From IMG/VR virus record IMGVR_UViG_3300020049_016424, positions 64,001-128,000 of that record: a DNA stretch of 64,000 nucleotides; one strand, given 5' to 3'. The notes under the pieces were generated by a model, which saw only the letters and a list, made by a program, of their open reading frames with translations, was not told where the DNA came from and did not search any database. The position numbers were made by a program, and so were the translations under genes. The DNA comes from a virus. Its lineage: Duplodnaviria > Caudoviricetes. Of the stretch, positions 1 through 64,000 are shown one piece after another. Each line of letters begins with the position of its first letter. Position 1 is the first letter of the stretch.

Positions 1-186
1 CTGCTCGAGGTCTCGCGCCAGAGCTACTCTCTGCTCTCCCAGGAGCTCTCCGAGTCCCGAGCTGCGTACGCGCGCCTCGAGCGGCAGTTCCACCGGCGGC
101 GCTGGGTGCCGTGGCTCACCCTCTCCCTCGGCGCCGTTGTCGGCTCCGTCACCACGTGGGCTGTGAACGAAAGGATCGCTCGATGA
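1..186 (+). CDS. 3' end of a hypothetical membrane-anchored protein (partial)
   Basis: Frame 1 is open from base 1 to TGA at 184-186; helical segment followed by hydrophobic WVPWLTLSLGAVVGSVTTWAV; ATGA overlap with the next gene. Confidence 0.55.
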   Translation: MLEVSRQSYSLLSQELSESRAAYARLERQFHRRRWVPWLTLSLGAVVGSVTTWAVNERIAR

Positions 187-614
187 GTCTGCACCGAGAC
201 CGTGGGGTGCGCGCCGCCCTCGCCATGTTCAAGCTCGCGGCGCTGCCTCCGGGCATGAGCCCCGCTGCATTCAAAGCGGCGCTCCGGGGCGGGCAAGGCG
301 TCGCTCAAGAGGCCGCGGGCGCCATCGCCCACAACCCGTTCAAGCCGCTGCCGAAGGGCGCCGTACCTGTCGCAGGCAAGGTCGACCGCAGCGCCTTCGA
401 ACGGGGCTTCGCCCGCACCCCGCCCCCTGGCGCGGACCCCGCGGCGTTCACCGCCGGACAGTTCGAATGGCTCGGTAAGGGCCAGCTACCGCCGCAAGCG
501 GTCGCCACAGGCGCACTGAAGGGCGGCGCTCCTGTCGCAGCACAGACCGCCGCAGAGCTCCCCATGTCTCCGGTGGCGCAGCGGCTCCAGGCGCTCCGGC
601 CTACTCGGGCCTGA
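183..614 (+). CDS. hypothetical protein with KxA motif (putative virion-associated)
   Basis: ATG at 183 overlaps the upstream stop (ATGA); N-terminus GVRAALAMFKLAA; Ala/Pro-rich. Confidence 0.55.
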   Translation: MSLHRDRGVRAALAMFKLAALPPGMSPAAFKAALRGGQGVAQEAAGAIAHNPFKPLPKGAVPVAGKVDRSAFERGFARTPPPGADPAAFTAGQFEWLGKGQLPPQAVATGALKGGAPVAAQTAAELPMSPVAQRLQALRPTRA

Positions 615-641
615 AGCCGGGCGCGGGGCTTCGCCCAGAAC

Positions 642-668
642 GAGAAAAGGCCGCTGCGAAGCGGCCTT
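642..668 (-). terminator. intrinsic terminator between convergent genes
   Basis: Hairpin AAGGCCGC-TGCGAA-GCGGCCTT (647-668) running into a short T tract on the minus strand. Confidence 0.6.
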
Positions 669-692
669 CGTCGTTCATGCGCACCGCGAGCG

Positions 693-1067
693 TCAGTGCA
701 GCTTCTTGTTCTTCGCCGGGGGCTTCTTGGCTGCCTTCTTGGGGGCCTTCTTGGTGGCCTTCTTCGGCGCTGCTGCCTTCTTCTTGGGCGCCTTCTTGGG
801 CGCCGTCTTCGCCGGCTTCTTCGTGGCCTTCTTCGGAGCCGCCTTCTTCTTCGGCGCCTTCTTCGCGGGCTTCTTGGGCGCCTTCTTGGCTGGAGCCGCC
901 GGCCGCGACTCAGGGATCGCGCTCACAGGCTCGGCCGCCTGCGCCGCGGGCGCCTTCCAGAAGGACTCCTCTTCGTCGTCGAAGTAGTCGTCGGCGACCG
1001 AGCGCTGCCGCGGGAAAACCGAGGCGCTCTCGAGGGGCTTGGGAGTGGGTGCAGTCGTCGGGGTCAT
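693..1067 (-). CDS. histone H1-like Lys/Ala/Pro-rich basic protein
   Basis: ATG 1067 (MTPTTAP...); acidic patch DDYFDDEEES, then repeated KKAPKK/KKATKK/KKPAKK units. Confidence 0.75.
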   Translation of the reverse strand: MTPTTAPTPKPLESASVFPRQRSVADDYFDDEEESFWKAPAAQAAEPVSAIPESRPAAPAKKAPKKPAKKAPKKKAAPKKATKKPAKTAPKKAPKKKAAAPKKATKKAPKKAAKKPPAKNKKLH

Positions 1068-1077
1068 GGGATTCTCA

Positions 1078-1638
1078 TCAGATGGAGTGTTTGTTTCGTA
1101 GTGCCGCTCGGCGTACCGTTTTCTTTTCGCCGAGCGTGGACTTCCGGATGGTAGCAAGGACCTCGAGCTGCGGTCTAGTGCAGTCCGCCGGATTCGCGAA
1201 GGCATACGCCACCTGTGCGAGAGCGAACGCGTCCGCGAGGTTATCATCGGTGGTGTCGAAGCCCCAGCGGCTGCGCACGGCCTGGCACATGTCGCCCTTC
1301 TCGGCGCGTGCGTCGCTCGCAGCGAACTTCTTCAGCGCAGAGGGCGCGCACTCGATGTAGGTCTGAGATCTCACGTACATGGCCACGGTGGCGAGGCCTC
1401 CGACTTCGCCGAGCAGGAACGCACGGTGCGTGCTTCCGTGCGAGTAGGCCTCTCGAGCGGAAACGCAGAATCGCCCGTTGCCCAAGATAGTTTCGAGCGT
1501 ATTCCGGATGAAGAGAAGGCGCGCAGGGCCTGTGCACGCAGCCTCCGGAATCACTGTCCGGCACCACGCGAGGCTCCCCGAAGGATGCAGAACAACGACC
1601 CCTGTGTGATTTGCTGAGGTGTCGACGCCGAGAAACAT
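1078..1638 (-). CDS. ruvC: RuvC-like Holliday junction resolvase
   Basis: FLGVDTS...TGVVVL, REAY, LGEVGG, PSALKKFA, KGDM, DNLADAFALA match the RuvC fold pattern; SD AAGGAG before ATG 1638. Confidence 0.85.
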   Translation of the reverse strand: MFLGVDTSANHTGVVVLHPSGSLAWCRTVIPEAACTGPARLLFIRNTLETILGNGRFCVSAREAYSHGSTHRAFLLGEVGGLATVAMYVRSQTYIECAPSALKKFAASDARAEKGDMCQAVRSRWGFDTTDDNLADAFALAQVAYAFANPADCTRPQLEVLATIRKSTLGEKKTVRRAALRNKHSI

Positions 1639-1706
1639 CGTGTCTCCTTGTAAAAACGGTTCGTCCATTCTATCTTGAATACTCCTCCCTCGACAAGGAC
1701 ACGATC

Positions 1707-2165
1707 ATGGGCATCAAAACGGTTCTGTGCTGCGACGGCTGCAATCGGGAAATCGCCGCCGCAGCCGGTGACGGCGACCTCGCCACGGTGAACTTGCCGT
1801 GGTTCCACTTCACGTATGTCGACCCCCAGAGTCTCTCGGCGCACGCATACCGAACGGCGACCATCGAGCCCCTCTTGGTGTGCGGGGAGTGCGCGGGCAC
1901 TTCCGCCCTCGACGCGTTCCGCAAGGCCGCAGCGGCGGCAGAAGCGCAGCGGCGCGGGATGCCGCTGCTCGGATCGCCGGTCGGAGGACTGACACAAGCT
2001 GCCCGCGGCGTCCTGGGGAATCCGGGCGCGTATCTGGGCTACCCGGGACTCCCCGCTTCGGGGACTGGGGTGCCCGCCACGAACGTAGGCGCTATCAGCA
2101 CCCCCGCACCGGGCAACGTCTTGGTGTACAAGACCGCAACCTCAGACAGCAGCGGGAACCCCTGA
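1707..2165 (+). CDS. hypothetical protein with CxxC...CxxC zinc-binding motif
   Basis: ATG 1707 after AAGGA; CDGC and CGEC pairs. Confidence 0.6.
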   Translation: MGIKTVLCCDGCNREIAAAAGDGDLATVNLPWFHFTYVDPQSLSAHAYRTATIEPLLVCGECAGTSALDAFRKAAAAAEAQRRGMPLLGSPVGGLTQAARGVLGNPGAYLGYPGLPASGTGVPATNVGAISTPAPGNVLVYKTATSDSSGNP

Positions 2166-2205
2166 GTCCCGCGGCGCGCCTGAGCCCTGCGGCGCTCCTG
2201 AGTCC
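2161..2205. repeat. imperfect 18-bp-period tandem repeat (CCTGAGYCC core x3)
   Basis: CCTGAGTCCCGCGGCGCG / CCTGAGCCCTGCGGCGCT / CCTGAGTCC at 2161, 2179, 2197. Confidence 0.6.
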
Positions 2206-2237
2206 ATCCGGTCCTCGCACTGAGCAGCCATCCCCGG

Positions 2238-2243
2238 TATCAT
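2238..2243 (+). promoter_or_regulatory. putative -10 box of a leaderless promoter
   Basis: ggTATCAT 7 nt before ATG 2251, no SD. Confidence 0.5.
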
Positions 2244-2250
2244 CTGCCCC

Positions 2251-2922
2251 ATGACGGCGTCCTACGTATCGGTCCGCTTCGAGAAGACCGACCTGAGTGC
2301 CACGATCGGCAAACAGCGGTGCATCGTGCGCACTCGGAACGACGGACCGATCCCGCCGCTCCCGAGCCTCGGGTACTACCCGACCGCCCCGAACGAGCTC
2401 ATGGCGCCGCTCGTCTGCGAGTACATCGACGACGTACTTGGGGAGCGGATGTCGCGCGTCGCGACGCTCGCAGACCTCACGGGACTCCCGATCTCGACCC
2501 TCACACTCTTCGAGGATCTCACCGTCGATTTCGTGGCCGCAGGCGTAGCCCCTGGAGACGTGCTCGAAGTGGTCTCAGTCGTCTCGAGCGAGTGGAGCTC
2601 CGAAGAGTACCCGGGCACTTCGTTCCAGTTCGCGGTCGCAGGCGTTCTCTCTCCGACCCAGCTATCCGTCTCCAAGGCCTTCCCGAGCTTCAAGGCGAAC
2701 ATGTCCTGGGAGATCGCAGCGATCGGCCTTGCGGGCAACGGCGGCGTCACACGCCGCGCAGGCGCTCCCGCGACGTTCCTCGAGACCCGCTTCAACGCGC
2801 TCTTCAACAGCGTGCCCGAGCTCGACGCTTTCGTCGAAGCCACGAAAGCAGGTCTCGACGCGCTCGGGACCACCTCCACCAGCTCGACCCTCACGTCCGA
2901 GAACTATACCTCCCAGGTCTGA
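2251..2922 (+). CDS. hypothetical protein (putative structural)
   Basis: 223 aa, GC3-rich codons, S/T/V-rich; first of three co-oriented genes. Confidence 0.7.
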   Translation: MTASYVSVRFEKTDLSATIGKQRCIVRTRNDGPIPPLPSLGYYPTAPNELMAPLVCEYIDDVLGERMSRVATLADLTGLPISTLTLFEDLTVDFVAAGVAPGDVLEVVSVVSSEWSSEEYPGTSFQFAVAGVLSPTQLSVSKAFPSFKANMSWEIAAIGLAGNGGVTRRAGAPATFLETRFNALFNSVPELDAFVEATKAGLDALGTTSTSSTLTSENYTSQV

Positions 2923-2958
2923 CGCCCCCGCCCCCTCCTCTTCCCCCTGAGCTCCACC

Positions 2959-3327
2959 ATGGCCGTCTCCATCACCTACGAAGTCACGTCCACGGCGCCC
3001 GGCCCCGGGACGTACTGCGTCGAGTTCCGTGTGCAGGCGGCTGTGGACATCGATCCTGCGATCTTCGTATTCGACACGGAGTACGGCGCCTTCACGGGCG
3101 TTGCGACGCCGTATGACCTGCAGACGTGGCCGGTCGGGCAGGCTGCGGCGCAAGTCGCGCAGGTCGCCTACTTTCGGTCCACGGGGGTTCTCCGGAACCT
3201 GCCCACGGTCGACAAGGCGCAGTACTTCGAGTCGTACACACAGAGCCGGATCTTGCGACTGCAGACGAACTGGCAGGGCGTCGTCGACGGCTTCGTCGGC
3301 ACCGAGACGGTCACCGTCCCCGAGTAA
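2959..3327 (+). CDS. hypothetical protein (putative structural)
   Basis: 122 aa; IFVF...FTGVATPYD...YFR resembles the N-terminus of the next ORF (IFLF...FTRVVTPAD...FYR). Confidence 0.7.
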   Translation: MAVSITYEVTSTAPGPGTYCVEFRVQAAVDIDPAIFVFDTEYGAFTGVATPYDLQTWPVGQAAAQVAQVAYFRSTGVLRNLPTVDKAQYFESYTQSRILRLQTNWQGVVDGFVGTETVTVPE

Positions 3328-3351
3328 CCCCTTCTCTGAAAGAAGACCCCG

Positions 3352-4344
3352 ATGGCTGGCACGCAGGTACGTCAGATCCGAGAACCCGTGTCGACCGACA
3401 CCGGGACGCAGTATCAGGTCACCGCGCAGGCTATCGTCGCCGGCACGCTGCCGGACGTCTTCATCTTCCTCTTCGAAGTCATCCAGGACGAAGACCCGAA
3501 GAGCGACGCCTTCACGCGTGTCGTGACGCCGGCGGACTTCGACGACTACGGCACCGACCGCGACGCGTCGATCACAGCGAACACGCGCTTCTACCGCGCC
3601 GCGCAAGTCGTGCTCCTCTACGACGGCATCACCGACGCGAACAGTGCGTATCTCGAGCTCACGAGCCGGATCTCAGACCTCGTCACGGGCTACGACGCCT
3701 ACATCGACTCGTTCGTGACCCTGCCTGCGGGCGAGGTCGTCACCTACCCGACGGCGGATGAGAGCGAAAAGGCCGCGCTGATCGCGCAGTACGAAGCCGC
3801 AGCGGCTGCTGTGACCGTCGCAGAAGAAGTGCGCGACGAAGAGGTCGCGAGCTGCGACGTGCACAAGGCCGAGTACGCCTCGTTGCAGGAGCGCCTGGTC
3901 GAGGCGCAGTCCGACTACACGAACATGCAGAACGTCGTGAACGTCGTCACCGCGGTGCCCGCGGTCTACGCGGCCAACTCGGCGCTCGCGAACAACGCGG
4001 TGACTGCCACCGCGAGCACTGTGGCGTCATCCTCCGCGTCTGCCGCAGACAAAACCGCCGTCGCCAGCTATTCGAACAATGCCTTCGCCGCCCTGAGTGC
4101 GATCGATCGCGCCAACGCAGATTTCGCCACCGGCGTCACCGGTCCGGTCCTCGTACTCGTCGGCACGCTGCAGCTTCGTGTGAACACGCTCTCGAGCGAG
4201 GTGCTCGCGATGCAGCAGACGGTGAACGACTGCCAGCTCGAGCTCGCGACCATGCAGGGTGCGGTCGACGCTGCGCGGGCAACTCGCGACGCTGCGCTCG
4301 CAGCTGTCCGCGCCGTGTGCCCTGACTACGTTCCGGGGGCGTGA
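3352..4344 (+). CDS. hypothetical coiled-coil protein (putative structural)
   Basis: 330 aa; N-domain similar to the previous ORF, long Ala-rich helical C-half. Confidence 0.7.
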   Translation: MAGTQVRQIREPVSTDTGTQYQVTAQAIVAGTLPDVFIFLFEVIQDEDPKSDAFTRVVTPADFDDYGTDRDASITANTRFYRAAQVVLLYDGITDANSAYLELTSRISDLVTGYDAYIDSFVTLPAGEVVTYPTADESEKAALIAQYEAAAAAVTVAEEVRDEEVASCDVHKAEYASLQERLVEAQSDYTNMQNVVNVVTAVPAVYAANSALANNAVTATASTVASSSASAADKTAVASYSNNAFAALSAIDRANADFATGVTGPVLVLVGTLQLRVNTLSSEVLAMQQTVNDCQLELATMQGAVDAARATRDAALAAVRAVCPDYVPGA

Positions 4345-4364
4345 CTCGAGGACCTCAGACCTAA

Positions 4365-4392
4365 AGAAAACCCTTTGCAGGGAGGGTTTTCT
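4365..4392. terminator. bidirectional terminator
   Basis: AGAAAACCCT-N8-AGGGTTTTCT between convergent genes. Confidence 0.7.
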
Positions 4393-4396
4393 GTCT

Positions 4397-5944
4397 CTAT
4401 TTGAGACTAGGCTCTTGGGCTTGAAGAACCTTGAGATAGTGCGGCACACGCGCACTGCGCGGCGGTAGTGGCGGAAGCACCTGGTGCGGCAGGCTTAGGT
4501 AGGCGCTCCCAACGTGAGTTCCGTGTACCCACTCGAGGTACTCGACTGCCGTAGTAGCCGCCGTGAATACTTTGTGCTCTGAGTAGCTGTCCTCGTACGT
4601 GACGTAGGCGTAGCGCGGCGTGAGACTGTAGCCTTCGCTCAGGGAGTAGCAGAGCCGCGCGTACCGTAGTTTGCGCTCGTGTCCCCATCCCGAACGTCCT
4701 CCGATGAGGCGCTGCGCCGTCACCGCATACGCTCGCTCGAGCCAGGCGGGGCGCGGCGCAGGGAGCGGAGCGCGTAGCCGCTCGGAGAAATCGTCGTCGC
4801 ACACGGCCTCTCGGAAGTCCTCGAACGAATAGAACACCTCGGCCTCTTGCAAGTCTCCTGCAGCTCGCCAGCAGTGGTACCCCACCAGAGAGCGCCCCCC
4901 CGACGGCATGAACTGTCCGAGTACGTAGCGCCGTGCGCGGCCGGTGCCTGGGTCACGCAGCCGCACCTCGGCACCTGCCAGCCACCGGAGCTGCCACACC
5001 TGCTCCTCCGTGAAGCCTCCTTGCGCGATCGCAACGCCGGCGGGGTCCTTCCACGCCAGCGCGCCCAAGAAGTCCTCAGCGTGGTCGGCCGTCTTCGGAG
5101 CTGCGCAGGTCGCACGCGCATGGGGAGCCTCACAGGAAAACACGCAGGTGGGGCACCAGTGAGTCTTCACGCGGCGCGCCGTGACGCCGAGCTGCGCCGT
5201 CTGCCGTGCGGTCCCCCGGGTGTGTGTGAGCTCCTCGTCGTCTGCAGCGTCCTTGAGCGGATAGGCCCCGTAGGCAGGCGCGAACGGGTCGGCGAAGGCG
5301 AGCCGCGGAGACACGTGAGGCACCCCCTGAACCGTTCTTGTGTGCGGCAGCGCTTTGTCGTACATCGCGCGGTACCAAGATCTCTCCGCCTGCAACGCCT
5401 CCCACCGTGCAACAACATCGGAGGCACTCTGAGGCCCCGAAATGACACGAGACATCGGCAGATGGCGTTGTTCACACTCGGATAGCTTCGCGCTCGCCAG
5501 ACGATTCACAGAAGGACGCACTGAAAGCGAGCACGGCTGCGACAGATACGCAGAGTTCGCAGGGCAGAGCCCAACGGTGAGCTCCGCACACACCGCAGAC
5601 GCCAGGGGATAGTCGAGGCAGACCACCGTTTCTTGTTCGGTGTGCATGTCTGCGACCATGTAGAGCTTGAGCCAGAGACTTTCCCGAAGAAGCCGAGGCT
5701 CCCACGTCATAGCCCATGCAACGCTCTTGCCCCGCTGCACGGACCCGTACATGAGCATCAGCGAACACGGGGGGTCATCGAAGTAAGCGCGGAAGAAATC
5801 CAAGGCACCCGCCACGGTCGTCGTGACGCTTGTGTCGACGTACACAAGCGCAGGAAGGCGCCCCCAAGAGAGGTTGAGTTTGTGCTCGTACCTGCCTCCG
5901 CCCCTAGAGGTGGTATGAAACTGTGAGGATGTGTAGTATCGCAT
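4397..5944 (-). CDS. hypothetical protein with Cys cluster (CPTCVFSC...C)
   Basis: Likely start ATG 5944 (MRYYTSS) after AAAGG; the TTG extension to 6175 runs through repeat-rich DNA. Confidence 0.65.
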   Translation of the reverse strand: MRYYTSSQFHTTSRGGGRYEHKLNLSWGRLPALVYVDTSVTTTVAGALDFFRAYFDDPPCSLMLMYGSVQRGKSVAWAMTWEPRLLRESLWLKLYMVADMHTEQETVVCLDYPLASAVCAELTVGLCPANSAYLSQPCSLSVRPSVNRLASAKLSECEQRHLPMSRVISGPQSASDVVARWEALQAERSWYRAMYDKALPHTRTVQGVPHVSPRLAFADPFAPAYGAYPLKDAADDEELTHTRGTARQTAQLGVTARRVKTHWCPTCVFSCEAPHARATCAAPKTADHAEDFLGALAWKDPAGVAIAQGGFTEEQVWQLRWLAGAEVRLRDPGTGRARRYVLGQFMPSGGRSLVGYHCWRAAGDLQEAEVFYSFEDFREAVCDDDFSERLRAPLPAPRPAWLERAYAVTAQRLIGGRSGWGHERKLRYARLCYSLSEGYSLTPRYAYVTYEDSYSEHKVFTAATTAVEYLEWVHGTHVGSAYLSLPHQVLPPLPPRSARVPHYLKVLQAQEPSLK

Positions 5945-6671
5945 ATGACCTTTTGGGGGTTCGCGCAGAGCCGCAGCGGAGGCTGCGAGCTCGTGCAGAA
6001 AACTGGTTGGTTTGGTTGAGGCAGCCTCGGCGAGACTGGTAAACCGGAGAATCGCGCGAAGTAGACCACGACCTCGTAAAAGAAAAGCAAGACACGTAGC
6101 GCTAACCAGATTACCGAGAGCTTCCCGCAAGGTCTCCAAGCCCGTGAACCCGTACCAAACCCGTTGGTTAGCCAAAAGCCCTGGTTAGGCCCTCGGTAAT
6201 CGCGTTTTCCCCTTGAAAACAAGGCGATTCTCCGAGGCTAACCGGACTTACCGAATTTCACCGAACACAGGGGTGTATAGGAGCAGGGGGGAGAGAATGG
6301 GAGAGTGGGAGGAGGGGATGTAGGTGGAGTATCCTACCTGTGAGAAAAAGTAAGGGTGTATAGGAGAGAGGGGACAGGGGGAGTACAGGGGTGTGGGAGG
6401 AGTAGTGGGGGTTGCGTGTGAAGGTGTTTGGTTAGACCGGTTGAGTGGTTATATATATGAGTGTTTCTCTGAAAACACACATATATATAGGGGCCTTTTC
6501 GGTCGGAAGCGCTTACCAAATCCCTAACCAGACCCCTAACCAAACTCCTCCCGCAACCACTTCGGTTGTCGGAGCTTTCGAGCCGCCCTGGCTGCGGCAG
6601 CCCACACTCCTGCCAGTGGGGTTCCAGGGGCGATTCGGGCGCCCTGCAGCCCCCAGGCGCCTCGGGGCGTC
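5945..6671. other. structured non-coding region (candidate replication origin or RT-associated ncRNA)
   Basis: Hairpins 6183-6243 and 6450-6489, outer inverted repeat 6426-6435/6536-6545, at least 7 CTAACC/GGTTAG hexamers, G-rich purine tract about 6268-6412, (TA)n tracts. Confidence 0.6.
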
Positions 6672-7610
6672 TCAGACGCTCCCGAGCTGCGCCCGGAGCC
6701 GTGCAGCCCGTCCTGGCGCCGTCTGGGCCAGCCAGGCGATGCGCCCGAGCAGGTGCTCCCGGAACGCCTCGGCGCTGGCGTACCCCTGCAGGCGCCCCAA
6801 GGCCTCGAGCTGCCCGGGTGCGGCGCAGGAGTGCACGATCGCGCGCAGGGCCCTGTAGTCCCGGCGAGGGACGTTGGGGTGGGCGTTGACCGTGAGCCCG
6901 AGCACCCGCTGCGCTTCGCCCCGGCCGGCGACGCGGACCTTGTCGTAGTTGACCCGGTAGCCGCTCTGGCGGACCGCTGCGAAGACCTCCTCGAACACGT
7001 CCGAGAGCGCCGCCTTGGGCAGGCGGGCCGCGCGGCTGAGCACGAGGTCGTCGGCGTAGCGGGAGTACGTCAGGCCGTGCTTGTGGGCGACGGCGCGCAT
7101 CTGCGGGTCGAGCCGCAGCCCCGCGACGAGGTTCGTCACCGCTCCGCTCGTGGGAGCCCCCTGCGGGACACGCCAGGTGCGGGCACCCTGCATGGGCACG
7201 GTGACGAGGCTTGCGAGGAGCTCGGCGAGGTCTCGCGGGACCCTGAAGGTCGCCTCGAGCGCGTCCCGCACCCAGGCCCTGCGGGTGCTTCCGAAGAAGT
7301 CCTGCAGGTCCACGGTGAAGAGCACGGCGGGGCGAGCATGCGCGGCCACGGTGGTGAGTAGCGAACGCCCCGGGACGTACGCGGCGACTTCCGGACCGAA
7401 GGGCGCGCCGTGGAGCATGCGCCGGAGCAAGCGCCGCTGCACCGTAGCGAGCGCGGGCTCGGGGATGTGCAGGACGCGTATCTTCCCGGATTTCTTACGT
7501 ATTTCGTGGCGACGATAGCTCGCAGCTCCGCGCATTGCGTAGTACGAGATCGTGGAGGACGCGATCTGAAGTTGCGCAGCGAGCGTTTCAAGATCGGCAG
7601 GGTGGAGCAT
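6672..7610 (-). CDS. retron-class reverse transcriptase
   Basis: IRKKSGKIRVLHIP, AAYVPGRS, VAAH (region X-like), DLQDFF, PQGAPTS, YSRYADDL, NYDK, VLGLTVN (region Y VTG-like); start ATG 7610 in TGATG overlap. Confidence 0.9.
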   Translation of the reverse strand: MLHPADLETLAAQLQIASSTISYYAMRGAASYRRHEIRKKSGKIRVLHIPEPALATVQRRLLRRMLHGAPFGPEVAAYVPGRSLLTTVAAHARPAVLFTVDLQDFFGSTRRAWVRDALEATFRVPRDLAELLASLVTVPMQGARTWRVPQGAPTSGAVTNLVAGLRLDPQMRAVAHKHGLTYSRYADDLVLSRAARLPKAALSDVFEEVFAAVRQSGYRVNYDKVRVAGRGEAQRVLGLTVNAHPNVPRRDYRALRAIVHSCAAPGQLEALGRLQGYASAEAFREHLLGRIAWLAQTAPGRAARLRAQLGSV

Positions 7611-8188
7611 CAGCACATCTCCTGGCGCGCTACGAGGTACCGGGAGCTGCATGTGGAGGTCCCCGGACGGCAGGGCTTGAACATCCGGAGCAATACGTGG
7701 GGGCACCCCGCGCATACGTGCTCGACCACGCCTTCGGCGGGTGCGATGAGCGTGCGCAGCGGGGGGTATACGCGTTCGTGCGCGACGATCACCGCTAGGT
7801 AGTGGCGCTCGGCCCGCTCTCCATATGCCCCGTACTCCCGAAGCGCATCCGTGAGCGTCCGCGCGCGCGCGAGGGCGTGGTCACCATTTGCCTCGAGCGG
7901 GAATCCGAGATACGCGTTATCGAGCGGGATGTAGAGCCAAGGCGCCTGCAGGTGTGTGAATGCCTCGATGCCGCGCAGGAGCTGCGGCAAGGGGATGAGC
8001 AAGCACGGACCGAACTGGGCATAGGGGTCCGTGCGTACCGAGAAATCTTGCACGTACGCTCGCCCGTTCCAGGTTTTGATCTTCCACGCCTGGTGGTTCG
8101 GCAAGTAGCCGTACCTGACATGCAGTGAGGAGTTGCCGAGCCCTTTAGTGTTCGTGTCGAGGACGGCCAGGGACGGCAGTTCCGTCAC
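7610..8188 (-). CDS. hypothetical protein with C-terminal Cys cluster, coupled to the RT
   Basis: GTGA overlap with the vWA gene and TGATG overlap with the RT; CAGC...C...C. Confidence 0.7.
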   Translation of the reverse strand: MTELPSLAVLDTNTKGLGNSSLHVRYGYLPNHQAWKIKTWNGRAYVQDFSVRTDPYAQFGPCLLIPLPQLLRGIEAFTHLQAPWLYIPLDNAYLGFPLEANGDHALARARTLTDALREYGAYGERAERHYLAVIVAHERVYPPLRTLIAPAEGVVEHVCAGCPHVLLRMFKPCRPGTSTCSSRYLVARQEMC

Positions 8189-9252
8189 GCTGCCTCGCGG
8201 TGTTCTCCGAGATCGTACGGGCGCATGAAGATCGTCATGTTGCCCGCAGCCGTCGTCACCGGCCGTTCGTTACGGCCCGGCGTGATGAGCCAAAGCGTCG
8301 GCACATCGATTCGGGTGGTGGGCGCGGTGCACTCGCCGTCGGTGGCGTAGACGACCATGTCGACGCCGAAGCCTTCCTTCTGCTTCTCGACGATGTACGC
8401 GAGCGCCGGGTCGAAGTCCGTACCTCCACGGCCCTTCATGTTGAAATCGATGTCGGTCTCGGCCCTGATCTCTTGCCAAGACTGCACGGCGGCGTCTGCG
8501 TAGATCAGGTAGACCTCGAGCCCGGGGCACTTGCGCAGCAGCTGCTGCAGCTCGCTCATCGCGGCCTGCAGGTCGGCCGTGCCCATGGACCCCGAAGTGT
8601 CGACGACCCACGCGATGCGGTAGCAGAACACCTTCGTGATGCCCGGGAAGAGCGGCACACGGGAGCCGAGGTGGCGCTGCCCTCGCATCGTCAGATGCTT
8701 GGCCATGGCCGCGCGCTGGTTGCTGATGCGGGAATAGCCGCGCTGCCGCTTGGCGTCGACGTAGCGCGCCACCATGGACGCGAAGATCTCGGTCCAGTCG
8801 ACCGTCGCCGGGCGCAGGATGTTCTCGATGAGCTCCATGACGTTCGAGGGCGCGTAGCCGCGATACTTGCTGCCCATGGTCTTCGCCGCGGTCTTGAGGA
8901 CCTTCTTCGCGTGCTGCTCGAGCGCGAGCGCCTGCATCTCGAGGTCTTGCAGCTGCTTGTCGTCGTCTTCCTCCTGGGTGCCGGAGTTGCTCGGACCGGA
9001 CTCCCCCGCGAGCTTCTCGTAGAGGTGGTGCCGCAGGACCTGAACGACCTGCGACAGGAGCGTCTGTTCGACCGTCGACAGCGCCTTGACGTCGGCGTCG
9101 ATGGCTTCGCGCGAGTCGGCACCCGGGTCGAGCTTCAGCACGGCGGCGACGAGCGCTTCGGGGCTGTCGCAGTTCTCGAGATTGGCGAGCCCGAGGATCT
9201 CCATGGGGGAGGCCTGGGTATTGGCGGCGGTATCGTCTTGGATATTGCTCAT
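8185..9252 (-). CDS. vWA-domain protein (DUF2201 C-terminal type)
   Basis: VDWTEI, MIDAS VVDTSGSM, DAAVQ, GRGGTDF, YATDG. Confidence 0.85.
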   Translation of the reverse strand: MSNIQDDTAANTQASPMEILGLANLENCDSPEALVAAVLKLDPGADSREAIDADVKALSTVEQTLLSQVVQVLRHHLYEKLAGESGPSNSGTQEEDDDKQLQDLEMQALALEQHAKKVLKTAAKTMGSKYRGYAPSNVMELIENILRPATVDWTEIFASMVARYVDAKRQRGYSRISNQRAAMAKHLTMRGQRHLGSRVPLFPGITKVFCYRIAWVVDTSGSMGTADLQAAMSELQQLLRKCPGLEVYLIYADAAVQSWQEIRAETDIDFNMKGRGGTDFDPALAYIVEKQKEGFGVDMVVYATDGECTAPTTRIDVPTLWLITPGRNERPVTTAAGNMTIFMRPYDLGEHREAA

Positions 9253-9485
9253 GGAGTAGACTTTCTAGGTAGGGGAGAGGGTAGGTTCTTGTGTTCTTGT
9301 ACCGCGAGAAGTCGCTGTCTTCGGGCAGCGTATGCGGACACGGAGAAGAGCGCGTTGTCCTGTGCAGTGAGTTCTGGCGAAGGCAGAGCTTCGTACTGTG
9401 CGCCAAGAGCGGTGTTCCGTATCCGGAACGGAATACCCGAAAGGGAGCGAATGTAGCGCCAGCGCTGGACGAAGAGGTGCTTCAT
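9249..9485 (-). CDS. MKH-leader small basic protein
   Basis: MKHLFVQRW; stop overlaps the vWA start. Confidence 0.72.
   Translation of the reverse strand: MKHLFVQRWRYIRSLSGIPFRIRNTALGAQYEALPSPELTAQDNALFSVSAYAARRQRLLAVQEHKNLPSPLPRKSTP
9296..9324 (-). promoter_or_regulatory. putative phage promoter CCGAAG-N15-GGTACAAG
   Basis: Copy of the recurrent bipartite motif, upstream of the vWA gene. Confidence 0.6.
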
Positions 9486-9694
9486 CGCTGTCTCGTGTGT
9501 TTGTACGCGACTAGCCGGCCCCAGAGGTCTTGCGCGTGTCTCGCACGGTAAGCGGCGTCAAGACCTCGATCGAAGCGCCGGCTTCTAGTGCGGAGTTCTT
9601 GCACGTTCACGAAATCTCCGCATTGTCGCCGTCGATAACGATTCGTAGGGGAGAATGAGTGCGCTTCCCGGGGAGACGTGAACACGTGCTTCAT
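9482..9694 (-). CDS. MKH-leader small basic protein
   Basis: MKHVFTSPR; ATGA-coupled. Confidence 0.72.
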   Translation of the reverse strand: MKHVFTSPREAHSFSPTNRYRRRQCGDFVNVQELRTRSRRFDRGLDAAYRARHAQDLWGRLVAYKHTRQR

Positions 9695-9903
9695 TGCGAG
9701 CCCTGCTTGTGCGACTCGAGGCGTGCGAGCAGTTGCGGGCGAAACCCGCTAACGTACAGCGGGCAGCCTTGTAAGTACCGCCGCGCGCGTGTTTCTATCT
9801 CACGTGTCTCAATGATGCGGCCGCACCTGCGCGCTTTGTGCGGATAAATGGAGACCCCTCGCAGCCCGTGGTAGTGCCAGAGCATGGTGAAGGCGTGCTT
9901 CAT
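9691..9903 (-). CDS. MKH-leader small basic protein
   Basis: MKHAFTMLW; ATGA-coupled. Confidence 0.72.
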   Translation of the reverse strand: MKHAFTMLWHYHGLRGVSIYPHKARRCGRIIETREIETRARRYLQGCPLYVSGFRPQLLARLESHKQGSQ

Positions 9904-10106
9904 CGGCGCAAGGCTTGCTTGTACAGGGAGAGGCGGCACAGTAGATCGAGCTGTAGATCGATGTCCAAGGACAAGCCTTTCCGAAGTCGACGGGCCCGCG
10001 GGTAGATCTCTTGTAAGTCGGGGTTTGGCCCGCTCATCCTACGGCGATGCGGGAGGTTGCAACTTCGCAGGGAGTAGGTCCAGCTAGACGCTAGCGCGTG
10101 TTTCAC
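9900..10106 (-). CDS. MKH-leader small basic protein
   Basis: GTG start, KHALASSW; GTGA-coupled. Confidence 0.7.
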   Translation of the reverse strand: MKHALASSWTYSLRSCNLPHRRRMSGPNPDLQEIYPRARRLRKGLSLDIDLQLDLLCRLSLYKQALRR

Positions 10107-10321
10107 GTAGGCGTTCCGTATTTCGAGATCTTGTACTGTTCGAGACGCACGGTGAGCCTGCTTCGCGCAATGATTTGTAGTACGAACGCGTCCTGTGCCG
10201 TGCGTTCCCGTGACATGACCGGATCGTACTGAACGGCGCCACGATGCCCCACCAGGCGCTCGCGCCACGGGTGAGGGGCGTCCAGGGCGTATACCCATGT
10301 GGACACGAAGATGTGCTTCAT
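10103..10321 (-). CDS. MKH-leader small basic protein
   Basis: MKHIFVSTW; ATGA-coupled. Confidence 0.72.
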   Translation of the reverse strand: MKHIFVSTWVYALDAPHPWRERLVGHRGAVQYDPVMSRERTAQDAFVLQIIARSRLTVRLEQYKISKYGTPT

Positions 10322-10524
10322 GAGTTCCTCGCGCTCTTGTAGTCCTGAAGCCGCGTGCGGAGCTCTCTGCGTGCGATACGCCGGGCAATGGCCGCGTTCC
10401 GGTCTCTACGAGCTCGCGTCAAGATGTTTTCTTGCACAAGAAGCTCGGCGACGCGTCGTTCACGAGCAGGAAGCGACGTCTGCCACCCTGTGCGCCACCA
10501 GCGTGAGCAGAATACGTGTTTCAC
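10318..10524 (-). CDS. MKH-leader small basic protein
   Basis: GTG start, KHVFCSRWW; similar to 12006-12170. Confidence 0.72.
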   Translation of the reverse strand: MKHVFCSRWWRTGWQTSLPARERRVAELLVQENILTRARRDRNAAIARRIARRELRTRLQDYKSARNS

Positions 10525-10733
10525 GGTGCCGCCTTCTTGGCTAACTGCCAACGGTACAGACGGTGACATAGCGCTTGCTGCGCCGAGTAGACCTGGTGAT
10601 CCCGCGCGCGGTCGCGCTGAGCTCGCGTAGGGATCTCTTCATGCAAGGTGTGCTGGCCCTCGACTCTCCAGCGGTATGGGTCGCCGCGGAGCCAGGTTCT
10701 TCGCATCCACGCGGACGTGAGGATGTGCTTCAT
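10521..10733 (-). CDS. MKH-leader small basic protein
   Basis: MKHILTSAW; ATGA-coupled. Confidence 0.72.
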   Translation of the reverse strand: MKHILTSAWMRRTWLRGDPYRWRVEGQHTLHEEIPTRAQRDRARDHQVYSAQQALCHRLYRWQLAKKAAP

Positions 10734-10960
10734 GGGGGCTCCCGGTGTTCTCGAAGCTGGCGCCGTGCGGCCTTGAAGGTCCACGCCCGCCGTTGGAGGG
10801 CGCAGCGTAGATTGTACTGAAGCCGCGCGGCGCGGGCCTCTCGAGTTTGGAACGTGAGGATGTCGTTGAAGTCGTAGAACGCGCCCACTTGCCGTTGGCG
10901 GAATAGCAACCCGTCTTCCGTGACGTGCCGTGTCCAAGTGGTTACGAAGAGATGCTTCAT
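10730..10960 (-). CDS. MKH-leader small basic protein
   Basis: MKHLFVTTW. Confidence 0.72.
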   Translation of the reverse strand: MKHLFVTTWTRHVTEDGLLFRQRQVGAFYDFNDILTFQTREARAARLQYNLRCALQRRAWTFKAARRQLREHREPP

Positions 10961-11011
10961 GGGGACCTCGAGTTTGTGGGTACGCGGAGGACCGCCTGTG
11001 CGGGAAGCCGT

Positions 11012-11236
11012 TCACTGTCCGGTAACGATACGACGCCATCGCCGCTCTCGTTTTCGGGTCTGAGACCGGGCCTGTAGGTCTCGTCGGCCCGCCAGGGCGA
11101 GCTGGTCGTTGTTCTGGGCTCGGTGCGCCCGTGTGAGGACGTATTCGACGCGAAGCACGCCGCCTTCGGTGCGGTAGAGGAACGGCCCCAGGCTGCCGAC
11201 ACTCCGCACCCAGCGAGTCACAAAGAGATGTTTCAT
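11012..11236 (-). CDS. MKH-leader small basic protein
   Basis: MKHLFVTRW; ATGA-coupled start. Confidence 0.72.
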   Translation of the reverse strand: MKHLFVTRWVRSVGSLGPFLYRTEGGVLRVEYVLTRAHRAQNNDQLALAGRRDLQARSQTRKRERRWRRIVTGQ

Positions 11237-11454
11237 CGCAACAACCCTGTGACCCTTGCCTCCCGCCACGCTGTCTTCCGTGCACGGAGGTCACGTCGTG
11301 CGCGTGACGCCGCTATCTCCGCGTCGAACCACTTTTGCGTGCGTGTGGGCACGGTTCGATACGTCACCTGATTCGCCCCGTTGAGGCGATAGGTGTAGCG
11401 CACGCCCGTGTCTGCGTGGCCGCGCTTCCACGGCGAGACGAAGACGTGTTTCAT
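11233..11454 (-). CDS. MKH-leader small basic protein
   Basis: MKHVFVSPW; ATGA-coupled. Confidence 0.72.
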   Translation of the reverse strand: MKHVFVSPWKRGHADTGVRYTYRLNGANQVTYRTVPTRTQKWFDAEIAASRARRDLRARKTAWREARVTGLLR

Positions 11455-11597
11455 GGCGGCGTCTTCTTCTTCTTCTTCAAAAAAAGACCCATGGTGCGCC
11501 ACGCTTCAGGGTAGCTCAGGTACCGATCGTAGGTTCCTTCCCAGCGCTGCCATCCGTACAAGGACTTGCGCCAGGGCGAGACGAAGACATGCTTCAT
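11451..11597 (-). CDS. MKH-leader small basic protein
   Basis: MKHVFVSPW; 48 aa, ends LKKKKKTPP. Confidence 0.65.
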   Translation of the reverse strand: MKHVFVSPWRKSLYGWQRWEGTYDRYLSYPEAWRTMGLFLKKKKKTPP

Positions 11598-11809
11598 TTG
11601 GCGGCTGAGTACTGCGCCAGGCGCTGTTGGGCGACCGTGTCCCAGCGCGCAGAGCGAAGCGACGCACATGTCCGCGCGAGATCTTCGAGTCGCCAGGCGC
11701 GGGTAAGAACCGCTTGTGTGCAAATGTATCGCCCTTCGTGGCGCTTTCGGTGATAACGCCCTTCGCGTAGGGAGAATCGTACCCATCGAGAGGTGAAGAT
11801 GTGCTTCAT
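11594..11809 (-). CDS. MKH-leader small basic protein
   Basis: MKHIFTSRW; ATGA-coupled. Confidence 0.72.
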   Translation of the reverse strand: MKHIFTSRWVRFSLREGRYHRKRHEGRYICTQAVLTRAWRLEDLARTCASLRSARWDTVAQQRLAQYSAAK

Positions 11810-12009
11810 GTGCGGCCCCGTTTGAAGAAGACAACGCGATACGCGAGGGCTTTGCGGGCATGGCATGCGTCGCGTATAGCGAGATAGGCGCGGCCCGCAG
11901 AATCTTGAACGATGCGGCGTTCGTAGATAGCGAAACATCGTCGCGTACGACCCCGCACTGTGCTCGTGAACTGCGTGCGCGTCCAGGCCCCTACCATAAC
12001 GTGCTTCAT
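11806..12009 (-). CDS. MKH-leader small basic protein
   Basis: MKHVMVGAW; ATGA-coupled. Confidence 0.72.
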   Translation of the reverse strand: MKHVMVGAWTRTQFTSTVRGRTRRCFAIYERRIVQDSAGRAYLAIRDACHARKALAYRVVFFKRGRT

Positions 12010-12170
12010 CGACGCGCCAGTTTGTATCTTAGAAGGCGGGTGCGTAGTTGGACGCGCGCAGTCACACGCGCGTTCTCTTGCGCAAGAAGCTCGGCGAAAC
12101 GTCGTTCACGAAAAGGGAACTGCGCCCACTGCTCTGCGCGCCACTCGCGTGTGCAGAATACGTGTTTCAT
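12006..12170 (-). CDS. MKH-leader small basic protein (below ORF-track cutoff)
   Basis: Hand-translated MKHVFCTREW...RERRFAELLAQEN...LRTRLLRYK, 54 aa; ATGA at both ends. Confidence 0.72.
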   Translation of the reverse strand: MKHVFCTREWRAEQWAQFPFRERRFAELLAQENARVTARVQLRTRLLRYKLARR

Positions 12171-12361
12171 GTGCCCCTCCGTTCGTGAAGCCTGTTCAAG
12201 ATCCCACTACGGGAGCCGTACTCCCCTAGGTACTTACGCGACGCTCGCGTATCCACCCAGGTGAACTCCATGTGAATATCGATGACGTACCGGCGACGGT
12301 ATCGCCGTCCGTTCGCCACAACGTACGCGAACTCCCACAGAGATACGAATACGTGCATCAT
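12167..12361 (-). CDS. MKH-leader small basic protein
   Basis: MMHVFVSLW; ATGA-coupled. Confidence 0.72.
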   Translation of the reverse strand: MMHVFVSLWEFAYVVANGRRYRRRYVIDIHMEFTWVDTRASRKYLGEYGSRSGILNRLHERRGT

Positions 12362-12561
12362 GGACCGCGTCCCACAGCAAGGCGGTCACGCAGGTGTTCG
12401 AGGAGCACCGCCCGCGTGCTTTGTGCGTAAAACTCGCGCCCCTCTTTGTTCATGACGTGCCGCCAGGACAGGGCGAACTTCCCGGCATACCGAAGACGTA
12501 CCGTGATCTGGGCGTCGGTAATGTACTGTATCTTCCACGGCGTCACAAAGGTGTGTTTCAT
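12358..12561 (-). CDS. MKH-leader small basic protein
   Basis: MKHTFVTPW; ATGA-coupled. Confidence 0.72.
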   Translation of the reverse strand: MKHTFVTPWKIQYITDAQITVRLRYAGKFALSWRHVMNKEGREFYAQSTRAVLLEHLRDRLAVGRGP

Positions 12562-12794
12562 GATCCTCGCCTTTCCCGGCGACGCCGCTCTGCCAGAGTT
12601 CGGTAACGGATCTGCTGCTGGCGGGCCAGGCAGCCGTCGTTGAACTCACGCCCCGCGCGGTTGAGGATCCTATCGACCTCAACCCAGGTGGTGCCCCCGC
12701 GCTGGCCGGTGCCAGCCACGTGTCGCGTTCGATGGAAGACGCCGCCTTCACAGCGATTCCGAGTCTGCCACGCGCTCACAAAGACGTGTTTCAC
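12558..12794 (-). CDS. MKH-leader small basic protein
   Basis: GTG start, KHVFVSAW; NRAGRE motif. Confidence 0.72.
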   Translation of the reverse strand: MKHVFVSAWQTRNRCEGGVFHRTRHVAGTGQRGGTTWVEVDRILNRAGREFNDGCLARQQQIRYRTLAERRRRERRGS

Positions 12795-13021
12795 GGCCCT
12801 TGCCTCCGGATGGCGCGGCGCCAGTCTAGGTTTTTGTTTCGCGCGTCCTGCGCGAGCTCTTCGTTGTTTAGGTCGCGCCCCGCAAGGTCCAGCACCCGCA
12901 CGCATTCAGTGTACCTGCCCGAGAAAATATCATACCCCCAGGACACTTCTCGAATGCGGTCTCGAGTCCCTGAAGACGGGTTGAACTCTTCGCGCCAGGA
13001 CGTAGCGAGGGCGTGTTTCAC
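12791..13021 (-). CDS. MKH-leader small basic protein
   Basis: GTG start, KHALATSW; DLAGRD motif. Confidence 0.72.
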   Translation of the reverse strand: MKHALATSWREEFNPSSGTRDRIREVSWGYDIFSGRYTECVRVLDLAGRDLNNEELAQDARNKNLDWRRAIRRQGP

Positions 13022-13251
13022 AGCTCCTTATCCAGAAAGGAGTCGCGCCGCAGCAGTAACAGCAGGCGATAGTCCTGCTGCTGGTTGTGCGCGAGCCTGT
13101 CGAGAGCGTCCTTCTGCCCCGCACGATCGAGCACGTATTCCGCTTCGCGGTACCCGCGGGCCTTGTAGTGGAGCGTACGTACACGTTCTCGAAAGCCCTG
13201 TCCGCGCGGATGATCTTGAATCCGCCACGAGCTGACAAATACGTGGATCAT
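13018..13251 (-). CDS. MKH-leader small basic protein
   Basis: MIHVFVSSW; DRAGQ motif. Confidence 0.72.
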   Translation of the reverse strand: MIHVFVSSWRIQDHPRGQGFRERVRTLHYKARGYREAEYVLDRAGQKDALDRLAHNQQQDYRLLLLLRRDSFLDKEL

Positions 13252-13490
13252 GGTGGAAGTCTTTCTCTAGGGAGTTGTTGCTTTTTTCGATCAAGAAGCC
13301 GGGCCACAAGTCGCCGATGTTGGCGCCTTTCTTCTTCTCGACGAGATCGAGCACGGCCTGCGGCGTTGGGCACGATGTACATATCGTGCCAGGGCCGCCC
13401 GTCTTCTGCCCAGCACGATACGCTGCGCACGTGCTTGAAGATATCGTTGAACTGTACCCGCTCCCAAGGCTCTGTGAACACGTGCTTCAT
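13248..13490 (-). CDS. MKH-leader small basic protein
   Basis: MKHVFTEPW; NAAGR motif. Confidence 0.72.
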   Translation of the reverse strand: MKHVFTEPWERVQFNDIFKHVRSVSCWAEDGRPWHDMYIVPNAAGRARSRREEERRQHRRLVARLLDRKKQQLPRERLPP

Positions 13491-13663
13491 GGCAACCTGT
13501 GTGTTCTCCGTGCGAACGCCTGCTCGCGCAGAGCGCACCGCGCCATGTACTCTGCGCGCCGTTGGTGAAGCTCCCGCCCGGCAACATCCAGTACGCTGCG
13601 GGTGGCAGCATCATAGGCGTTTTCGGGAACGCGCACCCAACGAGTCACAAAGACGTGCTGCAT
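13487..13663 (-). CDS. MKH-leader small basic protein (below ORF-track cutoff)
   Basis: Hand-translated MQHVFVTRW...LDVAGRE, 58 aa; stop overlaps the next ATG. Confidence 0.7.
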   Translation of the reverse strand: MQHVFVTRWVRVPENAYDAATRSVLDVAGRELHQRRAEYMARCALREQAFARRTHRLP

Positions 13664-13866
13664 CGGTCCCGCACTTTTTTGAGCTGTTGGAGACGCCCCT
13701 CGCGCTCCCAGCGAATTATCTCGCGGGTATGCCGCGCGTGAATGGCGCGCCCTACGGCGTCTGTGACCACGCGATACTGGTACCTGCTATGTGCGAATCG
13801 TACCTGCCGCCGCACGCCTGTGATCTCAGAATTTCGGACCCAAGCATTTACAAACGCATGCTTCAT
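13645..13866 (-). CDS. MKH-leader small basic protein
   Basis: MKHAFVNAW; DAVGR motif. Confidence 0.72.
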   Translation of the reverse strand: MKHAFVNAWVRNSEITGVRRQVRFAHSRYQYRVVTDAVGRAIHARHTREIIRWEREGRLQQLKKVRDRCSTSL

Positions 13867-14066
13867 AGTGGCACGCCTCGTCGAGCGCGCGCGGCGCGCT
13901 GCCGCGCGTCAAGCTGCGCATCTCCGACAAGCAGAGTTTCCCACTCTCGTCCGGCCCGGTTCCGTACAAGGCGGTAGGTCAGGGTTCCATTCTCATAGCG
14001 GCGGTCGTGCTGCACATCCTGTAGGAAGGGGCAGCGGCGCCAAACAGTAGCGAACACATGTTTCAT
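13863..14066 (-). CDS. MKH-leader small basic protein
   Basis: MKHVFATVW; NRAGRE motif. Confidence 0.72.
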   Translation of the reverse strand: MKHVFATVWRRCPFLQDVQHDRRYENGTLTYRLVRNRAGREWETLLVGDAQLDARQRAARARRGVPL

Positions 14067-14278
14067 GAATACCGCTCCCATACGTAAGCCGTGTGGCGTC
14101 GTTGCAGCGCGTTGAGCAGGTCTTCGTACTCCCAGTGTCGCAACACGGCACGTCCCGCTGTAGTTCTGCGAAGACGGATGGTTCGCTGCCGCCCCTCCGT
14201 GCGCGCCTCTTGCACCAACAGGCCGTGCGGGGTGTGCGAGACCCAAGAGGCCCATGGAGACGTCAGGACATGCTTCAT
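14063..14278 (-). CDS. MKH-leader small basic protein
   Basis: MKHVLTSPW; TTAGR motif. Confidence 0.72.
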   Translation of the reverse strand: MKHVLTSPWASWVSHTPHGLLVQEARTEGRQRTIRLRRTTAGRAVLRHWEYEDLLNALQRRHTAYVWERYS

Positions 14279-14478
14279 ACGACCTCTCGTCGGTGCCGCT
14301 GCAGGCGTAGACAAAGCATGATGCGATATCGGACGGGGTCCAGGACGAGAAGCGTCTCTAAGGTTCGCCGCGGCGAGCCGCCCTGTGGGAAGAGCTCGTC
14401 CCACTCTCCTGCCTTTCGCAGGCGCGTGTCTCCGGGCGATGTAGACATAGCCCACAAGGACACGAAGACATGTTTCAT
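14275..14478 (-). CDS. MKH-leader small basic protein
   Basis: MKHVFVSLW; ATGA-coupled. Confidence 0.72.
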   Translation of the reverse strand: MKHVFVSLWAMSTSPGDTRLRKAGEWDELFPQGGSPRRTLETLLVLDPVRYRIMLCLRLQRHRREVV

Positions 14479-14759
14479 GGCGGGTCTCGCAGCAGCCACA
14501 GGGTCAGCCGTCGCTGTAGGGCCTTACGTGCATTGAAAGTATGGAGGGTGGCGGTGCTGGAGGTTCGTATTTCCACGGGCTCAGGGGCTCTCCGCATAGA
14601 AACAGAGAGTGCCTCCATATGCCAGAGTTTGCGTCCCCAGGCGTCCACGTACAGGTAACGACTTTGGAAGTAAAAGCGGCAGTGGCGGAACTCCCGGGCG
14701 AACTCGCCACTACCCACCGCCATCGCCGTCTCCCATTTCCCCATCAGCGCATGTTTCAT
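14475..14759 (-). CDS. MKH-leader small basic protein
   Basis: MKHALMGKW; DAWGR motif. Confidence 0.72.
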   Translation of the reverse strand: MKHALMGKWETAMAVGSGEFAREFRHCRFYFQSRYLYVDAWGRKLWHMEALSVSMRRAPEPVEIRTSSTATLHTFNARKALQRRLTLWLLRDPP

Positions 14760-15055
14760 GGCAGAGCCCTTTTCCGCGTGGAGCAGGCGTTGGTGTGGCG
14801 GCGAAGAAGCGCACCCTGCGCTTCTATGCGATGAATGACCATCACATCTCGGTCGCAGGCGACTCGGGACAGGGGAGTGCCCCATACCGCGCCTTGCCAA
14901 GGGAGTTCCCACCTCCAAGTAACGTCTCCTTGAGGTCCTCGAAGCAGGTGTTGCGTCTCCGTGTGCCCTTTGCGTAGCACGCGGTAGCGGCAGCTACGGG
15001 TTCCCAGGATCATATTCGGGGGAAAGGCCCAGGGCCCTACGAAGGTGTGCTTCAT
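14756..15055 (-). CDS. MKH-leader small basic protein
   Basis: MKHTFVGPW; QGDVTW motif. Confidence 0.72.
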   Translation of the reverse strand: MKHTFVGPWAFPPNMILGTRSCRYRVLRKGHTETQHLLRGPQGDVTWRWELPWQGAVWGTPLSRVACDRDVMVIHRIEAQGALLRRHTNACSTRKRALP

Positions 15056-15345
15056 GTTGGCACCTTAGGCTTTCGTGTGGGAGAGGCAAAAAGACGTGCT
15101 CGAAGTGCCTGACGAGCTTCTGCAATGCGCTGTCTGTGTAAGTACTCCGAGGATGGAGGTTTATCCGCGTAGGGAACGGGGATGTTGCGTAGAATCGTAG
15201 GATCTTCCGCGGTCCAGCACACGACACCGTGAATGTCTGCGTAGAACCATCGGTATTCCCACCAGAAGGTGCCCGTCGGGCGCCGCCGCGTGCAAACCCC
15301 CCAAAAAAGATGACGCTCCCAAGGGCCTACAAACGCGTGTTTCAT
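15052..15345 (-). CDS. MKH-leader small basic protein
   Basis: MKHAFVGPW; HGVVCW motif. Confidence 0.72.
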   Translation of the reverse strand: MKHAFVGPWERHLFWGVCTRRRPTGTFWWEYRWFYADIHGVVCWTAEDPTILRNIPVPYADKPPSSEYLHRQRIAEARQALRARLFASPTRKPKVPT

Positions 15346-15635
15346 GTTTTCCACTTCCAGCGGCGGAGTCGGGCCCTCCGCGTGAGCTCCTGGCGCGCTT
15401 TTACTGCGTAGTAGTCTAGAACTATGGTGTCGTGAGGAGGATGCTTCGAGACGCGTTCACCCAGAAACCGCAAGGGCGTATCTGCGTTCCGAATCCACAC
15501 CACGTCCCCCTGTCTTGTGCGCTGCAAGCAGCGAGCTTCTACCGCGTATCCCGCCCCACGCGACTGTCGACCCATCACGCCGAGGTAGCTGCCTGGCGGG
15601 TGCGTGTACCACCTGGCAACGAAGACGTGTTTCAT
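15342..15635 (-). CDS. MKH-leader small basic protein
   Basis: MKHVFVARW; QGDVVW motif. Confidence 0.72.
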   Translation of the reverse strand: MKHVFVARWYTHPPGSYLGVMGRQSRGAGYAVEARCLQRTRQGDVVWIRNADTPLRFLGERVSKHPPHDTIVLDYYAVKARQELTRRARLRRWKWKT

Positions 15636-15934
15636 AGGCGTCTCCGCGCCTCCTTTCGGCGATCAAACATGCGGTGGAAGAGCCGCGTCTGCGCGCGGTA
15701 CGCGTACTGTCGCTCCACGACTTCGTCATGGGACCACGCGGCTGCGGCCCGTAGGTTCAGAAAGGAGCGCGGCAGATCCTCCCTGCGCTGCCATTCGAAA
15801 TACCCGTACGGGGTACGGACCAGGCAGCGATTCTCGAAGGAGCCCCCTGAAAGGTTGCTGCGCTCTTGCACAGAAAGAACGCCCGTGCGCTCGAAGCGGT
15901 CCTTCCGCCACCCCGTTGTGAACGCGTGTTTCAT
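15632..15934 (-). CDS. MKH-leader small basic protein
   Basis: MKHAFTTGW; ATG overlaps the stop of the HEXXH peptidase gene. Confidence 0.72.
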   Translation of the reverse strand: MKHAFTTGWRKDRFERTGVLSVQERSNLSGGSFENRCLVRTPYGYFEWQRREDLPRSFLNLRAAAAWSHDEVVERQYAYRAQTRLFHRMFDRRKEARRRL

Positions 15935-16665
15935 GCTTGCGCGAGCGCGTCCTCCTGGACCTCCTCGATCTCGGCTGCGGCGGCGAGACGGCTCTCCTCT
16001 TTCTTCGCTGCGATCGCGGCTTCGTGCTCGGACACAGCCTCGGACATTTCGTGGATCTCTTGGCGCAGGATGCGCAGGGCGAGCGTGTAGAGCGCCTTCG
16101 GATCCTTGAGGTGCGCGCCGCCGTCGTCCATGGCGCGCGTCAGGTAGTTCTCGTAGCTCAGATCTCGGGGCTGCGGAGGCATGAGCCGGTCGGAGAGGAC
16201 CCAGTACCCGAGGGGCTGCGCGGGGTCTTCGACCCCCGGATGGTTGCGCCGCAGCTTCTCGTTCGCGGCGGCGTCGGCCATGAGGTTGTCGAAGAGCCCG
16301 AAGAGGAACTTGTCCCGGGAGGTGAGGAGCGTTTTTCGCATCCGGCGGCTGCGCGGGATGTGTCCGAGGACGACGTGCAGCACTTCGTGCTCCATCGAGG
16401 CTGTGAGCTCTTCGAGCGACATCTTCTCGGCGTCGGGGTTGATGTAGAGCACGTACCGGTTGCCGTAGGGCCCGATGGCGAACGTGTGCACCGCGCGCGT
16501 GTAGATCTGTTCGAGCGCGTTGAAGATGTGCGCGTAGTACGCGCCGTTCGCCGTGCACAGGCAGCTGATGGCTTCGCGGATCGACAGGCGCAGCGCAACG
16601 GAAGCCGGCGCAGACGCAGGACGGCGGATCTGGGGCTTGTTCTTGGACGTGGCGATGTTCGACAT
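15931..16665 (-). CDS. putative zincin metallopeptidase (DUF2201 N-terminal type)
   Basis: HTFAI...LYINP...MEHEVLHVVLGH...NLMADAAAN...LSYENY; SD AAGGA before ATG 16665. Confidence 0.8.
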   Translation of the reverse strand: MSNIATSKNKPQIRRPASAPASVALRLSIREAISCLCTANGAYYAHIFNALEQIYTRAVHTFAIGPYGNRYVLYINPDAEKMSLEELTASMEHEVLHVVLGHIPRSRRMRKTLLTSRDKFLFGLFDNLMADAAANEKLRRNHPGVEDPAQPLGYWVLSDRLMPPQPRDLSYENYLTRAMDDGGAHLKDPKALYTLALRILRQEIHEMSEAVSEHEAAIAAKKEESRLAAAAEIEEVQEDALAQA

Positions 16666-16715
16666 GGGTAGTTTCCTTCGGATAGTCCGCGGGATAGATC
16701 GCGGAGGGGACCTCT

Positions 16716-16744
16716 CTTTTACCGGCGCGGGACGTATTTTTCGG
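16716..16744 (-). promoter_or_regulatory. putative phage promoter CCGAAA-N15-GGTAAAAG
   Basis: Copy of the bipartite motif 50 nt upstream of ATG 16665. Confidence 0.65.
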
Positions 16745-16780
16745 GCGAAGCCCCCTGTGGAATCGCGCGGGCTTTCGGGG

Positions 16781-16786
16781 TATCCT
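16781..16786 (+). promoter_or_regulatory. putative -10 box of a leaderless promoter
   Basis: ggTATCCT 6 nt before ATG 16793. Confidence 0.5.
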
Positions 16787-16792
16787 GCCCGC

Positions 16793-17800
16793 ATGACGAT
16801 CGTCGATGCCTACCACGGAGACCCGCGGCACACCCAGCTGCTCAGCCTGCTCGAACAGGCCCCGACCGCGCTGCCGCTCCTGAAAACGGCTTCCTTCGTG
16901 GAAGAGGCCATCGCGGACCTGCCGAACACCGCCTTCGCATGGGAAGACGCCCGGCGCTACCCGGTGCACACGCGAGAGGACGCGCTCGCTAGCCTCCTCT
17001 ACCGCTCGAAGTGCGCGGGGGCGGTGCCGAAGGACGTCGACGTGAAGCTCGCGACAGCAGCGCGCGCGTGGGACCTTGTTCCGGTCGTCGCCGAGCTCGC
17101 GCAGGCGCTGCAGTCCACGAAGACTGCCGCAGCCGCAGACCCCGAGTACGCCATCCCTTCGATGCGGCGCCTGCCGCTCGAGAGCCCGGAGCAGGTCAAG
17201 GTTGCTACCGAGGTGCTCGAGCGCGATCACCGCAAGCTCGCGTTCGACACGGCGCTCGAAGGCTTCGTCCGCCTCGCCAAGGCGGCGCAGAAGCATGGCG
17301 TGCCCCTCACGGCCAAGGTCGCTGCGCACGCGGGCCTCTGCGCCTGCGACACGGTCACGCTCGGCAATGAGATCGGGGAGCGCGCGGCGGTCACGAAGGT
17401 GGCGGCAGCCGAACAGGCATACAGCACCCTCGAGACGCTCGTGAACCAGCTCCCGTCGCGAGTCTACGATCGCGCGGTGCTCACGAAGATCGCGTCGAGT
17501 CTCCACACCCTCGACCAGCTCGGGCAGGTCGAGAACCACTACGGCAAGCGCCTACGCGATCCGCTCGAGGCGGTCTTCAACGCCGCGAGCATCAAGGTGG
17601 CGGCGCAGGGGGAGCTCTGTGACGTGGGCGGCATGCAGGTGCCGCTGCAGACGTTGATGACGCTGCCGCCCCAGATCTGGGAGCAGCTCGACGTGCCCGA
17701 GCTCGGGGAGATCGCGCAGAGCGGCGACGCAGCCCAGTTCCAGCAGGTGTTCGATACCCTGCCCCGAGACCTCAAGCTCATCCTCGCGAAGCAGCTCTGA
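16793..17800 (+). CDS. KxA-motif-rich protein (putative virion/head-associated)
   Basis: ATG 16793; KTAS, KLAT, KTAA, KVAT, KLAF, KVAA x3, KIAS; FAWEDARRYP. Confidence 0.75.
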   Translation: MTIVDAYHGDPRHTQLLSLLEQAPTALPLLKTASFVEEAIADLPNTAFAWEDARRYPVHTREDALASLLYRSKCAGAVPKDVDVKLATAARAWDLVPVVAELAQALQSTKTAAAADPEYAIPSMRRLPLESPEQVKVATEVLERDHRKLAFDTALEGFVRLAKAAQKHGVPLTAKVAAHAGLCACDTVTLGNEIGERAAVTKVAAAEQAYSTLETLVNQLPSRVYDRAVLTKIASSLHTLDQLGQVENHYGKRLRDPLEAVFNAASIKVAAQGELCDVGGMQVPLQTLMTLPPQIWEQLDVPELGEIAQSGDAAQFQQVFDTLPRDLKLILAKQL

Positions 17801-17918
17801 TCGTTGTGCCCCTCGGAAGCCCGCAAGAGAGCCCTGGAGACACGCCGTGACGCATTCGACGCTCTCTGCCGCTGAGGCACGCAACTAAAGAACACATGAC
17901 GTTCCCGCAAAACGCGCG

Positions 17919-18197
17919 TCAGGCGTAGCCTGCAGCGCGTTGAAACGGCGTCATCCATTCTTCAATGCTGTCCACCTCGTGTTCGATCGCTTGCGCCAGG
18001 CGCGCAAAAGGCACGCCCCAGCCCAGACGGGCCGTGTACGCACGCCGCCTTGCGCGCCGCTCTAGCTCGCTGAGCGCGGTGACGTAGCGCGTCACTTCCT
18101 CTGCGCGCACGCCTGTGAGCATGCGCGGAGCGGCACAGCCGAACAGGCGCCGATAGACTCGGCGGCCACGTGCACTGGTCTTCATGTGTTTGGTCAT
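17919..18197 (-). CDS. small Arg-rich protein (possible diverged MKH-family member)
   Basis: MTKHMK...; SD GGAGG; directly downstream of a promoter copy. Confidence 0.6.
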   Translation of the reverse strand: MTKHMKTSARGRRVYRRLFGCAAPRMLTGVRAEEVTRYVTALSELERRARRRAYTARLGWGVPFARLAQAIEHEVDSIEEWMTPFQRAAGYA

Positions 18198-18215
18198 GTA
18201 GAGTACCTCCAAGTA

Positions 18216-18244
18216 CTTTTACCAAAAATGTGGTGCCGTTTTGG
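18216..18244 (-). promoter_or_regulatory. putative phage promoter CCAAAA-N15-GGTAAAAG
   Basis: Copy of the bipartite motif. Confidence 0.65.
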
Positions 18245-18936
18245 ACGCTCCAAGCAAGCTCTTGTCAGACGATGAAACCGTCGCCTCCGTGGTCTGCAAA
18301 GCAGCACACACGCTGCTCGGCGACGGCTGGCTTTTGTGGGAGCCCGAGAGCATCTGGAAGGAGCTCGAGCATCAGCACATCGACATCTCAGAGGGCAACC
18401 GTCAGCAGCTCATGGCGGGGCGCAACCTCCTCACCACCGGGCGTTTCTTTTACGATGCGCTCGTGTTCGACGCGACCTGCGCAGCGTTCGGCAATGAGGT
18501 TCTCAGTCTCGAAATGCCGGAGAGCTCGCATGTCGCACACCTGGCCTGGGGCGTCGATGAGGCCGAGGTCATCTGCCGTGAGCACGAAGACCCGATGCTC
18601 GAGTTCGACCGTGAAGCCGTAGAGTTCACGGCCCACCAGCTGCAGCAGGAGGGTTTCGTTGTAGCCCCGAAGGAGCTCGCCTACGCCCAGGAGGCGCTCA
18701 ACCGCCGCTACCCCCGCACCGAGGAGCTCGAGGTCTTGCGTGCGGCCGTCTCGAAGGCCTACCACGAGCTCGGGCGCATCGTGACGACCGAGGGTGTGAA
18801 GACGGCTGCGGCGGCGCCGTACCCCGAGACAGCGCGGGGGGTGCAGCTCGCGCGCCTAGCGGCCGTCGAGGTCTTCCTCCAGGACCGCCGCGCTGCTCGC
18901 GCCGCGGACCTAAAGAAGAGGGCGCCACGGACCTAA
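18241..18936 (+). CDS. hypothetical protein
   Basis: 231 aa, TTG start, GC3-rich codons; WLLWEPE, contains KTAA. Confidence 0.7.
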   Translation: MDAPSKLLSDDETVASVVCKAAHTLLGDGWLLWEPESIWKELEHQHIDISEGNRQQLMAGRNLLTTGRFFYDALVFDATCAAFGNEVLSLEMPESSHVAHLAWGVDEAEVICREHEDPMLEFDREAVEFTAHQLQQEGFVVAPKELAYAQEALNRRYPRTEELEVLRAAVSKAYHELGRIVTTEGVKTAAAAPYPETARGVQLARLAAVEVFLQDRRAARAADLKKRAPRT

Positions 18937-18945
18937 AGAAGAGGG
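18905..18945. repeat. 18-bp direct repeat CGGACCTAAAGAAGAGGG x2
   Basis: Exact copies at 18905-18922 and 18928-18945; followed by complementary pyrimidine tracts, likely a terminator region between convergent genes. Confidence 0.7.
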
Positions 18946-19018
18946 AAGACCTGCGTCCTCTCCCCTTCTTCCTAGATGGCGCCTCTTCTCAGGCGTCTCC
19001 TCTTTTCTTAGAAGCCCC

Positions 19019-20281
19019 CTACGCGGTGGCGGGCTTCTCCTTCGCCGCGCGCGCGTTCGCCGCGATCGTCCGGTTCACCATCTTCTGGTACTCCGGCACC
19101 GCGATGCGCATCGCACGCGTGAACGTGCTCAACCACGCCTGCCCCGCCGGCGTCAGCTTCTGGCCGATCTCGTGGAAGCATCCGTGGGCGTACGCGTTGT
19201 AGGTCTCGTCGCCGAGATCGCAGCAGTACCGCGCGAAGTTGCCCGGCACCTCGCTTTCCGGGGACGGCTGGTCGTTGATGAGGATGTTCGCGATGCTCTC
19301 GTTGAGCACCGCGATCACGTCACTGCGCACGTGCCCGGTGAGGCGGTGCGTGACCTTGCCCGTGTCGTCGAGCGTGGCGTTGAGCAGCCGCAGGACGCGG
19401 CCCCGCGCCTTGTCGTGGTAGGCCTCGAGCACGTCCTTCGGTTCGACGAGGACCTCGCGGTTCTTGGCGAACTCGAGGAACTTATCGGACGCGACGCTCC
19501 CGATCTGACCGGAGAGGAGCGCACCCACCGCCGGGTTCTCGTAGCATGCGGGGTTGCCGAGCAGCTGCTCGGCGCTGGTGATCACCTGGCTCACCTTCTC
19601 CCAGTTCGAGGGGCACGGGAAGCACTTACCCGCGTCGCGCGCTCCCTGGTCGTAGAAGAACGGCGCTGCGGCCGAGACGAAGTCGATGACGTCCGGATGG
19701 AAGCTCGACTTGCGCGCATGCTGGACCCAGCCGAGCAGGTCGTGCGTGACGTACGCGAAGTTGAGGCGCTTGCGGATCGCGTGATCTCGCTCGGCTTCGT
19801 TCACGAGGTAGGCGCCGCTCGAGGGGTTCATCGCGGCGACCACGATGACGTTCGGATGCAGTGCCCGGCCGTGCAGCGTGCGGTCGTCGGTGAGGCCGAA
19901 GAGCGCGTTGACGAGGGCCTTGCTGCCCCGGTTCCACTCGTCCATGAAGAGGACCGCGCAGCCGGTCTTCTCGGCCTGCTCGTTCACATCGATGAACCAG
20001 CGCGCCTGGACGAAGTCGTACGCGCTGCCGTCCTCGTTGAACATCGCGAGTGCGATCTGTTCCTCGGTCATCTGGCCGAATGGCAGGACCTGCACGTAGC
20101 CGTTCTTCGAGGCGGCCCACTGGTGCACGATCGGCGTTTTGCCGATGCCCGTCTCACCGACGAGGCACACCGCCAGGCGCTTCTTCATGCCCCACACGAC
20201 GTCGAGCATGGAAGGAACCGCCGAGAGCGCGACGGGCATGATTCCGAGCTTTTCCCAGGGGTTCGTGAGAGTTTCCGTCAT
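19019..20281 (-). CDS. MoxR/AAA_5-type AAA+ ATPase
   Basis: Walker A GETGIGKT, Walker B LFMDEWNR, sensor AAMNP, R-finger AIRKR, PCPSNWE. Confidence 0.88.
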   Translation of the reverse strand: MTETLTNPWEKLGIMPVALSAVPSMLDVVWGMKKRLAVCLVGETGIGKTPIVHQWAASKNGYVQVLPFGQMTEEQIALAMFNEDGSAYDFVQARWFIDVNEQAEKTGCAVLFMDEWNRGSKALVNALFGLTDDRTLHGRALHPNVIVVAAMNPSSGAYLVNEAERDHAIRKRLNFAYVTHDLLGWVQHARKSSFHPDVIDFVSAAAPFFYDQGARDAGKCFPCPSNWEKVSQVITSAEQLLGNPACYENPAVGALLSGQIGSVASDKFLEFAKNREVLVEPKDVLEAYHDKARGRVLRLLNATLDDTGKVTHRLTGHVRSDVIAVLNESIANILINDQPSPESEVPGNFARYCCDLGDETYNAYAHGCFHEIGQKLTPAGQAWLSTFTRAMRIAVPEYQKMVNRTIAANARAAKEKPATA

Positions 20282-20325
20282 GAATACCTTCTTTCATTGG
20301 CGACTAGAGCGCGGGTTTACGTCTG

Positions 20326-20354
20326 CTTTTACCGCGAGAATGCGTATTTTTTGA
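20326..20354 (-). promoter_or_regulatory. putative phage promoter TCAAAA-N15-GGTAAAAG
   Basis: Copy of the bipartite motif upstream of the AAA+ gene. Confidence 0.6.
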
Positions 20355-20356
20355 AT

Positions 20357-20581
20357 CTACGGCGGCTCCGAAAGATAGCGGCCATACCGGTTGTAGTAGC
20401 GCATACCCAGGGAGGGCGGAGTCTGATCTTCGATAAGAACGAACCCAGCTACTGCACCGTGGCTGTAGCGATGTTCTAGCCGCTGAAACGCGTCCCCGCG
20501 GCGTTTGCGCGCTTCTACACGAATAGAAGGTGTGAGGCCCCACAGCACGTACCAGCGGCCTTCGACAAATGTGTGCTTCAT
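20357..20581 (-). CDS. MKH-leader small basic protein
   Basis: MKHTFVEGRW; TGATG-coupled. Confidence 0.72.
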   Translation of the reverse strand: MKHTFVEGRWYVLWGLTPSIRVEARKRRGDAFQRLEHRYSHGAVAGFVLIEDQTPPSLGMRYYNRYGRYLSEPP

Positions 20582-20679
20582 CAGAGCGCTCCTGATTTGC
20601 GGGGGATATCCCGCCGATAGTGCGTGAAGTAGCGGCCACGGAGTGTGAGCGGCGGAGCGGTTACGACGGTGTGTTTCAT
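20581..20679 (-). CDS. MKH-leader protein, internally deleted (32 aa)
   Basis: MKHTVVTAPPLTLRGRYFTHY: leader joined directly to the PPLxxRY tail seen in neighbours. Confidence 0.55.
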   Translation of the reverse strand: MKHTVVTAPPLTLRGRYFTHYRRDIPRKSGAL

Positions 20680-20909
20680 AGGGGACAGCGCAGGCGGCGG
20701 CCATACCATGCGTGGTACCGCGCGGCGAGGCTTAGTGGTGGCTTTTCGGGCAGATCGTCGAGCAGGGGCCACGAGCCTGCGTAGCCCACTACGTGGAATC
20801 GCCACTCTGCGGAGGGTGGCGTGGTGCGCAGCCAGCGATAGTCTTCCCGCAGCGTCTCAGACAGTTGCGGGCCGTGGCGCCACGAGCCCTTAGCAAATGT
20901 GTGTTTCAT
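20676..20909 (-). CDS. MKH-leader small basic protein
   Basis: MKHTFAKGSW; REDYR...EWR...GYAG...PPL. Confidence 0.72.
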   Translation of the reverse strand: MKHTFAKGSWRHGPQLSETLREDYRWLRTTPPSAEWRFHVVGYAGSWPLLDDLPEKPPLSLAARYHAWYGRRLRCPL

Positions 20910-21130
20910 AGGCACCACTTGCGGTTGAGCCGCTTGGAGTAGTGCAGGTAATACCGTGCTCGAAGCGGCGGCGGCTCTGCTGTGTCTGCATTGAAATACC
21001 CCGACCAAAACGGCCCGCAATATCGCCATTCGCGGCCCAGTGACGTGTTGAGATCGCGATACTCTTCCCGGATGCCCTCGGAGTCCTCGACAGAGTTGCC
21101 CCACGCCCCCACTACGAACACATGCTTCAT
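20906..21130 (-). CDS. MKH-leader small basic protein
   Basis: MKHVFVVGAW; REWRY...SGYF...EPPPLRARY. Confidence 0.75.
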   Translation of the reverse strand: MKHVFVVGAWGNSVEDSEGIREEYRDLNTSLGREWRYCGPFWSGYFNADTAEPPPLRARYYLHYSKRLNRKWCL

Positions 21131-21351
21131 AGGTTACCCCGAAACGTAAGGTGCCGCTGGTAGCGACGGTAAAAGCGCGTTCGAAGCGGAGGAGGCATAG
21201 ATTCACCTGGGCGGAAGTATCCCGCCCAACCCGATAGCGTGTACCGCCATTCACGGCGCGTTTGATTGCCCTGAAAGCACCGCTCTTCTCGTATTGTGTC
21301 AGAGCTTTCCACCACAGGGTGCCACGGGCCTGCCGCGAATACATGCTTCAT
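21127..21351 (-). CDS. MKH-leader small basic protein
   Basis: MKHVFAAGPW; REWRY...AGYF...PPPLRTRF. Confidence 0.75.
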   Translation of the reverse strand: MKHVFAAGPWHPVVESSDTIREERCFQGNQTRREWRYTLSGWAGYFRPGESMPPPLRTRFYRRYQRHLTFRGNL

Positions 21352-21581
21352 GTTATCTCCTGTGCCCGGAGTCTTGGGCTGCGGCGGTAGTGCAGGTGGA
21401 AACGGGTTCTCAGGGAGGCAGGGGCCTCTCGAAAACGCGGATAGTACCCTGAGATACCCGCCATACCGTAGCGGCGTTCGTCTTCACAGTGTACGGTTCG
21501 TAGATAACGATACTCTCCCCACACGATACCCGCGGAGCCCCCCGTACGGCGCCAGGGTCCCGACACAAACACGTGTTTCAT
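21348..21581 (-). CDS. MKH-leader small basic protein
   Basis: MKHVFVSGPW; GISGYY. Confidence 0.75.
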   Translation of the reverse strand: MKHVFVSGPWRRTGGSAGIVWGEYRYLRTVHCEDERRYGMAGISGYYPRFREAPASLRTRFHLHYRRSPRLRAQEIT

Positions 21582-21593
21582 GGCGGACCTTGG

Positions 21594-21830
21594 CTAGAAG
21601 AATACAGGGCAATATCGGCCGTACTTCTCGTAGTACCGATCAGGAAGTGTTGTTGGCATTTCATCCGCGGTGGACTCGTAATAATAGCCCGAGATCCCGG
21701 AAACTCGATAGCGACGTTCGGACCAACGCCGCAACGTGCGCCCACGCAAGTTGCGCACTTCTACGTAGCGCGGATACACTTCTTTTCCGCGCATCCGCCA
21801 ACCTTTATCCATAGGATATATGTGCTTCAT
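21594..21830 (-). CDS. MKH-leader small basic protein
   Basis: MKHIYPMDKGW; GISGYY. Confidence 0.72.
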   Translation of the reverse strand: MKHIYPMDKGWRMRGKEVYPRYVEVRNLRGRTLRRWSERRYRVSGISGYYYESTADEMPTTLPDRYYEKYGRYCPVFF

Positions 21831-22012
21831 CGTTTCCCTAGGAGTGTGGGGTTCAGGGCTAGCGCACGGAATGCCAACTCCGTGGCGTTCCAGCGCAAGT
21901 ACGCCAGGCTCGGGGAACGCCGATACGCTGCGTAGTAGCGTTGATGCAGGTCCCACAGGTAGTCCCATTCTGGAGGGTCTGGACGCGGGTCGCGCCGGAT
22001 TACGTGCATCAT
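21827..22012 (-). CDS. MKH-leader small basic protein
   Basis: MMHVIRRDP; ATGA-coupled. Confidence 0.68.
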   Translation of the reverse strand: MMHVIRRDPRPDPPEWDYLWDLHQRYYAAYRRSPSLAYLRWNATELAFRALALNPTLLGKR

Positions 22013-22209
22013 GGGGGCGGCCTCGGCGCCTGAAAGACACCCGTTTTAGCCGCAGCACGCGCATAGGCGTGTGCGCGGCCTCGGAGCCACGTCACCCAGA
22101 GATCTCGGCCGTAGCGTTCCTTGTAGCGGACGACGATGGAGATGTGGCCAGGAGCGTACCCGCCCGGTGTGCGGTGAGGGCGCCACGGCTTGCACATAAC
22201 ATGTTTCAT
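22009..22209 (-). CDS. MKH-leader small basic protein
   Basis: MKHVMCKPW; AAAKTGVF tail. Confidence 0.72.
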   Translation of the reverse strand: MKHVMCKPWRPHRTPGGYAPGHISIVVRYKERYGRDLWVTWLRGRAHAYARAAAKTGVFQAPRPPP

Positions 22210-22460
22210 GGAAGCCTCCTAGGAGAGCGAAAGACGCTCGCGATAGCCGCGACTTGGGCGCTGTTCCTTGCGCGGCAGATGGCGTGAGCAAGGCGCGTAT
22301 CCCGCGCGTGGTGCTTTAGGTACCGGCGCCGTAGTTCTGACGCCGCTGCGTGCTCTCCCAAAGGCCGCACGTGCCGCCATTCACGCGTGCCACCCACGAG
22401 CTCTCGCCGTTGATGGTCTCCGACAGGGTACCAGGGGCTCTCGAGCATGACGTGCTTCAC
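22206..22460 (-). CDS. MKH-leader small basic protein
   Basis: GTG start, KHVMLESPW; AAIASVF tail. Confidence 0.7.
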   Translation of the reverse strand: MKHVMLESPWYPVGDHQRRELVGGTREWRHVRPLGEHAAASELRRRYLKHHARDTRLAHAICRARNSAQVAAIASVFRSPRRLP

Positions 22461-22711
22461 TGTCGCCCCTCCGGGCGGCGGAACACGCCCTGCGTGGCTG
22501 CGAGAGCTGCCACGAACGCAGCCTGCTCCCGCATGTACGAGAGGTACAGACCTCGGTTGAAATGTTCTTCGAACCGCGCTGCGATAGTCATGCGCTCCAC
22601 ATACGGACCCTCCTTGAGAGGGGTGTAGCCTCGGCAACCTTCTCCTTCTTCGCGTTGTCGAGATAGCACGTAACGTAGCCGTGACCACGGACCGCACAGC
22701 ACGTGTTTCAT
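22457..22711 (-). CDS. MKH-leader small basic protein
   Basis: MKHVLCGPW; AATQGVF tail. Confidence 0.72.
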   Translation of the reverse strand: MKHVLCGPWSRLRYVLSRQREEGEGCRGYTPLKEGPYVERMTIAARFEEHFNRGLYLSYMREQAAFVAALAATQGVFRRPEGRQ

Positions 22712-22899
22712 GGTTTCTGCTCCGGGTGTCTCTTCCGGAGCTCTTTCTGGGCGAAATACCACTCCCAGCGTGCGAGGCGCGAGGACGGATACAGTCGTGG
22801 AGATTCCGTGAGGTAGCGATATTCCCATTCCTTGTTGACGCGCCGCTTTCGACTGTCGCCCCATGAGACCCAGCGATCGTGAATGAATATGTGCTTCAT
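22708..22899 (-). CDS. MKH-leader small basic protein
   Basis: MKHIFIHDRW; SD GAGG. Confidence 0.72.
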   Translation of the reverse strand: MKHIFIHDRWVSWGDSRKRRVNKEWEYRYLTESPRLYPSSRLARWEWYFAQKELRKRHPEQKP

Positions 22900-22926
22900 A
22901 GTGACCTCAGAGGGTTGCTGCGTGGT

Positions 22927-23172
22927 TCAGAAGGACCGCAAAGGGCTGCGGAAGGAGCCTAGCTGCCCTGCCTCCGTTGCCCGCAGCTGGGCGCGAAGAC
23001 GCATCCTGCGATCTTCGTTAGCCCGCCCGTAGCGCAAGTAGAATCGCATAGAGAGATCTTGGGCGTCGCGATCCCTGGCCTGCCCCCGGCACTCTTCGAT
23101 TCCGGAGCTCAGCCTTCGTGTACAGTAGGTGCTGTAACGCACCCACGCCCGCGCGCACATCACGTGCTTCAT
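22927..23172 (-). CDS. MKH-leader small basic protein
   Basis: MKHVMCARAW; AGQLGSF tail. Confidence 0.72.
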   Translation of the reverse strand: MKHVMCARAWVRYSTYCTRRLSSGIEECRGQARDRDAQDLSMRFYLRYGRANEDRRMRLRAQLRATEAGQLGSFRSPLRSF

Positions 23173-23438
23173 GGCTTCCGGGTCCTCTGGCGCTTGCGCG
23201 GAGGCTGTGACGTGAAGATGCCCCGCGCCGCAGCCTCCGAGACATGGTACTGGGCAATACGCCGTGCGTACAGCAGGGGACAGACGCGGCCGTAGCGTGC
23301 CTGGAAACGAGAGCTCAAGTCGGGACACGTCCAGAAGTAGCATTTCGATTTCCATTCATGGCCACCGCCGCGGCGCTCGAACCTTCGCATGTTGTTGAGG
23401 TTCACGACCGGCTGCCCCATGCGCCAAACGTGCTTCAC
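23169..23438 (-). CDS. MKH-leader small basic protein
   Basis: GTG start, KHVWRMG; AAARGIF tail. Confidence 0.7.
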   Translation of the reverse strand: MKHVWRMGQPVVNLNNMRRFERRGGGHEWKSKCYFWTCPDLSSRFQARYGRVCPLLYARRIAQYHVSEAAARGIFTSQPPRKRQRTRKP

Positions 23439-23698
23439 GAGCGCCTCACGGGGAGCCAGAAGACGTAGTCGCGCCGCGCGGCCTGTACATGCGTCTGCGC
23501 GGCGATGAGGGCGTTCATGAGTCGCAGCGGGCGTTGGTAGCGCTTCTGGAATCGCTCGCCGAGCGCGCCCGGCTCGCCGAGCGCGCCCGGCCCGTCGAGC
23601 GTGGGGTTGTACGCCCATTCGCCGAGGCCGTTGCTGAGAGAGCGACGGCGGTGGCCGCAGTACTGCACCCACGGTTCAGAACACCAAACGTGTTTCAT
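23435..23698 (-). CDS. MKH-leader small basic protein
   Basis: MKHVWCSEPW; SD AAGGAG; internal 18-nt tandem duplication. Confidence 0.72.
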   Translation of the reverse strand: MKHVWCSEPWVQYCGHRRRSLSNGLGEWAYNPTLDGPGALGEPGALGERFQKRYQRPLRLMNALIAAQTHVQAARRDYVFWLPVRRS

Positions 23699-23717
23699 GG
23701 AAGCTCCTTGGGGTGCA

Positions 23718-23954
23718 TCATGGGGCCCGCTGCCGGCGTCTGAAGGTCTCCACGCGGTCTCCGCAGGGTGGTTCTGCTTGTGTGCGTGCGGCACGGGAGC
23801 TGTAGTACCCGCCCCAGCCCTGGAAGGAGGGGTAGCGCCACTGCTGCACCCACACGGTGCTACGGTACTCGGGGCCGGGGTATATCCCGTACTCGGGGCT
23901 GGAGTATACCCCCTGGAGGCGAATCCAAGGCGTCTTGACAAATACGTGCATCAA
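23718..23954 (-). CDS. MKH-leader small basic protein
   Basis: TTG-ATG-HVFVKTPW; YPSFQGWGGYY...AEPP. Confidence 0.72.
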   Translation of the reverse strand: MMHVFVKTPWIRLQGVYSSPEYGIYPGPEYRSTVWVQQWRYPSFQGWGGYYSSRAARTQAEPPCGDRVETFRRRQRAP

Positions 23955-24166
23955 AGAATGCCTGCTTTCTTGAGGCGGTAGCCCGCCAGGCGTAGGTACA
24001 AAGGAACTTCCGTGTACGCACGGTCTCGTGCGGAGGTGTAGTACCTAGAAAAGCCTTGGGCAGACGGGGACCAATACTGCGGCCATCTCCAGGTTCCTTG
24101 TCGCAGTTGATAGTTCGCGCCCTCCTCTGGACAATGCCACTTTCCGAGAACAAAGACGTGCATCAT
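23951..24166 (-). CDS. MKH-leader small basic protein
   Basis: MMHVFVLGKW; QGFSRYY...TEVP. Confidence 0.72.
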   Translation of the reverse strand: MMHVFVLGKWHCPEEGANYQLRQGTWRWPQYWSPSAQGFSRYYTSARDRAYTEVPLYLRLAGYRLKKAGIL

Positions 24167-24375
24167 GTGCCCCTCGGCTGCCCTCTGAAGATCACTACAC
24201 GGTCTCCGATGGGGGGTTCTGCAATCTGGCGCGAGAAGGAACTCGAATAGTACCCGCCTAGTCCCAGAGAGGACGCGTACCGCACTTGCGCCCACCCCCA
24301 GGTACAGGCCCGGGTTTGGCGTCCGTGGCGTGTCAGGGACTTGTGCCATGTCCCACGAAGAAATACGTGCATCAT
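24163..24375 (-). CDS. MKH-leader small basic protein
   Basis: MMHVFLRGTW; YASSLGLGGYY...AEPP. Confidence 0.72.
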   Translation of the reverse strand: MMHVFLRGTWHKSLTRHGRQTRACTWGWAQVRYASSLGLGGYYSSSFSRQIAEPPIGDRVVIFRGQPRGT

Positions 24376-24395
24376 GACTACATGTCTCTGACATA

Positions 24396-24584
24396 CTACC
24401 ACAGGTAGTAGCGTTGGAGAAGCGGAGGCTCTGCGACTAGGCGTAGGCGATACTCTGCGTAGTACCCCGCGCGGCCGTCACTCGAGAGATACCGGTACTG
24501 ATTCACACCTGTAACAGGATGCCGGACCTCGGAGCCGAGGAAGATCTGACGCTGCCAGGACCCCCGAACAAACACATGCATCAT
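24396..24584 (-). CDS. MKH-leader small basic protein
   Basis: MMHVFVRGSW; YLSSDGRAGYY...AEPP. Confidence 0.75.
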   Translation of the reverse strand: MMHVFVRGSWQRQIFLGSEVRHPVTGVNQYRYLSSDGRAGYYAEYRLRLVAEPPLLQRYYLW

Positions 24585-24814
24585 GGCGACTCCTGCCTCT
24601 GCTGATGTCGGCGGCGTGCAAGACGCATGTGGATCGAGTACTCCAGGTCATGGCGCACCCAGAAATCTAAATAATACCCCGAGTACCCCCAAGTGGAGCG
24701 GTACCGGTACTGCGCAAGGCTGTAGTGCCCGTCTCCCATTTGTCGCAAATACCGCAGCTCGGTTCCTGCCAGCAGGCTCTTCTCCCACGAGCCCCGCACA
24801 AATGCGTGCATCAT
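24581..24814 (-). CDS. MKH-leader small basic protein
   Basis: MMHAFVRGSW; YRSTWGYSGYY. Confidence 0.75.
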   Translation of the reverse strand: MMHAFVRGSWEKSLLAGTELRYLRQMGDGHYSLAQYRYRSTWGYSGYYLDFWVRHDLEYSIHMRLARRRHQQRQESP

Positions 24815-25011
24815 AGGCGCCCCCTCCAAGCCGCTAGTCGTTGCCGCAACGCGGGTTCGGCGAGGCGACGGTCCGTAGTGCGTGTGTAATACCCCGCGTA
24901 CCCCTCAAAAGACAAGTACCGCCACTGGAGGTCCCAGTCGGCCGTGGCGCGGTACTCGCAATGCGCGTCAAGCGCTAGGTTCCATGTCCCCGGGACGAAT
25001 ACGTGCATCAT
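24811..25011 (-). CDS. MKH-leader small basic protein
   Basis: MMHVFVPGTW; YLSFEGYAGYY...AEP. Confidence 0.75.
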   Translation of the reverse strand: MMHVFVPGTWNLALDAHCEYRATADWDLQWRYLSFEGYAGYYTRTTDRRLAEPALRQRLAAWRGRL

Positions 25012-25226
25012 CGGGCCTCTGTAGATTCTGTGCGGGATAGCGCCCACCACAGCCGTATGCCGACAGTAGGCTCCTCGCGCCTGCGCACGGCTATGTCCAG
25101 GTAATACCCTGCAAAGCGTTCGTAGGACAGAAAACGCCGTTGGGCTGCGGACCAGGTCGTTACGCGAAACTGCTCGAAAGCCAGCGGGTCGTCCTGCCAG
25201 GGCCCGCGAAGGAAGGTGTGGATCAT
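25008..25226 (-). CDS. MKH-leader small basic protein
   Basis: MIHTFLRGPW; FLSYERFAGYY...EEP. Confidence 0.75.
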   Translation of the reverse strand: MIHTFLRGPWQDDPLAFEQFRVTTWSAAQRRFLSYERFAGYYLDIAVRRREEPTVGIRLWWALSRTESTEAR

Positions 25227-25438
25227 CGGGCATGCTTCTGAAATCGAAAGTGGATCATCTTTCGAAACAAAAGTGAAGGCTCCGCCTGGTTGCGTAGGGA
25301 GTACTCGGAATAGAACCCCGACAACCCGTGATCGGATAAAACGCGCATTTGCAACCCCCACGCGATTGTGTGCCGGCAATCACAACACGAAAGTCCGGGC
25401 ACACGCTTCCAGGACCCCTCAACGAATGTGTGCATCAT
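25223..25438 (-). CDS. MKH-leader small basic protein
   Basis: MMHTFVEGSW; SDHGLSGFY...AEPSL. Confidence 0.75.
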   Translation of the reverse strand: MMHTFVEGSWKRVPGLSCCDCRHTIAWGLQMRVLSDHGLSGFYSEYSLRNQAEPSLLFRKMIHFRFQKHAR

Positions 25439-25647
25439 TACTTCCTCCTGGCTCTGTACCGAATATGGCGTTCTTGGAAAGAGGGTTCTGCTCTATTTCG
25501 AGCGTCATATGTGGGGTAGTACCCCGCGTAGTTGTTGCGGGACTTGACACGATACATGAGCGTCGCCCACACGCTACGGCGCACCTCATGTGCATCTCCA
25601 ATATTGCCTTTACTCCGCCAGGGCCCTCGAATGAATACGTGCATCAT
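25438..25647 (-). CDS. MKH-leader small basic protein
   Basis: MMHVFIRGPW; YAGYYPTY...AEPS. Confidence 0.75.
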   Translation of the reverse strand: MMHVFIRGPWRSKGNIGDAHEVRRSVWATLMYRVKSRNNYAGYYPTYDARNRAEPSFQERHIRYRARRK

Positions 25648-25856
25648 TGGTATTTTCCCATGCGGTACCGATAGTGCCGGGCAACGAGGGAAGGCTCTGC
25701 GTCCCGACGCGCATTGTACGTAGGGTAGTACCCGCTGCGGCCCTGAAAAGACGGATAGCGCCTCTGAGGGCTGCTCCAGCGCGTGTTCCGCCATGCGGCT
25801 GCCCCGGACGGATATGAAACCTGCGCCCAAGGTCCTTGTAGAAACGTGTGGATCAT
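25644..25856 (-). CDS. MKH-leader small basic protein
   Basis: MIHTFLQGPW; YPSFQGRSGYYPTY...AEPSL. Confidence 0.75.
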   Translation of the reverse strand: MIHTFLQGPWAQVSYPSGAAAWRNTRWSSPQRRYPSFQGRSGYYPTYNARRDAEPSLVARHYRYRMGKYQ

Positions 25857-26044
25857 GGGGTCCTTCGCCTTCGGCGTTCGAGATCTGGTTCTGCGGCCAG
25901 GCGCGCTGCGAGGGTCCTGTAGTACCCGCTGCGGGCCTCCCCGGACCGGAGGCGGTATTGCCGCCCCCACACGGTGAGGCGCCAGTCCACGATCGTGCGA
26001 ACGCCAGGAGAGGACCAACCAGAGCGCAAGAACGTATGAATCAT
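25853..26044 (-). CDS. MKH-leader small basic protein
   Basis: MIHTFLRSGW; RSGYY...AEP. Confidence 0.75.
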   Translation of the reverse strand: MIHTFLRSGWSSPGVRTIVDWRLTVWGRQYRLRSGEARSGYYRTLAARLAAEPDLERRRRRTP

Positions 26045-26244
26045 TCCTTGCCTCGGTATATGAACAAACGGGTACGCAAAGAGGGCTCTGCGGTGTTCCG
26101 ATCTATGAGGGTGTGGTAGTACCCGCTGAGGCCTTGAGGAGACGCGTACCGCCGCGCGTAGCCCCGCGCGGTCCAGCGATGTTCGATGCCCCGTAGGACC
26201 GAGTCCGCGCGTCTCCAAGACTCTTTGACAAACGCGTGTTTCAT
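26041..26244 (-). CDS. MKH-leader small basic protein
   Basis: MKHAFVKESW; YASPQGLSGYY...AEPSL. Confidence 0.75.
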   Translation of the reverse strand: MKHAFVKESWRRADSVLRGIEHRWTARGYARRYASPQGLSGYYHTLIDRNTAEPSLRTRLFIYRGKE

Positions 26245-26510
26245 GGCGCCTTCCCCTTGCGCTGCTTGTACGCAAGCAAACGGCCGAACAGCGCCGAGTT
26301 CACCTGGAGAGGCTGGGTGTGCCATACGACGTCCGGCGCCCCTACCCCGTTCATCTGGATATTGATCGTGATGTAATTATGGATCTGGGCCCCTAGAGAC
26401 ATCGAAGTCTTCCTGTACCCACTCCAGTTACCCGATGTGGGCGCGTGCTTGTGCTCGATGATTCCCAAGAACGGATGCTTCCAAGGCTGCATGATAAACG
26501 CATGTTTCAT
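26241..26510 (-). CDS. MKH-leader small protein
   Basis: MKHAFIMQPW; body unlike neighbours. Confidence 0.7.
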   Translation of the reverse strand: MKHAFIMQPWKHPFLGIIEHKHAPTSGNWSGYRKTSMSLGAQIHNYITINIQMNGVGAPDVVWHTQPLQVNSALFGRLLAYKQRKGKAP

Positions 26511-26755
26511 GGTAGCTTCTTTCTGGTGCCGAGGAGGGCTCGCCATTCGCGAGCAGAGATCGAGGATTCGATGGCTAGGGCACGACGCCGCGCCGCAGCG
26601 AAGTCCCACGCCAGCTTCACGGGGGATACTTGGCGTCGCAGGGCTCCGCGAGCCAAAAAGTCTCGACGGGCAGCAATCACCTCCTGGCTTCGTACGTACA
26701 CGGCAGATTCATGCACGAAGAGGACGCTTCGCGGAAAGAGGTGTCTCATCGTCAT
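26507..26755 (-). CDS. MRHLFP-variant small basic protein
   Basis: MTMRHLFPRS; same leader variant as 27849-28097. Confidence 0.68.
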   Translation of the reverse strand: MTMRHLFPRSVLFVHESAVYVRSQEVIAARRDFLARGALRRQVSPVKLAWDFAAARRRALAIESSISAREWRALLGTRKKLP

Positions 26756-26952
26756 CTCCGAATGCGCCAGGAGATATACCGAAGGCGTAAGACGGGCTCG
26801 GCGTTATCCCGAGCTCGGAGGGTCAGGTAATACCCAGACAAGCCTTGGCGGGATGCGTAGCGATTCTCAGTGGAGAAGCGCGTGTCTCGCAATAACCGAA
26901 AACTCGACGCCGTCCCGTTCTTCCACGTCCCTTGTGTGAAGGTGTGCTTCAT
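26752..26952 (-). CDS. MKH-leader small basic protein
   Basis: MKHTFTQGTW; YASRQGLSGYY...AEP. Confidence 0.75.
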   Translation of the reverse strand: MKHTFTQGTWKNGTASSFRLLRDTRFSTENRYASRQGLSGYYLTLRARDNAEPVLRLRYISWRIRR

Positions 26953-27245
26953 CAGGGTCTCCTAGGGCGCTTGCCGAGGACGCCTTGTCGCGCAGCAGCG
27001 TGGGCTGCCGTGTCGGCATTGCGACGCAATACCCACAAGGATATGTGCTTACCGGTATGGTTCCCGTAACGTGTGTGCAGTAGGACTTCGTCTGCGGACC
27101 GCGCGGCGCTGGTCGGGTAGCTGCCTGCGCGACCCTCCCAGGACAGGTAGCGTATCCAGATACGAGGACTGTCCCGCTGGCATCGGGTTTCTTCGTAAGC
27201 CCCCTGGGGGCGAACCCACAGCCCCGTAACGAATGCATGCATCAT
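26952..27245 (-). CDS. MKH-leader small basic protein
   Basis: MMHAFVTGLW; WIRYLSWEGRAGSY; AAARQGVLG tail. Confidence 0.72.
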   Translation of the reverse strand: MMHAFVTGLWVRPQGAYEETRCQRDSPRIWIRYLSWEGRAGSYPTSAARSADEVLLHTRYGNHTGKHISLWVLRRNADTAAHAAARQGVLGKRPRRP

Positions 27246-27550
27246 ACGGGCCTCTTCCGGGCCGGCCTCTCGCCGAAGACGCCTTGTTGCGCCGCAACGT
27301 GCGCGAGACGGTCTCCCTCGCGCAGCATCCGGCTGAGCTCGGGCTCGCGCCCCGTGTACCGCCAAAACCGCAGATAGAGCGATGGTTCCGCAGCAGTGCG
27401 CGCCTCCGTGTCCACGTAAACGCCAGTTGTTGCCCCGGTGGAGGACAGGTACCGCACGGCATCGCGGGTACGTGGCGGGCGATGCTGTCGGCGTTCTACA
27501 GCAACCCCCCCGAGACGCCGCCAGGGCCCATCGTAGAAGGCATGGATCAT
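27242..27550 (-). CDS. MKH-leader small basic protein
   Basis: MIHAFYDGPW; AEPSL; AAQQGVFG tail. Confidence 0.72.
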   Translation of the reverse strand: MIHAFYDGPWRRLGGVAVERRQHRPPRTRDAVRYLSSTGATTGVYVDTEARTAAEPSLYLRFWRYTGREPELSRMLREGDRLAHVAAQQGVFGERPARKRPV

Positions 27551-27849
27551 GGTGCTCTCCGTGCGAGGGGTGGGATACCGAGTGCCCCCTCCGCGGCGGC
27601 ACGGACGGCCCTTTCGTGGGCGCGCCACTGCAAGATCGTCAGAGAGACGACGCGGTCAAACCGCTCTGCGTACCGCATGTCTAGCGAGGGCTCTGCGCGC
27701 ATCCAAGCCTCCCACGAAGAATAGCGCCCGCCTCGGCCCCACCAAGAGCGGTACCGAATCCAGCAGTAGGTGTCCCGTTGCCGCAATGCACGGATCTCCC
27801 CGGGGAGGCCTGTGGACACCCAACGCCCTTCCACGAATGCGTGGACCAT
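27547..27849 (-). CDS. MKH-leader small basic protein
   Basis: MVHAFVEGRW; WIRYRSWWGRGGRY...AEPSL. Confidence 0.72.
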   Translation of the reverse strand: MVHAFVEGRWVSTGLPGEIRALRQRDTYCWIRYRSWWGRGGRYSSWEAWMRAEPSLDMRYAERFDRVVSLTILQWRAHERAVRAAAEGALGIPPLARRAP

Positions 27850-28097
27850 CAGCGGGGCCGCCGTGCGCGGTGCGCAGGGATCACGCCGAAGAGTCGGCGC
27901 TGCTCCTCGAGAGGAAGCGTGTGAAGCGCCGCCGCCGCGGCTAGCGTGCGCTTGGTGAGGTATTGCCCGATTTCGTACAAAGGCCGGTTCAGGGCCTTGG
28001 CGTAGCGGGCCAGGCGGGCTCGGACGTGTGCCAGGTGCGCTTCTGCAAACGCCATGCGGGCGCTCGTCGGGGGCTCTCTGGGGAATAGATGTCTCAT
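27849..28097 (-). CDS. MRHLFP-variant small basic protein (first unit of array B)
   Basis: MRHLFPREP; SD GAGGAGG; downstream of a promoter copy. Confidence 0.7.
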   Translation of the reverse strand: MRHLFPREPPTSARMAFAEAHLAHVRARLARYAKALNRPLYEIGQYLTKRTLAAAAALHTLPLEEQRRLFGVIPAHRARRPR

Positions 28098-28117
28098 GCG
28101 CAATCCTCCTCTCGTGA

Positions 28118-28151
28118 TAGTCTTCTACCGTGCCTCAAGTCCATATTACGG
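28118..28151. promoter_or_regulatory. overlapping divergent promoter boxes
   Basis: Plus TAGTCT 28118-28123, 6 nt before terminase GTG, overlaps minus GGTAGAAG 28122-28129 (upstream CCGTAA at 16-nt spacing). Confidence 0.5.
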
Positions 28152-29770
28152 GCTCCCAGTGGGTCCAATCCCATATCTACCTTGGAGGCAAGCCGTTTTC
28201 CCTCGACGACTTCCCGTTCTACACGGACATCTACGATCAGGTGCATCAGGCGATGGTTCTGATGACCTGTCGACAGGTCGCCAAGTCGACGACGATCACG
28301 AATCTCATCACGCAGAACTCGTGCTTGCGGCCGCACTGGCGCAGTCTGTTTGTGGCGCCCACGCAGGAGCAGACAGCGCGTTTCAGCCAGACCCGTCTCA
28401 GCAAGGCACTGCATCTCAGCCCGCGCTTGCAGGGGCGCTGGGTGACGCCCGATCTCTCGAGCCGTGTTTTCCTCAAGATGTTCAAGAACGGCTCCGAAGT
28501 GGCGCTCTCGTACGCCTCTGACGACCCGGACCGTATCCGCGGCATCTCAGCCGACGAGGTTTTCTACGATGAGGTGCAGGACATCGTCTACGACGAGGTC
28601 ATCCCGGTCGTCAACGAGGTGCTCTCACAGAGCGACTACAAGTTCGAGCGCTACTGCGGCACCCCCAAGACGATGGAGGCGTCGCTCGAGAAGCTCTGGC
28701 AGTGGAGCACGCAGACCGAGTGGATGATCCGGTGCCCCGGTTGCAGCAAGTTCTCCGCCCTCATCGACGACAAGTGCATTGGCAAGAACGGCCCGATCTG
28801 TGTCGCGTGCGGCGCCTACCTCGACGTCCGGGCCGGCATCTGGATCGATCACCAGGCCTATGGCCCGAGCCACCAAGGCAAGCAGCTCAAGGGCTACCAC
28901 ATCAGCCAGATGATGCTGCCGAAGAACGTGCCGATCTCGATGCCGGGGGACTCGCGGAGCCAGGAGCTCGCGCAGCGACGTTGGAAGAGCCTCCTCGACA
29001 AGTACGTGACGTACCCGCCGAGCAAGTTCAAGAACGAGGTCATCGGCCGCAGTGACTCGAAGGGCGCGCGGCTGCTCACGCGAGAAGAGCTCGAGGCCTT
29101 CTGCACCGACCGTGTGATCTCGGAGTACCCAGACCCCGGGCACACGTACGACTACCTCGTGGCAGGCGTCGACTGGTCTGGAGGCGGCGGTGAAGGTAAC
29201 TCGCTCACGGCGCTTTGGATCTGGGGCGTACGGCGCGCGGGCGGGCTGCACCGCATCGTCCTCGACACCGTGTACTCCAAGATCTACTCCGAGAACAACC
29301 CCATCTCCGGACAGATCATCGAGGACATCATCACCAAACTGACACACTTCAACGTTGACCTGGTGATTGGTGACGCCGGCGGGGGCGCCCTCGCCAACGA
29401 CTACCTGCAGGAGGCGTTGGGCAGGAACAAGGCTCGGCAGGTGCAGTACCGCCAGACCGCGAATGCCAGCGCCGGACGCCCTCCGTTCTACTGGAACAAG
29501 CTCGACCGGTACATGGCCGAGAAGACGACCATGATCGACCATTTCTTCGTTTACGTGAAGAACGGGGGCGTGCGGTACGCGAACGTGCCGCAGATGAGCG
29601 AAGCGTTCTCGCACATGCTTTCGGTCTACGAGGACCAGTCGAACAACGGGCAAAAGATCTGGAAGCGTACCACTGGCGAGCCCGACGACGCGCTGCACGC
29701 TCAGGTGTTCGGATGGATCGCGGCGAACGTAATCGTGGGTAACGGGATGTTCACCGAGGAGATCGGCTAG
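28130..29770 (+). CDS. terL: terminase large subunit (with Zn ribbon)
   Basis: Walker A-like CRQVAKST, DRIRGISAD, Walker B FYDEVQD, GTPKT, CPGC/CVAC ribbon, nuclease AGVDW...DAGG...PDDALHA. Confidence 0.85.
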   Translation: MPQVHITGSQWVQSHIYLGGKPFSLDDFPFYTDIYDQVHQAMVLMTCRQVAKSTTITNLITQNSCLRPHWRSLFVAPTQEQTARFSQTRLSKALHLSPRLQGRWVTPDLSSRVFLKMFKNGSEVALSYASDDPDRIRGISADEVFYDEVQDIVYDEVIPVVNEVLSQSDYKFERYCGTPKTMEASLEKLWQWSTQTEWMIRCPGCSKFSALIDDKCIGKNGPICVACGAYLDVRAGIWIDHQAYGPSHQGKQLKGYHISQMMLPKNVPISMPGDSRSQELAQRRWKSLLDKYVTYPPSKFKNEVIGRSDSKGARLLTREELEAFCTDRVISEYPDPGHTYDYLVAGVDWSGGGGEGNSLTALWIWGVRRAGGLHRIVLDTVYSKIYSENNPISGQIIEDIITKLTHFNVDLVIGDAGGGALANDYLQEALGRNKARQVQYRQTANASAGRPPFYWNKLDRYMAEKTTMIDHFFVYVKNGGVRYANVPQMSEAFSHMLSVYEDQSNNGQKIWKRTTGEPDDALHAQVFGWIAANVIVGNGMFTEEIG

Positions 29771-30386
29771 TCCGTTTTCCCTGATTACCCGGAGTAGATA
29801 CTGCGGCTGCCAACGGCCATCCTGCGCGCAACCGCCATTTCAATGTAGTGACGCTGATTCCGACATCTCGCGCCCATTCGGTAGCAGGCTTTGTTGTATT
29901 TTCATGCGTGATTTGCAGCACATCTCTGCGGTTTTGCAGGTTCTCTTTTTGCGTAACCCAGCGGCAGTTTTCTTTGCAGTAGTTGCCATTTGTGTCGACC
30001 CGGTCAAGCTGGTATTTTGGAGGGCAGGGGCCCATGTCCGCCAGGAATGTGTGGATGTCGCCCCACTCCGGACACACGCAAATACCACGACCGCCGTAGT
30101 TGGCGTATCCCGTTGCGGCAGGGTTCGTACAGCGCCGATGCATATCTTTCCACTGCTGATATACGCGAGTGTTGCTCTTTCCGTGCACGTACCTGCGCGG
30201 TTTCGTCCGACGAGAACACGCGGAGCACATGTCGTTCCGTTCTAGATTGGATTTGGATTGCAACTTTTCGGTTCCGCATCCGGGACACGCTGCGCGAAAC
30301 AGCGCTACGCCTCGTAGTGTGCGGTGTCCGGAGAAAACAGGATTTATCCAAGCTGTGGCAAAGGGCTCGGCCGTATTATTGCGCAT
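29751..30386 (-). CDS. HNH homing endonuclease
   Basis: HGKSNTRVYQQWKDMHRRCTNP...YGGRGICVC...LDRVDTNGNY..ENCRWVT..N; lower GC than flanks. Confidence 0.85.
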   Translation of the reverse strand: MRNNTAEPFATAWINPVFSGHRTLRGVALFRAACPGCGTEKLQSKSNLERNDMCSACSRRTKPRRYVHGKSNTRVYQQWKDMHRRCTNPAATGYANYGGRGICVCPEWGDIHTFLADMGPCPPKYQLDRVDTNGNYCKENCRWVTQKENLQNRRDVLQITHENTTKPATEWARDVGISVTTLKWRLRAGWPLAAAVSTPGNQGKRTSRSPR

Positions 30387-30391
30387 AGTTA

Positions 30392-30424
30392 TTACCTCCT
30401 AGGGTCTTTGAAGACGTGCTTCAT
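30392..30424 (-). pseudogene. truncated MKH unit (MKHVFKDPRR*)
   Basis: 10 codons; its AGGAGG doubles as the SD of the HNH gene. Confidence 0.6.
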
Positions 30425-30454
30425 GCGCGCCGAGCCCGCAGTACAGGGCATCCC

Positions 30455-30781
30455 TTAGGCACTTCGCGGGCACCAGGCATGGCGTGCCTCCCGGAGCTCG
30501 TCGCGGCGCTCAGACACCACCTCCAACAGTTCACCACCAAACACTGCGCCGGAGTACGGCACACCGGCGGATGCAAACGCTGTTGGGCGCAGAAAACGGC
30601 CGGAGGTAGTGCTCGGACTCTGCGCAAACTCCGCGTGCTCTATCGCGAGATCAAGGCAGGTGCGTCCGAACGTGTCGTATACCCAGCCCCGAGTTTCGAC
30701 GTAGTCCGTGTGGAGCACAGAACGAAGCTGGACATGGGGCGACGTACTGATCCGCCATGCAGTTACGAAAGCGTGCTTCAT
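30455..30781 (-). CDS. MKH-leader small basic protein
   Basis: MKHAFVTAW; WVYDTFGR. Confidence 0.75.
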   Translation of the reverse strand: MKHAFVTAWRISTSPHVQLRSVLHTDYVETRGWVYDTFGRTCLDLAIEHAEFAQSPSTTSGRFLRPTAFASAGVPYSGAVFGGELLEVVSERRDELREARHAWCPRSA

Positions 30782-30784
30782 TTT

Positions 30785-31093
30785 CTAGCCTCGCTCTTTT
30801 CGGTGGGCCAAGCGCCAGTGCACAGGAAAGACCCGCTTGCCTCCAAAGCAAGTCCCATGGATCTCAGGAGCGGCCAGGGAGTACGCGGAAGCGCTGGGCT
30901 TGTGTCGTCCCCGAGAGATCCACCGCAGGGGCGTGCCCAAGAGGCAGTTGTAGCGCGTGTGCAGTTCCGGACGGCCATGTACATCCCATTGCCACTCTCG
31001 GAGCTCTACGCGCCCATTACGCAGCCCCATGAGGCGCAGCTCCCCGGTGGAGGTTTTCACACGGCGCCAGGGGCCTATAAAGACATGCTTCAT
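30785..31093 (-). CDS. MKH-leader small basic protein
   Basis: MKHVFIGPW; WQWDVHGR. Confidence 0.75.
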   Translation of the reverse strand: MKHVFIGPWRRVKTSTGELRLMGLRNGRVELREWQWDVHGRPELHTRYNCLLGTPLRWISRGRHKPSASAYSLAAPEIHGTCFGGKRVFPVHWRLAHRKERG

Positions 31094-31416
31094 CGGACCG
31101 GTTGCGGTAGCGCTGCGCGCCGGCGTTGCAACTTCTCCCTAGGTGTCTGGTGCCCTACGCCGTCGAACTCCAGCCCTGGAGGGGCACTTCTGTGCGCGAA
31201 TGCGGCGGGCCGTATTGCGTGCCCTGCGAGCCGTGCCCGCGTGTGGGCCGTCACGTACTGGCCTAAACGAAGGGAGGCTCGTCCGAACTCGTCGTACCCC
31301 CAGTACCGCGTTTCCGCGACACCTGCGTGCTTGCGACCCGGGGGTGTGTTGCAGAGTCGATTCTCTGTATGCGTGAGCAGCCCCCGCCCCCAAGCCTGTA
31401 CAAATGCGTGTTTCAT
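31090..31416 (-). CDS. MKH-leader small basic protein
   Basis: MKHAFVQAW; WGYDEFGR. Confidence 0.75.
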   Translation of the reverse strand: MKHAFVQAWGRGLLTHTENRLCNTPPGRKHAGVAETRYWGYDEFGRASLRLGQYVTAHTRARLAGHAIRPAAFAHRSAPPGLEFDGVGHQTPREKLQRRRAALPQPVR

Positions 31417-31736
31417 GGAGAGTCCTCCTTGAAGGCCGCGCGGCGCAGAAGCTGCGTTGTCTTGGGTGGCGTGCAGGATATTCCGCCAAAGTCCATCCCG
31501 TATTTAGGCACCCCGGGTTTTGCGTAACTGGCTTTGCGCTTCGCGCGCCCAGGGCTGGAAAACGCGCATCCCGTGAAAAGCCAGTGGGTGATCAGTTCGG
31601 CCCGCCCAAAGACATCCCACTCCCAGTACCGTACTTCACCAAGAGGAGGGTTGACGGACCCCCTTCCAAGTAACACTCGGATCTCGTCGGCGGGGCTGGC
31701 GCCGCGCCGCCACGGCCCCACGAAGGCGTGTTTCAC
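31413..31736 (-). CDS. MKH-leader small basic protein
   Basis: GTG start, KHAFVGPW; WEWDVFGR. Confidence 0.75.
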   Translation of the reverse strand: MKHAFVGPWRRGASPADEIRVLLGRGSVNPPLGEVRYWEWDVFGRAELITHWLFTGCAFSSPGRAKRKASYAKPGVPKYGMDFGGISCTPPKTTQLLRRAAFKEDSP

Positions 31737-32038
31737 TTCTCACCTCGCCGGAGTTTGTGGCTGCTGAGCCGCACAGTAAGCGGCGGAAGATAGCAATGTC
31801 CAAAGATGGACCCTGCGGGGGACGGACCACTTGCAGTATAGGATGAGCCGGGACGGGTCGGCACCGCAGGGCCCCCGGTGTGTCGCACGGAAGTTTCTTC
31901 AAAACGGAGCTGTTGACGTCCGAACATATCAAAGCACCATATTCGGGATTCTCGCCGTGCGTGCGTGTGCACAAAAAACCGCTCTTGTTCTACGCTCAAG
32001 TGCGTGGCACGCCACGGCCCCACAAAGGCGTGCTTCAT
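31733..32038 (-). CDS. MKH-leader small basic protein
   Basis: MKHAFVGPW; WCFDMFGR. Confidence 0.75.
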   Translation of the reverse strand: MKHAFVGPWRATHLSVEQERFFVHTHARRESRIWCFDMFGRQQLRFEETSVRHTGGPAVPTRPGSSYTASGPSPAGSIFGHCYLPPLTVRLSSHKLRRGEK

Positions 32039-32352
32039 GGTCGGGCCATGGCGTAGGCGCGCAGACGTTCGTGGATGTCCGGGCAGCGAACTCCCCCGAA
32101 CCACCGCGTAACACGCATCCCTGCGGCACTGAACGTGTAACGCGGGCGTCCGCGCCGACGCAACAAGCCTCCAGGTAACAGGGTTGTCCGCGTCTTGTCT
32201 CGCGAGGCTACAAGTGTGTTCAAACTGACGCATGCCCGGCCAAACTCATCGTATTCCCATTCTCGGACCTCAAGTAGCCCATGCGAGAGGAGGCGCACGT
32301 CTTCGTGTGGGTATGTGCTGCCCTGCCAAGGCCCGACAAATGCATGTTTCAT
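32035..32352 (-). CDS. MKH-leader small basic protein
   Basis: MKHAFVGPW; SD AAGGAGG; WEYDEFGR. Confidence 0.75.
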   Translation of the reverse strand: MKHAFVGPWQGSTYPHEDVRLLSHGLLEVREWEYDEFGRACVSLNTLVASRDKTRTTLLPGGLLRRRGRPRYTFSAAGMRVTRWFGGVRCPDIHERLRAYAMARP

Positions 32353-32367
32353 GGTCGATGCCTCCTT

Positions 32368-32685
32368 TCAGCCCGGCCGCAACCGATGGCGCCTAGCCCG
32401 CGCAGGCACCGATCGACAAAACACCCCGTTGAAGACGATCAGCTCCTCACCATAGACACCTGCCTGCGCAAAAGCAGGGAGAGCCTTCAAGCCGCCTGGA
32501 AGGCTGAAAGACGTCGAGGCTGCGCGCAAGCCGTCGTAGGGCATGATGACCCGCGTTCCACGCCCAAACGCGTCGTAGGCCCGGCAACGCGATTCCGTCC
32601 AGTGGTTGTGGGTTTGCCGGTACTGCCAATGCCCGTGCGGGTACACAACACACTGCCACGGTGTGCGCAAGAATATGTGCTTCAT
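32368..32685 (-). CDS. MKH-leader small basic protein
   Basis: MKHIFLRTPW; AYDAFGR. Confidence 0.75.
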   Translation of the reverse strand: MKHIFLRTPWQCVVYPHGHWQYRQTHNHWTESRCRAYDAFGRGTRVIMPYDGLRAASTSFSLPGGLKALPAFAQAGVYGEELIVFNGVFCRSVPARARRHRLRPG

Positions 32686-32990
32686 GGCGCTTTTTCCTGT
32701 GCACGGATGCGGCGTGTGAGACGCGCTGCTGGCCCTTGGTTCAGTTCGTCGCCAAACCACACTACCAGGGGCCACCGGATGCCGGCGTCAGCGTACGCGG
32801 GCGCGTATTCGAGGGGGCCCGAAGTGCCGACGCTTTTACGCAAAATCCCGCGACGTATTGGGGCTACGCAACTACGTCCGAATTCGTCATATGCAATGAT
32901 CCGGCCCTCCCACCATCCGGAAGAGGTCTGGCGAAACTGCCCGTTCTTCAGCGCGCTCAGTCGCCACGCTCCAACACTTGTGTGCTTCAT
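32682..32990 (-). CDS. MKH-leader small basic protein
   Basis: MKHTSVGAW; SD AAGGAGG; AYDEFGR. Confidence 0.75.
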   Translation of the reverse strand: MKHTSVGAWRLSALKNGQFRQTSSGWWEGRIIAYDEFGRSCVAPIRRGILRKSVGTSGPLEYAPAYADAGIRWPLVVWFGDELNQGPAARLTRRIRAQEKAP

Positions 32991-33001
32991 GTGCCTCCTT
33001 G

Positions 33002-36000
33002 TTATACGACGAATGCGTCCTCCTTCAACATCGTGAGGAGCTCTTGCTCTTCTACGACGCCCTCATCGATCTCTTGCCACAGGTGCTCGAGCCGGCCTGC
33101 GTTCTGCTGCAGATACTTCTCGAGCGGCATGAGCTCGCCGTAGGACGGTCCGACTTCCATGTCCATCTTGAACGGCACTGGGAGCCAGGGGTACTTCTCT
33201 TTGACCCGCGTTTCTCCGTAGTAGGCGAGCCAGGGCTGCAGGCTCTTGAGCAGGCGTTTGGGCCACTGCAGCACCAGCGAGTCGTGCACCGTCAGCAAGA
33301 GCCGCACGCCGTAGGTGTGCAGCGGACGGTGGATGCCCCATTCGGGCCAGGTCTGGTCACTTCGAATGATTTCATCGATCTCGACCAGGCGGTCGATGAC
33401 GATGTCGCTCGAGGTGCTCTGGATCTTGAAGTTGCCGGCCTGGCGCTGGGCGCGGCTGCGATGCCGCGACACCTTTACGAGCGGGAATCGCCGACGACGC
33501 CCGAAGAACGTCTCGACGTACTGATCTCGCGCAACGAGGAAGTGCGTCTCTTCGATGTACTCTTTGATGGCAGGGAACATCCGGAAGAGCAGGTCGATGA
33601 CATCCTGCGCCTCTTTCACGTCCTTGCCGATCGTCTCTGCGATCTTGTTCGCACCCGCACCGTAGAGGATGCCGAAGACGGTGCGCTTGATCTGGGTGCG
33701 AAGGGTGTCGAGCAGCTTCCGGTAGGCCGGGTCGGGGAGGAGGTCCTCTCGTCCGCGGTTCTCGAAGTCCTCGTACGGGTGCCCGAAGACCGTCGACGCG
33801 AAGAACGAGTGCATGTCGAGGCCGTTGTTGAGCGCCTCGATCAGCTTCGGGTCACGGGCATAGGCCGTGAATACCCGCACCTCGGCGCCTTTGTAGTCGG
33901 CGTTGACGACGACGAACTCGTCGGGGTCGTCTGAGATGAACAGCTTCTTGATCGAGAAGCCGCCGAGCTTGCTCGGGGTGTTCTGCAGGTTCTGGTCGGA
34001 GCTCGAAAGGCGTCCGGTGCCCGTACCGTTGATGTGGAACGAGGTGTGGAGTTTGCCGTCGCGCTTCGAGAGCACGCGCGTATTCACGAGGAACGTGTCG
34101 CGGGCCTTCAGCGCCTTCTTGTACAAGAAGAGCTGCTCGAGGAAATAGCTCTCCTTGCGCAGCACCTTCGTCGGCTTGCCTCGTTCGTCCCGCGCCGTGC
34201 CGTCGTCGTACACGATGTAGGGCATGAGCGCCTTCGCAGCGGTGCTCTCGGCGCCCTTCTTCGTCAGCTCCCGGCACTCGACCGGCGCCATTTGCGTGCC
34301 GTCCGGGTGGGTCCAGCGCGCATGGTAAAGCAGCCAGGCGAGGTGTGCGCCGCTGTTGATGTTGAAGGGAGCGCCGTTGACGTAGTGCGTCGGAGCCATC
34401 TTCACGAGCTCGGTCTTGGTGCGCTCGATGACCTCGGTGAGGCCCTTCTCGAGGACCTCGGCGTACTCGAGATCGATGCGCATCCCGTAGTACTCCATGC
34501 GTCCAAGGGCGCGGGAGGCGGGGATGCCGTGACTCTGCATGAGTTTGCGCGTGTTCGAGGCGAGCCCCTTGGCGCGGACCATGCGCCGGGCGTCGACCTC
34601 TCGGATGCGCTCGGTGCGGAGCAGCGTGGCGACCGACGCGTCCTCGGCCTCTCTGCGGAGCCGCTCGCCCTGCAGGAGGGTGAGCTGCCGTGTCACGTCG
34701 CCGTCGACCGCGCCATAGATCTGAAGCTCGCGCAGGGGCACCTTCTCGAACCCGGCGTCGGTCGTGAAGTCGCGTTCCTTCTTCGTCCGCGGGTCTTTGG
34801 GCTCCTCGGGGGCCTTGGCCAGCCGGGCAGGCTTCGCAGGCCGCGTCGACATCAGCAGGGGCTTCGGCGCTGGCTGGTAGGCCTCCCAGGCGCCCAGCGC
34901 CGCGTCATAGGCTTGCAAGGCCTGCGCGTACGCTGCGTCCGTTTCCTCGGTAGCCTCGCGCGCAGGCAGTTTCTTCGGCTTCTCTGGGCGCTTGCCCCGT
35001 TTGGGCAACGCCTCCCAGCCGGCAAGCGCGTCTCGGTACGTCGCCACTGTTGCCGCGTGCGCCGCGACCTGCTCTTCGTAGCGCGCCATCTCCTCGTCCC
35101 ACGCGGCCTTCTCGACCTCGAAGGCCTGCAGCGCCGCGAGGTGCACCTGCAGCGCCTCGAGATACGCCGTATGCTCGAACGCCGGCATGGCACTGAGGGT
35201 GTCGAGCTTGTCCGAAAGCAGGGCGTACTCGGACTCGTCGACGGTCTCGAGGATGTCGAAGAGCTTGTCCTCGTACCCGCAGAAATGCGGCAGCCACACC
35301 GCAGTGAGGGCCTTGAGTCCGTAGTTGCCCTTCTTGTCCTCGTCGAGGAGGTGCTCGCCGACGAGGGTGCACCAACGCACGTTACGCACCGGCATGCCGT
35401 AGCGGAGTTCGATGAACTTGAGATCGAACTTCGCGTTGTGCAGCGTCTTGGGCTTCGGGGACGCGAGCAGCTCCCGAATCTTGACCTCGAGCTCGGGAAG
35501 ACGGTCAAGATACTCGGGGGGCGCGTGGGGGTGGTCGAAGAGAATGGTTGCCGACTGGTGCTTGTCCCAAGCGAAGCAGAACGCGATGATCTTCGAGTCC
35601 GGCTTCTCCGCGCGCAGCGTTGTCGTCTCGGTGTCGATGCTCAGCAGCTGCGCGTCCTTCGCGTCGCCACCGTAGTCGAGGATCTCTTGGACGACTTCGA
35701 GAGCCTCATCCATGTCGACAGGCGTGCGGTAGAGCTTCGTGAGCTCCTCGAGCGACGTCGTGAGCCCGTGCCCACGCTCGAGCCGTTCGTAGCCGTTGAT
35801 GAGGTCCTGCTTGAACGTCTCGTAGAGTCCTTGCGCGGCCGTCAGCGCCTTCTCGGAGAAGGTGACGAGCACGGGGGCGGAGAGCCCCGTCGCCTCGGGC
35901 TCGAGCACCCGGCCGCGCACGTCCGTGTGCTTCGACAAGATGCCGAGCTGCTTGAGCGCGGTGGCGCCGAACGCGACGATCAGCCGCGGCGTCACTTCTT

Positions 36001-36349
36001 CTACGACTTCCTTCAGCCGGGGCGCACAGGCGCGCAGGCAGGCGGCCGTGGGCTTTTCGTCGGGGTTCGCCGGAGCGCATTGCACAGCAGGCGCGATGCG
36101 GCGCGTGTACTTCTGGAAGGCCCGGTGAGCCTTGAAGATCTCGAAGAACGTCGTGCTCATCACGCTGGCGGTGGCGCCGGCGCTGCCGAAGTCCGCGGTG
36201 ACGATGTCAGAAGCCTCAGGCTGCGTGAACACCATCAAGATGTCCGCGTGAAGCGTGTCTTTTCGAACAGGGAGGGAGACCCGCGTGCGTCCGCACTCGA
36301 GGCGCGGACAGGCGGCACACTTTGGGGGTTTCTGCATAGGGAGGTTCAT
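33002..36349 (-). CDS. polA: family A DNA polymerase with N-terminal UDG-family-4-like domain
   Basis: Exo I SIDTET, Exo II HNAKFD, Exo III YGAVD; TGRLSS..NLQN; motif A ADYKGAEVR, B RTQIKRTVFGILYG, C TVHDS; N-term CAAC...QCAP...C...LIVAFGATA...RGR. Confidence 0.92.
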   Translation of the reverse strand: MNLPMQKPPKCAACPRLECGRTRVSLPVRKDTLHADILMVFTQPEASDIVTADFGSAGATASVMSTTFFEIFKAHRAFQKYTRRIAPAVQCAPANPDEKPTAACLRACAPRLKEVVEEVTPRLIVAFGATALKQLGILSKHTDVRGRVLEPEATGLSAPVLVTFSEKALTAAQGLYETFKQDLINGYERLERGHGLTTSLEELTKLYRTPVDMDEALEVVQEILDYGGDAKDAQLLSIDTETTTLRAEKPDSKIIAFCFAWDKHQSATILFDHPHAPPEYLDRLPELEVKIRELLASPKPKTLHNAKFDLKFIELRYGMPVRNVRWCTLVGEHLLDEDKKGNYGLKALTAVWLPHFCGYEDKLFDILETVDESEYALLSDKLDTLSAMPAFEHTAYLEALQVHLAALQAFEVEKAAWDEEMARYEEQVAAHAATVATYRDALAGWEALPKRGKRPEKPKKLPAREATEETDAAYAQALQAYDAALGAWEAYQPAPKPLLMSTRPAKPARLAKAPEEPKDPRTKKERDFTTDAGFEKVPLRELQIYGAVDGDVTRQLTLLQGERLRREAEDASVATLLRTERIREVDARRMVRAKGLASNTRKLMQSHGIPASRALGRMEYYGMRIDLEYAEVLEKGLTEVIERTKTELVKMAPTHYVNGAPFNINSGAHLAWLLYHARWTHPDGTQMAPVECRELTKKGAESTAAKALMPYIVYDDGTARDERGKPTKVLRKESYFLEQLFLYKKALKARDTFLVNTRVLSKRDGKLHTSFHINGTGTGRLSSSDQNLQNTPSKLGGFSIKKLFISDDPDEFVVVNADYKGAEVRVFTAYARDPKLIEALNNGLDMHSFFASTVFGHPYEDFENRGREDLLPDPAYRKLLDTLRTQIKRTVFGILYGAGANKIAETIGKDVKEAQDVIDLLFRMFPAIKEYIEETHFLVARDQYVETFFGRRRRFPLVKVSRHRSRAQRQAGNFKIQSTSSDIVIDRLVEIDEIIRSDQTWPEWGIHRPLHTYGVRLLLTVHDSLVLQWPKRLLKSLQPWLAYYGETRVKEKYPWLPVPFKMDMEVGPSYGELMPLEKYLQQNAGRLEHLWQEIDEGVVEEQELLTMLKEDAFVV

Positions 36350-36361
36350 AGAGAAAGGGGG

Positions 36362-37174
36362 TTAGTTATCCAGGCCTTCTACCACAACTTTGGGCTCTCT
36401 TGGGACGCGCTCGGGGATCACAGCGACGTCACACAGTTGCTTGTAGTCGCAGAACTGGCAGGCCTTTTTGGAGGGTTTGGGTTCGTACTCACGCAGACCT
36501 TCTGCGCGGTCTTTGAGTACCTTCAGCAGCCGCGGCTTGTATAGCTCCTTGATGCGGTTCGCGGGGTATGGCGGAGTCCACTCTACCTTCTCGAACGCTA
36601 CGTAGTGCAGCGCCACCTGCACAGACCGCAGGTTGGGGATGTGCGCCTGCGCGAGCACCGCGTACGTCTCGAGCTGCAGCGCGTAGTAGTCGGGCGGCCG
36701 GAGCCTCCCGCTCTTGTGGTCGATGATGAGAACTCTCCCTCCACCGAGGACGAACGTGAGATCGAGAGCGCCGCGGAAGAGCGCGGCAGGGTCGTCGTAG
36801 CCGCAAGGTTTGTAGTCGTGGCCGATCGCCCACTGTTGTTCGAGCAGCATCTGCTCGACGGGCTGCTTGTCTTTGAAGCCATCGATACGGTTCAGGAATG
36901 CGATGATGGGCGGCAAGAGCTTACGCACCGACCGCTCTTCGGTCGTGGTGAGGCTCGGAAACTCCACGATAGACTCTTCGAGGGCTTGCAGTGGCGGCGT
37001 CCCCGCGAGAGCCTTCTCGAGCACTCGGTGCCCTACCGTGCCTACCTTGGCCGCAGAGCCTTCGTGACGGGGCTGTTTGTCGACGTAACGGTACTTGAAC
37101 GCCCGGGGGCATCGCCCTGCGAGATCGCTCTTGCTGTGAGACCAAGGCGCATGGTTGTTGTAGTGGTCAGCCAT
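36362..37174 (-). CDS. PD-(D/E)XK Cas4/RecB-like exonuclease
   Basis: WSHSK...CPRAF, GTVGH, RGALDL, IIDHKSG, QLETY, CQFCDYKQLC. Confidence 0.85.
   Translation of the reverse strand: MADHYNNHAPWSHSKSDLAGRCPRAFKYRYVDKQPRHEGSAAKVGTVGHRVLEKALAGTPPLQALEESIVEFPSLTTTEERSVRKLLPPIIAFLNRIDGFKDKQPVEQMLLEQQWAIGHDYKPCGYDDPAALFRGALDLTFVLGGGRVLIIDHKSGRLRPPDYYALQLETYAVLAQAHIPNLRSVQVALHYVAFEKVEWTPPYPANRIKELYKPRLLKVLKDRAEGLREYEPKPSKKACQFCDYKQLCDVAVIPERVPREPKVVVEGLDN
36376..36404 (-). promoter_or_regulatory. putative phage promoter CCCAAG-N15-GGTAGAAG
   Basis: Copy of the bipartite motif 26 nt upstream of the polymerase ATG. Confidence 0.55.
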
Positions 37175-37272
37175 AGCCACACAGTCTATAGGGCTTTGGG
37201 CTAAAAAGAAAGCCCCATGCACCCCTTTTTAGGGGGTACACAGGGCGTTCCTCGCTGCAGGCTATCTGCGGC

Positions 37273-38220
37273 TCAGAGCGTGCCCTCGAGATCGCCGTTG
37301 CCGTCCTTGCCGCTGCCGGCTCCGATGGCGTGGGTGGCCCCGTAGGCCTCACGTCGCGCGACGGCCAGGTCGTACTTCGCCTTCACCAGGGCGCCCAGCG
37401 CCGCGGCTCCCGCGAAGGATCCTCCCGAGACCTTCACGCCGGTGGGCTTGACCTTCGGAACGAAGTACTCCTGCCCGTTCGAGTTCTTGTCCTTGTCGAC
37501 GGAGAGCTCCAGCACCGTCGCCCAGGTCGCAGGCGCCTGGTAGAACCGCTGGAAGGTCTTGCCGGTCTTCGCGGCGGTCTTGGCGAAGTTGAACGAGTAC
37601 ACCCCCGAGAAGTCCTCGAGCACCGCCGTGATGCCCCAGCCGCTCGAGCACTCGCTCTTCGCACCGTCGTCCCAGCGCGAGTACGGGCAGGCCTGGCACT
37701 CGCCGTACTTGCTGCCGTACTTGCCGTCGTTCGAGCTGCACTCCGGCGTCTCGCTGTTGGCGACGAAACGCGTACGCTTGCGGTGCTGGTGCAGCACGAT
37801 CAAACGCAGGGTGTTCCCGAGCGTCTTGCCCTGGCTCGAGTAGTACATACCCGGCTTGCAGTCGTCCGGCACCTTGTCGGCCTTCGTCATGGCCTGGCGG
37901 ATGTTGGCGGCAGGGACCGATGCGCCGCGGCTCGACTCGAGACCCTCGATGTGGGTCGCCGCGTAGGTCTGCATCTCGAGCAGGTGATCCTTGAGATCGG
38001 GGTACTGCTCGGCGGCGACCGCGAGGGCCTCGCCGGCAGCCATGATGCGTGTCTCGAAGGCCGATGCGTCGAACTGCACGTTGGGGCGTGCGAGGCTCGT
38101 ACCGGGGGCGGCCCCCGTGGGTGCGAGCTCGAGGCTCTCCGACTCGACGAGTTCCGGAGTGCTGATCTCGATGTCCGCGTCTTCGGACGGCGCAGGGGTC
38201 TTGGTGTTCTTCGTGCTCAT
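37273..38220 (-). CDS. putative ssDNA-binding/recombination protein with Zn motif
   Basis: CSSNDG...CQACPYSRW...C, acidic ends, located in the replication cluster; function inferred. Confidence 0.55.
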   Translation of the reverse strand: MSTKNTKTPAPSEDADIEISTPELVESESLELAPTGAAPGTSLARPNVQFDASAFETRIMAAGEALAVAAEQYPDLKDHLLEMQTYAATHIEGLESSRGASVPAANIRQAMTKADKVPDDCKPGMYYSSQGKTLGNTLRLIVLHQHRKRTRFVANSETPECSSNDGKYGSKYGECQACPYSRWDDGAKSECSSGWGITAVLEDFSGVYSFNFAKTAAKTGKTFQRFYQAPATWATVLELSVDKDKNSNGQEYFVPKVKPTGVKVSGGSFAGAAALGALVKAKYDLAVARREAYGATHAIGAGSGKDGNGDLEGTL

Positions 38221-38293
38221 AGGCGTCTCTCACAGGGTAGGTAGAACTTGCAGGAGGGCTCCGGAGGCCCCATGCCCCCGTGGCCCATTCGGG

Positions 38294-39499
38294 TCACTTC
38301 TTGGGCTTCTTGGGGGCCTTCGGGGCCTTGGCTGCCTTCTCCTTCTTCGGCTTCTCGGCCTTGGGAGCCTTGGCTGCCTTCTCCTTCTTCGGTTTCTCGG
38401 CCTTGGGAGCCTTGGAGGCCTTCGCGGGCTTCTCGGCCTTGGGCGGCTTCGGAGCCTTGGGGGCCTCCGTGGGCTTCTCGGCCTTGGGCGGCTTCGGAGC
38501 CTTGGCCTTCTTCGGCTTCGAGGCCTTCTTGGCCGCCTTCTCGGCCTTCGCCGCGGCCTTGGCCTCCGCCTCGGCCAGCGCCTGCTCGGCCGCAGAGGCC
38601 TCCTTGACGGTGACGTAGGTCTGGCTGATCGAGAGCTTCTCGAAGGTGAGTTCGCCGTTCATGACCTTGAAGGCCGCCGCGAGCGCGTTGTAGAAGTCGC
38701 GCTCCTTCGCCGTCTTGGCCGTGTGCGCACGCACGTAGACGTGGGGCACGAAGCCCGCCAGCGTCTGCCGCGACGGCTTGCCCGTGTTCGCGTACTCGCG
38801 CTTCTTGCCCTTGGCCTTCACGTCGGCCTTGAGCGCCTTGCGCGCCTCCTTCTTGCTGCCGCCCGCCGCCTGGACCTGCGCGCTGAACGCCTTGAAGGCC
38901 GCCGCCTGGGCATCGTCGTCGAGGGTGACGAACTGCACGAGGTCGTGCGTGTAGAGCTCGCCCGCCCGCCACGCGTCGTGGATCTCGGGGATGAGCTTCT
39001 GGAAGCTCAGCAGCTCGGCGACACGCGGCTGTTGGATGCGCAGGACGCTCGCGATCTCGTACTGATCTTGGTACTGCGACCGCTTCACGGCTTCGAGGTA
39101 GTACTCGTACGGCGTGAGCTTCTGTCGGTGCGTGTTCGAGATCACCGCGGTGTCGCGGAGCTCGCCGGCGTCGCCCGCGGTCTCGTTGATGCTCAGCTTG
39201 CCGTTCGAGACGATCTCCTCGAACGCGGCGACCTCGTCGGGGTCCGTGCTGTTGCGCAACAGCTCGAGCGCGGTGTAGCGATGCATCCCGTCGACGACGA
39301 GCCACACCTCCTCGCCCATGCCGTCGTCGCCCGGACGCACCGTGAAGACGCACTTGATCTCTTCGAGCAGGCCGCGACTCTTGCCGGCGACCTTCTGCAG
39401 CATGCTCGCCTTCAGCTCCTGGACGAACTCCGGGTTGATGGCGCGGTGGTTCGTCGCGTACTCGCAGACGATCGACTTGTAGGGAACCTTCTTCGACAT
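38294..39499 (-). CDS. ParB-like protein with C-terminal histone H1-like KAPK repeats
   Basis: GLLEEI...WLVVDGMHRYTAL, ISNTHRQKLTPYE, HTH-like QYEIASVLRIQQPRV; KAPKAEKPKKEKAA repeats. Confidence 0.8.
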   Translation of the reverse strand: MSKKVPYKSIVCEYATNHRAINPEFVQELKASMLQKVAGKSRGLLEEIKCVFTVRPGDDGMGEEVWLVVDGMHRYTALELLRNSTDPDEVAAFEEIVSNGKLSINETAGDAGELRDTAVISNTHRQKLTPYEYYLEAVKRSQYQDQYEIASVLRIQQPRVAELLSFQKLIPEIHDAWRAGELYTHDLVQFVTLDDDAQAAAFKAFSAQVQAAGGSKKEARKALKADVKAKGKKREYANTGKPSRQTLAGFVPHVYVRAHTAKTAKERDFYNALAAAFKVMNGELTFEKLSISQTYVTVKEASAAEQALAEAEAKAAAKAEKAAKKASKPKKAKAPKPPKAEKPTEAPKAPKPPKAEKPAKASKAPKAEKPKKEKAAKAPKAEKPKKEKAAKAPKAPKKPKK

Positions 39500-39521
39500 A
39501 GAACTCACTCAGAGGTAGGGG

Positions 39522-39842
39522 TTACGCGGCCGATGCCGCACGAAAATGGAGAGACTTGAGGAACGACAGAATGGCGTGCAGATGTTGCTTGTAGTCGGGG
39601 TGATCTTTCATCAGTTGCCGCAGCAGCTTCTCGAGGTTCCGGAGCTCGTCCCGAAACCCCTCCGCGAAGGAGGGGGCTGCGAGAATGCCCGAGAGGAGAA
39701 CCAGCGCCTTCGACAAGACGCGCGCGGCAGGGTGACGGGCGTTGCGAAGGAGGACACTCCCTAGCAGCACAGCGGTTTGAGCAAGGATCTGGGTGGCAGG
39801 ATGCCCCCAGGCGGCACGTAGCTGATCTCTCGTAGGACGCAT
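39522..39842 (-). CDS. hypothetical protein
   Basis: ATG 39842 after GAGGGA; two hydrophobic helices. Confidence 0.55.
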   Translation of the reverse strand: MRPTRDQLRAAWGHPATQILAQTAVLLGSVLLRNARHPAARVLSKALVLLSGILAAPSFAEGFRDELRNLEKLLRQLMKDHPDYKQHLHAILSFLKSLHFRAASAA

Positions 39843-39869
39843 GTTCCCTCTCACGAGGGCCCAGGGCCC

Positions 39870-40040
39870 TCAGGAGTTCTCGGCGACGTCCCGCTTCGGG
39901 AGGCGTCGCACACCGGTAGGTTCCACCCCGTCGGTGCTGTGCGCGTCGGTCACGTCTCCATGGCGCGGGCAGTACGGGGCGCCATCGCGGACCTCCATGG
40001 GAGAGTCACAACGAGGGCAGCTGACGGCGTACTTGTCCAT
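39870..40040 (-). CDS. small zinc-ribbon protein (56 aa, below ORF-track cutoff)
   Basis: Hand-translated MDKYAVSCPRCDSPMEVRDGAPYCPRHG...; CxxC...CxxH. Confidence 0.65.
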   Translation of the reverse strand: MDKYAVSCPRCDSPMEVRDGAPYCPRHGDVTDAHSTDGVEPTGVRRLPKRDVAENS

Positions 40041-40141
40041 AGGAGACCTACTTGAGGAGAGGAGCGTTGAATGAGGCTTTGAGGGGAGCTTTGAGGGTAG
40101 CGGAGGGACAGGGGCGAGGGAAGGGGCGTAGGCCCCCTACC

Positions 40142-40504
40142 TCACTCCTTGGTCGGCGCGTCGGGCGCCGCGGCGGCCTCACGCGGGCCGCGCGTCTTCG
40201 GCTCCTTCAGCTCGAAGACGCGCTCCTGCAGGAGGTCGTTGATGAGCCGGTGGATGCCGTCGTCGTTCTTCGTGTGCACGGTCGGGAGGATGAACGTCTG
40301 GCCTCGGTACGAGATCACGAGGTCGGGTGCGCCCGCCCCGAGATCTTCGAAGCCCTTCTTGACGCTCGCCGCGGTGCGCGTCTTGAACTCCTGCTGGTCG
40401 ATGAACGTCTGCGCCTCGGCGAGAGGCAGCCGGACCGCGTAGTCCTTCTTCTTGCGCGAGCAGTGCATGGAGACGGAGACTTCGATCTTCGAGTTGTCGG
40501 TCAT
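40142..40504 (-). CDS. hypothetical protein
   Basis: 120 aa with strongly GC3-biased codons. Confidence 0.7.
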   Translation of the reverse strand: MTDNSKIEVSVSMHCSRKKKDYAVRLPLAEAQTFIDQQEFKTRTAASVKKGFEDLGAGAPDLVISYRGQTFILPTVHTKNDDGIHRLINDLLQERVFELKEPKTRGPREAAAAPDAPTKE

Positions 40505-40540
40505 GTCGTGACTTCTTTGCGTGTGAGGGGGGGTTCATGG

Positions 40541-40631
40541 ATTCAAGGAAGAAAGCGAGAGAGCGAGCAACCCGCGCGCTGAGTGGGTACGACGGGAAGA
40601 GGGACCCGCCCTCCCGCTTTCTTCCTTGAAT
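40541..40631 (-). ncRNA. 27-bp RNA stem-loop (processing site or small structured RNA)
   Basis: Arms 40541-40567 and 40605-40631; 24 Watson-Crick pairs plus 3 positions that are G-U only on the minus-strand RNA. Confidence 0.6.
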
Positions 40632-40638
40632 GATGCGA

Positions 40639-40971
40639 CTATTCGAGAAGTTTGTAGATGCTGTCGGCGAACTGTTTCAGTGAAGCACGGCCGAGTTCGA
40701 GCTGCAAGAGGCGCTCGCGCCCGTGGAAATCGCGCAGCAAGATCGTGGCGACTTCCTTCGGGGCATGCTCAGGGTCGTCGCTCCAGGCGACGACGAGCCG
40801 TGCGTTCGGGTGCAGAGTCGTGGCGTTCTTCCACACGCGAGCGAGCAGGTAGAGCTCCTGCTGGTGCAGGGGCACCGGAGTCGTGATCGCTTCCCGGATG
40901 TGCGCGGGGAGCTTCGACAGGTCTGCGCGCTGCGGCGAGGGCTTCTGGTATTTGTGTGGAAGTTCGGGCAT
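40639..40971 (-). CDS. hypothetical protein
   Basis: 110 aa, tightly packed in the minus-strand operon. Confidence 0.65.
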   Translation of the reverse strand: MPELPHKYQKPSPQRADLSKLPAHIREAITTPVPLHQQELYLLARVWKNATTLHPNARLVVAWSDDPEHAPKEVATILLRDFHGRERLLQLELGRASLKQFADSIYKLLE

Positions 40972-40976
40972 GGGAC

Positions 40977-41264
40977 TCAGTTCGGGTCAGGACGGTCGTC
41001 ACCGCACAGCGCCCGGAGCCACCGCCAGGGGCTCATGGCCAGGTACCCGCGCACCGTGTGCACCGGCACGCGGGTACTCACCTCGAGCAGCACCATGCCG
41101 TTCGCAGGGTCCTGGCGGATGCGCCGCGAGCCTGTGCTCGTGGGCATGACGAAACTACCGTCGCGGTCTTCGTAGGCGCGAGGCACGCGCCGTGCTGCAG
41201 CTGCGAAGGTGTCCCAGTGGGTCATGGGCTCAGTGTCGTTGATGCGGAAACGGTGCGCAAGCAT
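40977..41264 (-). CDS. hypothetical protein
   Basis: ATG 41264 just after the upstream stop. Confidence 0.55.
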   Translation of the reverse strand: MLAHRFRINDTEPMTHWDTFAAAARRVPRAYEDRDGSFVMPTSTGSRRIRQDPANGMVLLEVSTRVPVHTVRGYLAMSPWRWLRALCGDDRPDPN

Positions 41265-41278
41265 AAGGTTCGATCGGG

Positions 41279-41896
41279 TCAGTTGAGAGAGTGCTTTTCG
41301 GGGGTTTCGTTCGGGGTCACGGAGTAGGCCCCCGGCATGGTCTCCGCGGTGCTCACGAAGTCCTCGAGCTCGGCCTCGGCAACGCCGGGGAACGCGCCGC
41401 ACTCGACGAGCGTCTCGATGGCGCAGACGGCGCCCTGGTAGGCCCCCGTGACGACGTGCTTGGGGAGGGCAACCTCGCCTGTGGCATCGTACTGCGCGTC
41501 CGTGAGCGCGAGCACGAGCGTCTGCATGATCAACGTGTGCACCTCACGCAAGCGCCCCTGCCCTTCGACGAGGGAGATCGTGGCCGCGTCCGGGTCGCAG
41601 CAGCCGAGGTACTCGAGGTCGTCCTGTGTGGGCAGCGCGGCCTCACGTTTCACCGTGAAGCCCCCTCCGAGTGCGACGACCTGTGGCAGCTTCAGAATCG
41701 GCTCGTCGGGCGAGAGCGTTCGATCGGCGGCTTCTGCGATCTCGAGGCGCCCGAGCAGCTGCACGAGGCGCGCAGGAGAGGCTGCTGCGAAGAATGCGGC
41801 ACGAGCTTCCGGGGAGACGTGAGGGTTCGTCTGCCACGTCTCCGGGTCTCCCAGAGCCAACAACGCGTTTTTCAGATCCTCGAACAGGTTGCTCAT
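41279..41896 (-). CDS. hypothetical protein
   Basis: ATG 41896 in ATGA overlap; AAFFAAASPARLVQLL segment. Confidence 0.65.
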   Translation of the reverse strand: MSNLFEDLKNALLALGDPETWQTNPHVSPEARAAFFAAASPARLVQLLGRLEIAEAADRTLSPDEPILKLPQVVALGGGFTVKREAALPTQDDLEYLGCCDPDAATISLVEGQGRLREVHTLIMQTLVLALTDAQYDATGEVALPKHVVTGAYQGAVCAIETLVECGAFPGVAEAELEDFVSTAETMPGAYSVTPNETPEKHSLN

Positions 41897-42768
41897 CGCT
41901 TCTTGCCTCGGCAGTCGCTCCAGTAGGGGCACCAGTCGAGCGTGCACCACCAGTTGTCCGGCATGGTCAGCGGGAACCGCCCCGCGGCCACGTCCCGCGC
42001 CACGTTCGCGACGATGTCGATCGCGTGGGCGCGGTCCTCGAGCGTGCGCTTCGCGCTCATGCGGAAGTAGCGTGAGCCCATCGTCTTGGTCGGCTTGACG
42101 AGCTGGTCGATGCGGACGTCGGGCACGTCCTCGAACTCGGCGTAGATCGAGAGCTGCAGGCTGTTGTCGGCCTCGGCCTGCCCGCCCTTCTTGCGCTTCG
42201 TCTTGAAGTCGATGACGCGCCCCGGCTCGGTGAGATCGATGACGCCCATGAACGGCACCGGCTCGCTGCCATCCTTGGGGTCGAGCATCTTGCGCACGAC
42301 CTTCTCGACGCCGGTCGGGTACACACCCGGCATGCGCTCTTTGGTGTCGTGGTCGATGTACGTTCCCGTGGCGCCCTTGTAGTAGGTGCGCACGAGGTCG
42401 ATGCCGACGTCCTTGATCTTGCCGACGCTGACGTCGTCCTCGGCGATCACCACATCGGTCTTGAACTGCTCTTCGTGCGCAGCGGCGTAGTGGTCCTCGA
42501 CGAACTCGAGGGGCGGCGCCTTCGCCGTGAACATGATGAACTCGTTGAGCTTCTCCGCAGCCTTGTGCACTGCGGAGCCCTGCGCCATATAGCTATTTTT
42601 CGGCACGGGCTTTTCCATGAGGTAGCGGAACTCGTAGGCTTTTCCGCACTTCATGAACTGCGTCACCTGGGACACTGAGAGGTAGCCGCGGGGCAGCCGG
42701 TCCCTGTAGGTGTCCGCGGTCTTTTCGAGGCCGAGGATGCCGTCTTCGTTGTCGATGTCTTCGAGCAT
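41893..42768 (-). CDS. PD-(D/E)XK Cas4/RecB-like exonuclease
   Basis: LSVSQV..FMKC, GSAVH, GVIDL, IDFKT, QLSIY, WC..WCPYW..C. Confidence 0.85.
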   Translation of the reverse strand: MLEDIDNEDGILGLEKTADTYRDRLPRGYLSVSQVTQFMKCGKAYEFRYLMEKPVPKNSYMAQGSAVHKAAEKLNEFIMFTAKAPPLEFVEDHYAAAHEEQFKTDVVIAEDDVSVGKIKDVGIDLVRTYYKGATGTYIDHDTKERMPGVYPTGVEKVVRKMLDPKDGSEPVPFMGVIDLTEPGRVIDFKTKRKKGGQAEADNSLQLSIYAEFEDVPDVRIDQLVKPTKTMGSRYFRMSAKRTLEDRAHAIDIVANVARDVAAGRFPLTMPDNWWCTLDWCPYWSDCRGKKR

Positions 42769-42792
42769 GTCTCTCTCAGGCGTGGAGGAAAA

Positions 42793-43266
42793 TCATGCAG
42801 CGCCACGCGGCCGCCGTGCCACGTTCTGCGCCCCATGACTCTGGTCTTTGAGCTTTGCGAGGTGCTCTGCCTCGAGCTTTTGGCTCTCTACGAGGATCTC
42901 TGCGAGCTCTTCCGTGATGGAGCGCTCGGGAGGCTTCATGTTCTCTCCGATGACGTCGATGCTTTCATCCTCGGGGCCATAGAGGTTGGGCACCGGGGTG
43001 GCGCGCGGTGCTGGTGCCGCGGTAGTTGCGGGCTGCGGGGGGTGAGGAGCCTCTTCTACCGTGAGAGCCTCTTCTTTTCGGGACACACGATGCACAGGGA
43101 CCTCCGGGGGAACGAGCTCGGCAGTGATTTCGAGGTGCATGCCCGTGAACACCTGCTCCATCGCGGTGACGGCGTCTTCGTGCGACACACGAAACCCGCG
43201 ACGGTCGAGTCCTTCGATCAGGAATGCGAGTAGTTCTTCTTTCTTGATGCGTACGACGATCTCCAT
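42793..43266 (-). CDS. hypothetical protein
   Basis: ATG 43266 after GAGG; Pro-rich linker. Confidence 0.6.
   Translation of the reverse strand: MEIVVRIKKEELLAFLIEGLDRRGFRVSHEDAVTAMEQVFTGMHLEITAELVPPEVPVHRVSRKEEALTVEEAPHPPQPATTAAPAPRATPVPNLYGPEDESIDVIGENMKPPERSITEELAEILVESQKLEAEHLAKLKDQSHGAQNVARRPRGAA
43053..43081 (-). promoter_or_regulatory. putative phage promoter CCGAAA-N15-GGTAGAAG (intragenic)
   Basis: Exact consensus copy upstream of the 42768 nuclease gene. Confidence 0.55.
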
Positions 43267-43279
43267 AGGGTGCCTCGGG

Positions 43280-45178
43280 TCAGGGGATAGGAACGAGCTT
43301 AGCCACGATTCGTAGAACAGAGCCGTCGCAGGTGCACGGCGCCTTGGCATTGGGCCGGATTTGTGCGTGCTTTTCGCACGCAGTCCCTGCTTCGCCGCGC
43401 TCTCCGGTAATCATGGCTTCGATATCGATTTTCTGGTCAAGAGCCGCGGCCTTGTCGAAGTCGGTGGTGTCGAGGGCAAGTAAGCGGAATACTGTGGTTT
43501 TCTTGTCCTGACCGATGCGATAGTTTCGGGCCTTGCTTTGTAGGTACTGCTCAAGGCTCCAGGGGAGCGAGAAGTATACCATGTAATTCGCGGCGTTGAG
43601 CGTCACACCGATGCCGGAAGCGACCTGGCCCAAATAAACTCGAATCGCAGGATCTGTGTTGAATTGGTGCATCGCACCCTCGAAGGCTTCCGTGGACATT
43701 CCGCCCTGGACGCGTACGAAGGGTACCCCGGCCTTCTTGAGGTGCGCTGCGATCAGGTCGAGCTCTGCGATGTACCGCGTCCAGACGATGACTTTGTTCT
43801 TGGCGTCTTCGAGGAGATCTTCGAGCAGGTCTGCGAACGTGTCGAGGCGCGCATTCTTCTCGAAGATCTCCTTCTCGAGCGTCGGCTGGTGCACGAACTC
43901 GCAGCGTCGCGTGAACGGGCGCACCTTCGCCTCGACGCATGCAACGAGATTCTTGCATCCGTTGCAGAACCCTGGGTTGTCGAACGTGCGGTGCACGAAC
44001 CCGCTCGTGATCTGCTCGAGCTTGTTGAGCTGCGTGATGGGCTCGGTCGCGAGCACATACGCGTCCTTGAGCGTAGGCCCGCTCGCCTGGGACAGCTGGC
44101 CATCGAGCAGGGCGTGGCGAACGCTCTCACCTACTTCGTCGCCCTTGTTCTCGATGATCGCGTTGTACAGGGCACGCTGCGGCCCGTAGACCGCGAAGGG
44201 CACGTCGATGATGCGCTGCTCGGGCAAGTCGAGGCACTCCTCCTGCGTCTTGCGCAGGCACACCTCTCCGACACGGTCGTTGAGATCGTCGAGGTTCTTG
44301 AAGCCGAGCACCGTCTTGGGCTTGCCTTGTCGCAGCTCTTCCGGCGGGAACGTCACGTAGGCCTTCTTGTAGTCGAGCCACGACTCCGCCGCAAAGTAGT
44401 TGCCGAGGAATCGCAGCTGCGCATAGAGGTTCAACGGAGAGCCGAGCGAGGGCGTGCCCGAGAGTAGTACGCGCCCCGCGGCGCGCTCACTGAGCATGAG
44501 CGCTGCCTTCGTACGGATGCTGTGGATGGCCTTGATGCGGTGCGACTCGTCCGCCACGATCCTGCGGTACTTCACGCGCAGCAGCGCCGGAGCGAGACGC
44601 ACCGCCGTCTCGTAGGTGACGATGGTCGCTGCAGGGGCACGCTCCTGAATCTGCGTGAGCAGCGCCTCTTTCTGCTTCGGCGTGCCCGAGAGCACCACGG
44701 TGTCCGTAATGCCTCCGTGCGTGACGAACTCACGCGCCCACGTCCGCAGCACGACCCGCGGGCACAGAATGAGCATGGGGTCGAGCGTTGCGCGGTACAG
44801 GTCGACCGTGATCTTGCACTTCCCGAGCCCGGGATCATAGAAGAGGCCTGCGCGAGGGTGCTTGAGCAGCCACTCGAGGCCGGCGCGCTGGTGGGCGAAG
44901 GGCTCTGTGATGAACGTGAAGCCCTCGGGGAGCTTCGGAGGGTGCCGGAGCTCCTGGAGCAGCGCGAGCGCGGCGGGGCTCGCCGTGAGCCCCTTCACGA
45001 CCTTCTTGAGGTCGGAGACGACCTTGTCGTGCACCGGTGCGAACGCAGGGAAGAACCACCGACCGTGGCCCTTGATGAAGGTGGCGCCGTAGACCTCGGT
45101 GACACGCGGAGGAATCAGCCCCTCGAGATAGAACACGGAGGTGTGGTTCAGCTGGGTGGTATGGAGGACCGCGGACAT
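43280..45178 (-). CDS. SNF2-family helicase
   Basis: PFAHQ, DPGLGKC, DESH, LSGTP, KVIVW, GIGVTLNAA, QSKARNYRIGQ; inserted CxxC..C cluster. Confidence 0.88.
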   Translation of the reverse strand: MSAVLHTTQLNHTSVFYLEGLIPPRVTEVYGATFIKGHGRWFFPAFAPVHDKVVSDLKKVVKGLTASPAALALLQELRHPPKLPEGFTFITEPFAHQRAGLEWLLKHPRAGLFYDPGLGKCKITVDLYRATLDPMLILCPRVVLRTWAREFVTHGGITDTVVLSGTPKQKEALLTQIQERAPAATIVTYETAVRLAPALLRVKYRRIVADESHRIKAIHSIRTKAALMLSERAAGRVLLSGTPSLGSPLNLYAQLRFLGNYFAAESWLDYKKAYVTFPPEELRQGKPKTVLGFKNLDDLNDRVGEVCLRKTQEECLDLPEQRIIDVPFAVYGPQRALYNAIIENKGDEVGESVRHALLDGQLSQASGPTLKDAYVLATEPITQLNKLEQITSGFVHRTFDNPGFCNGCKNLVACVEAKVRPFTRRCEFVHQPTLEKEIFEKNARLDTFADLLEDLLEDAKNKVIVWTRYIAELDLIAAHLKKAGVPFVRVQGGMSTEAFEGAMHQFNTDPAIRVYLGQVASGIGVTLNAANYMVYFSLPWSLEQYLQSKARNYRIGQDKKTTVFRLLALDTTDFDKAAALDQKIDIEAMITGERGEAGTACEKHAQIRPNAKAPCTCDGSVLRIVAKLVPIP

Positions 45179-45270
45179 CAGGGTTCTTTCCGGGAACGAG
45201 AACGGAAACGGTCGAGAGAGTGTAACTTCCTGGCGGCAGTCTGGGGGAGACTTTTCCGCGGTACGTGTGC

Positions 45271-45276
45271 TAGTCT
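45271..45276 (+). promoter_or_regulatory. putative extended -10 box of a leaderless promoter
   Basis: TGcTAGTCT 6 nt before ATG 45283. Confidence 0.55.
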
Positions 45277-45282
45277 GCCGCC

Positions 45283-47013
45283 ATGTCCTCGGATTTCAGC
45301 ATCGGCGATTACGCACGGCACGGGGCGGCGCACCCGAACCCCACGTACGACTTCCTGTCGGGCTTCGCGCCGCGGAAGATCAAGGACTTGTTTCGCTGGA
45401 GCGAGTACCTCTACGCGAACGCCCCCGCGATCTTCGCGGCGCTCCAGAAGTTGAGCGCATACCCGGTGACCGAGGTGAAGGTCGCGGCGGAAGGCGCAGC
45501 GCGAAAGGACGTCTGGGAGGACCTCCTCACCGACACCCTCGACGTGCGCAACCATGCGATTCTGACGAACCTCGACCGACGGCTGTATGGCAACTCGTTC
45601 ACATCGATCTACAAGCCGTTCGTACGCACGCTGTGCTGCAATCACCAGGACTGCAAGAAGCTGACGGGCATCACGCACGTCAAGTACACGTTCCAGCTCA
45701 AGACGATGAAGTTCAAATACACGTGCGCGGCGTGTAAGCGAGCGACCGTCGGCGACATCCGCGACCTGAAGAGCGTCGACCGCACGAAGATCTCGCTCAT
45801 CCGCTGGGCCCCTGCGCTCATCGACATCAACTACAACCCGATCACGGGGCGTAGCGAGTACTACTACACGATTCCGTCGGACATCCGGACCAAGGTGGAA
45901 AAGGGCGACCCCCACCTGATGGCCACGATTCCGCTCGAGTTCCTGAAGGCGATTCAAGCGAAGAAGACCTTCAAGTTCTCGCCAGATCAGATCTTCCACA
46001 TGAAGATGCCGGCGCCGGCGGGCATCGACGCGCAGTGGGGTCTGCCGCCCCTCGTGTCGACCATCAAGCTCTTCTTCTATGCTGCAGTGCTCCGCAAGGC
46101 GAACGAAGCGATCGCGCTCGACCACATCGTGCCATTCCGCGTGCTGCACCCCGCGCCGATCTCAGGCAACGCGGACCCGGCGGAGCGCCTGAACATGGCG
46201 AACTGGCAGGCGCAGCTCGAGTCCAACATCAAGCAGTGGCGCCGTGACCCCCTGCACATCATGTTCGCGCCCGCGGCGCTTGGCGTGACGATGATGGGCG
46301 GGCAGGGCCGCTCGCTGCTCACGCTCGGCGAAGTGAAGGACGCCGAAGACGCGATCATCGCGGCGCTCGGCGTACCCCGCGAGTTCCTCTACGGAGGGCT
46401 CACGGTGACGGGCAGCGCCATCACCCTGCGCATGCTCGAGAACCAGCTCGAGAGTGACGCCAAGCAGCTCAACGACCAGCTGGCGTGGATCATCCGGCAG
46501 CTCTCCGTGTTCCTCGAGATGCCGAAGGTGAAGGCGCGCTTCGTGCCCTTCAAGCTCGTCGACGACACCGAGCAGAAGATGGCGCTCCTGAACCTCCAGC
46601 AGGTGACGGGCGGCGCGATCTCGAACAGCCGACTCATGGAGGGCTACTCGGATCTCGACCTCGACGATGAGCGCAAGAAGAAGGAAGAGGAGGCTCTCGC
46701 ACAGGCGAAGAGCGACGCCGATCTTCAGCAGAAGATGCAGCGGCTGCAGACCAGCGCGAGCGCGCAGGCCGAGCAGAGCGCGCAGATGGGCGCGGGACTC
46801 GGGTACAACCCGACTGCGGTCATCCAGCAAGCCGACCAGTACGTGCAGCAGTTCACGCAGATGGACCCAGGTACTCGGCAGTCCCAGATGGACCAGCTGT
46901 CCCAGACCGACCCCGTGATGTACGCGGTTGTGAAGGACCGTATGGAAGCCAACGCGCAGTCCATGAAACACCAGGCGGTCACACAGGCGCGCGCAGGTGG
47001 CGCGCCTATCTGA
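45283..47013 (+). CDS. probable portal protein with Zn-finger insertion
   Basis: 576 aa; LYGNSF, IFHMK, WGLPPL, IIAALGVPREFL pattern and Gln-rich tail typical of portals; C..C/CAAC insert. Confidence 0.6.
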   Translation: MSSDFSIGDYARHGAAHPNPTYDFLSGFAPRKIKDLFRWSEYLYANAPAIFAALQKLSAYPVTEVKVAAEGAARKDVWEDLLTDTLDVRNHAILTNLDRRLYGNSFTSIYKPFVRTLCCNHQDCKKLTGITHVKYTFQLKTMKFKYTCAACKRATVGDIRDLKSVDRTKISLIRWAPALIDINYNPITGRSEYYYTIPSDIRTKVEKGDPHLMATIPLEFLKAIQAKKTFKFSPDQIFHMKMPAPAGIDAQWGLPPLVSTIKLFFYAAVLRKANEAIALDHIVPFRVLHPAPISGNADPAERLNMANWQAQLESNIKQWRRDPLHIMFAPAALGVTMMGGQGRSLLTLGEVKDAEDAIIAALGVPREFLYGGLTVTGSAITLRMLENQLESDAKQLNDQLAWIIRQLSVFLEMPKVKARFVPFKLVDDTEQKMALLNLQQVTGGAISNSRLMEGYSDLDLDDERKKKEEEALAQAKSDADLQQKMQRLQTSASAQAEQSAQMGAGLGYNPTAVIQQADQYVQQFTQMDPGTRQSQMDQLSQTDPVMYAVVKDRMEANAQSMKHQAVTQARAGGAPI

Positions 47014-47044
47014 GCCGTTCCCCGTATTCCTCTAGAGGCAGGCC

Positions 47045-47752
47045 ATGTTCAGCAAAGCCATCGAAGACGCGCAGAAGGTCCCTGCAGGGGCCCCTGGCGC
47101 CGCGCCCGCAGATCCGTTCGATCTCTTCGCGACCTCCGTGAAGCCTGAGATCCCCGACACGTTGGTCGACACGTCGCCCGCGCCCGGCACCATCCCAGGG
47201 TCTCCCCGCATCCAGCTCGACTACTACGCGCGCCGCTTCTTCATCGGACGCGAGCTCGTCGCCATCGACGAGAACCAAAAGATCTACGAGCCCGTCGACG
47301 AGACTCCGGAGCTCAAGGAGGTCATGGATCTGTGCTTGCAAGGCAAAGCCATGATCCTCAAACGCCTCGAAAGCATCGGACAGTCCGGGTCCGTGTGCAT
47401 CTGGATGGAGTGGGGCGTGTACAAGACGCCTGTTGCCACGACGCCCGCCGAGCGGGGGTACATGACGCTGAGCGAGCTCAAATCCCCGCACGTGCACACG
47501 CCGGAGTTCGAGGGGGCGCAGAAGCCCCAGAAGTCGCAGGAACCCCTCCCGTCGGACCCGGAAGCCGTCAGCGCCTTCCCTCCCGAAGATGCGCCGGAGG
47601 AGCTCGAGGAAGAGGCAGAAGAAGATCGAAGCGCAGGCGCGGACGAAGAGGACTGGGATGCACCCGATCCCGACGCGCCGACGGGAACCCCTGACCCGGA
47701 CGCCGAGGTCATCGACGAACCGGCGAAAACGCCCAAGACCTCTCCGAGCTAA
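47045..47752 (+). CDS. hypothetical protein with acidic C-terminus
   Basis: 235 aa following the portal candidate; SD GAGG. Confidence 0.65.
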   Translation: MFSKAIEDAQKVPAGAPGAAPADPFDLFATSVKPEIPDTLVDTSPAPGTIPGSPRIQLDYYARRFFIGRELVAIDENQKIYEPVDETPELKEVMDLCLQGKAMILKRLESIGQSGSVCIWMEWGVYKTPVATTPAERGYMTLSELKSPHVHTPEFEGAQKPQKSQEPLPSDPEAVSAFPPEDAPEELEEEAEEDRSAGADEEDWDAPDPDAPTGTPDPDAEVIDEPAKTPKTSPS

Positions 47753-47884
47753 AGCCGAGGGCGCTCGATGTCTCACGACCCCGGCATCGGCTATCCGCAC
47801 GCGCATGCGCGTGTCGTATTAGCCGAGCGGGATCGTGTCGATATCCACGTGCTCGTCTCCTGGTTTTTGGTGGACAGACATCGC

Positions 47885-48457
47885 TCACCCCGTGATGGGG
47901 GTCGCGATGGGCGGCGCCGCGAGGCGTGCCTCGAGCTCTTCTTTGAGATGGGTGCGCGGCGGGTGCGCCGCGCCGTGCTGCTTGCGAGGCCGCATCCGCT
48001 TGCGCGGCTTCGAGTCCCGGAAACACGGCTCGCACAGCTTGCGCGGCACGTAGCTCTTCGTGCGCATGTGACTGCGCAGCGCCTGTCCGGCGGTGACGCA
48101 CTCGAGGCCTCCGCAGCACGTGCACACGTACGTCTCGACGACGGTCGCGGCCTCGAGCTGCCCGAGGATCATCGGGTCGTTCACGTTGAAGTACCGCGTC
48201 GGCATGACCTCGCGGAAGCACCCACAGAGGGTGCCCGGGGGCCGTTCGCTGCCGCAGACGAAGCAATCGTGCTTCGACAGGTCGTCCTGTCGGAACGCGC
48301 TGCTCCAGAGCTCGCCGTGTGCACGCAGGGCCTCGACGGTCACCTGGACTCCGGCGTAGCTGAGCTCGACGCGGAGGCGCTCTTCCTGTCCGAGGAAGAA
48401 TGCCGCGACGCAGCGACGTGCGAAGGTCAGAGAGTCGTAGGTTGCAGGAATGCTCAT
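47885..48457 (-). CDS. multi-CxxC zinc-finger protein
   Basis: CFVC, CGC, CTCC, CEPC; SD AGGAG. Confidence 0.7.
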   Translation of the reverse strand: MSIPATYDSLTFARRCVAAFFLGQEERLRVELSYAGVQVTVEALRAHGELWSSAFRQDDLSKHDCFVCGSERPPGTLCGCFREVMPTRYFNVNDPMILGQLEAATVVETYVCTCCGGLECVTAGQALRSHMRTKSYVPRKLCEPCFRDSKPRKRMRPRKQHGAAHPPRTHLKEELEARLAAPPIATPITG

Positions 48458-48495
48458 GCTGGGTCTCCTGGTATCTTGATTGGGGAGTACGCTCT

Positions 48496-48524
48496 CTTTT
48501 ACCCTGCGAAGTGCCGTTTTTCGG
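48496..48524 (-). promoter_or_regulatory. putative phage promoter CCGAAA-N15-GGTAAAAG
   Basis: Consensus copy upstream of ATG 48457. Confidence 0.65.
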
Positions 48525-48562
48525 ACGCGGCAATCGCCTTGTTTTCAGGGGGTATGAGAGGG

Positions 48563-48568
48563 TAGACT
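48563..48568 (+). promoter_or_regulatory. putative -10 box of a leaderless promoter
   Basis: ggTAGACT 5 nt before ATG 48574. Confidence 0.5.
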
Positions 48569-48573
48569 GGGCC

Positions 48574-51500
48574 ATGGCCTCGGACCGTACCCCTCCTGTC
48601 TCCGCCGCTCCCGCCGGCCTGCGCCCTGTCGTTATCAGTGCCCGTGAGAAGCGAGAGCTTCTGCGCGAGAAGACGCTCGAGGGGCTGCAGAGCCTGTTTC
48701 CGATCTTGGGGCGGTCGCACGACCTGCACCTGATCTCGGCGGCGGTGAAGCCCACGACGTATTCGAGCAATGAACAGAAGCGTGCGATCCTCGAAGGCCG
48801 CACGCTGTCCGAGCCCATCGTCGGTCGTCTGGTGCTCAAGGACAAGGCGGGCGCAGTCGTCGACACGAAGGACAAGCACATCCTCGCGCACCTGCCGTAC
48901 TTCACCGAGCGCCACACGATGATCGTCGGGGGCAACGAGTACGAGGTACCGAACCAGCTCCGGCTCAAGCCCGGCGTCTACACCCGCGAGCGCGGCAACG
49001 GCGAGTACGAGGCTGCGTTCAACCTGAGCAAGGGCGAGAACTTCCGACTGTCGATGGACCCCGAGACCGGCAAGATGAGTGCGGAGTTCGCTACGACGAC
49101 CGCGCCGCTATACCCCCTTCTGCGCGCGCTCGGTGTGCAGGACACGACCGTGCGGCAGCACTGGGGCGCAGATCTCCTCGACGCGAACAAGAAGAGCGCA
49201 GGCAAGGAAGAAGCGGTGCTGAACAAGCTCGTCGCGCGCTTCCGCAAGCCGAAGGACGCGATGCCGTCGACGCTCGAAGGCAAGCGCGCGTTCGTGCAGA
49301 ACTACTTCGACGGCACGCGCATGAGCACGCAGGTGACCGAGCGGACGCTGGGCAAGGGCTACGATCGCGTGACTCCGGACGCGCTGTTGCGCGCCTCGCA
49401 GAAGCTGCTCGAGGTGCATCGCGGTGAGGCGGAGGAAGATGACCGCGACTCGCTCGAGTTCAAGACCATCCACAGCGTCGAGGACTTCTTCAAGGAGCGC
49501 CTCGAGAAAGACGCGAAGTACTCCGTCAACAACAAGCTCATCCACAAGATGAACCAGAGCAAGACGAAGCAGATCAAGGGCTTCATGCCGAACGCGGCGT
49601 ACACGCGGCCGTTGACGTCGTTCCTCACGAGCAGCGCGATCTCTGCGATCCCCACGCAGTTCAACCCGATCGAGCTCATCGATCACGCCGCAAAAGTCAC
49701 CTCACTCGGCGAGGGCGGCATCACGGCCGACCGCGCGATCCCGTTCGAGGCCCGCAAGGTGCACGGCACGCACTACGGCGTGCTCGACATCGTGCGCACG
49801 CCCGAGTCGGGGCATGCTGGCATCGACCTACGCGCTGCGATGGGCGCCTACCGCGACTCGGCGGGCGAACTCTACGCACACATGAAGGACACCCGCACGG
49901 GCAAGCACGCGCCGGTGCGTGTGACGACGCTCGCACGGAGCTCTGTCGGCTTTGCAGGACAGGGCGAGTCGAGCGCGAAGATGGACGCGCTCAAAGGCTC
50001 GAACGCAGTGTCGCTCGACCGCAAGAAGGTCGACTACGTCCTCGCCGATCACACGCACCAGTTCTCGCCCGCGACGGCGCTCGTCCCGTTCCTTGATGGG
50101 ATGCAGATGAACCGTGCCATCATGGGCAGCAAGTTCCAGACGCAGGCGCTGCCGCTGCTCGAGCGCGAAGTGCCGTTCATTCAGGCCCAGGCGCCCCGCG
50201 CTGGACACAGCATGGAGCGTGAGGTTGCGCGGCTCACCGTGCCCACCTCGTCTGTGCACGGCACCGTCGAGAAGATCGACGCGGACTACATCTACATCCG
50301 GCCGCATGCGGAGAAGCACGCTGCCGTCTCTGACGACCTCATCGAAGCGCCTGCGCGAGAGACAACTCCTGAAGAGACGCTCTGGGCCAAGCAGGCGGCT
50401 TACGAGGACTACGACCTCGACGAAGAAGACGGCCTCGACGATCTCGCAATCACGCCTCCGGAGCATCTCTCGGACGCGAAGATCGCGTCTTCGGACACGG
50501 GGCTCATCAAGCTCCCGTACGACACGCACTTCCCCCTCGCGGCGAAGACGTACTTGCACAATGACGTCACGGCGAAGGTGGGAGACACGGTTACGCCGGG
50601 GCAGACGCTCGCCGAGAGCAACTTCACCCGCAACGGCACGATGGCGCTCGGTAAGAACCTGTCGGTCGCGTACCTCGCCTACTACGGAAAAAACAGCAAC
50701 GACGCGGTCGTGATTTCGGAGGCGGCCGCGAAGAAGCTGACGAGCGAGCACATGTACAAGGAGGTCCTGCGCAAGGGACCTGACACGCTCCAGGGCAAGG
50801 CGAAGTACATGGCGTATTTCGGCATGCGCTTCACGAAGGCGCAGCTCGACAAGCTCGACGACAACGGTGTGGCGAAGCCGGGGGCGCACTTCAGCCCTGG
50901 CGACCCTATCGTGCTCGCGCTCGAGAAAGCGACGCCCTCTCCCGAGGCCGCAATGCTCGGGCACCTGCACAAGAGCCTCGTGAAGCCCTACCGTGACGCA
51001 GCGGTGATGTGGGAGCACCACACGGACGGGGAGGCGATCGATGCGGTGAACGCCGCGCGGCAGGTCGTCGTCACGGTGCGCACGCACGAGGCCATGAAGA
51101 TCGGCGACAAGCTCGCGAACCGCTTCGGCGGCAAGGGCGTCGTGTCCGAGATCATCCCGCAGCACAAGATGGTGCAGGACGAAGCCGGCAAGCCGATCGA
51201 CGTGCTCTTCACGAGCGCGGGCATCATCTCGCGCATCAACCCCGCGCAGGTCGTCGAAGGTGCCCTGGGCAAGGTGGTCGAGAAGACAGGCAAGCCGCTC
51301 GTCATCCCGCAGTTCCAGGACCACAGCAACGTCGAGTACGCAAAGAAGCTGCTGAAGGAACACGGCATCTCCGACAAGGAGACGGTCTATGACCCGGTCT
51401 CGGGGCGCAGCATCCCGAAGGTGTTCGTCGGACGCAGCTACATCCTCAAGCTCTTCAAGAGCGGCGAGACGAACTACGCAGCACGCGGCGTCACGAGCTA

Positions 51501-53154
51501 CGACGTGAACCTGCAGCCGACCAAGGGCGGCGACGAAGGTGCGAAAGGCCTTGGCAAGATGGAGATCAACACGCTGCTCGCGCACAACGCGCGCAACGTG
51601 CTCAAGGACGTGCTCACCGTGAAGTCCGAGAAGTCGGACGAGTACTGGCGTGCGCTCGAGTTCGGGCTGCCGCCGCCGGCGCCGAAGACGCCGTTCGTCA
51701 CGCAGAAGTTCAACGCAATGCTCACCGGCGCCGGCATCAACGTCGACAAGCGCGGCAGCATCGTCGGTATCCATGCGCTGACCGATGCGCACGTGAAGGG
51801 GCTCTCGAGCGGCGCGCTCACGCTGCCGGAGCTCGAGAAGAGCAAGAGCTTCATGGTCACGTCGAAGAACCTGAAGCCCGAGACCGGCGGCCTGTTCGAC
51901 CCCGTGCGTACCGGCGGGCTGTCGGGCACGCGATGGTCGCACATCGAGCTGCCCGAGGCTTCGGTGAGCCCCGTGTTCGAGGAGCCCGTACGGCGCCTCC
52001 TCGGCCTCACCAAGGCGAGCCTCGAGAAGGAGCTGATGGACAAGGGCGGCGACGCCCTCAAGAAGAAGCTCAACCGCCTCGACCTCGACAAGCTCGAGAC
52101 CGAGCTCGAGGACAAGACGCGCACGGCACGCGCCTCGGCGCTCGACGACGTCGTCAAGCAGCTGAAGTACGTCCGCGCGCTGAAGTCGCACGGCGTGAAG
52201 GCCGGCGACGCGTATTTCCCGACGCTCGTGCCGGTCATCCCGCCCATCATGCGGCCGATCCTGCCGAGCCAGCGCTCGGGAGAGCTTCAGATCTCAGATG
52301 CGAACTACCTCTACCGCGACGTGGCGCTGGCCGCAGCGGGCCTGAAGGCCGCGAAGGAGACCGAGCTCCCCGAGCTCATCGGCTCCGCACGCAAGCACCT
52401 CTACGACGCCCACGCAGCGCTCGCAGGCACCCGCGAGCCCACATCACCGCAGCTTCAAGGCCGCGGCGTGAAGGGCTTCGTCACGCAGGTGACCGGCGCA
52501 GGCAGCCCGAAGAGCGGCTTCCTCTTCAAGAAGATCTTGAAGCGGCAGCAAGACCTATCGGGCCGCGCCACCGCGACGCCCGACAACACCCTCGACATGG
52601 ACCAGATCGGGGTGCCCGAGGACATGCTCTGGAAGACGTACGACAAGTTCGTCATGAAGGGCCTCATCGGGCAGGGCTACGCCGCGACCCGCGCACAGGA
52701 GATGGTGCAGGAGCGCCACCCTGCCGCGAAGGTCGTCTTCGACCGAGAGCTAAAAGAACGGCCGGTGTTCGTGAATCGAGCACCGTCGCTCCATAAGCAC
52801 AACTTCGTGGCCGCCTTCCCTGTAGCGGTTTCTGGGACCTCATTCCGCGTGAACCCCTTCATCGAGAAGGGCATGAACCTCGACTTCGACGGCGACGCCA
52901 TGCAGCTGCATGTGCCGGTATCCCCGAAGGCCGTCGAGGAGGCCAAGAACCTCACGCTGAGTAAGCTCCTGTTCACCGACAAGGCCCGGGGCGATCTCAT
53001 CATCTTCCCACAGCACGAAGCCATCATCGGCGCCTACCTTGCTACTTCGGGCGCCGCGAAGGGCGCTTCGAAGAAGTTCAAGGACAAGGCAGCCGCGATG
53101 GCCGCGTACAAGCGGGGCGAGATCACCCTCGAGACTCCCATCGAGATCGGCTGA
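48574..53154 (+). CDS. rpoB: multisubunit RNA polymerase, beta-like subunit fused to the N-terminal half of beta' (catalytic DFDGD)
   Basis: beta motifs TPESGHAG, NRAIMGSKFQTQA, GKNL, GDKLANRFGGKGVVS, SRINP, GKME; then beta' motifs GLFDP, HIEL, PVIPP..RP, DLSGRA, NRAPSLH, NLDFDGDAM. Confidence 0.92.
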   Translation: MASDRTPPVSAAPAGLRPVVISAREKRELLREKTLEGLQSLFPILGRSHDLHLISAAVKPTTYSSNEQKRAILEGRTLSEPIVGRLVLKDKAGAVVDTKDKHILAHLPYFTERHTMIVGGNEYEVPNQLRLKPGVYTRERGNGEYEAAFNLSKGENFRLSMDPETGKMSAEFATTTAPLYPLLRALGVQDTTVRQHWGADLLDANKKSAGKEEAVLNKLVARFRKPKDAMPSTLEGKRAFVQNYFDGTRMSTQVTERTLGKGYDRVTPDALLRASQKLLEVHRGEAEEDDRDSLEFKTIHSVEDFFKERLEKDAKYSVNNKLIHKMNQSKTKQIKGFMPNAAYTRPLTSFLTSSAISAIPTQFNPIELIDHAAKVTSLGEGGITADRAIPFEARKVHGTHYGVLDIVRTPESGHAGIDLRAAMGAYRDSAGELYAHMKDTRTGKHAPVRVTTLARSSVGFAGQGESSAKMDALKGSNAVSLDRKKVDYVLADHTHQFSPATALVPFLDGMQMNRAIMGSKFQTQALPLLEREVPFIQAQAPRAGHSMEREVARLTVPTSSVHGTVEKIDADYIYIRPHAEKHAAVSDDLIEAPARETTPEETLWAKQAAYEDYDLDEEDGLDDLAITPPEHLSDAKIASSDTGLIKLPYDTHFPLAAKTYLHNDVTAKVGDTVTPGQTLAESNFTRNGTMALGKNLSVAYLAYYGKNSNDAVVISEAAAKKLTSEHMYKEVLRKGPDTLQGKAKYMAYFGMRFTKAQLDKLDDNGVAKPGAHFSPGDPIVLALEKATPSPEAAMLGHLHKSLVKPYRDAAVMWEHHTDGEAIDAVNAARQVVVTVRTHEAMKIGDKLANRFGGKGVVSEIIPQHKMVQDEAGKPIDVLFTSAGIISRINPAQVVEGALGKVVEKTGKPLVIPQFQDHSNVEYAKKLLKEHGISDKETVYDPVSGRSIPKVFVGRSYILKLFKSGETNYAARGVTSYDVNLQPTKGGDEGAKGLGKMEINTLLAHNARNVLKDVLTVKSEKSDEYWRALEFGLPPPAPKTPFVTQKFNAMLTGAGINVDKRGSIVGIHALTDAHVKGLSSGALTLPELEKSKSFMVTSKNLKPETGGLFDPVRTGGLSGTRWSHIELPEASVSPVFEEPVRRLLGLTKASLEKELMDKGGDALKKKLNRLDLDKLETELEDKTRTARASALDDVVKQLKYVRALKSHGVKAGDAYFPTLVPVIPPIMRPILPSQRSGELQISDANYLYRDVALAAAGLKAAKETELPELIGSARKHLYDAHAALAGTREPTSPQLQGRGVKGFVTQVTGAGSPKSGFLFKKILKRQQDLSGRATATPDNTLDMDQIGVPEDMLWKTYDKFVMKGLIGQGYAATRAQEMVQERHPAAKVVFDRELKERPVFVNRAPSLHKHNFVAAFPVAVSGTSFRVNPFIEKGMNLDFDGDAMQLHVPVSPKAVEEAKNLTLSKLLFTDKARGDLIIFPQHEAIIGAYLATSGAAKGASKKFKDKAAAMAAYKRGEITLETPIEIG

Positions 53155-53155
53155 A

Positions 53156-53812
53156 CTACTTCGCCCATCTCTCGCGCATGCACCCGGGCCACAAGCCTTC
53201 CAGCTCGAGGAACTCCGAGATCGTGCGCTGCACCACCGTGACGATCATGTGTTCGTCTTCGAGGCGCACTGAAAGAGCAAGCGCAGCACGGATGTCCGCA
53301 TGCCTGGTTCGCGGCTGCTCCGCGAGGGCGTTCTGCGTGATGACCTCATCGAAACGATCTCCGCAGGCGTTGTTGAACACACGAAGTGCGGCTACTGTGG
53401 CGCGCCGCTTCTCTTGATCGTGCAGCTTCTGCCGGAATGGTCCGTTGATTCGATACGCTCTCTCGTGATAGATGTTGGGCAGCCCTACGAGGGTTGTCGG
53501 CGTACTCCACCGCTTAGGCGGGTGTGGATGCTCTCCAGGAGCATCGTTGCCGTAGAGCAGCGCTACCTGCTTGTACACACCGCCTTCACCTGCACGGCAC
53601 GCCGCGAGCCCTTCTTGAAGGTAGGTGCACGGCAGTTTGTGGGGTTGGTGCACGTAGAGATGGCACAGCCCTAGTACGGCGTGCACCGCACAAAGAACGG
53701 CGTTCTCCGGGGCGATGTCTGCCGTGAGCCACCAGGCGCCATCCGGAAGCGGGAAGAGAGGGGCCATCTTCGTGACGAAAGTCTGGAACGTTTCTTCGGG
53801 CCATTGGGGCAT
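53156..53812 (-). CDS. hypothetical protein
   Basis: ATG 53812 downstream of a promoter copy. Confidence 0.6.
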   Translation of the reverse strand: MPQWPEETFQTFVTKMAPLFPLPDGAWWLTADIAPENAVLCAVHAVLGLCHLYVHQPHKLPCTYLQEGLAACRAGEGGVYKQVALLYGNDAPGEHPHPPKRWSTPTTLVGLPNIYHERAYRINGPFRQKLHDQEKRRATVAALRVFNNACGDRFDEVITQNALAEQPRTRHADIRAALALSVRLEDEHMIVTVVQRTISEFLELEGLWPGCMRERWAK

Positions 53813-53843
53813 ATTGGTGCGGCTTTCTGTGGGGGTATATCTT

Positions 53844-53872
53844 CTTTTACCCTCAAATGCCGTTGGTTTTGG
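53844..53872 (-). promoter_or_regulatory. putative phage promoter CCAAAA-N15-GGTAAAAG
   Basis: Consensus copy. Confidence 0.6.
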
Positions 53873-54521
53873 CAACGTGACGCTTCTTTCCGTGGAGCCC
53901 GCGGTCACGTTCTTCTTCGTATTTTCGTAGCCGTGCTTGTACCCGCTGCTCCTTCCGGATGACGCGTGCCGTGCCTGCGATTTCTTCCGGGTGGGCTACC
54001 CAGCCCGGGGATTGTCTCATCACCGCGGTGACCGTGGTGCGGACTCGGTCTGCAATCATGTGCGTGCGCTGCCGCTTCATCGCACTCAGGACCTTTTGCG
54101 CGGTGTAGCTCGAGTCACGAAGCGCAGGTCGAGCTCTGAGCGACGCATGTCCGAACGTCAGCAGGGCTTCGCGGTTGAAGCCGTCGAGTACGGGCTCGAG
54201 CACCAAGATTGTCGCTGCGAGCGCGTCGATCTCATGCCGATCGCCCTTTGCCGTTCCGCCCAGGTTTGAGATCACCCCCACGTGGTCATCCAGATGCCTG
54301 TCCTTGAGCAGAAAGCGCAGGAGACGATCTGCACTACTGTCAGAGGTCAGATACACGGCCCAGTAGTGCCCAAGCTCGTGCACGAACCCTTCGATAGCCG
54401 CGTGCGGGGAGTTTGTGAACACGCCAAACGCGCCCGTGTCCCCTGTGAGGTAGCAGAGCGCCTTGTCCGCGATCTTTGTGCAGGTCTTCGCAGACCAATA
54501 CCGTGAGGAGGGAGCTTTCAT
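53853..54521 (-). CDS. hypothetical protein with HEXXH motif
   Basis: ATG 54521; FVHELGH...HEIDA. Confidence 0.6.
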   Translation of the reverse strand: MKAPSSRYWSAKTCTKIADKALCYLTGDTGAFGVFTNSPHAAIEGFVHELGHYWAVYLTSDSSADRLLRFLLKDRHLDDHVGVISNLGGTAKGDRHEIDALAATILVLEPVLDGFNREALLTFGHASLRARPALRDSSYTAQKVLSAMKRQRTHMIADRVRTTVTAVMRQSPGWVAHPEEIAGTARVIRKEQRVQARLRKYEEERDRGLHGKKRHVAKTNGI

Positions 54522-54526
54522 ACGTG

Positions 54527-54555
54527 CTTCTACCGTGCCCTGCCGCCGCTTTCGG
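54527..54555 (-). promoter_or_regulatory. putative phage promoter CCGAAA-N15-GGTAGAAG
   Basis: Consensus copy ending 5 nt before ATG 54521. Confidence 0.65.
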
Positions 54556-54594
54556 AGCCCTTCCCTCGAAAGGCCTCTGTGATACGCTGCGGAG

Positions 54595-55530
54595 GTGCTT
54601 TCCCCCGAACAGCTCCTGAAGCTCGCTGCGCCCATCTTCTCAGCAGAAGCTGCGCCTCTCGCGCAGCGTCTCTTCTCGACGAAGCTCGGTCCCACTGGCG
54701 CGCAAGCGTTGCAGAACCGCTCGCGAGCAGTGACTGACCGGATTACGCAGCAGGGGCTCGCTCGGGCACGCGCACTCGGGGACGCCGCAGGTCCGACTTC
54801 CTCGAAGTGGCTCGCATCCCGCTCGGGGTGGAATGCCCCGACACTCGCGAGTCCGCAGTTCGACTCCCTCTTCGAAGGAGCGCTGAAGGCAGCGGCTGCA
54901 AAGAAGAAGGACGACGACACCGACTACGACGATCTCCGCAGTACCCTGCGGAGTTTCGCGCCGTTCACGGACGATGTAGCTCGCAGGGTCACATCGCATG
55001 CGAAGAAGCGCGGCGCGAAGAGGGCGCTCGAGAAGTTCGGCATGGAGCTCGCCTTCGACACGCCGCAAGAGGTGCAGCGTCACCGTGACGTGCGCGGACT
55101 CGCCCAAGGTGCGGGCGCCCTGGGCGGCGCCTACGCCGGCTTCAAGGCCACGCCCGGCGGCATGGGGCGCAAGCTCCTCGGCGGCGTGATCGGAGGCGGC
55201 CTCGGACACACGGGTGCCGGCATCGCGGTGGACTCCGCCCACGACATCCCGCAGCGTACGCGGGCGCAGTACGACACCACGCAGCAGCGCCTGCATGCAG
55301 CCGGCGGCGTTCCTGCGCTGAAGCTCGCGGACATCGCCGACGATCTCGTCGCAGCCATCGCCGAGGGCGAGGGGCACGAAGTAGGCCCTGGCACCGAGTC
55401 CTTCGCGGAGTCCGAGCTTGCGCAGCGCACGTCGTCCCCGTCCTGGGGCGCGGTGGCGAACGTAGACGGCAGCGGAACGCAGGGCGGAAACATGCAGACC
55501 GGCGCTGGGATGTCCTACGGAGGCGTGTGA
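54595..55530 (+). CDS. KxA-motif protein with Gly-rich hydrophobic segment (putative virion)
   Basis: TGaTACGCT 6 nt before GTG; KLAA, KLAD; GAGALGGAYAG...GGVIGGGLG. Confidence 0.7.
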   Translation: MLSPEQLLKLAAPIFSAEAAPLAQRLFSTKLGPTGAQALQNRSRAVTDRITQQGLARARALGDAAGPTSSKWLASRSGWNAPTLASPQFDSLFEGALKAAAAKKKDDDTDYDDLRSTLRSFAPFTDDVARRVTSHAKKRGAKRALEKFGMELAFDTPQEVQRHRDVRGLAQGAGALGGAYAGFKATPGGMGRKLLGGVIGGGLGHTGAGIAVDSAHDIPQRTRAQYDTTQQRLHAAGGVPALKLADIADDLVAAIAEGEGHEVGPGTESFAESELAQRTSSPSWGAVANVDGSGTQGGNMQTGAGMSYGGV

Positions 55531-57005
55531 TGCCGCTCGAGGGCGCCGAAGCTCTTCGCACCACGCTGCAACCGCACCAGCAACGTGTGGGCGACCGGCT
55601 GTCTGCAGATGACCAGCCGGGGCTCGTAGCCATCCACGGCCTCGGCAGCGGCAAGACCCTCACAAGCATCGGCGCCGCACAGGCGCTCGGGCTGCCTGCG
55701 CACGCTGTCGTGCCTGCCTCGCTCCAGGGCAACTACGAGAAGGAGCTCGACAAGCACCTCACGACGGGGGCAGCGCGGCCTGAAGTGCACTCGCTGCAGC
55801 GCACGACGATGCGCCCCGAGAGCGTCGACCCTGCGGGCGGTTTCCTGATCATGGATGAGGCGCACCGCGTCCGCGACCCTTCGACGAAGAGCTACAGTGC
55901 CGCGAAGCAACTCGGACAACAGGCTGCGAAGCGCCTGTACATGACCGCGAGCCCCACCTACAACCACCCCGTCGATCTCGCGCCCCTCGTGAACCTTGCT
56001 GCAGGGGAGAAGGTCCTGCCGGCGAACAAGCAGGAGTTCGAAGATCGGTACGTGCGCACGCGCCGCATCGACCCTGGATTCTTCGCACGCACCTTTCGCG
56101 GCATCAAACCCGGCGAGGTGCAGGAGCTCACGCGCCAGCAGGAGCTCGAGGACGTCGCGAAGAAGTGGGTCGACTACCACGAAGGCGGCGGAGGTGATTT
56201 CCCCGACCGTATCGATGAGACCATCTCCGTGCCGATGTCGAGCGAGCAGCGCGACGTCTACGACACGGTGCTTGGCAAGGCCCCTGCCTGGATGCAGTAC
56301 AAGGTGAGGCACGGGCTACCCCCTTCGAAGGCCGAAGCTGCCGATCTCAACGCGTTCATGACCGGCGCGCGGCAGGCACAGCTCTCCCCGCACGTGTTCC
56401 AGCAAGGGATGGACCCGCTGCTGGGTGCGACGAAGCAGCACGCCGCATTCGAGCGTCTGCAGAAAGCCATTGCAGAGAACCCGGAGCATCGGGCAGTCGT
56501 CTACTCGAACTACCTGCAAGCGGGCCTCGGGCCCTACCAGGCCCTCCTCGACAAGCACCAGATCCCATACGCGTCGTTCACCGGCGAAATGGGGCGCGGT
56601 GAGCGGGAGCAGGCCGTGCGTGACTACAATCGGGGCAAACTCCGTGCGCTCCTCGTCTCGAGCGCGGGCGGCGAAGGCCTGGACCTGAAGGGGACACGGC
56701 AGCTGCAGTTACTCGAACCTGCTTGGAACGCCGAACGGCTGAATCAGGTGATTGGGCGGGGGATCCGCTATAAGAGCCACGCGCATTTACCCGAAGATCA
56801 GCGCAACGTTCGCGTAGAACAGTATTTGTCTTCCATCCCGCAGGGGCATCTAGGCAAGTTCTTTGGTGTGCAACCCGAGATGACGGCTGACGCGTACCTC
56901 ACGCAGGTAAGTGCAGACAAAGAACGGCTGAATCAGCAGTTACGTCGCATATTGGAACGCGCGCAAGCCCATGCTACTCCTCCCCTAGCGCATGAAAAAA
57001 CATAA
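55530..57005 (+). CDS. SF2 helicase, SNF2-like with NPH-I/VETF-type motif VI
   Basis: LQPHQ, HGLGSGKT, DEAH, TASP, SSAGGEGLDLKG, EPAWN, QVIGRGIRYKSH. Confidence 0.85.
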   Translation: MPLEGAEALRTTLQPHQQRVGDRLSADDQPGLVAIHGLGSGKTLTSIGAAQALGLPAHAVVPASLQGNYEKELDKHLTTGAARPEVHSLQRTTMRPESVDPAGGFLIMDEAHRVRDPSTKSYSAAKQLGQQAAKRLYMTASPTYNHPVDLAPLVNLAAGEKVLPANKQEFEDRYVRTRRIDPGFFARTFRGIKPGEVQELTRQQELEDVAKKWVDYHEGGGGDFPDRIDETISVPMSSEQRDVYDTVLGKAPAWMQYKVRHGLPPSKAEAADLNAFMTGARQAQLSPHVFQQGMDPLLGATKQHAAFERLQKAIAENPEHRAVVYSNYLQAGLGPYQALLDKHQIPYASFTGEMGRGEREQAVRDYNRGKLRALLVSSAGGEGLDLKGTRQLQLLEPAWNAERLNQVIGRGIRYKSHAHLPEDQRNVRVEQYLSSIPQGHLGKFFGVQPEMTADAYLTQVSADKERLNQQLRRILERAQAHATPPLAHEKT

Positions 57006-57894
57006 GTACCGCGTACAAGAGTACCGCGCAGAGTATCATGCGCTGTGGAACGCCGTAGCTCGCTGTACAAACCCGCGCAATGCTTCGTACTCTGCATACG
57101 GCGCAAAAGGGGTCCAGGTGTGTGAAGCATGGCGCGGCTCTGAAGGATTCAACGTATTCATCCACGATATGGGGCCCCGTCCTAGTGTTCTACACAGTTT
57201 GGACCGTGTAGATGTGACGGGCGGTTACACGCGCGACAATTGTCGGTGGGCCACCCGATCAGAGCAGGCAAATAACACTAGGAATACCCGAAAAATCACG
57301 CTATTTGAAACAACTAAGACGTTCAAACAGTGGGCGGCAGTGTACGGACTGCGCGATTCGTTAGTGCACACCCGTATCAACAAACTAGGCTGGCCGATAG
57401 AGCGTGCGTTCACCACGCCTGCTGCGAAGGTGGACCAAGCTAAGGGCGCAGACCCTGCAGCAGCCGCCCTTCGACGTGCGATCCAACGCTGCCACAACCC
57501 AAACAACCCACAGTACGCGCGCTATGGCGCTCGCGGAATCGTTGTCTGCACACAATGGCGTGGAAAGCGGGGCCTGTCGCAGTTCAAACAGGATATCGGA
57601 CCCCATCCGGGGCCTGGATATTCGCTGGATCGAATAGATACCAACCAAGGATACGCGCCGGAAAACTGTCGTTGGGCGACACGAACAACACAATTGAATA
57701 ACCGTAGGTGCACTAAAACCCTAACATACGCAGGACGCTGTCTCACGTATGCGCAATGGGCGCGAGATCTGGGCATTGACGAACAGACAGTCCGCTGGCG
57801 CATCAAACAAGGGTGGCCCCTTCCGCGGGTGCTCGCGCCAAGCCCAATACAACGCGCACGCAGGCTCTTGACCGCTGCCGCAGCTACCCAGTAG
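56992..57894 (+). CDS. homing endonuclease with two tandem HNH modules
   Basis: Two copies of RCxNP...YGxxGxxVCxxW...DxGP.P...SLDRxD..GY..NCRWAT..QxNNxR; lower GC. Confidence 0.85.
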   Translation: MKKHKYRVQEYRAEYHALWNAVARCTNPRNASYSAYGAKGVQVCEAWRGSEGFNVFIHDMGPRPSVLHSLDRVDVTGGYTRDNCRWATRSEQANNTRNTRKITLFETTKTFKQWAAVYGLRDSLVHTRINKLGWPIERAFTTPAAKVDQAKGADPAAAALRRAIQRCHNPNNPQYARYGARGIVVCTQWRGKRGLSQFKQDIGPHPGPGYSLDRIDTNQGYAPENCRWATRTTQLNNRRCTKTLTYAGRCLTYAQWARDLGIDEQTVRWRIKQGWPLPRVLAPSPIQRARRLLTAAAATQ

Positions 57895-57904
57895 CCTGTT
57901 GCGC

Positions 57905-58556
57905 ATGTTGATCCTCGAAATCCGTGCCGGCGAAGGTGGATCTGACGCCAAGGACCTCGTTCTCGAACAGCAGGAGATGTATCTCCGGCGCTGCGCGTTC
58001 CACGGTCTTTGACTGCGCGCTGCTCGACGCACGCCCCAGCAGCGTGACGCTCCGCATCGCAGGCTCTCGCGCCGCAGACCTGTTCCGAGACGAAACTGGC
58101 AAGCACTGCTGGATGCGTGTGCCTCCGGGCGAGAAGCGCGGTCGTGTTCACACGAGCACCGTCACCGTGGCCGTGCTGCCCGAGGTCTCTGAGCGCACGC
58201 TCTCGATCCCGGAACGTGACCTCGAGATCTCAGTGTGCAGAGGCTCGGGCGCAGGAGGCCAGCACCGTAACAAGACCGAGTCGGCCGTGATGATGAAGCA
58301 CGTGCCTACAGGGATCATCGTGCGTTGTGAGTCCGAGCGCTCTCAGATCCAAAACCGCGCCTCTGCGCTCGAAGTGCTCCGTGCGCGACTCGGCGCCGCG
58401 GCCCGCACAGGCGCGCACCTCGACCGCAACGCAGGGCGTAGGGAGCAGCTCGAAGGGTCGAAGCGCCGAACCGTACGCGTACCCGACGGGCAAGTCGTCG
58501 ACCACCTCACCGGTAGGGTCTGGAAGCTGCGAGACTACCTGAAGGGGACCTGGTAA
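57905..58556 (+). CDS. class I peptide release factor, RF1-like, lacking domain 1; predicted +1 frameshift join(57905..58009,58011..58556), 216 aa
   Basis: Frame 0: MLILEIRAGEGGSDAKD...MY...GL then CTT-TGA-C; +1 frame: ETGKH..RVPPGEKRGRVHTSTVTVAVLPE, GSGAGGQHRNKTESAV, ERSQIQNR. Confidence 0.88.
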
Positions 58557-58572
58557 GATCCGGCCTAGCTCC

Positions 58573-60369
58573 ATGAAGACGCTCGGCCAGCACCTGCTCG
58601 ATGACGCCGTACCCGCCGGCTATCGCCCACAAGGGGCTTGGACGCGCGGGGCGCTCTACAAGCAGATGGTGCGGCTCGCGCAAGACGACCCCGAAACGTA
58701 CACGCAGACCATCGTCCGGGTGAAGAACCTGGGCGATGAGCTCGCGACGCTCGAGGGCATCAGCGTCGGTCTCGACGACATCGCACCGATCCACGCGACG
58801 CGGGATGCCGTGATGAAGCCCGCGATCTCCGCCTTCAACAAGGCGACGACCGACACGCAACGCCGCAAGGTCGTCATGGACACGCAGGCGAAGCTCGTCG
58901 CGCAGACCAAGGACCATCCCGGAACGCTCGGCGCGATGGCGCGTTCAGGCGGCCGCGGTAACCAGGTGCAGCTGATGAAGACGGTGGGCAGCCCCGTGGC
59001 CGCAAACGACGAGCGGGACGTGGCGCAGCCCTGGCTGATCCGCAACTCCTACAGCGAGGGCCTCAAGCCCGCAGACTGGTGGACCGCGAATCGCGAAGCG
59101 CGCATGGCCGCGGTGAAGTCGACCATCGAGGTCACCGAGCCGGGCGACCTCTCGAAGATCATCGTCAACAACACCACCGGCCAAGTCGTCACCACGCACG
59201 ACTGCGGCAGCTACAACGGCCTCGAGTTCCAAACGACGTCGTCTGAGATCTACGACCGATACCTCGCAGGCGCCGCGGGCGGCTTCCCGCACAACACGCT
59301 CATCGACAAACGCGTCGTCGACGAACTCCGCAAGAAGAACATCACGAAGGTCATCGTGCGCTCTCCGATGACGTGCGAGGCTTCGACCGGCGTGTGCCAG
59401 CTCTGCATGGGTCGCGCCGTCACCGGCAAGCTCAACCGCATCGGGGACAACGTCGGCGTGCGCGCTTCGCACGCGATGGGCGAACCCCTCACGCAGCTCG
59501 CGCTCAACGCCAAGCACGGCGTGCGCACAGCGGGCGGCGCCGCGGGCGTCAGCGGTCTCGAGGGCTTCCGGGCGCTGATCGAAAGCCCCGTGACCTTCAA
59601 GGGCAAGGCGGCGCTCGCGCCGGTGAAGGGCACCGTAACGAAGATCGAAGCCGCGCCCCAGGGCGGTACGTTCTTCCACATGGGCGAACACCGCGTGCAC
59701 GCACTACCGGGGCTGCGCGCCGTCGTGAAGGCGGGCGACTCAGTGCATGCCGGGGACGTGCTCTCCGAAGGCACGCCGCGTCCGATGGAGGTCGTGGCGC
59801 TCAAGGGCCTCGGTGCCGGTCGGGACTACCTGGTGAACCAGCTCGGCACGATCTACAGGGACGCAGGCATCGACGTCGATCGCCGGCACCTCGAGATCCT
59901 CGCCAAGAGTACGCTGAATCACATGAAGGTCGACAAGATCGGTCAGAACGACCATGGCGTCGTTCGGGGCGACGTCATCACCTACAACAAGTTCCGGCAG
60001 ATCGTGAAAGACTCGATCGAGGACACGCCGCTTTCAGACGCCGAGGGCGAGTACCTCGCGGCGCCGGTGTTCGAGCACCTTCCAGGCACCCGCATCACTT
60101 CGGGCCTGATGGCCGATCTACGCCGGCGCGGTGTGAAGTCCGTGAAGACCGCCGCGGGCGCTCCGCAGGTGTCGCCCATCATGGCGCCTGCCACGCGTAA
60201 TCCGCTCTTGAACCCCGACTGGATGGCCCGCATGGGGCATCGCCTGCTCAAGCAGACGCTTCTCGACGCGGCGCACCAGGCGCACACGAGCGACATTCAC
60301 GGCGCATCGCCGATTCCCGCCATGATCTATAGCGCCGAGTTCGGCGAAGGTTTCGACGGGCACTACTAA
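58573..60369 (+). CDS. rpoC: RNA polymerase beta' C-terminal half
   Basis: MARSGGRG, SYSEGL, bridge-helix-like AR...K...T.EPGDLSK, DCG, RSPMTC...VCQLCMG, trigger-loop-like GEPLTQLALNAKH, DRRHLEIL. Confidence 0.88.
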   Translation: MKTLGQHLLDDAVPAGYRPQGAWTRGALYKQMVRLAQDDPETYTQTIVRVKNLGDELATLEGISVGLDDIAPIHATRDAVMKPAISAFNKATTDTQRRKVVMDTQAKLVAQTKDHPGTLGAMARSGGRGNQVQLMKTVGSPVAANDERDVAQPWLIRNSYSEGLKPADWWTANREARMAAVKSTIEVTEPGDLSKIIVNNTTGQVVTTHDCGSYNGLEFQTTSSEIYDRYLAGAAGGFPHNTLIDKRVVDELRKKNITKVIVRSPMTCEASTGVCQLCMGRAVTGKLNRIGDNVGVRASHAMGEPLTQLALNAKHGVRTAGGAAGVSGLEGFRALIESPVTFKGKAALAPVKGTVTKIEAAPQGGTFFHMGEHRVHALPGLRAVVKAGDSVHAGDVLSEGTPRPMEVVALKGLGAGRDYLVNQLGTIYRDAGIDVDRRHLEILAKSTLNHMKVDKIGQNDHGVVRGDVITYNKFRQIVKDSIEDTPLSDAEGEYLAAPVFEHLPGTRITSGLMADLRRRGVKSVKTAAGAPQVSPIMAPATRNPLLNPDWMARMGHRLLKQTLLDAAHQAHTSDIHGASPIPAMIYSAEFGEGFDGHY

Positions 60370-60405
60370 TCTCTGTGGGGAGATTCGTGGTAGAAAGGGA
60401 GTAAC

Positions 60406-60912
60406 ATGGACGACTCGACGAAAGAGATGCTTGGCGGCGGTGCCCTTGTCGCAGGGGGTGCCGGCCTAGGCCCTGCGTGGCGCATGCTCAAGGAGCCCGC
60501 GGTAGCTACAGCCCAGGCGGGCGCGGAAGTTGCGCAGAACGCCCACATGCACGCAGCGAACGCGCATGAGGTAGCGTACCGGCAATTTTCCGACGCTGCA
60601 CAGCGCCACCGACAAGGCCTTCCTCCGCTCCCAGGTGCGCCTGGAACCCCTGCAGCTGCAGAAGATTTGGTCCAGGCTGCGCGAGATCGCTATTACCGCG
60701 CAAGTGATTTCGCGGGGTACCGGGCGCGGGATGCAACCGCTGCTAGAGAAGCAGCCGAGAACGCTGCGCGGCGATTCCATACCGGCAGGGGCGCGCTGTA
60801 CGCCCTCGGAGGCACCGCAGCCCTTGGCGGTACCGCCCTCTTGGGCAAGGGCGTTTATGACGCCTACAACGAAGGCAAGACCGCTGCCCTGCGAACCTTC
60901 AGGGTCCGCTGA
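60406..60912 (+). CDS. Ala/Gly-rich protein with hydrophobic ends (putative virion)
   Basis: SD GGGAG; GGALVAGGAGLG and ALGGTAALGGTALLG; ends GKTAALRTF. Confidence 0.6.
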   Translation: MDDSTKEMLGGGALVAGGAGLGPAWRMLKEPAVATAQAGAEVAQNAHMHAANAHEVAYRQFSDAAQRHRQGLPPLPGAPGTPAAAEDLVQAARDRYYRASDFAGYRARDATAAREAAENAARRFHTGRGALYALGGTAALGGTALLGKGVYDAYNEGKTAALRTFRVR

Positions 60913-61034
60913 AGGCCCTCGACGCCCCCTGTTGACTCGCCACCCCCTTCCGAGGCATTATTTCCGTGTCTCGCCTGTCCACCGCCACGTGTGCGGTGCA
61001 ACTGCCCCAAGATCACATCGTGGAGGAAATGCTC

Positions 61035-62219
61035 ATGACTCAGTCGCCGCTCTACAAGCGCGCATTCGTCCGAGGCCTCAACGCCCACCTCATGCAGGTC
61101 GGCGAGGTCGCGTACACGTCGAAGGAAGCGGCGGACTACGCGGCGGACTTCGTCGCGGACAACACCGGCATGCCGGACCCGTACTTCGAGGGAGACAAGG
61201 TCTCGCTCAAGGTCGCGTCCGACCTCTGCATCAGCCTGAGCCGCGCTGCGGACGCCCTGAACGCCCAGACGGGCGGGGCCTCGGCGGAGCTCAGCAAGCA
61301 GGCCGCGGCCATCGACCCCGTCGCGCAGGCGACCGTCGACGCGTCGAACATCATGCACAAGATCGCGTACGAGACCGAAGGTCCGAACTCGGTCGAAGCT
61401 GCGGCTGCGCACAGCTCGCAGGCGGCGCTCGACGCGCACAACCGCCCGGCCGGCTACGCCAACACCGGTGTCGGCAACTACATCGACAAGGGCCGCGGCC
61501 AGGTCGGTGTCGAAGAGCAGGTCCAGCACGGCGCGCCCACCGAGGGCGGAAGCAACTCGCCGATCGAGAACACCTCGAAGATGGGCGGCGTTCTCAAGGC
61601 AGCGGCTGCTGGCGGACGCACGGGCACCGCGCCGAACACCGTCGCGAACGCGGCGGCGCACAGCGACCAGGCTGCGCTCGACAACAAGAACCGCCCCGCG
61701 GGCTACGCCAACACCGGCGTCGGCAAGACCAGCCTGACCGCGTCGGGCTCGGCCGTCCTCGGCGCCGAGACTTCGGTGAAGCCGAAGGACAAGCCGATGA
61801 CCGGCAGCAACAGCGTCAGCGCCCCGAAGACTGCGGCCGAGCGCCACCTCGAGCGTACTGCAGCGCTCCTGATCCAGTTCCTGCCGACCGCGCTCACGGA
61901 CGTGCAGAAAGTCGCGCACATCCGTGCGTGCGCCGCGCTCACCCCTGCGCAGCAAGTCAACTACCTCACGAAGGTCGCCAGCGTCAGCGGCATCGACCAG
62001 GCCACCGTCGCCCAGATCCCGGACGCGTTCTTCTCGGCTGTGAAGACGGCGAGCGAGGGCGAGGACGACTACGAGGTCGCGCAGGCGCTCGAGGCAGCTG
62101 CGGCCGAGCTCGGCAATCGCGCGGAGCACAAGGAAGACGCCGCCGTGCGCAAGCTCACCGAAGAGAAGACTGCCGCGGCCCTCGCGCAGCTCAGCGCCGC
62201 GACTGCTCGCGTCGCCTGA
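61035..62219 (+). CDS. KxA-motif-rich protein with 25-aa internal repeat (putative virion/scaffold-like)
   Basis: SD GGAGG; KEAA, KVAS, KQAA, KIAY, KTAA, KTAS; AAAHSxQAALDxxNRPAGYANTGVG x2 at 61401-61475 and 61650-61724. Confidence 0.75.
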   Translation: MTQSPLYKRAFVRGLNAHLMQVGEVAYTSKEAADYAADFVADNTGMPDPYFEGDKVSLKVASDLCISLSRAADALNAQTGGASAELSKQAAAIDPVAQATVDASNIMHKIAYETEGPNSVEAAAAHSSQAALDAHNRPAGYANTGVGNYIDKGRGQVGVEEQVQHGAPTEGGSNSPIENTSKMGGVLKAAAAGGRTGTAPNTVANAAAHSDQAALDNKNRPAGYANTGVGKTSLTASGSAVLGAETSVKPKDKPMTGSNSVSAPKTAAERHLERTAALLIQFLPTALTDVQKVAHIRACAALTPAQQVNYLTKVASVSGIDQATVAQIPDAFFSAVKTASEGEDDYEVAQALEAAAAELGNRAEHKEDAAVRKLTEEKTAAALAQLSAATARVA

Positions 62220-62238
62220 AGTCGCTTCTCGTCTCTGG

Positions 62239-62278
62239 AAGCCTGCTCGCAGATCTTGCGAGCGGGCTTTTCCTTTTT
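62239..62278 (+). terminator. intrinsic terminator
   Basis: AAGCCTGCTCGCA-GATCT-TGCGAGCGGGCTT followed by TTCCTTTTT. Confidence 0.8.
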
Positions 62279-62327
62279 CGGGTAGCATGCTCATGGCACG
62301 CCGCCCTTTTGCCCACGAGATTCCCGC

Positions 62328-64000
62328 ATGACGAAGATCGCTGCCCTTGGCCCGGCCATCGATGCCCTCGAGCAGACGCCGACGAATGCATCGAAGGCTC
62401 AGTTCTTCGAACAGCACGTGACCGACCAGGCCTACCAGGCGTTCGACGCCCGGCATCCCGACCTGACCGAGTCCATCGTCACGTTCAAGATGGTGACGAG
62501 TGATCCCGACGCGGGCACGGCCGTCGGCGCCTTCATCCTCGATCTCGCTGGCGAAGCTGCTTACGTCCCCGTGACGTTCCATGCCGACGAGGTCTCGCCC
62601 CTCGACATCCTCTTCGTCGTGAACAAGGGCACCTTCGTGCCCTTCACGCAGGAGTGGGTCGAGGAGGTGCTGCGCAACAGCAGCCAGGGCCTCGGCGAAG
62701 CCCAGAAGCTGCCGCCGACGGTCGCGACCGACATGGACATCCGCAATCTCGTCGTCCCGCCGACGACGGGTCGCTACTCCTACGCGAGCGCCGTCGAGCG
62801 CGGCACCCCCGAGCAGAAGGTGCTCTGGAAGATCGCGGCAGACTCGACGCACCCGCTCGGTGTGTCGATGTGCAAGCGCGCAGAGGAAGCCTTCGACCCG
62901 GGCATGTGGGAAGGCTTCGTCGCGCAGTTCTCGCAGCTCAACGGCATGACGCCGGGCGTCGCGCTCGATCAGGGCCAGATGGACATGAACATCATGTCCA
63001 AGATGTACAAGAGCTACGTCAAGACCTGGATGATGCCGCAGGAAGCTGCGGCGGCTGGCGTAGGCGGGATGGCTCCGGGCGGGCAGCCTGGCGCGCAACC
63101 GGGCATGGCGCCGGGTGCTGCGCCGCAGCAGCCCCCTGCCCCCGGTCCGAACATGCAGCAGCCGGGAGCTGCAGCCCCCGCACCGATGGCGCCGGGCGCC
63201 GCGCAGGCTGCTCCGGGACAGATGCCCGCGGCTGATCCGATGAAGATGGGCTCTGCCGCGTCACAGGGGCTGTTCGCGCGGCTCGGCGGCAAGGCCGACG
63301 ACCTCGCAGGCGTCGTTGCAGAGAACGCTGCTCTCGGCGGCCTCGGCGGCGCGCTCACCAGCGTCTACGACGACGACTACTCGGACATGGGCAGCCGCGC
63401 ACTCAAGGGCTCGCTCGGCGGAACGCTCGGCGGCACCCTCGGGCGCGCGCTCGGCGGCCGCATGAACACGCGCTACCCGCAGCTCGAAGGCCTCGGTGAT
63501 GAGATCGGGCAGCTCGCGGGGCTCGGCATCGGATCTATCTCCGCGGCACGCCCCGGCAGCATCTCGAACGCGCTGCGTCCGAACAGCGCACCACAGCAAG
63601 ACCCCTACGGGGGCATGTACCGCTACGCGGCTTTCGAAGACCCGAAGCCGATGTTCAAGCACGCGTTCGCCGAGCCGCACGAGCGCCCGCTTCGCCTGCT
63701 CGACTACCTCGAGCGCGCGCCGAACAACGTGAAGACCGCGTTCGCGACCGTGCTGAAGAAGCACGTGCCGCTGCTCAAGCTCGCCGCTCAGATCTATGGC
63801 GACAAGGAGCTCGTCGCCGCGCTCAAGCCGCGCGCGAAGGTTGCGGGGCAGACCCCCGAAGGGGGCCTGAAGATCGTCCGCTCGACCGACGGCGTCCAGG
63901 CCTTCGGGCCTCGTGCTGGCGCGGCGTTCCGCGGCGTCGCGATGCGCGGGTACTACTACGAGGACGACGGCAAGCGCCCTGCGCGCAACCAAGCCGTCAT
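62328..64000 (+). CDS. large KxA-motif protein (putative virion), runs off the window
   Basis: Hand-read frame MTKIAALGP...AVGAF...YVPV...PLDIL...PPTTGRYSYAS...KIAA with Pro/Gln/Gly-rich middle; no stop seen, so absent from the ORF track. Confidence 0.75.
   Translation, partial: MTKIAALGPAIDALEQTPTNASKAQFFEQHVTDQAYQAFDARHPDLTESIVTFKMVTSDPDAGTAVGAFILDLAGEAAYVPVTFHADEVSPLDILFVVNKGTFVPFTQEWVEEVLRNSSQGLGEAQKLPPTVATDMDIRNLVVPPTTGRYSYASAVERGTPEQKVLWKIAADSTHPLGVSMCKRAEEAFDPGMWEGFVAQFSQLNGMTPGVALDQGQMDMNIMSKMYKSYVKTWMMPQEAAAAGVGGMAPGGQPGAQPGMAPGAAPQQPPAPGPNMQQPGAAAPAPMAPGAAQAAPGQMPAADPMKMGSAASQGLFARLGGKADDLAGVVAENAALGGLGGALTSVYDDDYSDMGSRALKGSLGGTLGGTLGRALGGRMNTRYPQLEGLGDEIGQLAGLGIGSISAARPGSISNALRPNSAPQQDPYGGMYRYAAFEDPKPMFKHAFAEPHERPLRLLDYLERAPNNVKTAFATVLKKHVPLLKLAAQIYGDKELVAALKPRAKVAGQTPEGGLKIVRSTDGVQAFGPRAGAAFRGVAMRGYYYEDDGKRPARNQAV

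Follow-up and report, generated by a model that had tools for sequence, protein, structure and literature searches.

Tandem arrays of very small, basic genes with a common N-terminal motif in a jumbo phage

What are the 83 tiny, very basic, back-to-back genes that make up ~12% of this genome (~22 kb of a 182,833-bp contig), and what might they do for the phage, an uncultured jumbo phage encoding its own RNA polymerase? We addressed this question in a 64-kb window, the whole stretch of DNA analyzed, and on the remainder of the contig. An earlier note had counted 73 chained units in three arrays and likened their leader to the capsid-targeting peptide of T4 internal proteins.

Array layout and coding evidence

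On the window's minus strand, 72 units or remnants bear the leader M-[K/M/I]-H-x-F-x3-4-W, and a further 14 lie outside the window on the same contig. A scan of the window for NTG-(AAR/ATG/ATH)-CAY starts returned 72 on the minus strand versus 4 on the plus strand. Array 1 (9249..15934, minus strand) contains 30 family-A units of 48-100 aa with a median pI of 11.1, and is joined through NTGA overlaps to the flanking genes at both ends. Array 2 (20357..27849, minus strand) has 33 members of family B, counting remnants and an MVH unit at 27547-27849, and falls into sub-families B1 (20357-21830), B2 (21827-23698) and B3 (23718-27849), all on the minus strand; some of its units bear a C-terminal '...QGVFxxP' helix extension. 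Array 3 (30392..32990, minus strand) comprises eight family-C units of 101-108 aa and a 10-aa remnant at 30392-30424. The earlier note credited array 2 with a 34th unit, but this 84-aa ORF at its head (27849..28103, minus strand) lacks the leader and has no significant similarity to the units (BLASTP E 0.09).

Coding density in the arrays is 97-101%, and across the whole contig 66 junctions are 4-nt NTGA stop/start overlaps, with three more overlapping by 1 nt. The units are 48-130 aa long with a pI of about 10-11 (above 9 in 80/82 units), and their median net charge is +5 to +11.5.

Across the 83 units, M1 and H3 are invariant (83/83 each), position 2 is K, M or I in 81 (K 65, M 11, I 5, Q 1, V 1), and W occurs at position 9-11 in 80, in keeping with the leader as first described. 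Phenylalanine occupies position 5 in 65/83 units, and this residue is hydrophobic in 82/83. Thr and Ser are absent from position 2, although the NTGA overlap permits their codons. Information content along the leader codons (2.0, 1.18, 0.65 / 2.0, 2.0, 1.18 / 0.82, 1.02, 0.15 / 0.98, 1.5, 0.43 bits) is 3-periodic, with wobble positions free to vary, which bears out the earlier claim that synonymous codon variation reflects selection on the peptide. Among nine orthologue pairs between strains there are no frameshifts and no stops, and M, H, F and W are unchanged throughout. Tandem-leader DNA patterns matched 3-4 times in the window versus 0 in 100 dinucleotide shuffles. A purine-rich stretch lies at -6 to -12 before unit starts. 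GC by codon position in the units is 0.64/0.49/0.68, with GC3 at 0.66-0.69 compared to 0.75-0.92 in neighboring genes.

Could the arrays be an RNA or DNA repeat, with open frames as a by-product of high G+C? Codon bias is weak, and by our own estimate random sequence of 62% G+C is often open for 70 codons (about 0.13 per frame). However, the 3-periodic conservation, the exact stop/start overlap at 66 junctions, the retention of amino-acid motifs through synonymous change and the high confidence of AlphaFold2 (AF2) models all argue against a non-coding origin, and neither Rfam nor tRNA scanning of the window produced a match. We consider this explanation hardly credible. Given the 3-periodic leader, the AF2 confidence and the lack of broken frames between strains, the units are very probably real proteins.

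Four paralogous families and their predicted structure

The unit bodies form four sequence families, A, B, C and D, and body HMMs recover every member of their own family. Within each sub-array the bodies are clear paralogues, with 25-45% identity and conserved motifs. For 34/83 units the closest paralogue is a direct neighbor, versus 12 expected (at most 22 in any of 1000 draws). Strains also differ by gain and loss of units: the 8-codon remnant MMHPKELP in array 2 (23695..23721, minus strand) marks the place where three whole units, retained by strains L001 and L002, have been deleted. These data show that the units, at least 83 in number, belong to one lineage-specific multigene family that grew by tandem duplication. 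They run counter to the earlier picture of unrelated payloads whose bodies diverge freely.

Searches for relatives of this family came back empty. Pfam on 10 units gave nothing above the curated cut-off and PADLOC on 3 units gave no match, with no nuclease or transposase motif in either set, and when 1.84 billion representatives were searched exhaustively, the units turned up in this phage and its strains only. The earlier note recognized no named family with this organization; these searches support that view, and the organization is undescribed as far as they reach.

Profile-profile comparison aligned an N-terminal module over residues 1-31 (B-C), 1-36 (C-D) and 1-23 (B-D), and family A has just the first 12-17 residues in common with the others. 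In AF2 models built from paralogue-only alignments, the array-1 unit at 11233-11454 (pLDDT 92.5) is predicted to form three strands and a long helix; the model of the array-2 unit at 27242-27550 has a pLDDT of 85. Over residues 1-10 both models have fair confidence (pLDDT 85 in A, 71 in B) and the same pattern, a bridge at residue 6 and then a strand. Of the roles suggested earlier for the leader, the best fit is that it forms the first strand of a small variable fold; between B, C and D the profile-profile alignments widen the common part to 23-36 residues. In the models, the leader is part of the fold.

Fold searches with the unit models revealed no relative in the PDB; the small folds considered were β-propeller blades, COMM domains and chromo-like folds. 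Best superposition (VIA) Z scores were 3.7 (model A) and 3.5 (model B), which is noise level for such searches, and best Foldseek E values were 0.31 and 3.1 against the PDB and 0.12 against BFVD. Residues 1-47 of family B can be placed on single β-propeller blades (Z 3.5, rmsd 2.1-2.9 Å over 40-43 residues, noise level), and family A weakly matches COMM domains (Z 3.6, rmsd 8.7 Å over 64 residues, likewise noise level). Taken at face value, such matches would suit a stoichiometric assembly, in which chaining yields near-equimolar small basic subunits that coat nucleic acid or form a propeller-blade- or COMM-like hetero-oligomer, and NTGA chaining with a basic composition is reminiscent of r-proteins. 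However, these structural scores are at noise level, and the loss of three units between strains, together with dN/dS values near 1, is a poor fit for obligate subunits, making this a very improbable account.

RiPP precursor arrays (e.g. prochlorosins), which pair a long conserved leader with a short hypervariable core and have modifying enzymes nearby, were also considered and rejected: only about 10-35 residues are conserved in the units, modelled within a folded domain of 70-100 aa, and no RiPP enzyme family was found among the neighboring genes.

Genomic context and an array-free relative

A relative (L004), located through its large terminase (TerL identity 55%), has the same backbone but no arrays, and the leader motif is absent from its 32.7 kb. 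In L004, MoxR abuts TerL, and orf202 adjoins PolA with no array in between. A single 666-aa DUF2201 peptidase-VWA gene of L004 corresponds to two ORFs that flank array 1 in this phage. The N-terminal half (15931..16794, minus strand), zincin-like with an HExxH motif and Pfam DUF2201_N at positions 43-135, aligns with residues 36-225 of the L004 protein, and its stop overlaps the start codon of the first array-1 unit. The C-terminal half (8185..9252, minus strand), containing the end of DUF2201_N and the VWA-like DUF2201 domain (Pfam), aligns with residues 358-664 (E 2e-49), and its ATG shares nucleotides with the stop codon of the final array-1 unit. The DUF2201-ORF249-RT module is kept in L004. 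Judged from these sequence comparisons, the arrays are a lineage-specific insertion into replication, MoxR-VWA and RT operons.

Replication, MoxR and RT genes share a strand with all of the arrays, which are directly coupled to these genes. Array 1 is part of the chain DUF2201_N - array 1 - VWA - ORF192 - RT, which ends in a retron-clade reverse transcriptase (6672..7715, minus strand). Array 2 lies directly upstream of, and in the same direction as, the gene for a MoxR-type AAA+ ATPase (AAA_5; 19019..20281, minus strand). Array 3 begins 12 nt downstream of the gene for a UDG-exonuclease-PolA fusion polymerase (33002..36349, minus strand), in a shared operon, and array D adjoins a DUF927 primase-helicase-like gene. 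Large terminase (TerL; 28130..29770, plus strand), a backbone marker between arrays 2 and 3, and the RNAP genes are on the opposite strand.

The RT raised the question of whether the units are targets of a diversity-generating retroelement (DGR), which would call for a DGR-clade RT, a template/variable repeat pair and adenine-specific substitutions. This idea was rejected: the RT matches retron-clade models best, and strain differences in A units are mostly transitions (43/60) with no A-specific bias.

Genomic context also bears on the T4 analogy, according to which the leader would be a capsid-targeting or packaging tag and the basic library would be carried in the head and injected with the DNA, perhaps after cleavage behind the ExR Glu in B, C and D. 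T4 internal proteins (IPI, IPII, IPIII and polymorphic relatives) likewise combine a short common N-terminal peptide with small, basic, strain-variable proteins, and their locus is hyperplastic, with gene gain and loss as here. An invariant short N-terminus on diversified small basic proteins would suit such cargo, as would the [E/Q/D]xR motif found 15-30 residues from the start in 60/83 units. However, family A mostly has RxR at this motif in place of a Glu site. In T4, the tag is cut off at a terminal Leu/Ile-x-Glu protease site, whereas the units have no uniform cleavage site, a leader MKHxFxxxW with no Glu in the first 12 residues, and AF2 models that place this leader within the fold. T4 has a handful of internal-protein genes, situated among head genes; here there are 83, dissimilar in sequence to those of T4 and to its tag, in replication-type operons coupled to PolA, MoxR, DUF2201, RT and DUF927, on the strand opposite terminase, RNAP and the presumed head genes. 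No prohead protease was recognized in the phage. Context thus lends the T4 analogy no support, and virion cargo seems unlikely.

A different role for the leader is suggested by the genes around arrays 1 and 2. MoxR-VWA pairs are metal-cofactor insertion chaperones, and K, M, I or Q at residue 2, found in 82/83 units, blocks Met removal. Met-x-His could represent an ATCUN-type Cu(II)/Ni(II) site, or else a docking or processing tag, served by the MoxR AAA+/VWA/zincin module, given that array 1 is embedded in the peptidase-VWA gene and array 2 immediately precedes MoxR. His is third in 83/83 units, across families whose bodies cannot be aligned. One caveat is that bacterial cytoplasm contains little free Cu(II). 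An ATCUN site requires that the amino terminus be free and that His be the third residue, with a residue other than Pro at position 2 (PMC13398410). In sequence, the units conform to the His3 and residue-2 parts of this rule, and their basic, aromatic-rich context resembles that of several metal-binding host-defence peptides (PMC13398410). Unlike ATCUN peptides, though, the units are cytoplasmic, begin with Met and would need deformylation, and F5 and W9 fall outside the motif and are left unexplained by a metal. Moreover, arrays 3 and D lie elsewhere, adjoining PolA and the DUF927 gene, and L004 retains a MoxR-DUF2201-RT module without units, indicating that the module has another job. On balance, a metal site or client tag is doubtful.

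Selection, turnover and a proposed role

Estimates of dN/dS for the units range from 0.24 to 1.5. The value is 1.05 for A units and 0.43 for B2 units (omega 0.24-0.68 in some), compared to 0.24 for flanking genes that belong to the same divergent patch. Low GC3 and a family-A dN/dS of about 1 are also expected of decaying or selfish sequence, and near-neutral cassettes would be one way to read the arrays: ATGA-bounded units supply a stop to the upstream gene and a start to the downstream gene, and could insert and multiply in operons, or even within a gene, at little cost, so that the arrays would persist while benefiting the phage little. The gene that array 1 interrupts, at its linker, is still expressible as two ORFs, whole-unit deletions and remnants exist, and a relative does without arrays. 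Yet M, H, F and W are strictly kept while wobble positions are free, some B2 units are under purifying selection, the folds are confident and covariation-based, and the units lack a nuclease or transposase motif. In addition, 22 kb is a heavy burden for a genome limited by head size. Selfish spread strikes us as an improbable explanation.

The explanation we favor, at a probability of roughly 0.45 and hence short of even odds, is that the arrays are a tandemly expanding repertoire of basic effectors with rapid turnover, acting in host takeover or counter-defence, built on a common N-terminal module. The label 'effector' is suggested by the evolutionary pattern and the context. Among known anti-defence proteins, acidic ones are commoner than basic ones, which counts against it. 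Through the NTGA overlaps, each cistron would be translated by termination-reinitiation, and this would allow long runs of units to be made from one transcript. The module, Met-(Lys/Met/Ile)-His-x-Phe-x3-4-Trp with (E)xR motifs behind it in B, C and D, would be the nucleus of the fold, with the invariant His3 as a putative common functional site. The remainder of each protein would have diverged into the four families, with surfaces varying from unit to unit. Gene order suggests that the units are early- or middle-expressed, and they may bind nucleic acids or acidic host surfaces. Single units would be dispensable, and the set would be remodelled by duplication, deletion and relaxed or diversifying selection.

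Precedents exist for parts of this scheme. Host-takeover modules, such as those of Bacillus phage SPO1 and the pre-early regions of T4 and T5, are rich in small ORFan genes that sit in early or middle operons, are each dispensable and for the most part lack an assigned function. In contrast to the units, those takeover genes are not paralogous, have no common N-terminus and are not uniformly basic. African swine fever virus MGF100/110/360/505 and poxvirus 'gene accordions' are tandemly duplicated paralogues with isolate-variable copy number, rapid evolution and a presumed role in host interaction. Here, in contrast, the genome is that of a head-limited phage, and the array genes are micro-ORFs (50-130 codons) linked to one another through stop/start overlaps. 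A single invariant N-terminal motif is retained across four families whose bodies cannot be aligned, and one array splits a conserved gene. The arrays look like a fast-evolving protein repertoire, of a kind that has not been described for phages.

Composition of the arrays and relatedness of the units

A scan of the window for NTG-(AAR/ATG/ATH)-CAY starts returned 72 hits on the minus strand versus 4 on the plus strand. The units, micro-ORFs that begin with the leader M-[K/M/I]-H-x-F-x3-4-W, are organized in three minus-strand arrays: array 1 (9249–15934) with 30 units, array 2 (20357–27849) with 33 units or remnants, and array 3 (30392–32990) with 9 units or remnants. This tally of 72 takes in an MVH unit (27547–27849) and three short remnants. 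An earlier note, made from the sequence only, had counted 73 units; the three arrays and the shared leader are confirmed, but the 73rd ORF (27849–28103) lacks the leader and has no demonstrable relation to the units. A fourth array of 14 units lies outside the window, at genome positions 168969–175132. In total, 83 full units occupy ∼22 kb, or ∼12% of the genome.

Units cover 97–101% of the array DNA. They are chained by overlapping stop and start codons, with 4-nt NTGA overlaps at 66 junctions and a TGA stop in 75 of 82 units. Met1 and His3 are invariant among the 83 units. In 81 of them the second residue is K, M or I; residues of this type should retain Met, and 82 units carry such a residue. 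Position 5 is Phe in 65 units and hydrophobic in 82, and a Trp occurs at position 9–11 in 80. The units are uniformly basic, with a pI above 9 in 80 of 82 and a median net charge of +5 to +11.5.

To compare the bodies, we removed the first 12 residues and built HMMs for families A (array 1), B (array 2, sub-families B1, B2 and B3), C (array 3) and D (the fourth array). Each HMM recovers all members of its own family, and cross-detection occurs among B1, B2 and B3 only. The hhalign results agree, and neither method links the bodies of A, B, C and D. Alignments of full-length profiles extend over residues 1–31 for B and C, 1–36 for C and D, and 1–23 for B and D, taking in one or two (E)xR motifs, while family A aligns to the others over only 12–17 residues. 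According to these data, what was called the leader is the opening stretch of a shared N-terminal module. This differs from one picture raised in the earlier note, a tag carried by unrelated payloads in analogy with T4 capsid targeting. We also asked whether a frameshift could turn one family into another, and rejected this, as no family HMM matches any alternative or antisense frame.

The nearest paralogue of a unit is its immediate neighbor in 34 of 83 cases, compared to 12 expected for random choice within families (maximum of 22 in 1000 draws). Hence, the arrays grew by tandem duplication. The youngest duplication seen involves a truncated unit of 48 aa (11451–11597), which is 82% identical in its aligned part to the neighboring unit 11233–11454. 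This truncated unit ends in a Lys run encoded by AAG repeats and differs between strains by a 6-nt in-frame indel. A subset of family-B units (B2 and some B3; 22009–23698 and 26952–27849 in the window, 901–1514 in strain L002) carries an extra C-terminal helix ending in (Q)GVF(x)xP, which suggests module shuffling between sub-families.

Coding potential and selection

Several lines of evidence bear on whether the units are genes. The leader shows 3-periodic information content, with first and second codon positions fixed and the wobble position nearly free (e.g. 0.15 bits at codon 4 and 0.01 bits at codon 6). The synonymous variation noticed earlier does, therefore, point to selection on the peptide. 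A purine-rich stretch precedes each unit start. Within sub-arrays, the bodies are 25–45% identical and retain conserved Arg, Trp, Tyr and Gly positions. Given alignments of paralogues only, AlphaFold2 modeled family-A unit 11233–11454 with a pLDDT of 92.5 (strands 10–13, 19–25 and 29–35; helix 38–69) and family-B unit 27242–27550 with a pLDDT of 85; confident models from such alignments indicate structural covariation. Between strains, nine orthologous unit pairs differ at 100 codons and by one in-frame deletion, with no frameshifts, no stops and no changes of the leader M, H, F or W.

Two observations count against coding. GC3 is 0.66–0.69 in the units versus 0.75–0.92 in neighboring genes, and dN/dS between strains is 1.05 for six family-A units. 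For three B2 units dN/dS is 0.43 (range 0.24–0.68), and the value is 0.24 in flanking genes of the same divergent patch. We consider it very improbable that the units are non-coding repeats, and conclude, based on codon-level conservation and predicted structure, that they are most likely translated, fast-evolving genes.

Genomic setting and variation between strains

The window covers bases 64,001–128,000 of a single 182,833-bp contig of a jumbo phage. G+C content across the window is 0.59–0.68, with the arrays at the low end of this range. Encoded on the contig are a gpA-type large terminase, a PD-(D/E)XK nuclease, a MoxR-type AAA+ ATPase, DUF2201 peptidase/VWA pieces, a reverse transcriptase (RT), helicases and a multisubunit RNA polymerase. 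One ORF of 1115 aa (33002–36349) fuses a uracil-DNA-glycosylase-superfamily domain, a 3′-5′ exonuclease and a family-A DNA polymerase (PolA). Scans for sigma-70 promoters and terminators gave nothing above shuffled controls.

The closest distinct relative, an IMG/VR contig (L004) of 32.7 kb and 18% CheckV completeness, has a TerL identity of 55%. It carries the same backbone without arrays, with MoxR abutting the terminase gene and a 202-aa ORF abutting PolA, and the leader motif is absent throughout this contig. The relative also encodes the UDG-exonuclease-PolA fusion, in a 1030-aa form. The 202-aa ORF corresponds in position to a 211-aa ORF of the window (29751–30386), situated between the terminase gene and array 3, whose sole match is a faint one to a PADLOC homing-endonuclease model (E 0.007). 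Both phages share a module of a MoxR AAA+ ATPase, a DUF2201 zincin-VWA protein, a 192/249-aa ORF and a retron-clade RT (window 6672–9252 and 15931–20281; L004 1230–5187 and 8616–9899).

In the relative, DUF2201_N and VWA form one protein of 666 aa. Residues 36–225 of this protein align to the ORF at 15931–16794 and residues 358–664 to that at 8185–9252. Thus, array 1 interrupts a gene that the relative has intact. The upstream half ends at the TGA within the ATGA of the first array-1 unit, and the ATG of the downstream half overlaps the stop of the last, so that DUF2201_N, 30 units, VWA, ORF192 and RT form one coupled chain. A complex prediction for a family-A unit with both halves scored 0.00 and gives no verdict either way. 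The RT is a phage-encoded, retron-like enzyme; its start overlaps the preceding ORF, leaving no obvious space for msr/msd. Diversification by a DGR mechanism was rejected, as the RT is of the retron clade and the substitution spectrum is ordinary.

Near-identical strains are present in several Logan assemblies, and runs containing the phage include SRR13208909, SRR25018386, SRR20000429 and ERR14064714. In one strain (L001/L002), three additional units lie exactly where the window has an 8-codon remnant, MMHPKELP (23695–23721), which marks a whole-unit deletion. Further remnants lie at 30392–30424 and 20581–20679. Divergence between the window and another strain (L017) is concentrated in a ∼3-kb patch (7600–10524, dS ∼0.05) spanning ORF192, the VWA half and units 1–6; elsewhere the two are 99–100% identical. 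This patch looks like recombination from a more distant strain. The units are, then, real paralogous genes, gained and lost between strains and inserted into a conserved backbone.

Possible functions and significance

No family for the units was found in Pfam, PADLOC or NCBIfam, and Rfam and tRNA scans gave no matches in the window. The B3 and A profiles were run in word-indexed searches against 5.8 billion proteins and found only this phage and its near-identical Logan strains. Across 1.84 billion cluster representatives, searched exhaustively with HMMs, there were 25 matches, all from this lineage. The tandem-leader DNA pattern returned only low-GC chance matches and no other carrier in IMG/VR; in JGI metagenomes its matches were limited to this phage and a single unrelated bacterial repeat. 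One chance match, on a bacterial contig (JAESFX010000050.1, 1133–1416), lies in a 155-bp direct repeat encoding identical 42-aa antisense ORFs and is unrelated to the arrays. The impression that no named family applies was therefore correct, and the search for carriers of the leader elsewhere led only to this phage lineage.

Fold searches with the two models (Foldseek against PDB and BFVD, VIA wide, ESM Atlas) likewise produced no match that stood out from background. Foldseek E values were at best 0.31 (family A) and 3.1 (family B) against PDB and 0.12 against BFVD, and VIA Z scores reached 3.7 for family A and 3.5 for family B. Atlas searches, including a feature search with a C unit, yielded no usable match. 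Residues 1–47 of family B superpose weakly on a single propeller blade, and family A weakly resembles COMM or chromo-like domains of three strands plus a helix.

Host-engaged genes are usually marked by a combination of features that the units show: they are confined to one lineage, vary in copy number, are individually dispensable and evolve under relaxed or diversifying selection. On this basis, we favor, at a probability of roughly 0.45, the view that the units are a host-takeover or counter-defence effector repertoire, predicted to bind nucleic acids or acidic surfaces. Probably transcribed with replication-type operons, and so early or mid infection, they would act as a diversified set of binders.

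Other roles for the leader can be envisaged. It might target virion cargo, although the operon context gives no support and a uniform cleavage site is lacking, making this unlikely; neither Pfam nor PHROGs picked out a head protease or a capsid family in the window. Equally unlikely, in our view, is that the units are clients of the surrounding MoxR/VWA/zincin module or provide a metal site tied to it. In form, the Met-x-His start does match an ATCUN site, defined by a free amino terminus and a His in third position (PMC13398410). We regard this likeness in sequence as a lead.

Because head size limits the phage genome, devoting ∼12% of it to one orphan superfamily argues for strong selection or an unusually successful selfish cassette. 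That the units are selfish ATGA-bounded cassettes seems to us improbable, and a role in stoichiometric assembly more so. A more elaborate version of the effector reading is doubtful but worth stating. The MxH...F...W N-terminus would be a purpose-built functional head, which might bind a metal or ligand or might dock all units onto a single shared machine of phage or host. The ∼83 bodies would be a combinatorial effector library, quickly renewable and deployed from a few polycistronic messages. As self-contained ATGA-bounded cassettes, the units would be able to colonize operons and to interrupt genes that survive the interruption.

A similar evolutionary mode is seen in large eukaryotic viruses, with their multigene families, and in T-even phages, with their hyperplastic internal-protein loci. 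Literature searches found no description of such arrays, and no counterpart is known to 83 micro-ORFs chained by stop/start overlaps, to an invariant Met-x-His...Phe...Trp head on families with unalignable bodies, to these folds without structural relative, or to the splitting of a conserved gene. As far as these searches go, the organization is undescribed, as first suspected. Tandem duplication with turnover is a known evolutionary mode; no precedent is known for the proteins, their chaining and their shared head.

The arrays offer 83 natural variants of a mini-fold that is confidently predicted and lacks a structural relative, displaying an invariant N-terminal Met-x-His motif. They are also a clear instance in which an array embedded in an operon has divided a conserved gene into two halves that are translationally coupled. 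Should the leader prove to be a tag or metal site, it would be a new portable module. Should the units act as effectors in counter-defence or host takeover, phages would have an equivalent of the multigene families that large eukaryotic viruses carry, one rich in new inhibitors. The functional-head and cassette version, if true, would define a new class of diversified protein repertoire in phages and a new mode of gene-cassette spread.

Follow-up and report, generated by a model that had tools for sequence, protein, structure and literature searches.

Frameshifting by +1 at a CUU-UGA-C site is the textbook mechanism by which RF2 (prfB) regulates its own synthesis. A survey from 2025 that covered over 12,000 genomes found the programmed shift in prfB only, with UAG in 0 of 8,164 prfB motifs and no case in prfA (PMC12421855), and the GeneTack survey lists prfB as the sole cluster of this kind (PMC3711429). 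Phages and frameshifts both go unmentioned in a survey of how release factors evolved (PMC6514570), and work on recoded phages describes phage RF1 and RF2 genes and reports no frameshift in them (bioRxiv 10.1101/2021.08.26.457843). Our search of the literature found no published account of a short phage RF1-type factor gated by a frameshift.

We analyzed a 64-kb stretch of DNA, hereafter the window, from a phage genome that measures 182,833 bp (~183 kb) in full, and found a release-factor gene that is split between two reading frames (Table 1). An initial annotation had proposed that a frame opened by ATG encodes the start of RF domain 2 and meets CTT TGA C, that this site falls at codon 35 within domain 2 with no clear SD before it, and that the remainder of the protein, GGQ included, lies in the +1 frame. 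The open reading frames, the alignment to RF1 and the sequence 5′ of the site agree with each of these points. The frame-0 part supplies RF domain 2 with strand beta-1 and its long helix, including the EIRAGEGGSDAK motif, while the +1 frame begins with GAC, is open until its TAA and carries RVPPGEKRGRVHTS and GGQ, the latter being invariant in alignments A1 and A3. When CTT-T is read as a single step, the joined product (P0001) is 216 aa long.

Table 1. Features of the release-factor locus and its neighbors, with positions in the window
Feature	Position	Strand	Basis or content
Frame-0 part: 35 sense codons, ATG to Leu CTT	57905..58009	+	aligns to RF1 profile from position 106
Shift heptamer CTT TGA C: P-site Leu codon, in-frame UGA (58010-58012), 3′ C (58013)	58007..58013	+	
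+1-frame part: residues 36-216 and TAA stop (58554-58556)	58011..58556	+	rest of domain 2, domain 3 with GGQ, domain 4
GGQ catalytic motif, residues 117-119	58254..58262	+	Pfam RF-1 domain, 96.9 bits
26-nt block GCGCTGCRCGTTCCACGGTCTTTGAC, SD-less form of the shift cassette	57988..58013	+	alignment A2, window vs L164
Stop-codon recognition loop HCWMRVPPGEKRGRVHTS	58104..58157	+	alignment to RF1
RNA polymerase piece 1: 1584-aa beta + beta′-N fusion	48400-53154	+	
RNA polymerase piece 2: 598-aa beta′-C	58573-60369	+	
300-aa ORF, two tandem HNH-endonuclease-like halves	56992-57894	+	phrog_3377, E 3e-86, two stretches

As in the prfB-type cassette, an in-frame stop directly follows CUU, the protein continues in the +1 frame and the stop is followed by C (TGA C), a weak termination context. 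The SD-like sequence that stands 3 nt 5′ of CUU in that cassette is missing from the window, where the heptamer is preceded by TTC CAC GGT with no purine-rich SD. The CTTTGAC heptamer is not rare by itself, occurring three times in the window against about six copies expected. Because the heptamer alone is uninformative, the argument draws its weight from the phase of the site, the homology on both flanks and conservation in relatives.

The protein sequence continues across the break. P0001 matched NCBIfam RF1 (NF001859) with 179.9 bits against a cut-off of 400, and its residues 2-214 aligned with profile positions 106-329 of 347 in one stretch that spans the junction. Scores were 177 bits for RF1 TIGR00019 (cut-off 423), 153.5 bits for RF2 (TIGR00020; cut-off 370) and 78.8 bits for PrfH (TIGR03072; cut-off 166.65), an order that upholds the RF1-like scaffold proposed at first. 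The complete Pfam RF-1 domain (PF00472) matched well above its cut-off of 35, which places the product in the class-I superfamily with GGQ. Pfam PCRF (PF03462) was matched in its C-terminal half, over positions 102-194 with 61.9 bits, indicating the domain 2/4 superdomain. A phmmer search of the PDB aligned residues 3-214 with residues 89-311 of Thermotoga maritima RF1, ungapped at the junction.

The RF1 match begins at profile position 106, and the product is not a full-length RF1 with domain 1. We found no match to domain 1 (PCRF profile positions 1-101) anywhere in the 182,833-bp genome, so that the initial annotation was also right in describing a factor that lacks this domain. A factor without domain 1 was reportedly found by Mora et al. 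in 2003 to read codons and hydrolyze peptidyl-tRNA still, with no interaction with RF3. By analogy, the phage factor should read codons and hydrolyze peptidyl-tRNA and would not contact RF3. An AlphaFold2 model of the joined product, built with 31 unshifted homologues as input, reached a pLDDT of 85.9 and a pTM of 0.80 and folds as RF domains 2-3-4. Residues 1-35 contribute strand 2-8 and helix 13-32 to domain 2 with pLDDT 92-95, and the junction falls in the turn preceding strand 36-43. The model superimposed on free RF1 and RF2 crystal structures with TM scores of 0.83-0.87 over about 220 columns.

Among described factors of similar size, PrfH (RFH) is likewise about 200 aa long, lacks domain 1 and keeps a decoding-type domain and GGQ (PMC6514570). 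It differs from the phage family in that the family consensus keeps the RF1 stop-reading residues and in that no frameshift has been described for prfH. We ruled out a PrfH identity for the phage gene on its sub-cut-off score (78.8 versus 166.65 bits) and on the absence of the RtcB operon partner, for which no match was found in the 182,833-bp genome.

We considered whether the locus is expressed with no frameshift at all. The product would then be either the 210-aa +1 ORF (GTG, 57924-58556) or something shorter that starts internally, with the 35-codon ORF acting as a separate leader peptide. An ORF with a GTG start does exist, and gene callers annotate the locus in this way (P0003, 210 aa; P0004, 169 aa), but the N-terminal extension in the +1 frame is unconserved and the called starts are non-homologous, with GTG 57924 in the window against an ATG 20 codons past the junction in L163, a locus from a relative described below. 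The frame-0 peptide, on the other hand, carries the conserved EIRAxEGG strand and the domain 2 helix, which are packed into the domain in the model. RF1 needs this strand and helix element to read U1 of the stop codon, with the tip of the helix reading that base (PMC3974865). The best 120 database homologues speak against the alternative as well, since 48 of them hold both parts in one continuous frame of about 222 aa. For the remaining 72 the gene call covers the +1 frame alone, and 63 of these read F-D (42), F-S (13) or F-E (8) at the junction, which are the +1-frame prints of CTT-TGA-C, CTT-TAG-C and CTT-TGA-R, respectively. We consider expression with no frameshift very improbable.

A single-base frame break beside a TTT run in a metagenome-assembled phage could also reflect a sequencing or assembly error, with CTTGAC or CTTTTGAC as the true letters, or a recent inactivating mutation that left a pseudogene. 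The break is, however, kept in five independent assemblies of two relatives from other samples, all with the identical heptamer. One is a JGI contig that is 98% identical to the window (L167), in which the site and the frame-0 peptide are unchanged. The other four are Logan runs of a 76%-identical phage (L163-L166), and these show the same 35-codon ORF, CTTTGAC and continuation in the +1 frame. Between the window and L164 only one base differs (R) over the 26-nt block, while the coding DNA just 5′ of it is strongly diverged; this better conservation at the site than in its flanks counts against an error or a pseudogene. Both halves of the gene keep conservation at the protein level. The frame-0 peptides of the window and L164 match at 19 of 35 residues, every RF hallmark position among them, and the overlapping +1 frame shows conservation in no more than its last seven residues.

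The same codon is broken throughout a larger family. A scan of IMG/VR with an alignment as query recovered 468 viral stretches encoding a relative, and the loci that could be analyzed numbered 82, made up of 78 of the 80 viral loci kept together with the window, L163, L167 and L026. A +1 shift is needed at the identical codon in 64 of these 82 loci, and the remaining 18 are unshifted. Every shifted locus has CTT as the P-site codon (64/64). The stop is TGA in 51, TAG in 12 and TAA in one, and it is followed by C in 53, G in 10 and A in one. Of the 64 shifted loci, 48 have an SD-like sequence before the site, as against 0 of the 18 that need no shift. Among 56 distinct shift sites, GGAGG stands exactly 3 nt 5′ in 25 and a GGRRR purine run does so in 38, giving the consensus CGGAGG-NGT-CTT-TGA-C. 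The check that the initial annotation called for, on conservation of CTTTGAC and the frame break in homologues, therefore has an answer: the site is kept as CTT-stop and the homologues are not all continuous. Together with the independent assemblies, the recurrence of CTT-stop at one codon strongly supports the RF2-style programmed frameshift that had been suggested.

Shifted members were spread across the whole family in a quick maximum-likelihood tree, with TGA and TAG forms interleaved among close kin. Taken together, the assemblies, the viral survey, the database homologues and the tree make sequencing error, a pseudogene and internal initiation poor explanations of the split, and we regard an error or pseudogene as scarcely credible.

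Other searches define how far the family could be traced. A scan of viral sequences with the single protein returned no match, an alignment query being required. Neither blastn of positions 57000-60400 against deposited phages nor an exact search for the clade 18-mer CGTTCCACGGTCTTTGAC in viral contigs gave a match, and a scan of genome contigs with alignment A1 returned almost exclusively housekeeping RF1 genes, with L026 as the sole family member. One of the database homologues called from the +1 frame alone is cellular: the Minicystis rosea chromosome (CP016211.1; L170 7898-8567) has a 37-codon ORF followed by a 188-aa +1 ORF with G-F-D at the junction. This split gene lies amid ordinary chromosomal genes, and the family is thus not confined to phages.

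A few viral loci depart from the usual arrangement. In L083, L084 and L086 (at ~3100 in each locus) an in-frame stop stands at the same codon with the frame unchanged (CTA TGA C, CTC TGA C and TAT TAG A). These three would need readthrough in place of a shift, so that the stop itself seems to be a conserved feature. Seven AT-rich loci of 30-34% GC (L114, L116, L121, L144, L146, L148 and L160) have two in-frame TGA codons in the gene, one of them a codon past the usual site, and probably come from TGA-recoded phages.

Set beside prfB, the phage cassette has the same CTT TGA C, with Leu CUU in the P site, a slow stop in the A site and then C, again in a class-I release-factor gene, and in most relatives the SD-like GGAGG lies exactly 3 nt upstream. 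In contrast to prfB, the gated factor is RF1-derived and lacks domain 1, and its shift site occupies codon 35, within domain 2, whereas that of prfB is near codon 26 in domain 1; the two sites are accordingly not homologous in position. The phage relatives also use TAG (12/64) and TAA, and TAG occurs in 0 of 8,164 prfB motifs (PMC12421855). A further difference is the missing SD in the window's clade.

In the quick tree the window groups with L167 and L163 in a well-supported clade that sits on a long stem, and the SD-like element is absent in all three, the CGG AGG codons of most relatives being TTC CAC in the window. We looked for an RNA structure in place of the SD and found that the window region folds no better than its shuffles (z +1.3 to +1.8). 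A downstream hairpin in L164 (z -2.7) was rejected as a conserved substitute, as it is not common to the window. The phage's own use of SD sequences is weak, at 17% of first starts against a background of 10%, and no SD was found before the release-factor gene or its neighbors. An SD stimulator may simply not be useful in this host if the phage's genes make so little use of one. With neither an SD nor a substitute structure, shift efficiency may be low, and in this clade, which lacks the usual stimulator, shifting is probably less efficient and driven solely by the slippery codon and the weak context of UGA-C.

The phage genome has 64.7% GC, a standard code and a single tRNA (Asp). All three stops are used, with TGA ending 106 of 159 crude ORFs, about two thirds. 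These features set it apart from recoded phages (Lak, crAss-like, Jade and Agate), which resemble it in carrying class-I factors thought to reshape termination in infection but whose factors go with suppressor tRNAs and reassigned stops (bioRxiv 10.1101/2021.08.26.457843). The release-factor gene is flanked by the two pieces of a multisubunit RNA polymerase, and the ~5.4 kb between these pieces hold two minus-strand ORFs, a 311-aa ORF, an SNF2 helicase, the HNH gene and the release-factor gene. The HNH ORF, which separates the helicase from the release-factor gene, is absent in L163 and L164, where the helicase stop overlaps the ATG of the factor (ATGA), and it is probably a mobile homing-endonuclease insertion. 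No conserved gene neighborhood was found across the 82 loci; apart from the factor, the most widespread cluster was present in seven of them.

We conclude that the gene probably encodes a 216-aa, RF1-derived class-I factor that lacks domain 1 and is made by a prfB-type programmed +1 frameshift tied to slow UGA termination. From the sequence we infer the shifting, its response to termination capacity, the release of peptides and the codon specificity of the product. After 35 codons, the ribosome would hold tRNA-Leu on CUU in the P site with UGA-C in the A site. A release factor that arrives quickly would let go a 35-residue peptide. If termination is slow, tRNA-Leu would re-pair from CUU to UUU, and the ribosome would carry on in the +1 frame to make the decoding loop, GGQ and domain 4. 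The lower the capacity of the cell for termination at UGA, the more phage factor would then be produced. As the phage has its own multisubunit RNA polymerase genes flanking the factor, the host supply of release factors may well run down during infection. A factor that reads stops as RF1 does would make the UGA site a sensor of host RF2 and not of the factor itself, and if Met181 and Gly186 of its decoding loop confer reading of UGA, the site would be self-regulating.

One observation that counts against the prfB-type reading is that close relatives flip between TGA and TAG, unlike prfB. It raises the alternative that the programmed shift is a fixed attenuator and not a feedback sensor, holding a potentially toxic factor at a low and roughly constant level with the identity of the stop unimportant. 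This account gains from the presence of TGA, TAG and TAA at the site, from the reported harm of release-factor overexpression (PMC12421855) and from the probable inefficiency of shifting in a clade with no SD. However, each of the 64 shifted members has a stop at the site and none has a rare sense codon, C predominates as the 3′ base, as in the weak-termination context of prfB, and the three relatives with an unshifted in-frame stop suggest that the stop has been selected as a sensor of termination. We therefore regard a fixed attenuator as possible but unlikely. That relatives swap TGA and TAG freely is compatible with a general sensor of termination capacity, a mere attenuator or factors of broad specificity.

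The specificity of the phage factor bears directly on what a frameshift gate would sense. In RF1, Thr186 contacts stop bases 1 and 2, and Gln181 and Thr194 contact base 3 (PMC3974865). The window has Met (58113-58115) at the position of Gln181 and Gly (58128-58130) at that of Thr186 in PxT, and it keeps His193 and Thr194. The tripeptide is PPG, which agrees with the non-canonical loop described at first, so that neither the PxT and Gln181 with which RF1 reads UAA and UAG nor the SPF of RF2 is present, and the RF2 score is under its cut-off. The loops of L167 and L163 have Met181 followed by Pro-Pro-Asn186, against Met and Pro-Pro-Gly in the window. Although the window and L167 are 98% identical, 10 of their 20 nucleotide differences fall within 34 nt of the loop (58118-58151), and the segment reads PPGEKRGRVH in the window and PPNDKRGRVQ in L167. 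This clustering suggests a recombination patch or diversifying selection on decoding.

Over the family as a whole, the consensus loop is QRVPPT, which looks RF1-like (UAA/UAG reading). Among the best 120 homologues, Q...PPN is found in 55 and Q...PPT in 45, and PPG recurs. Inspection of the loci table showed no link between the tripeptide (PPT, PPN, SPT or others) and the stop at the shift site. In two relatives with a TAG site (L138 and L143) the PxT loop is lost altogether (HRWQEKSGGRMQTS), and reading of stops in the manner of RF1 is hardly possible for them.

The same two loop positions are altered in mtRF1a of green algae (Scenedesmaceae), where a missing Gln181 accompanies the disappearance of UAG stops and Thr186Asn accompanies UGA stops (PMC6821328). 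The window has Met181/Gly186 and L167 and L163 have Met181/Asn186. The two substitutions in the window lend indirect support to the suggestion of the initial annotation that the factor is made when UGA termination is weak and may read UGA, a suggestion complicated by the TAG sites of relatives and by the lack of a visible tie between tripeptide and stop. The algal factors differ in being organellar and full-length with no frameshift, and the link between residue and codon is there a correlation and not biochemistry (PMC6821328). We set aside the argument of that study from a Ser at position 206, in which RF1 and RF2 numbering seem to be mixed. It is conceivable, if on balance doubtful, that through Gln181Met and Thr186Gly/Asn the factor of this clade has switched specificity and reads UGA, as an RF2-like or omnipotent factor with a loop unlike SPF, in which case the factor would sense itself through the CUU-UGA-C switch. 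A wider form of this idea is that family members with PPN or PPG could act as bacterial-type factors on all three stops, and such reading would explain the free swapping of TGA and TAG at the shift site.

The device known from prfB would here gate a different factor, a domain-1-less derivative of RF1, at a non-homologous codon. It is present in a large family of phage genes and in some bacterial genes, in UGA, UAG and UAA versions and in SD-bearing and SD-less ones, which makes the family a natural series for asking how the individual parts of the cassette contribute. In the window's clade, the changed decoding loop provides a specific case in which altered specificity of a release factor can be put to the test. 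Our findings suggest that large phages monitor the termination capacity of the infected cell and top it up.
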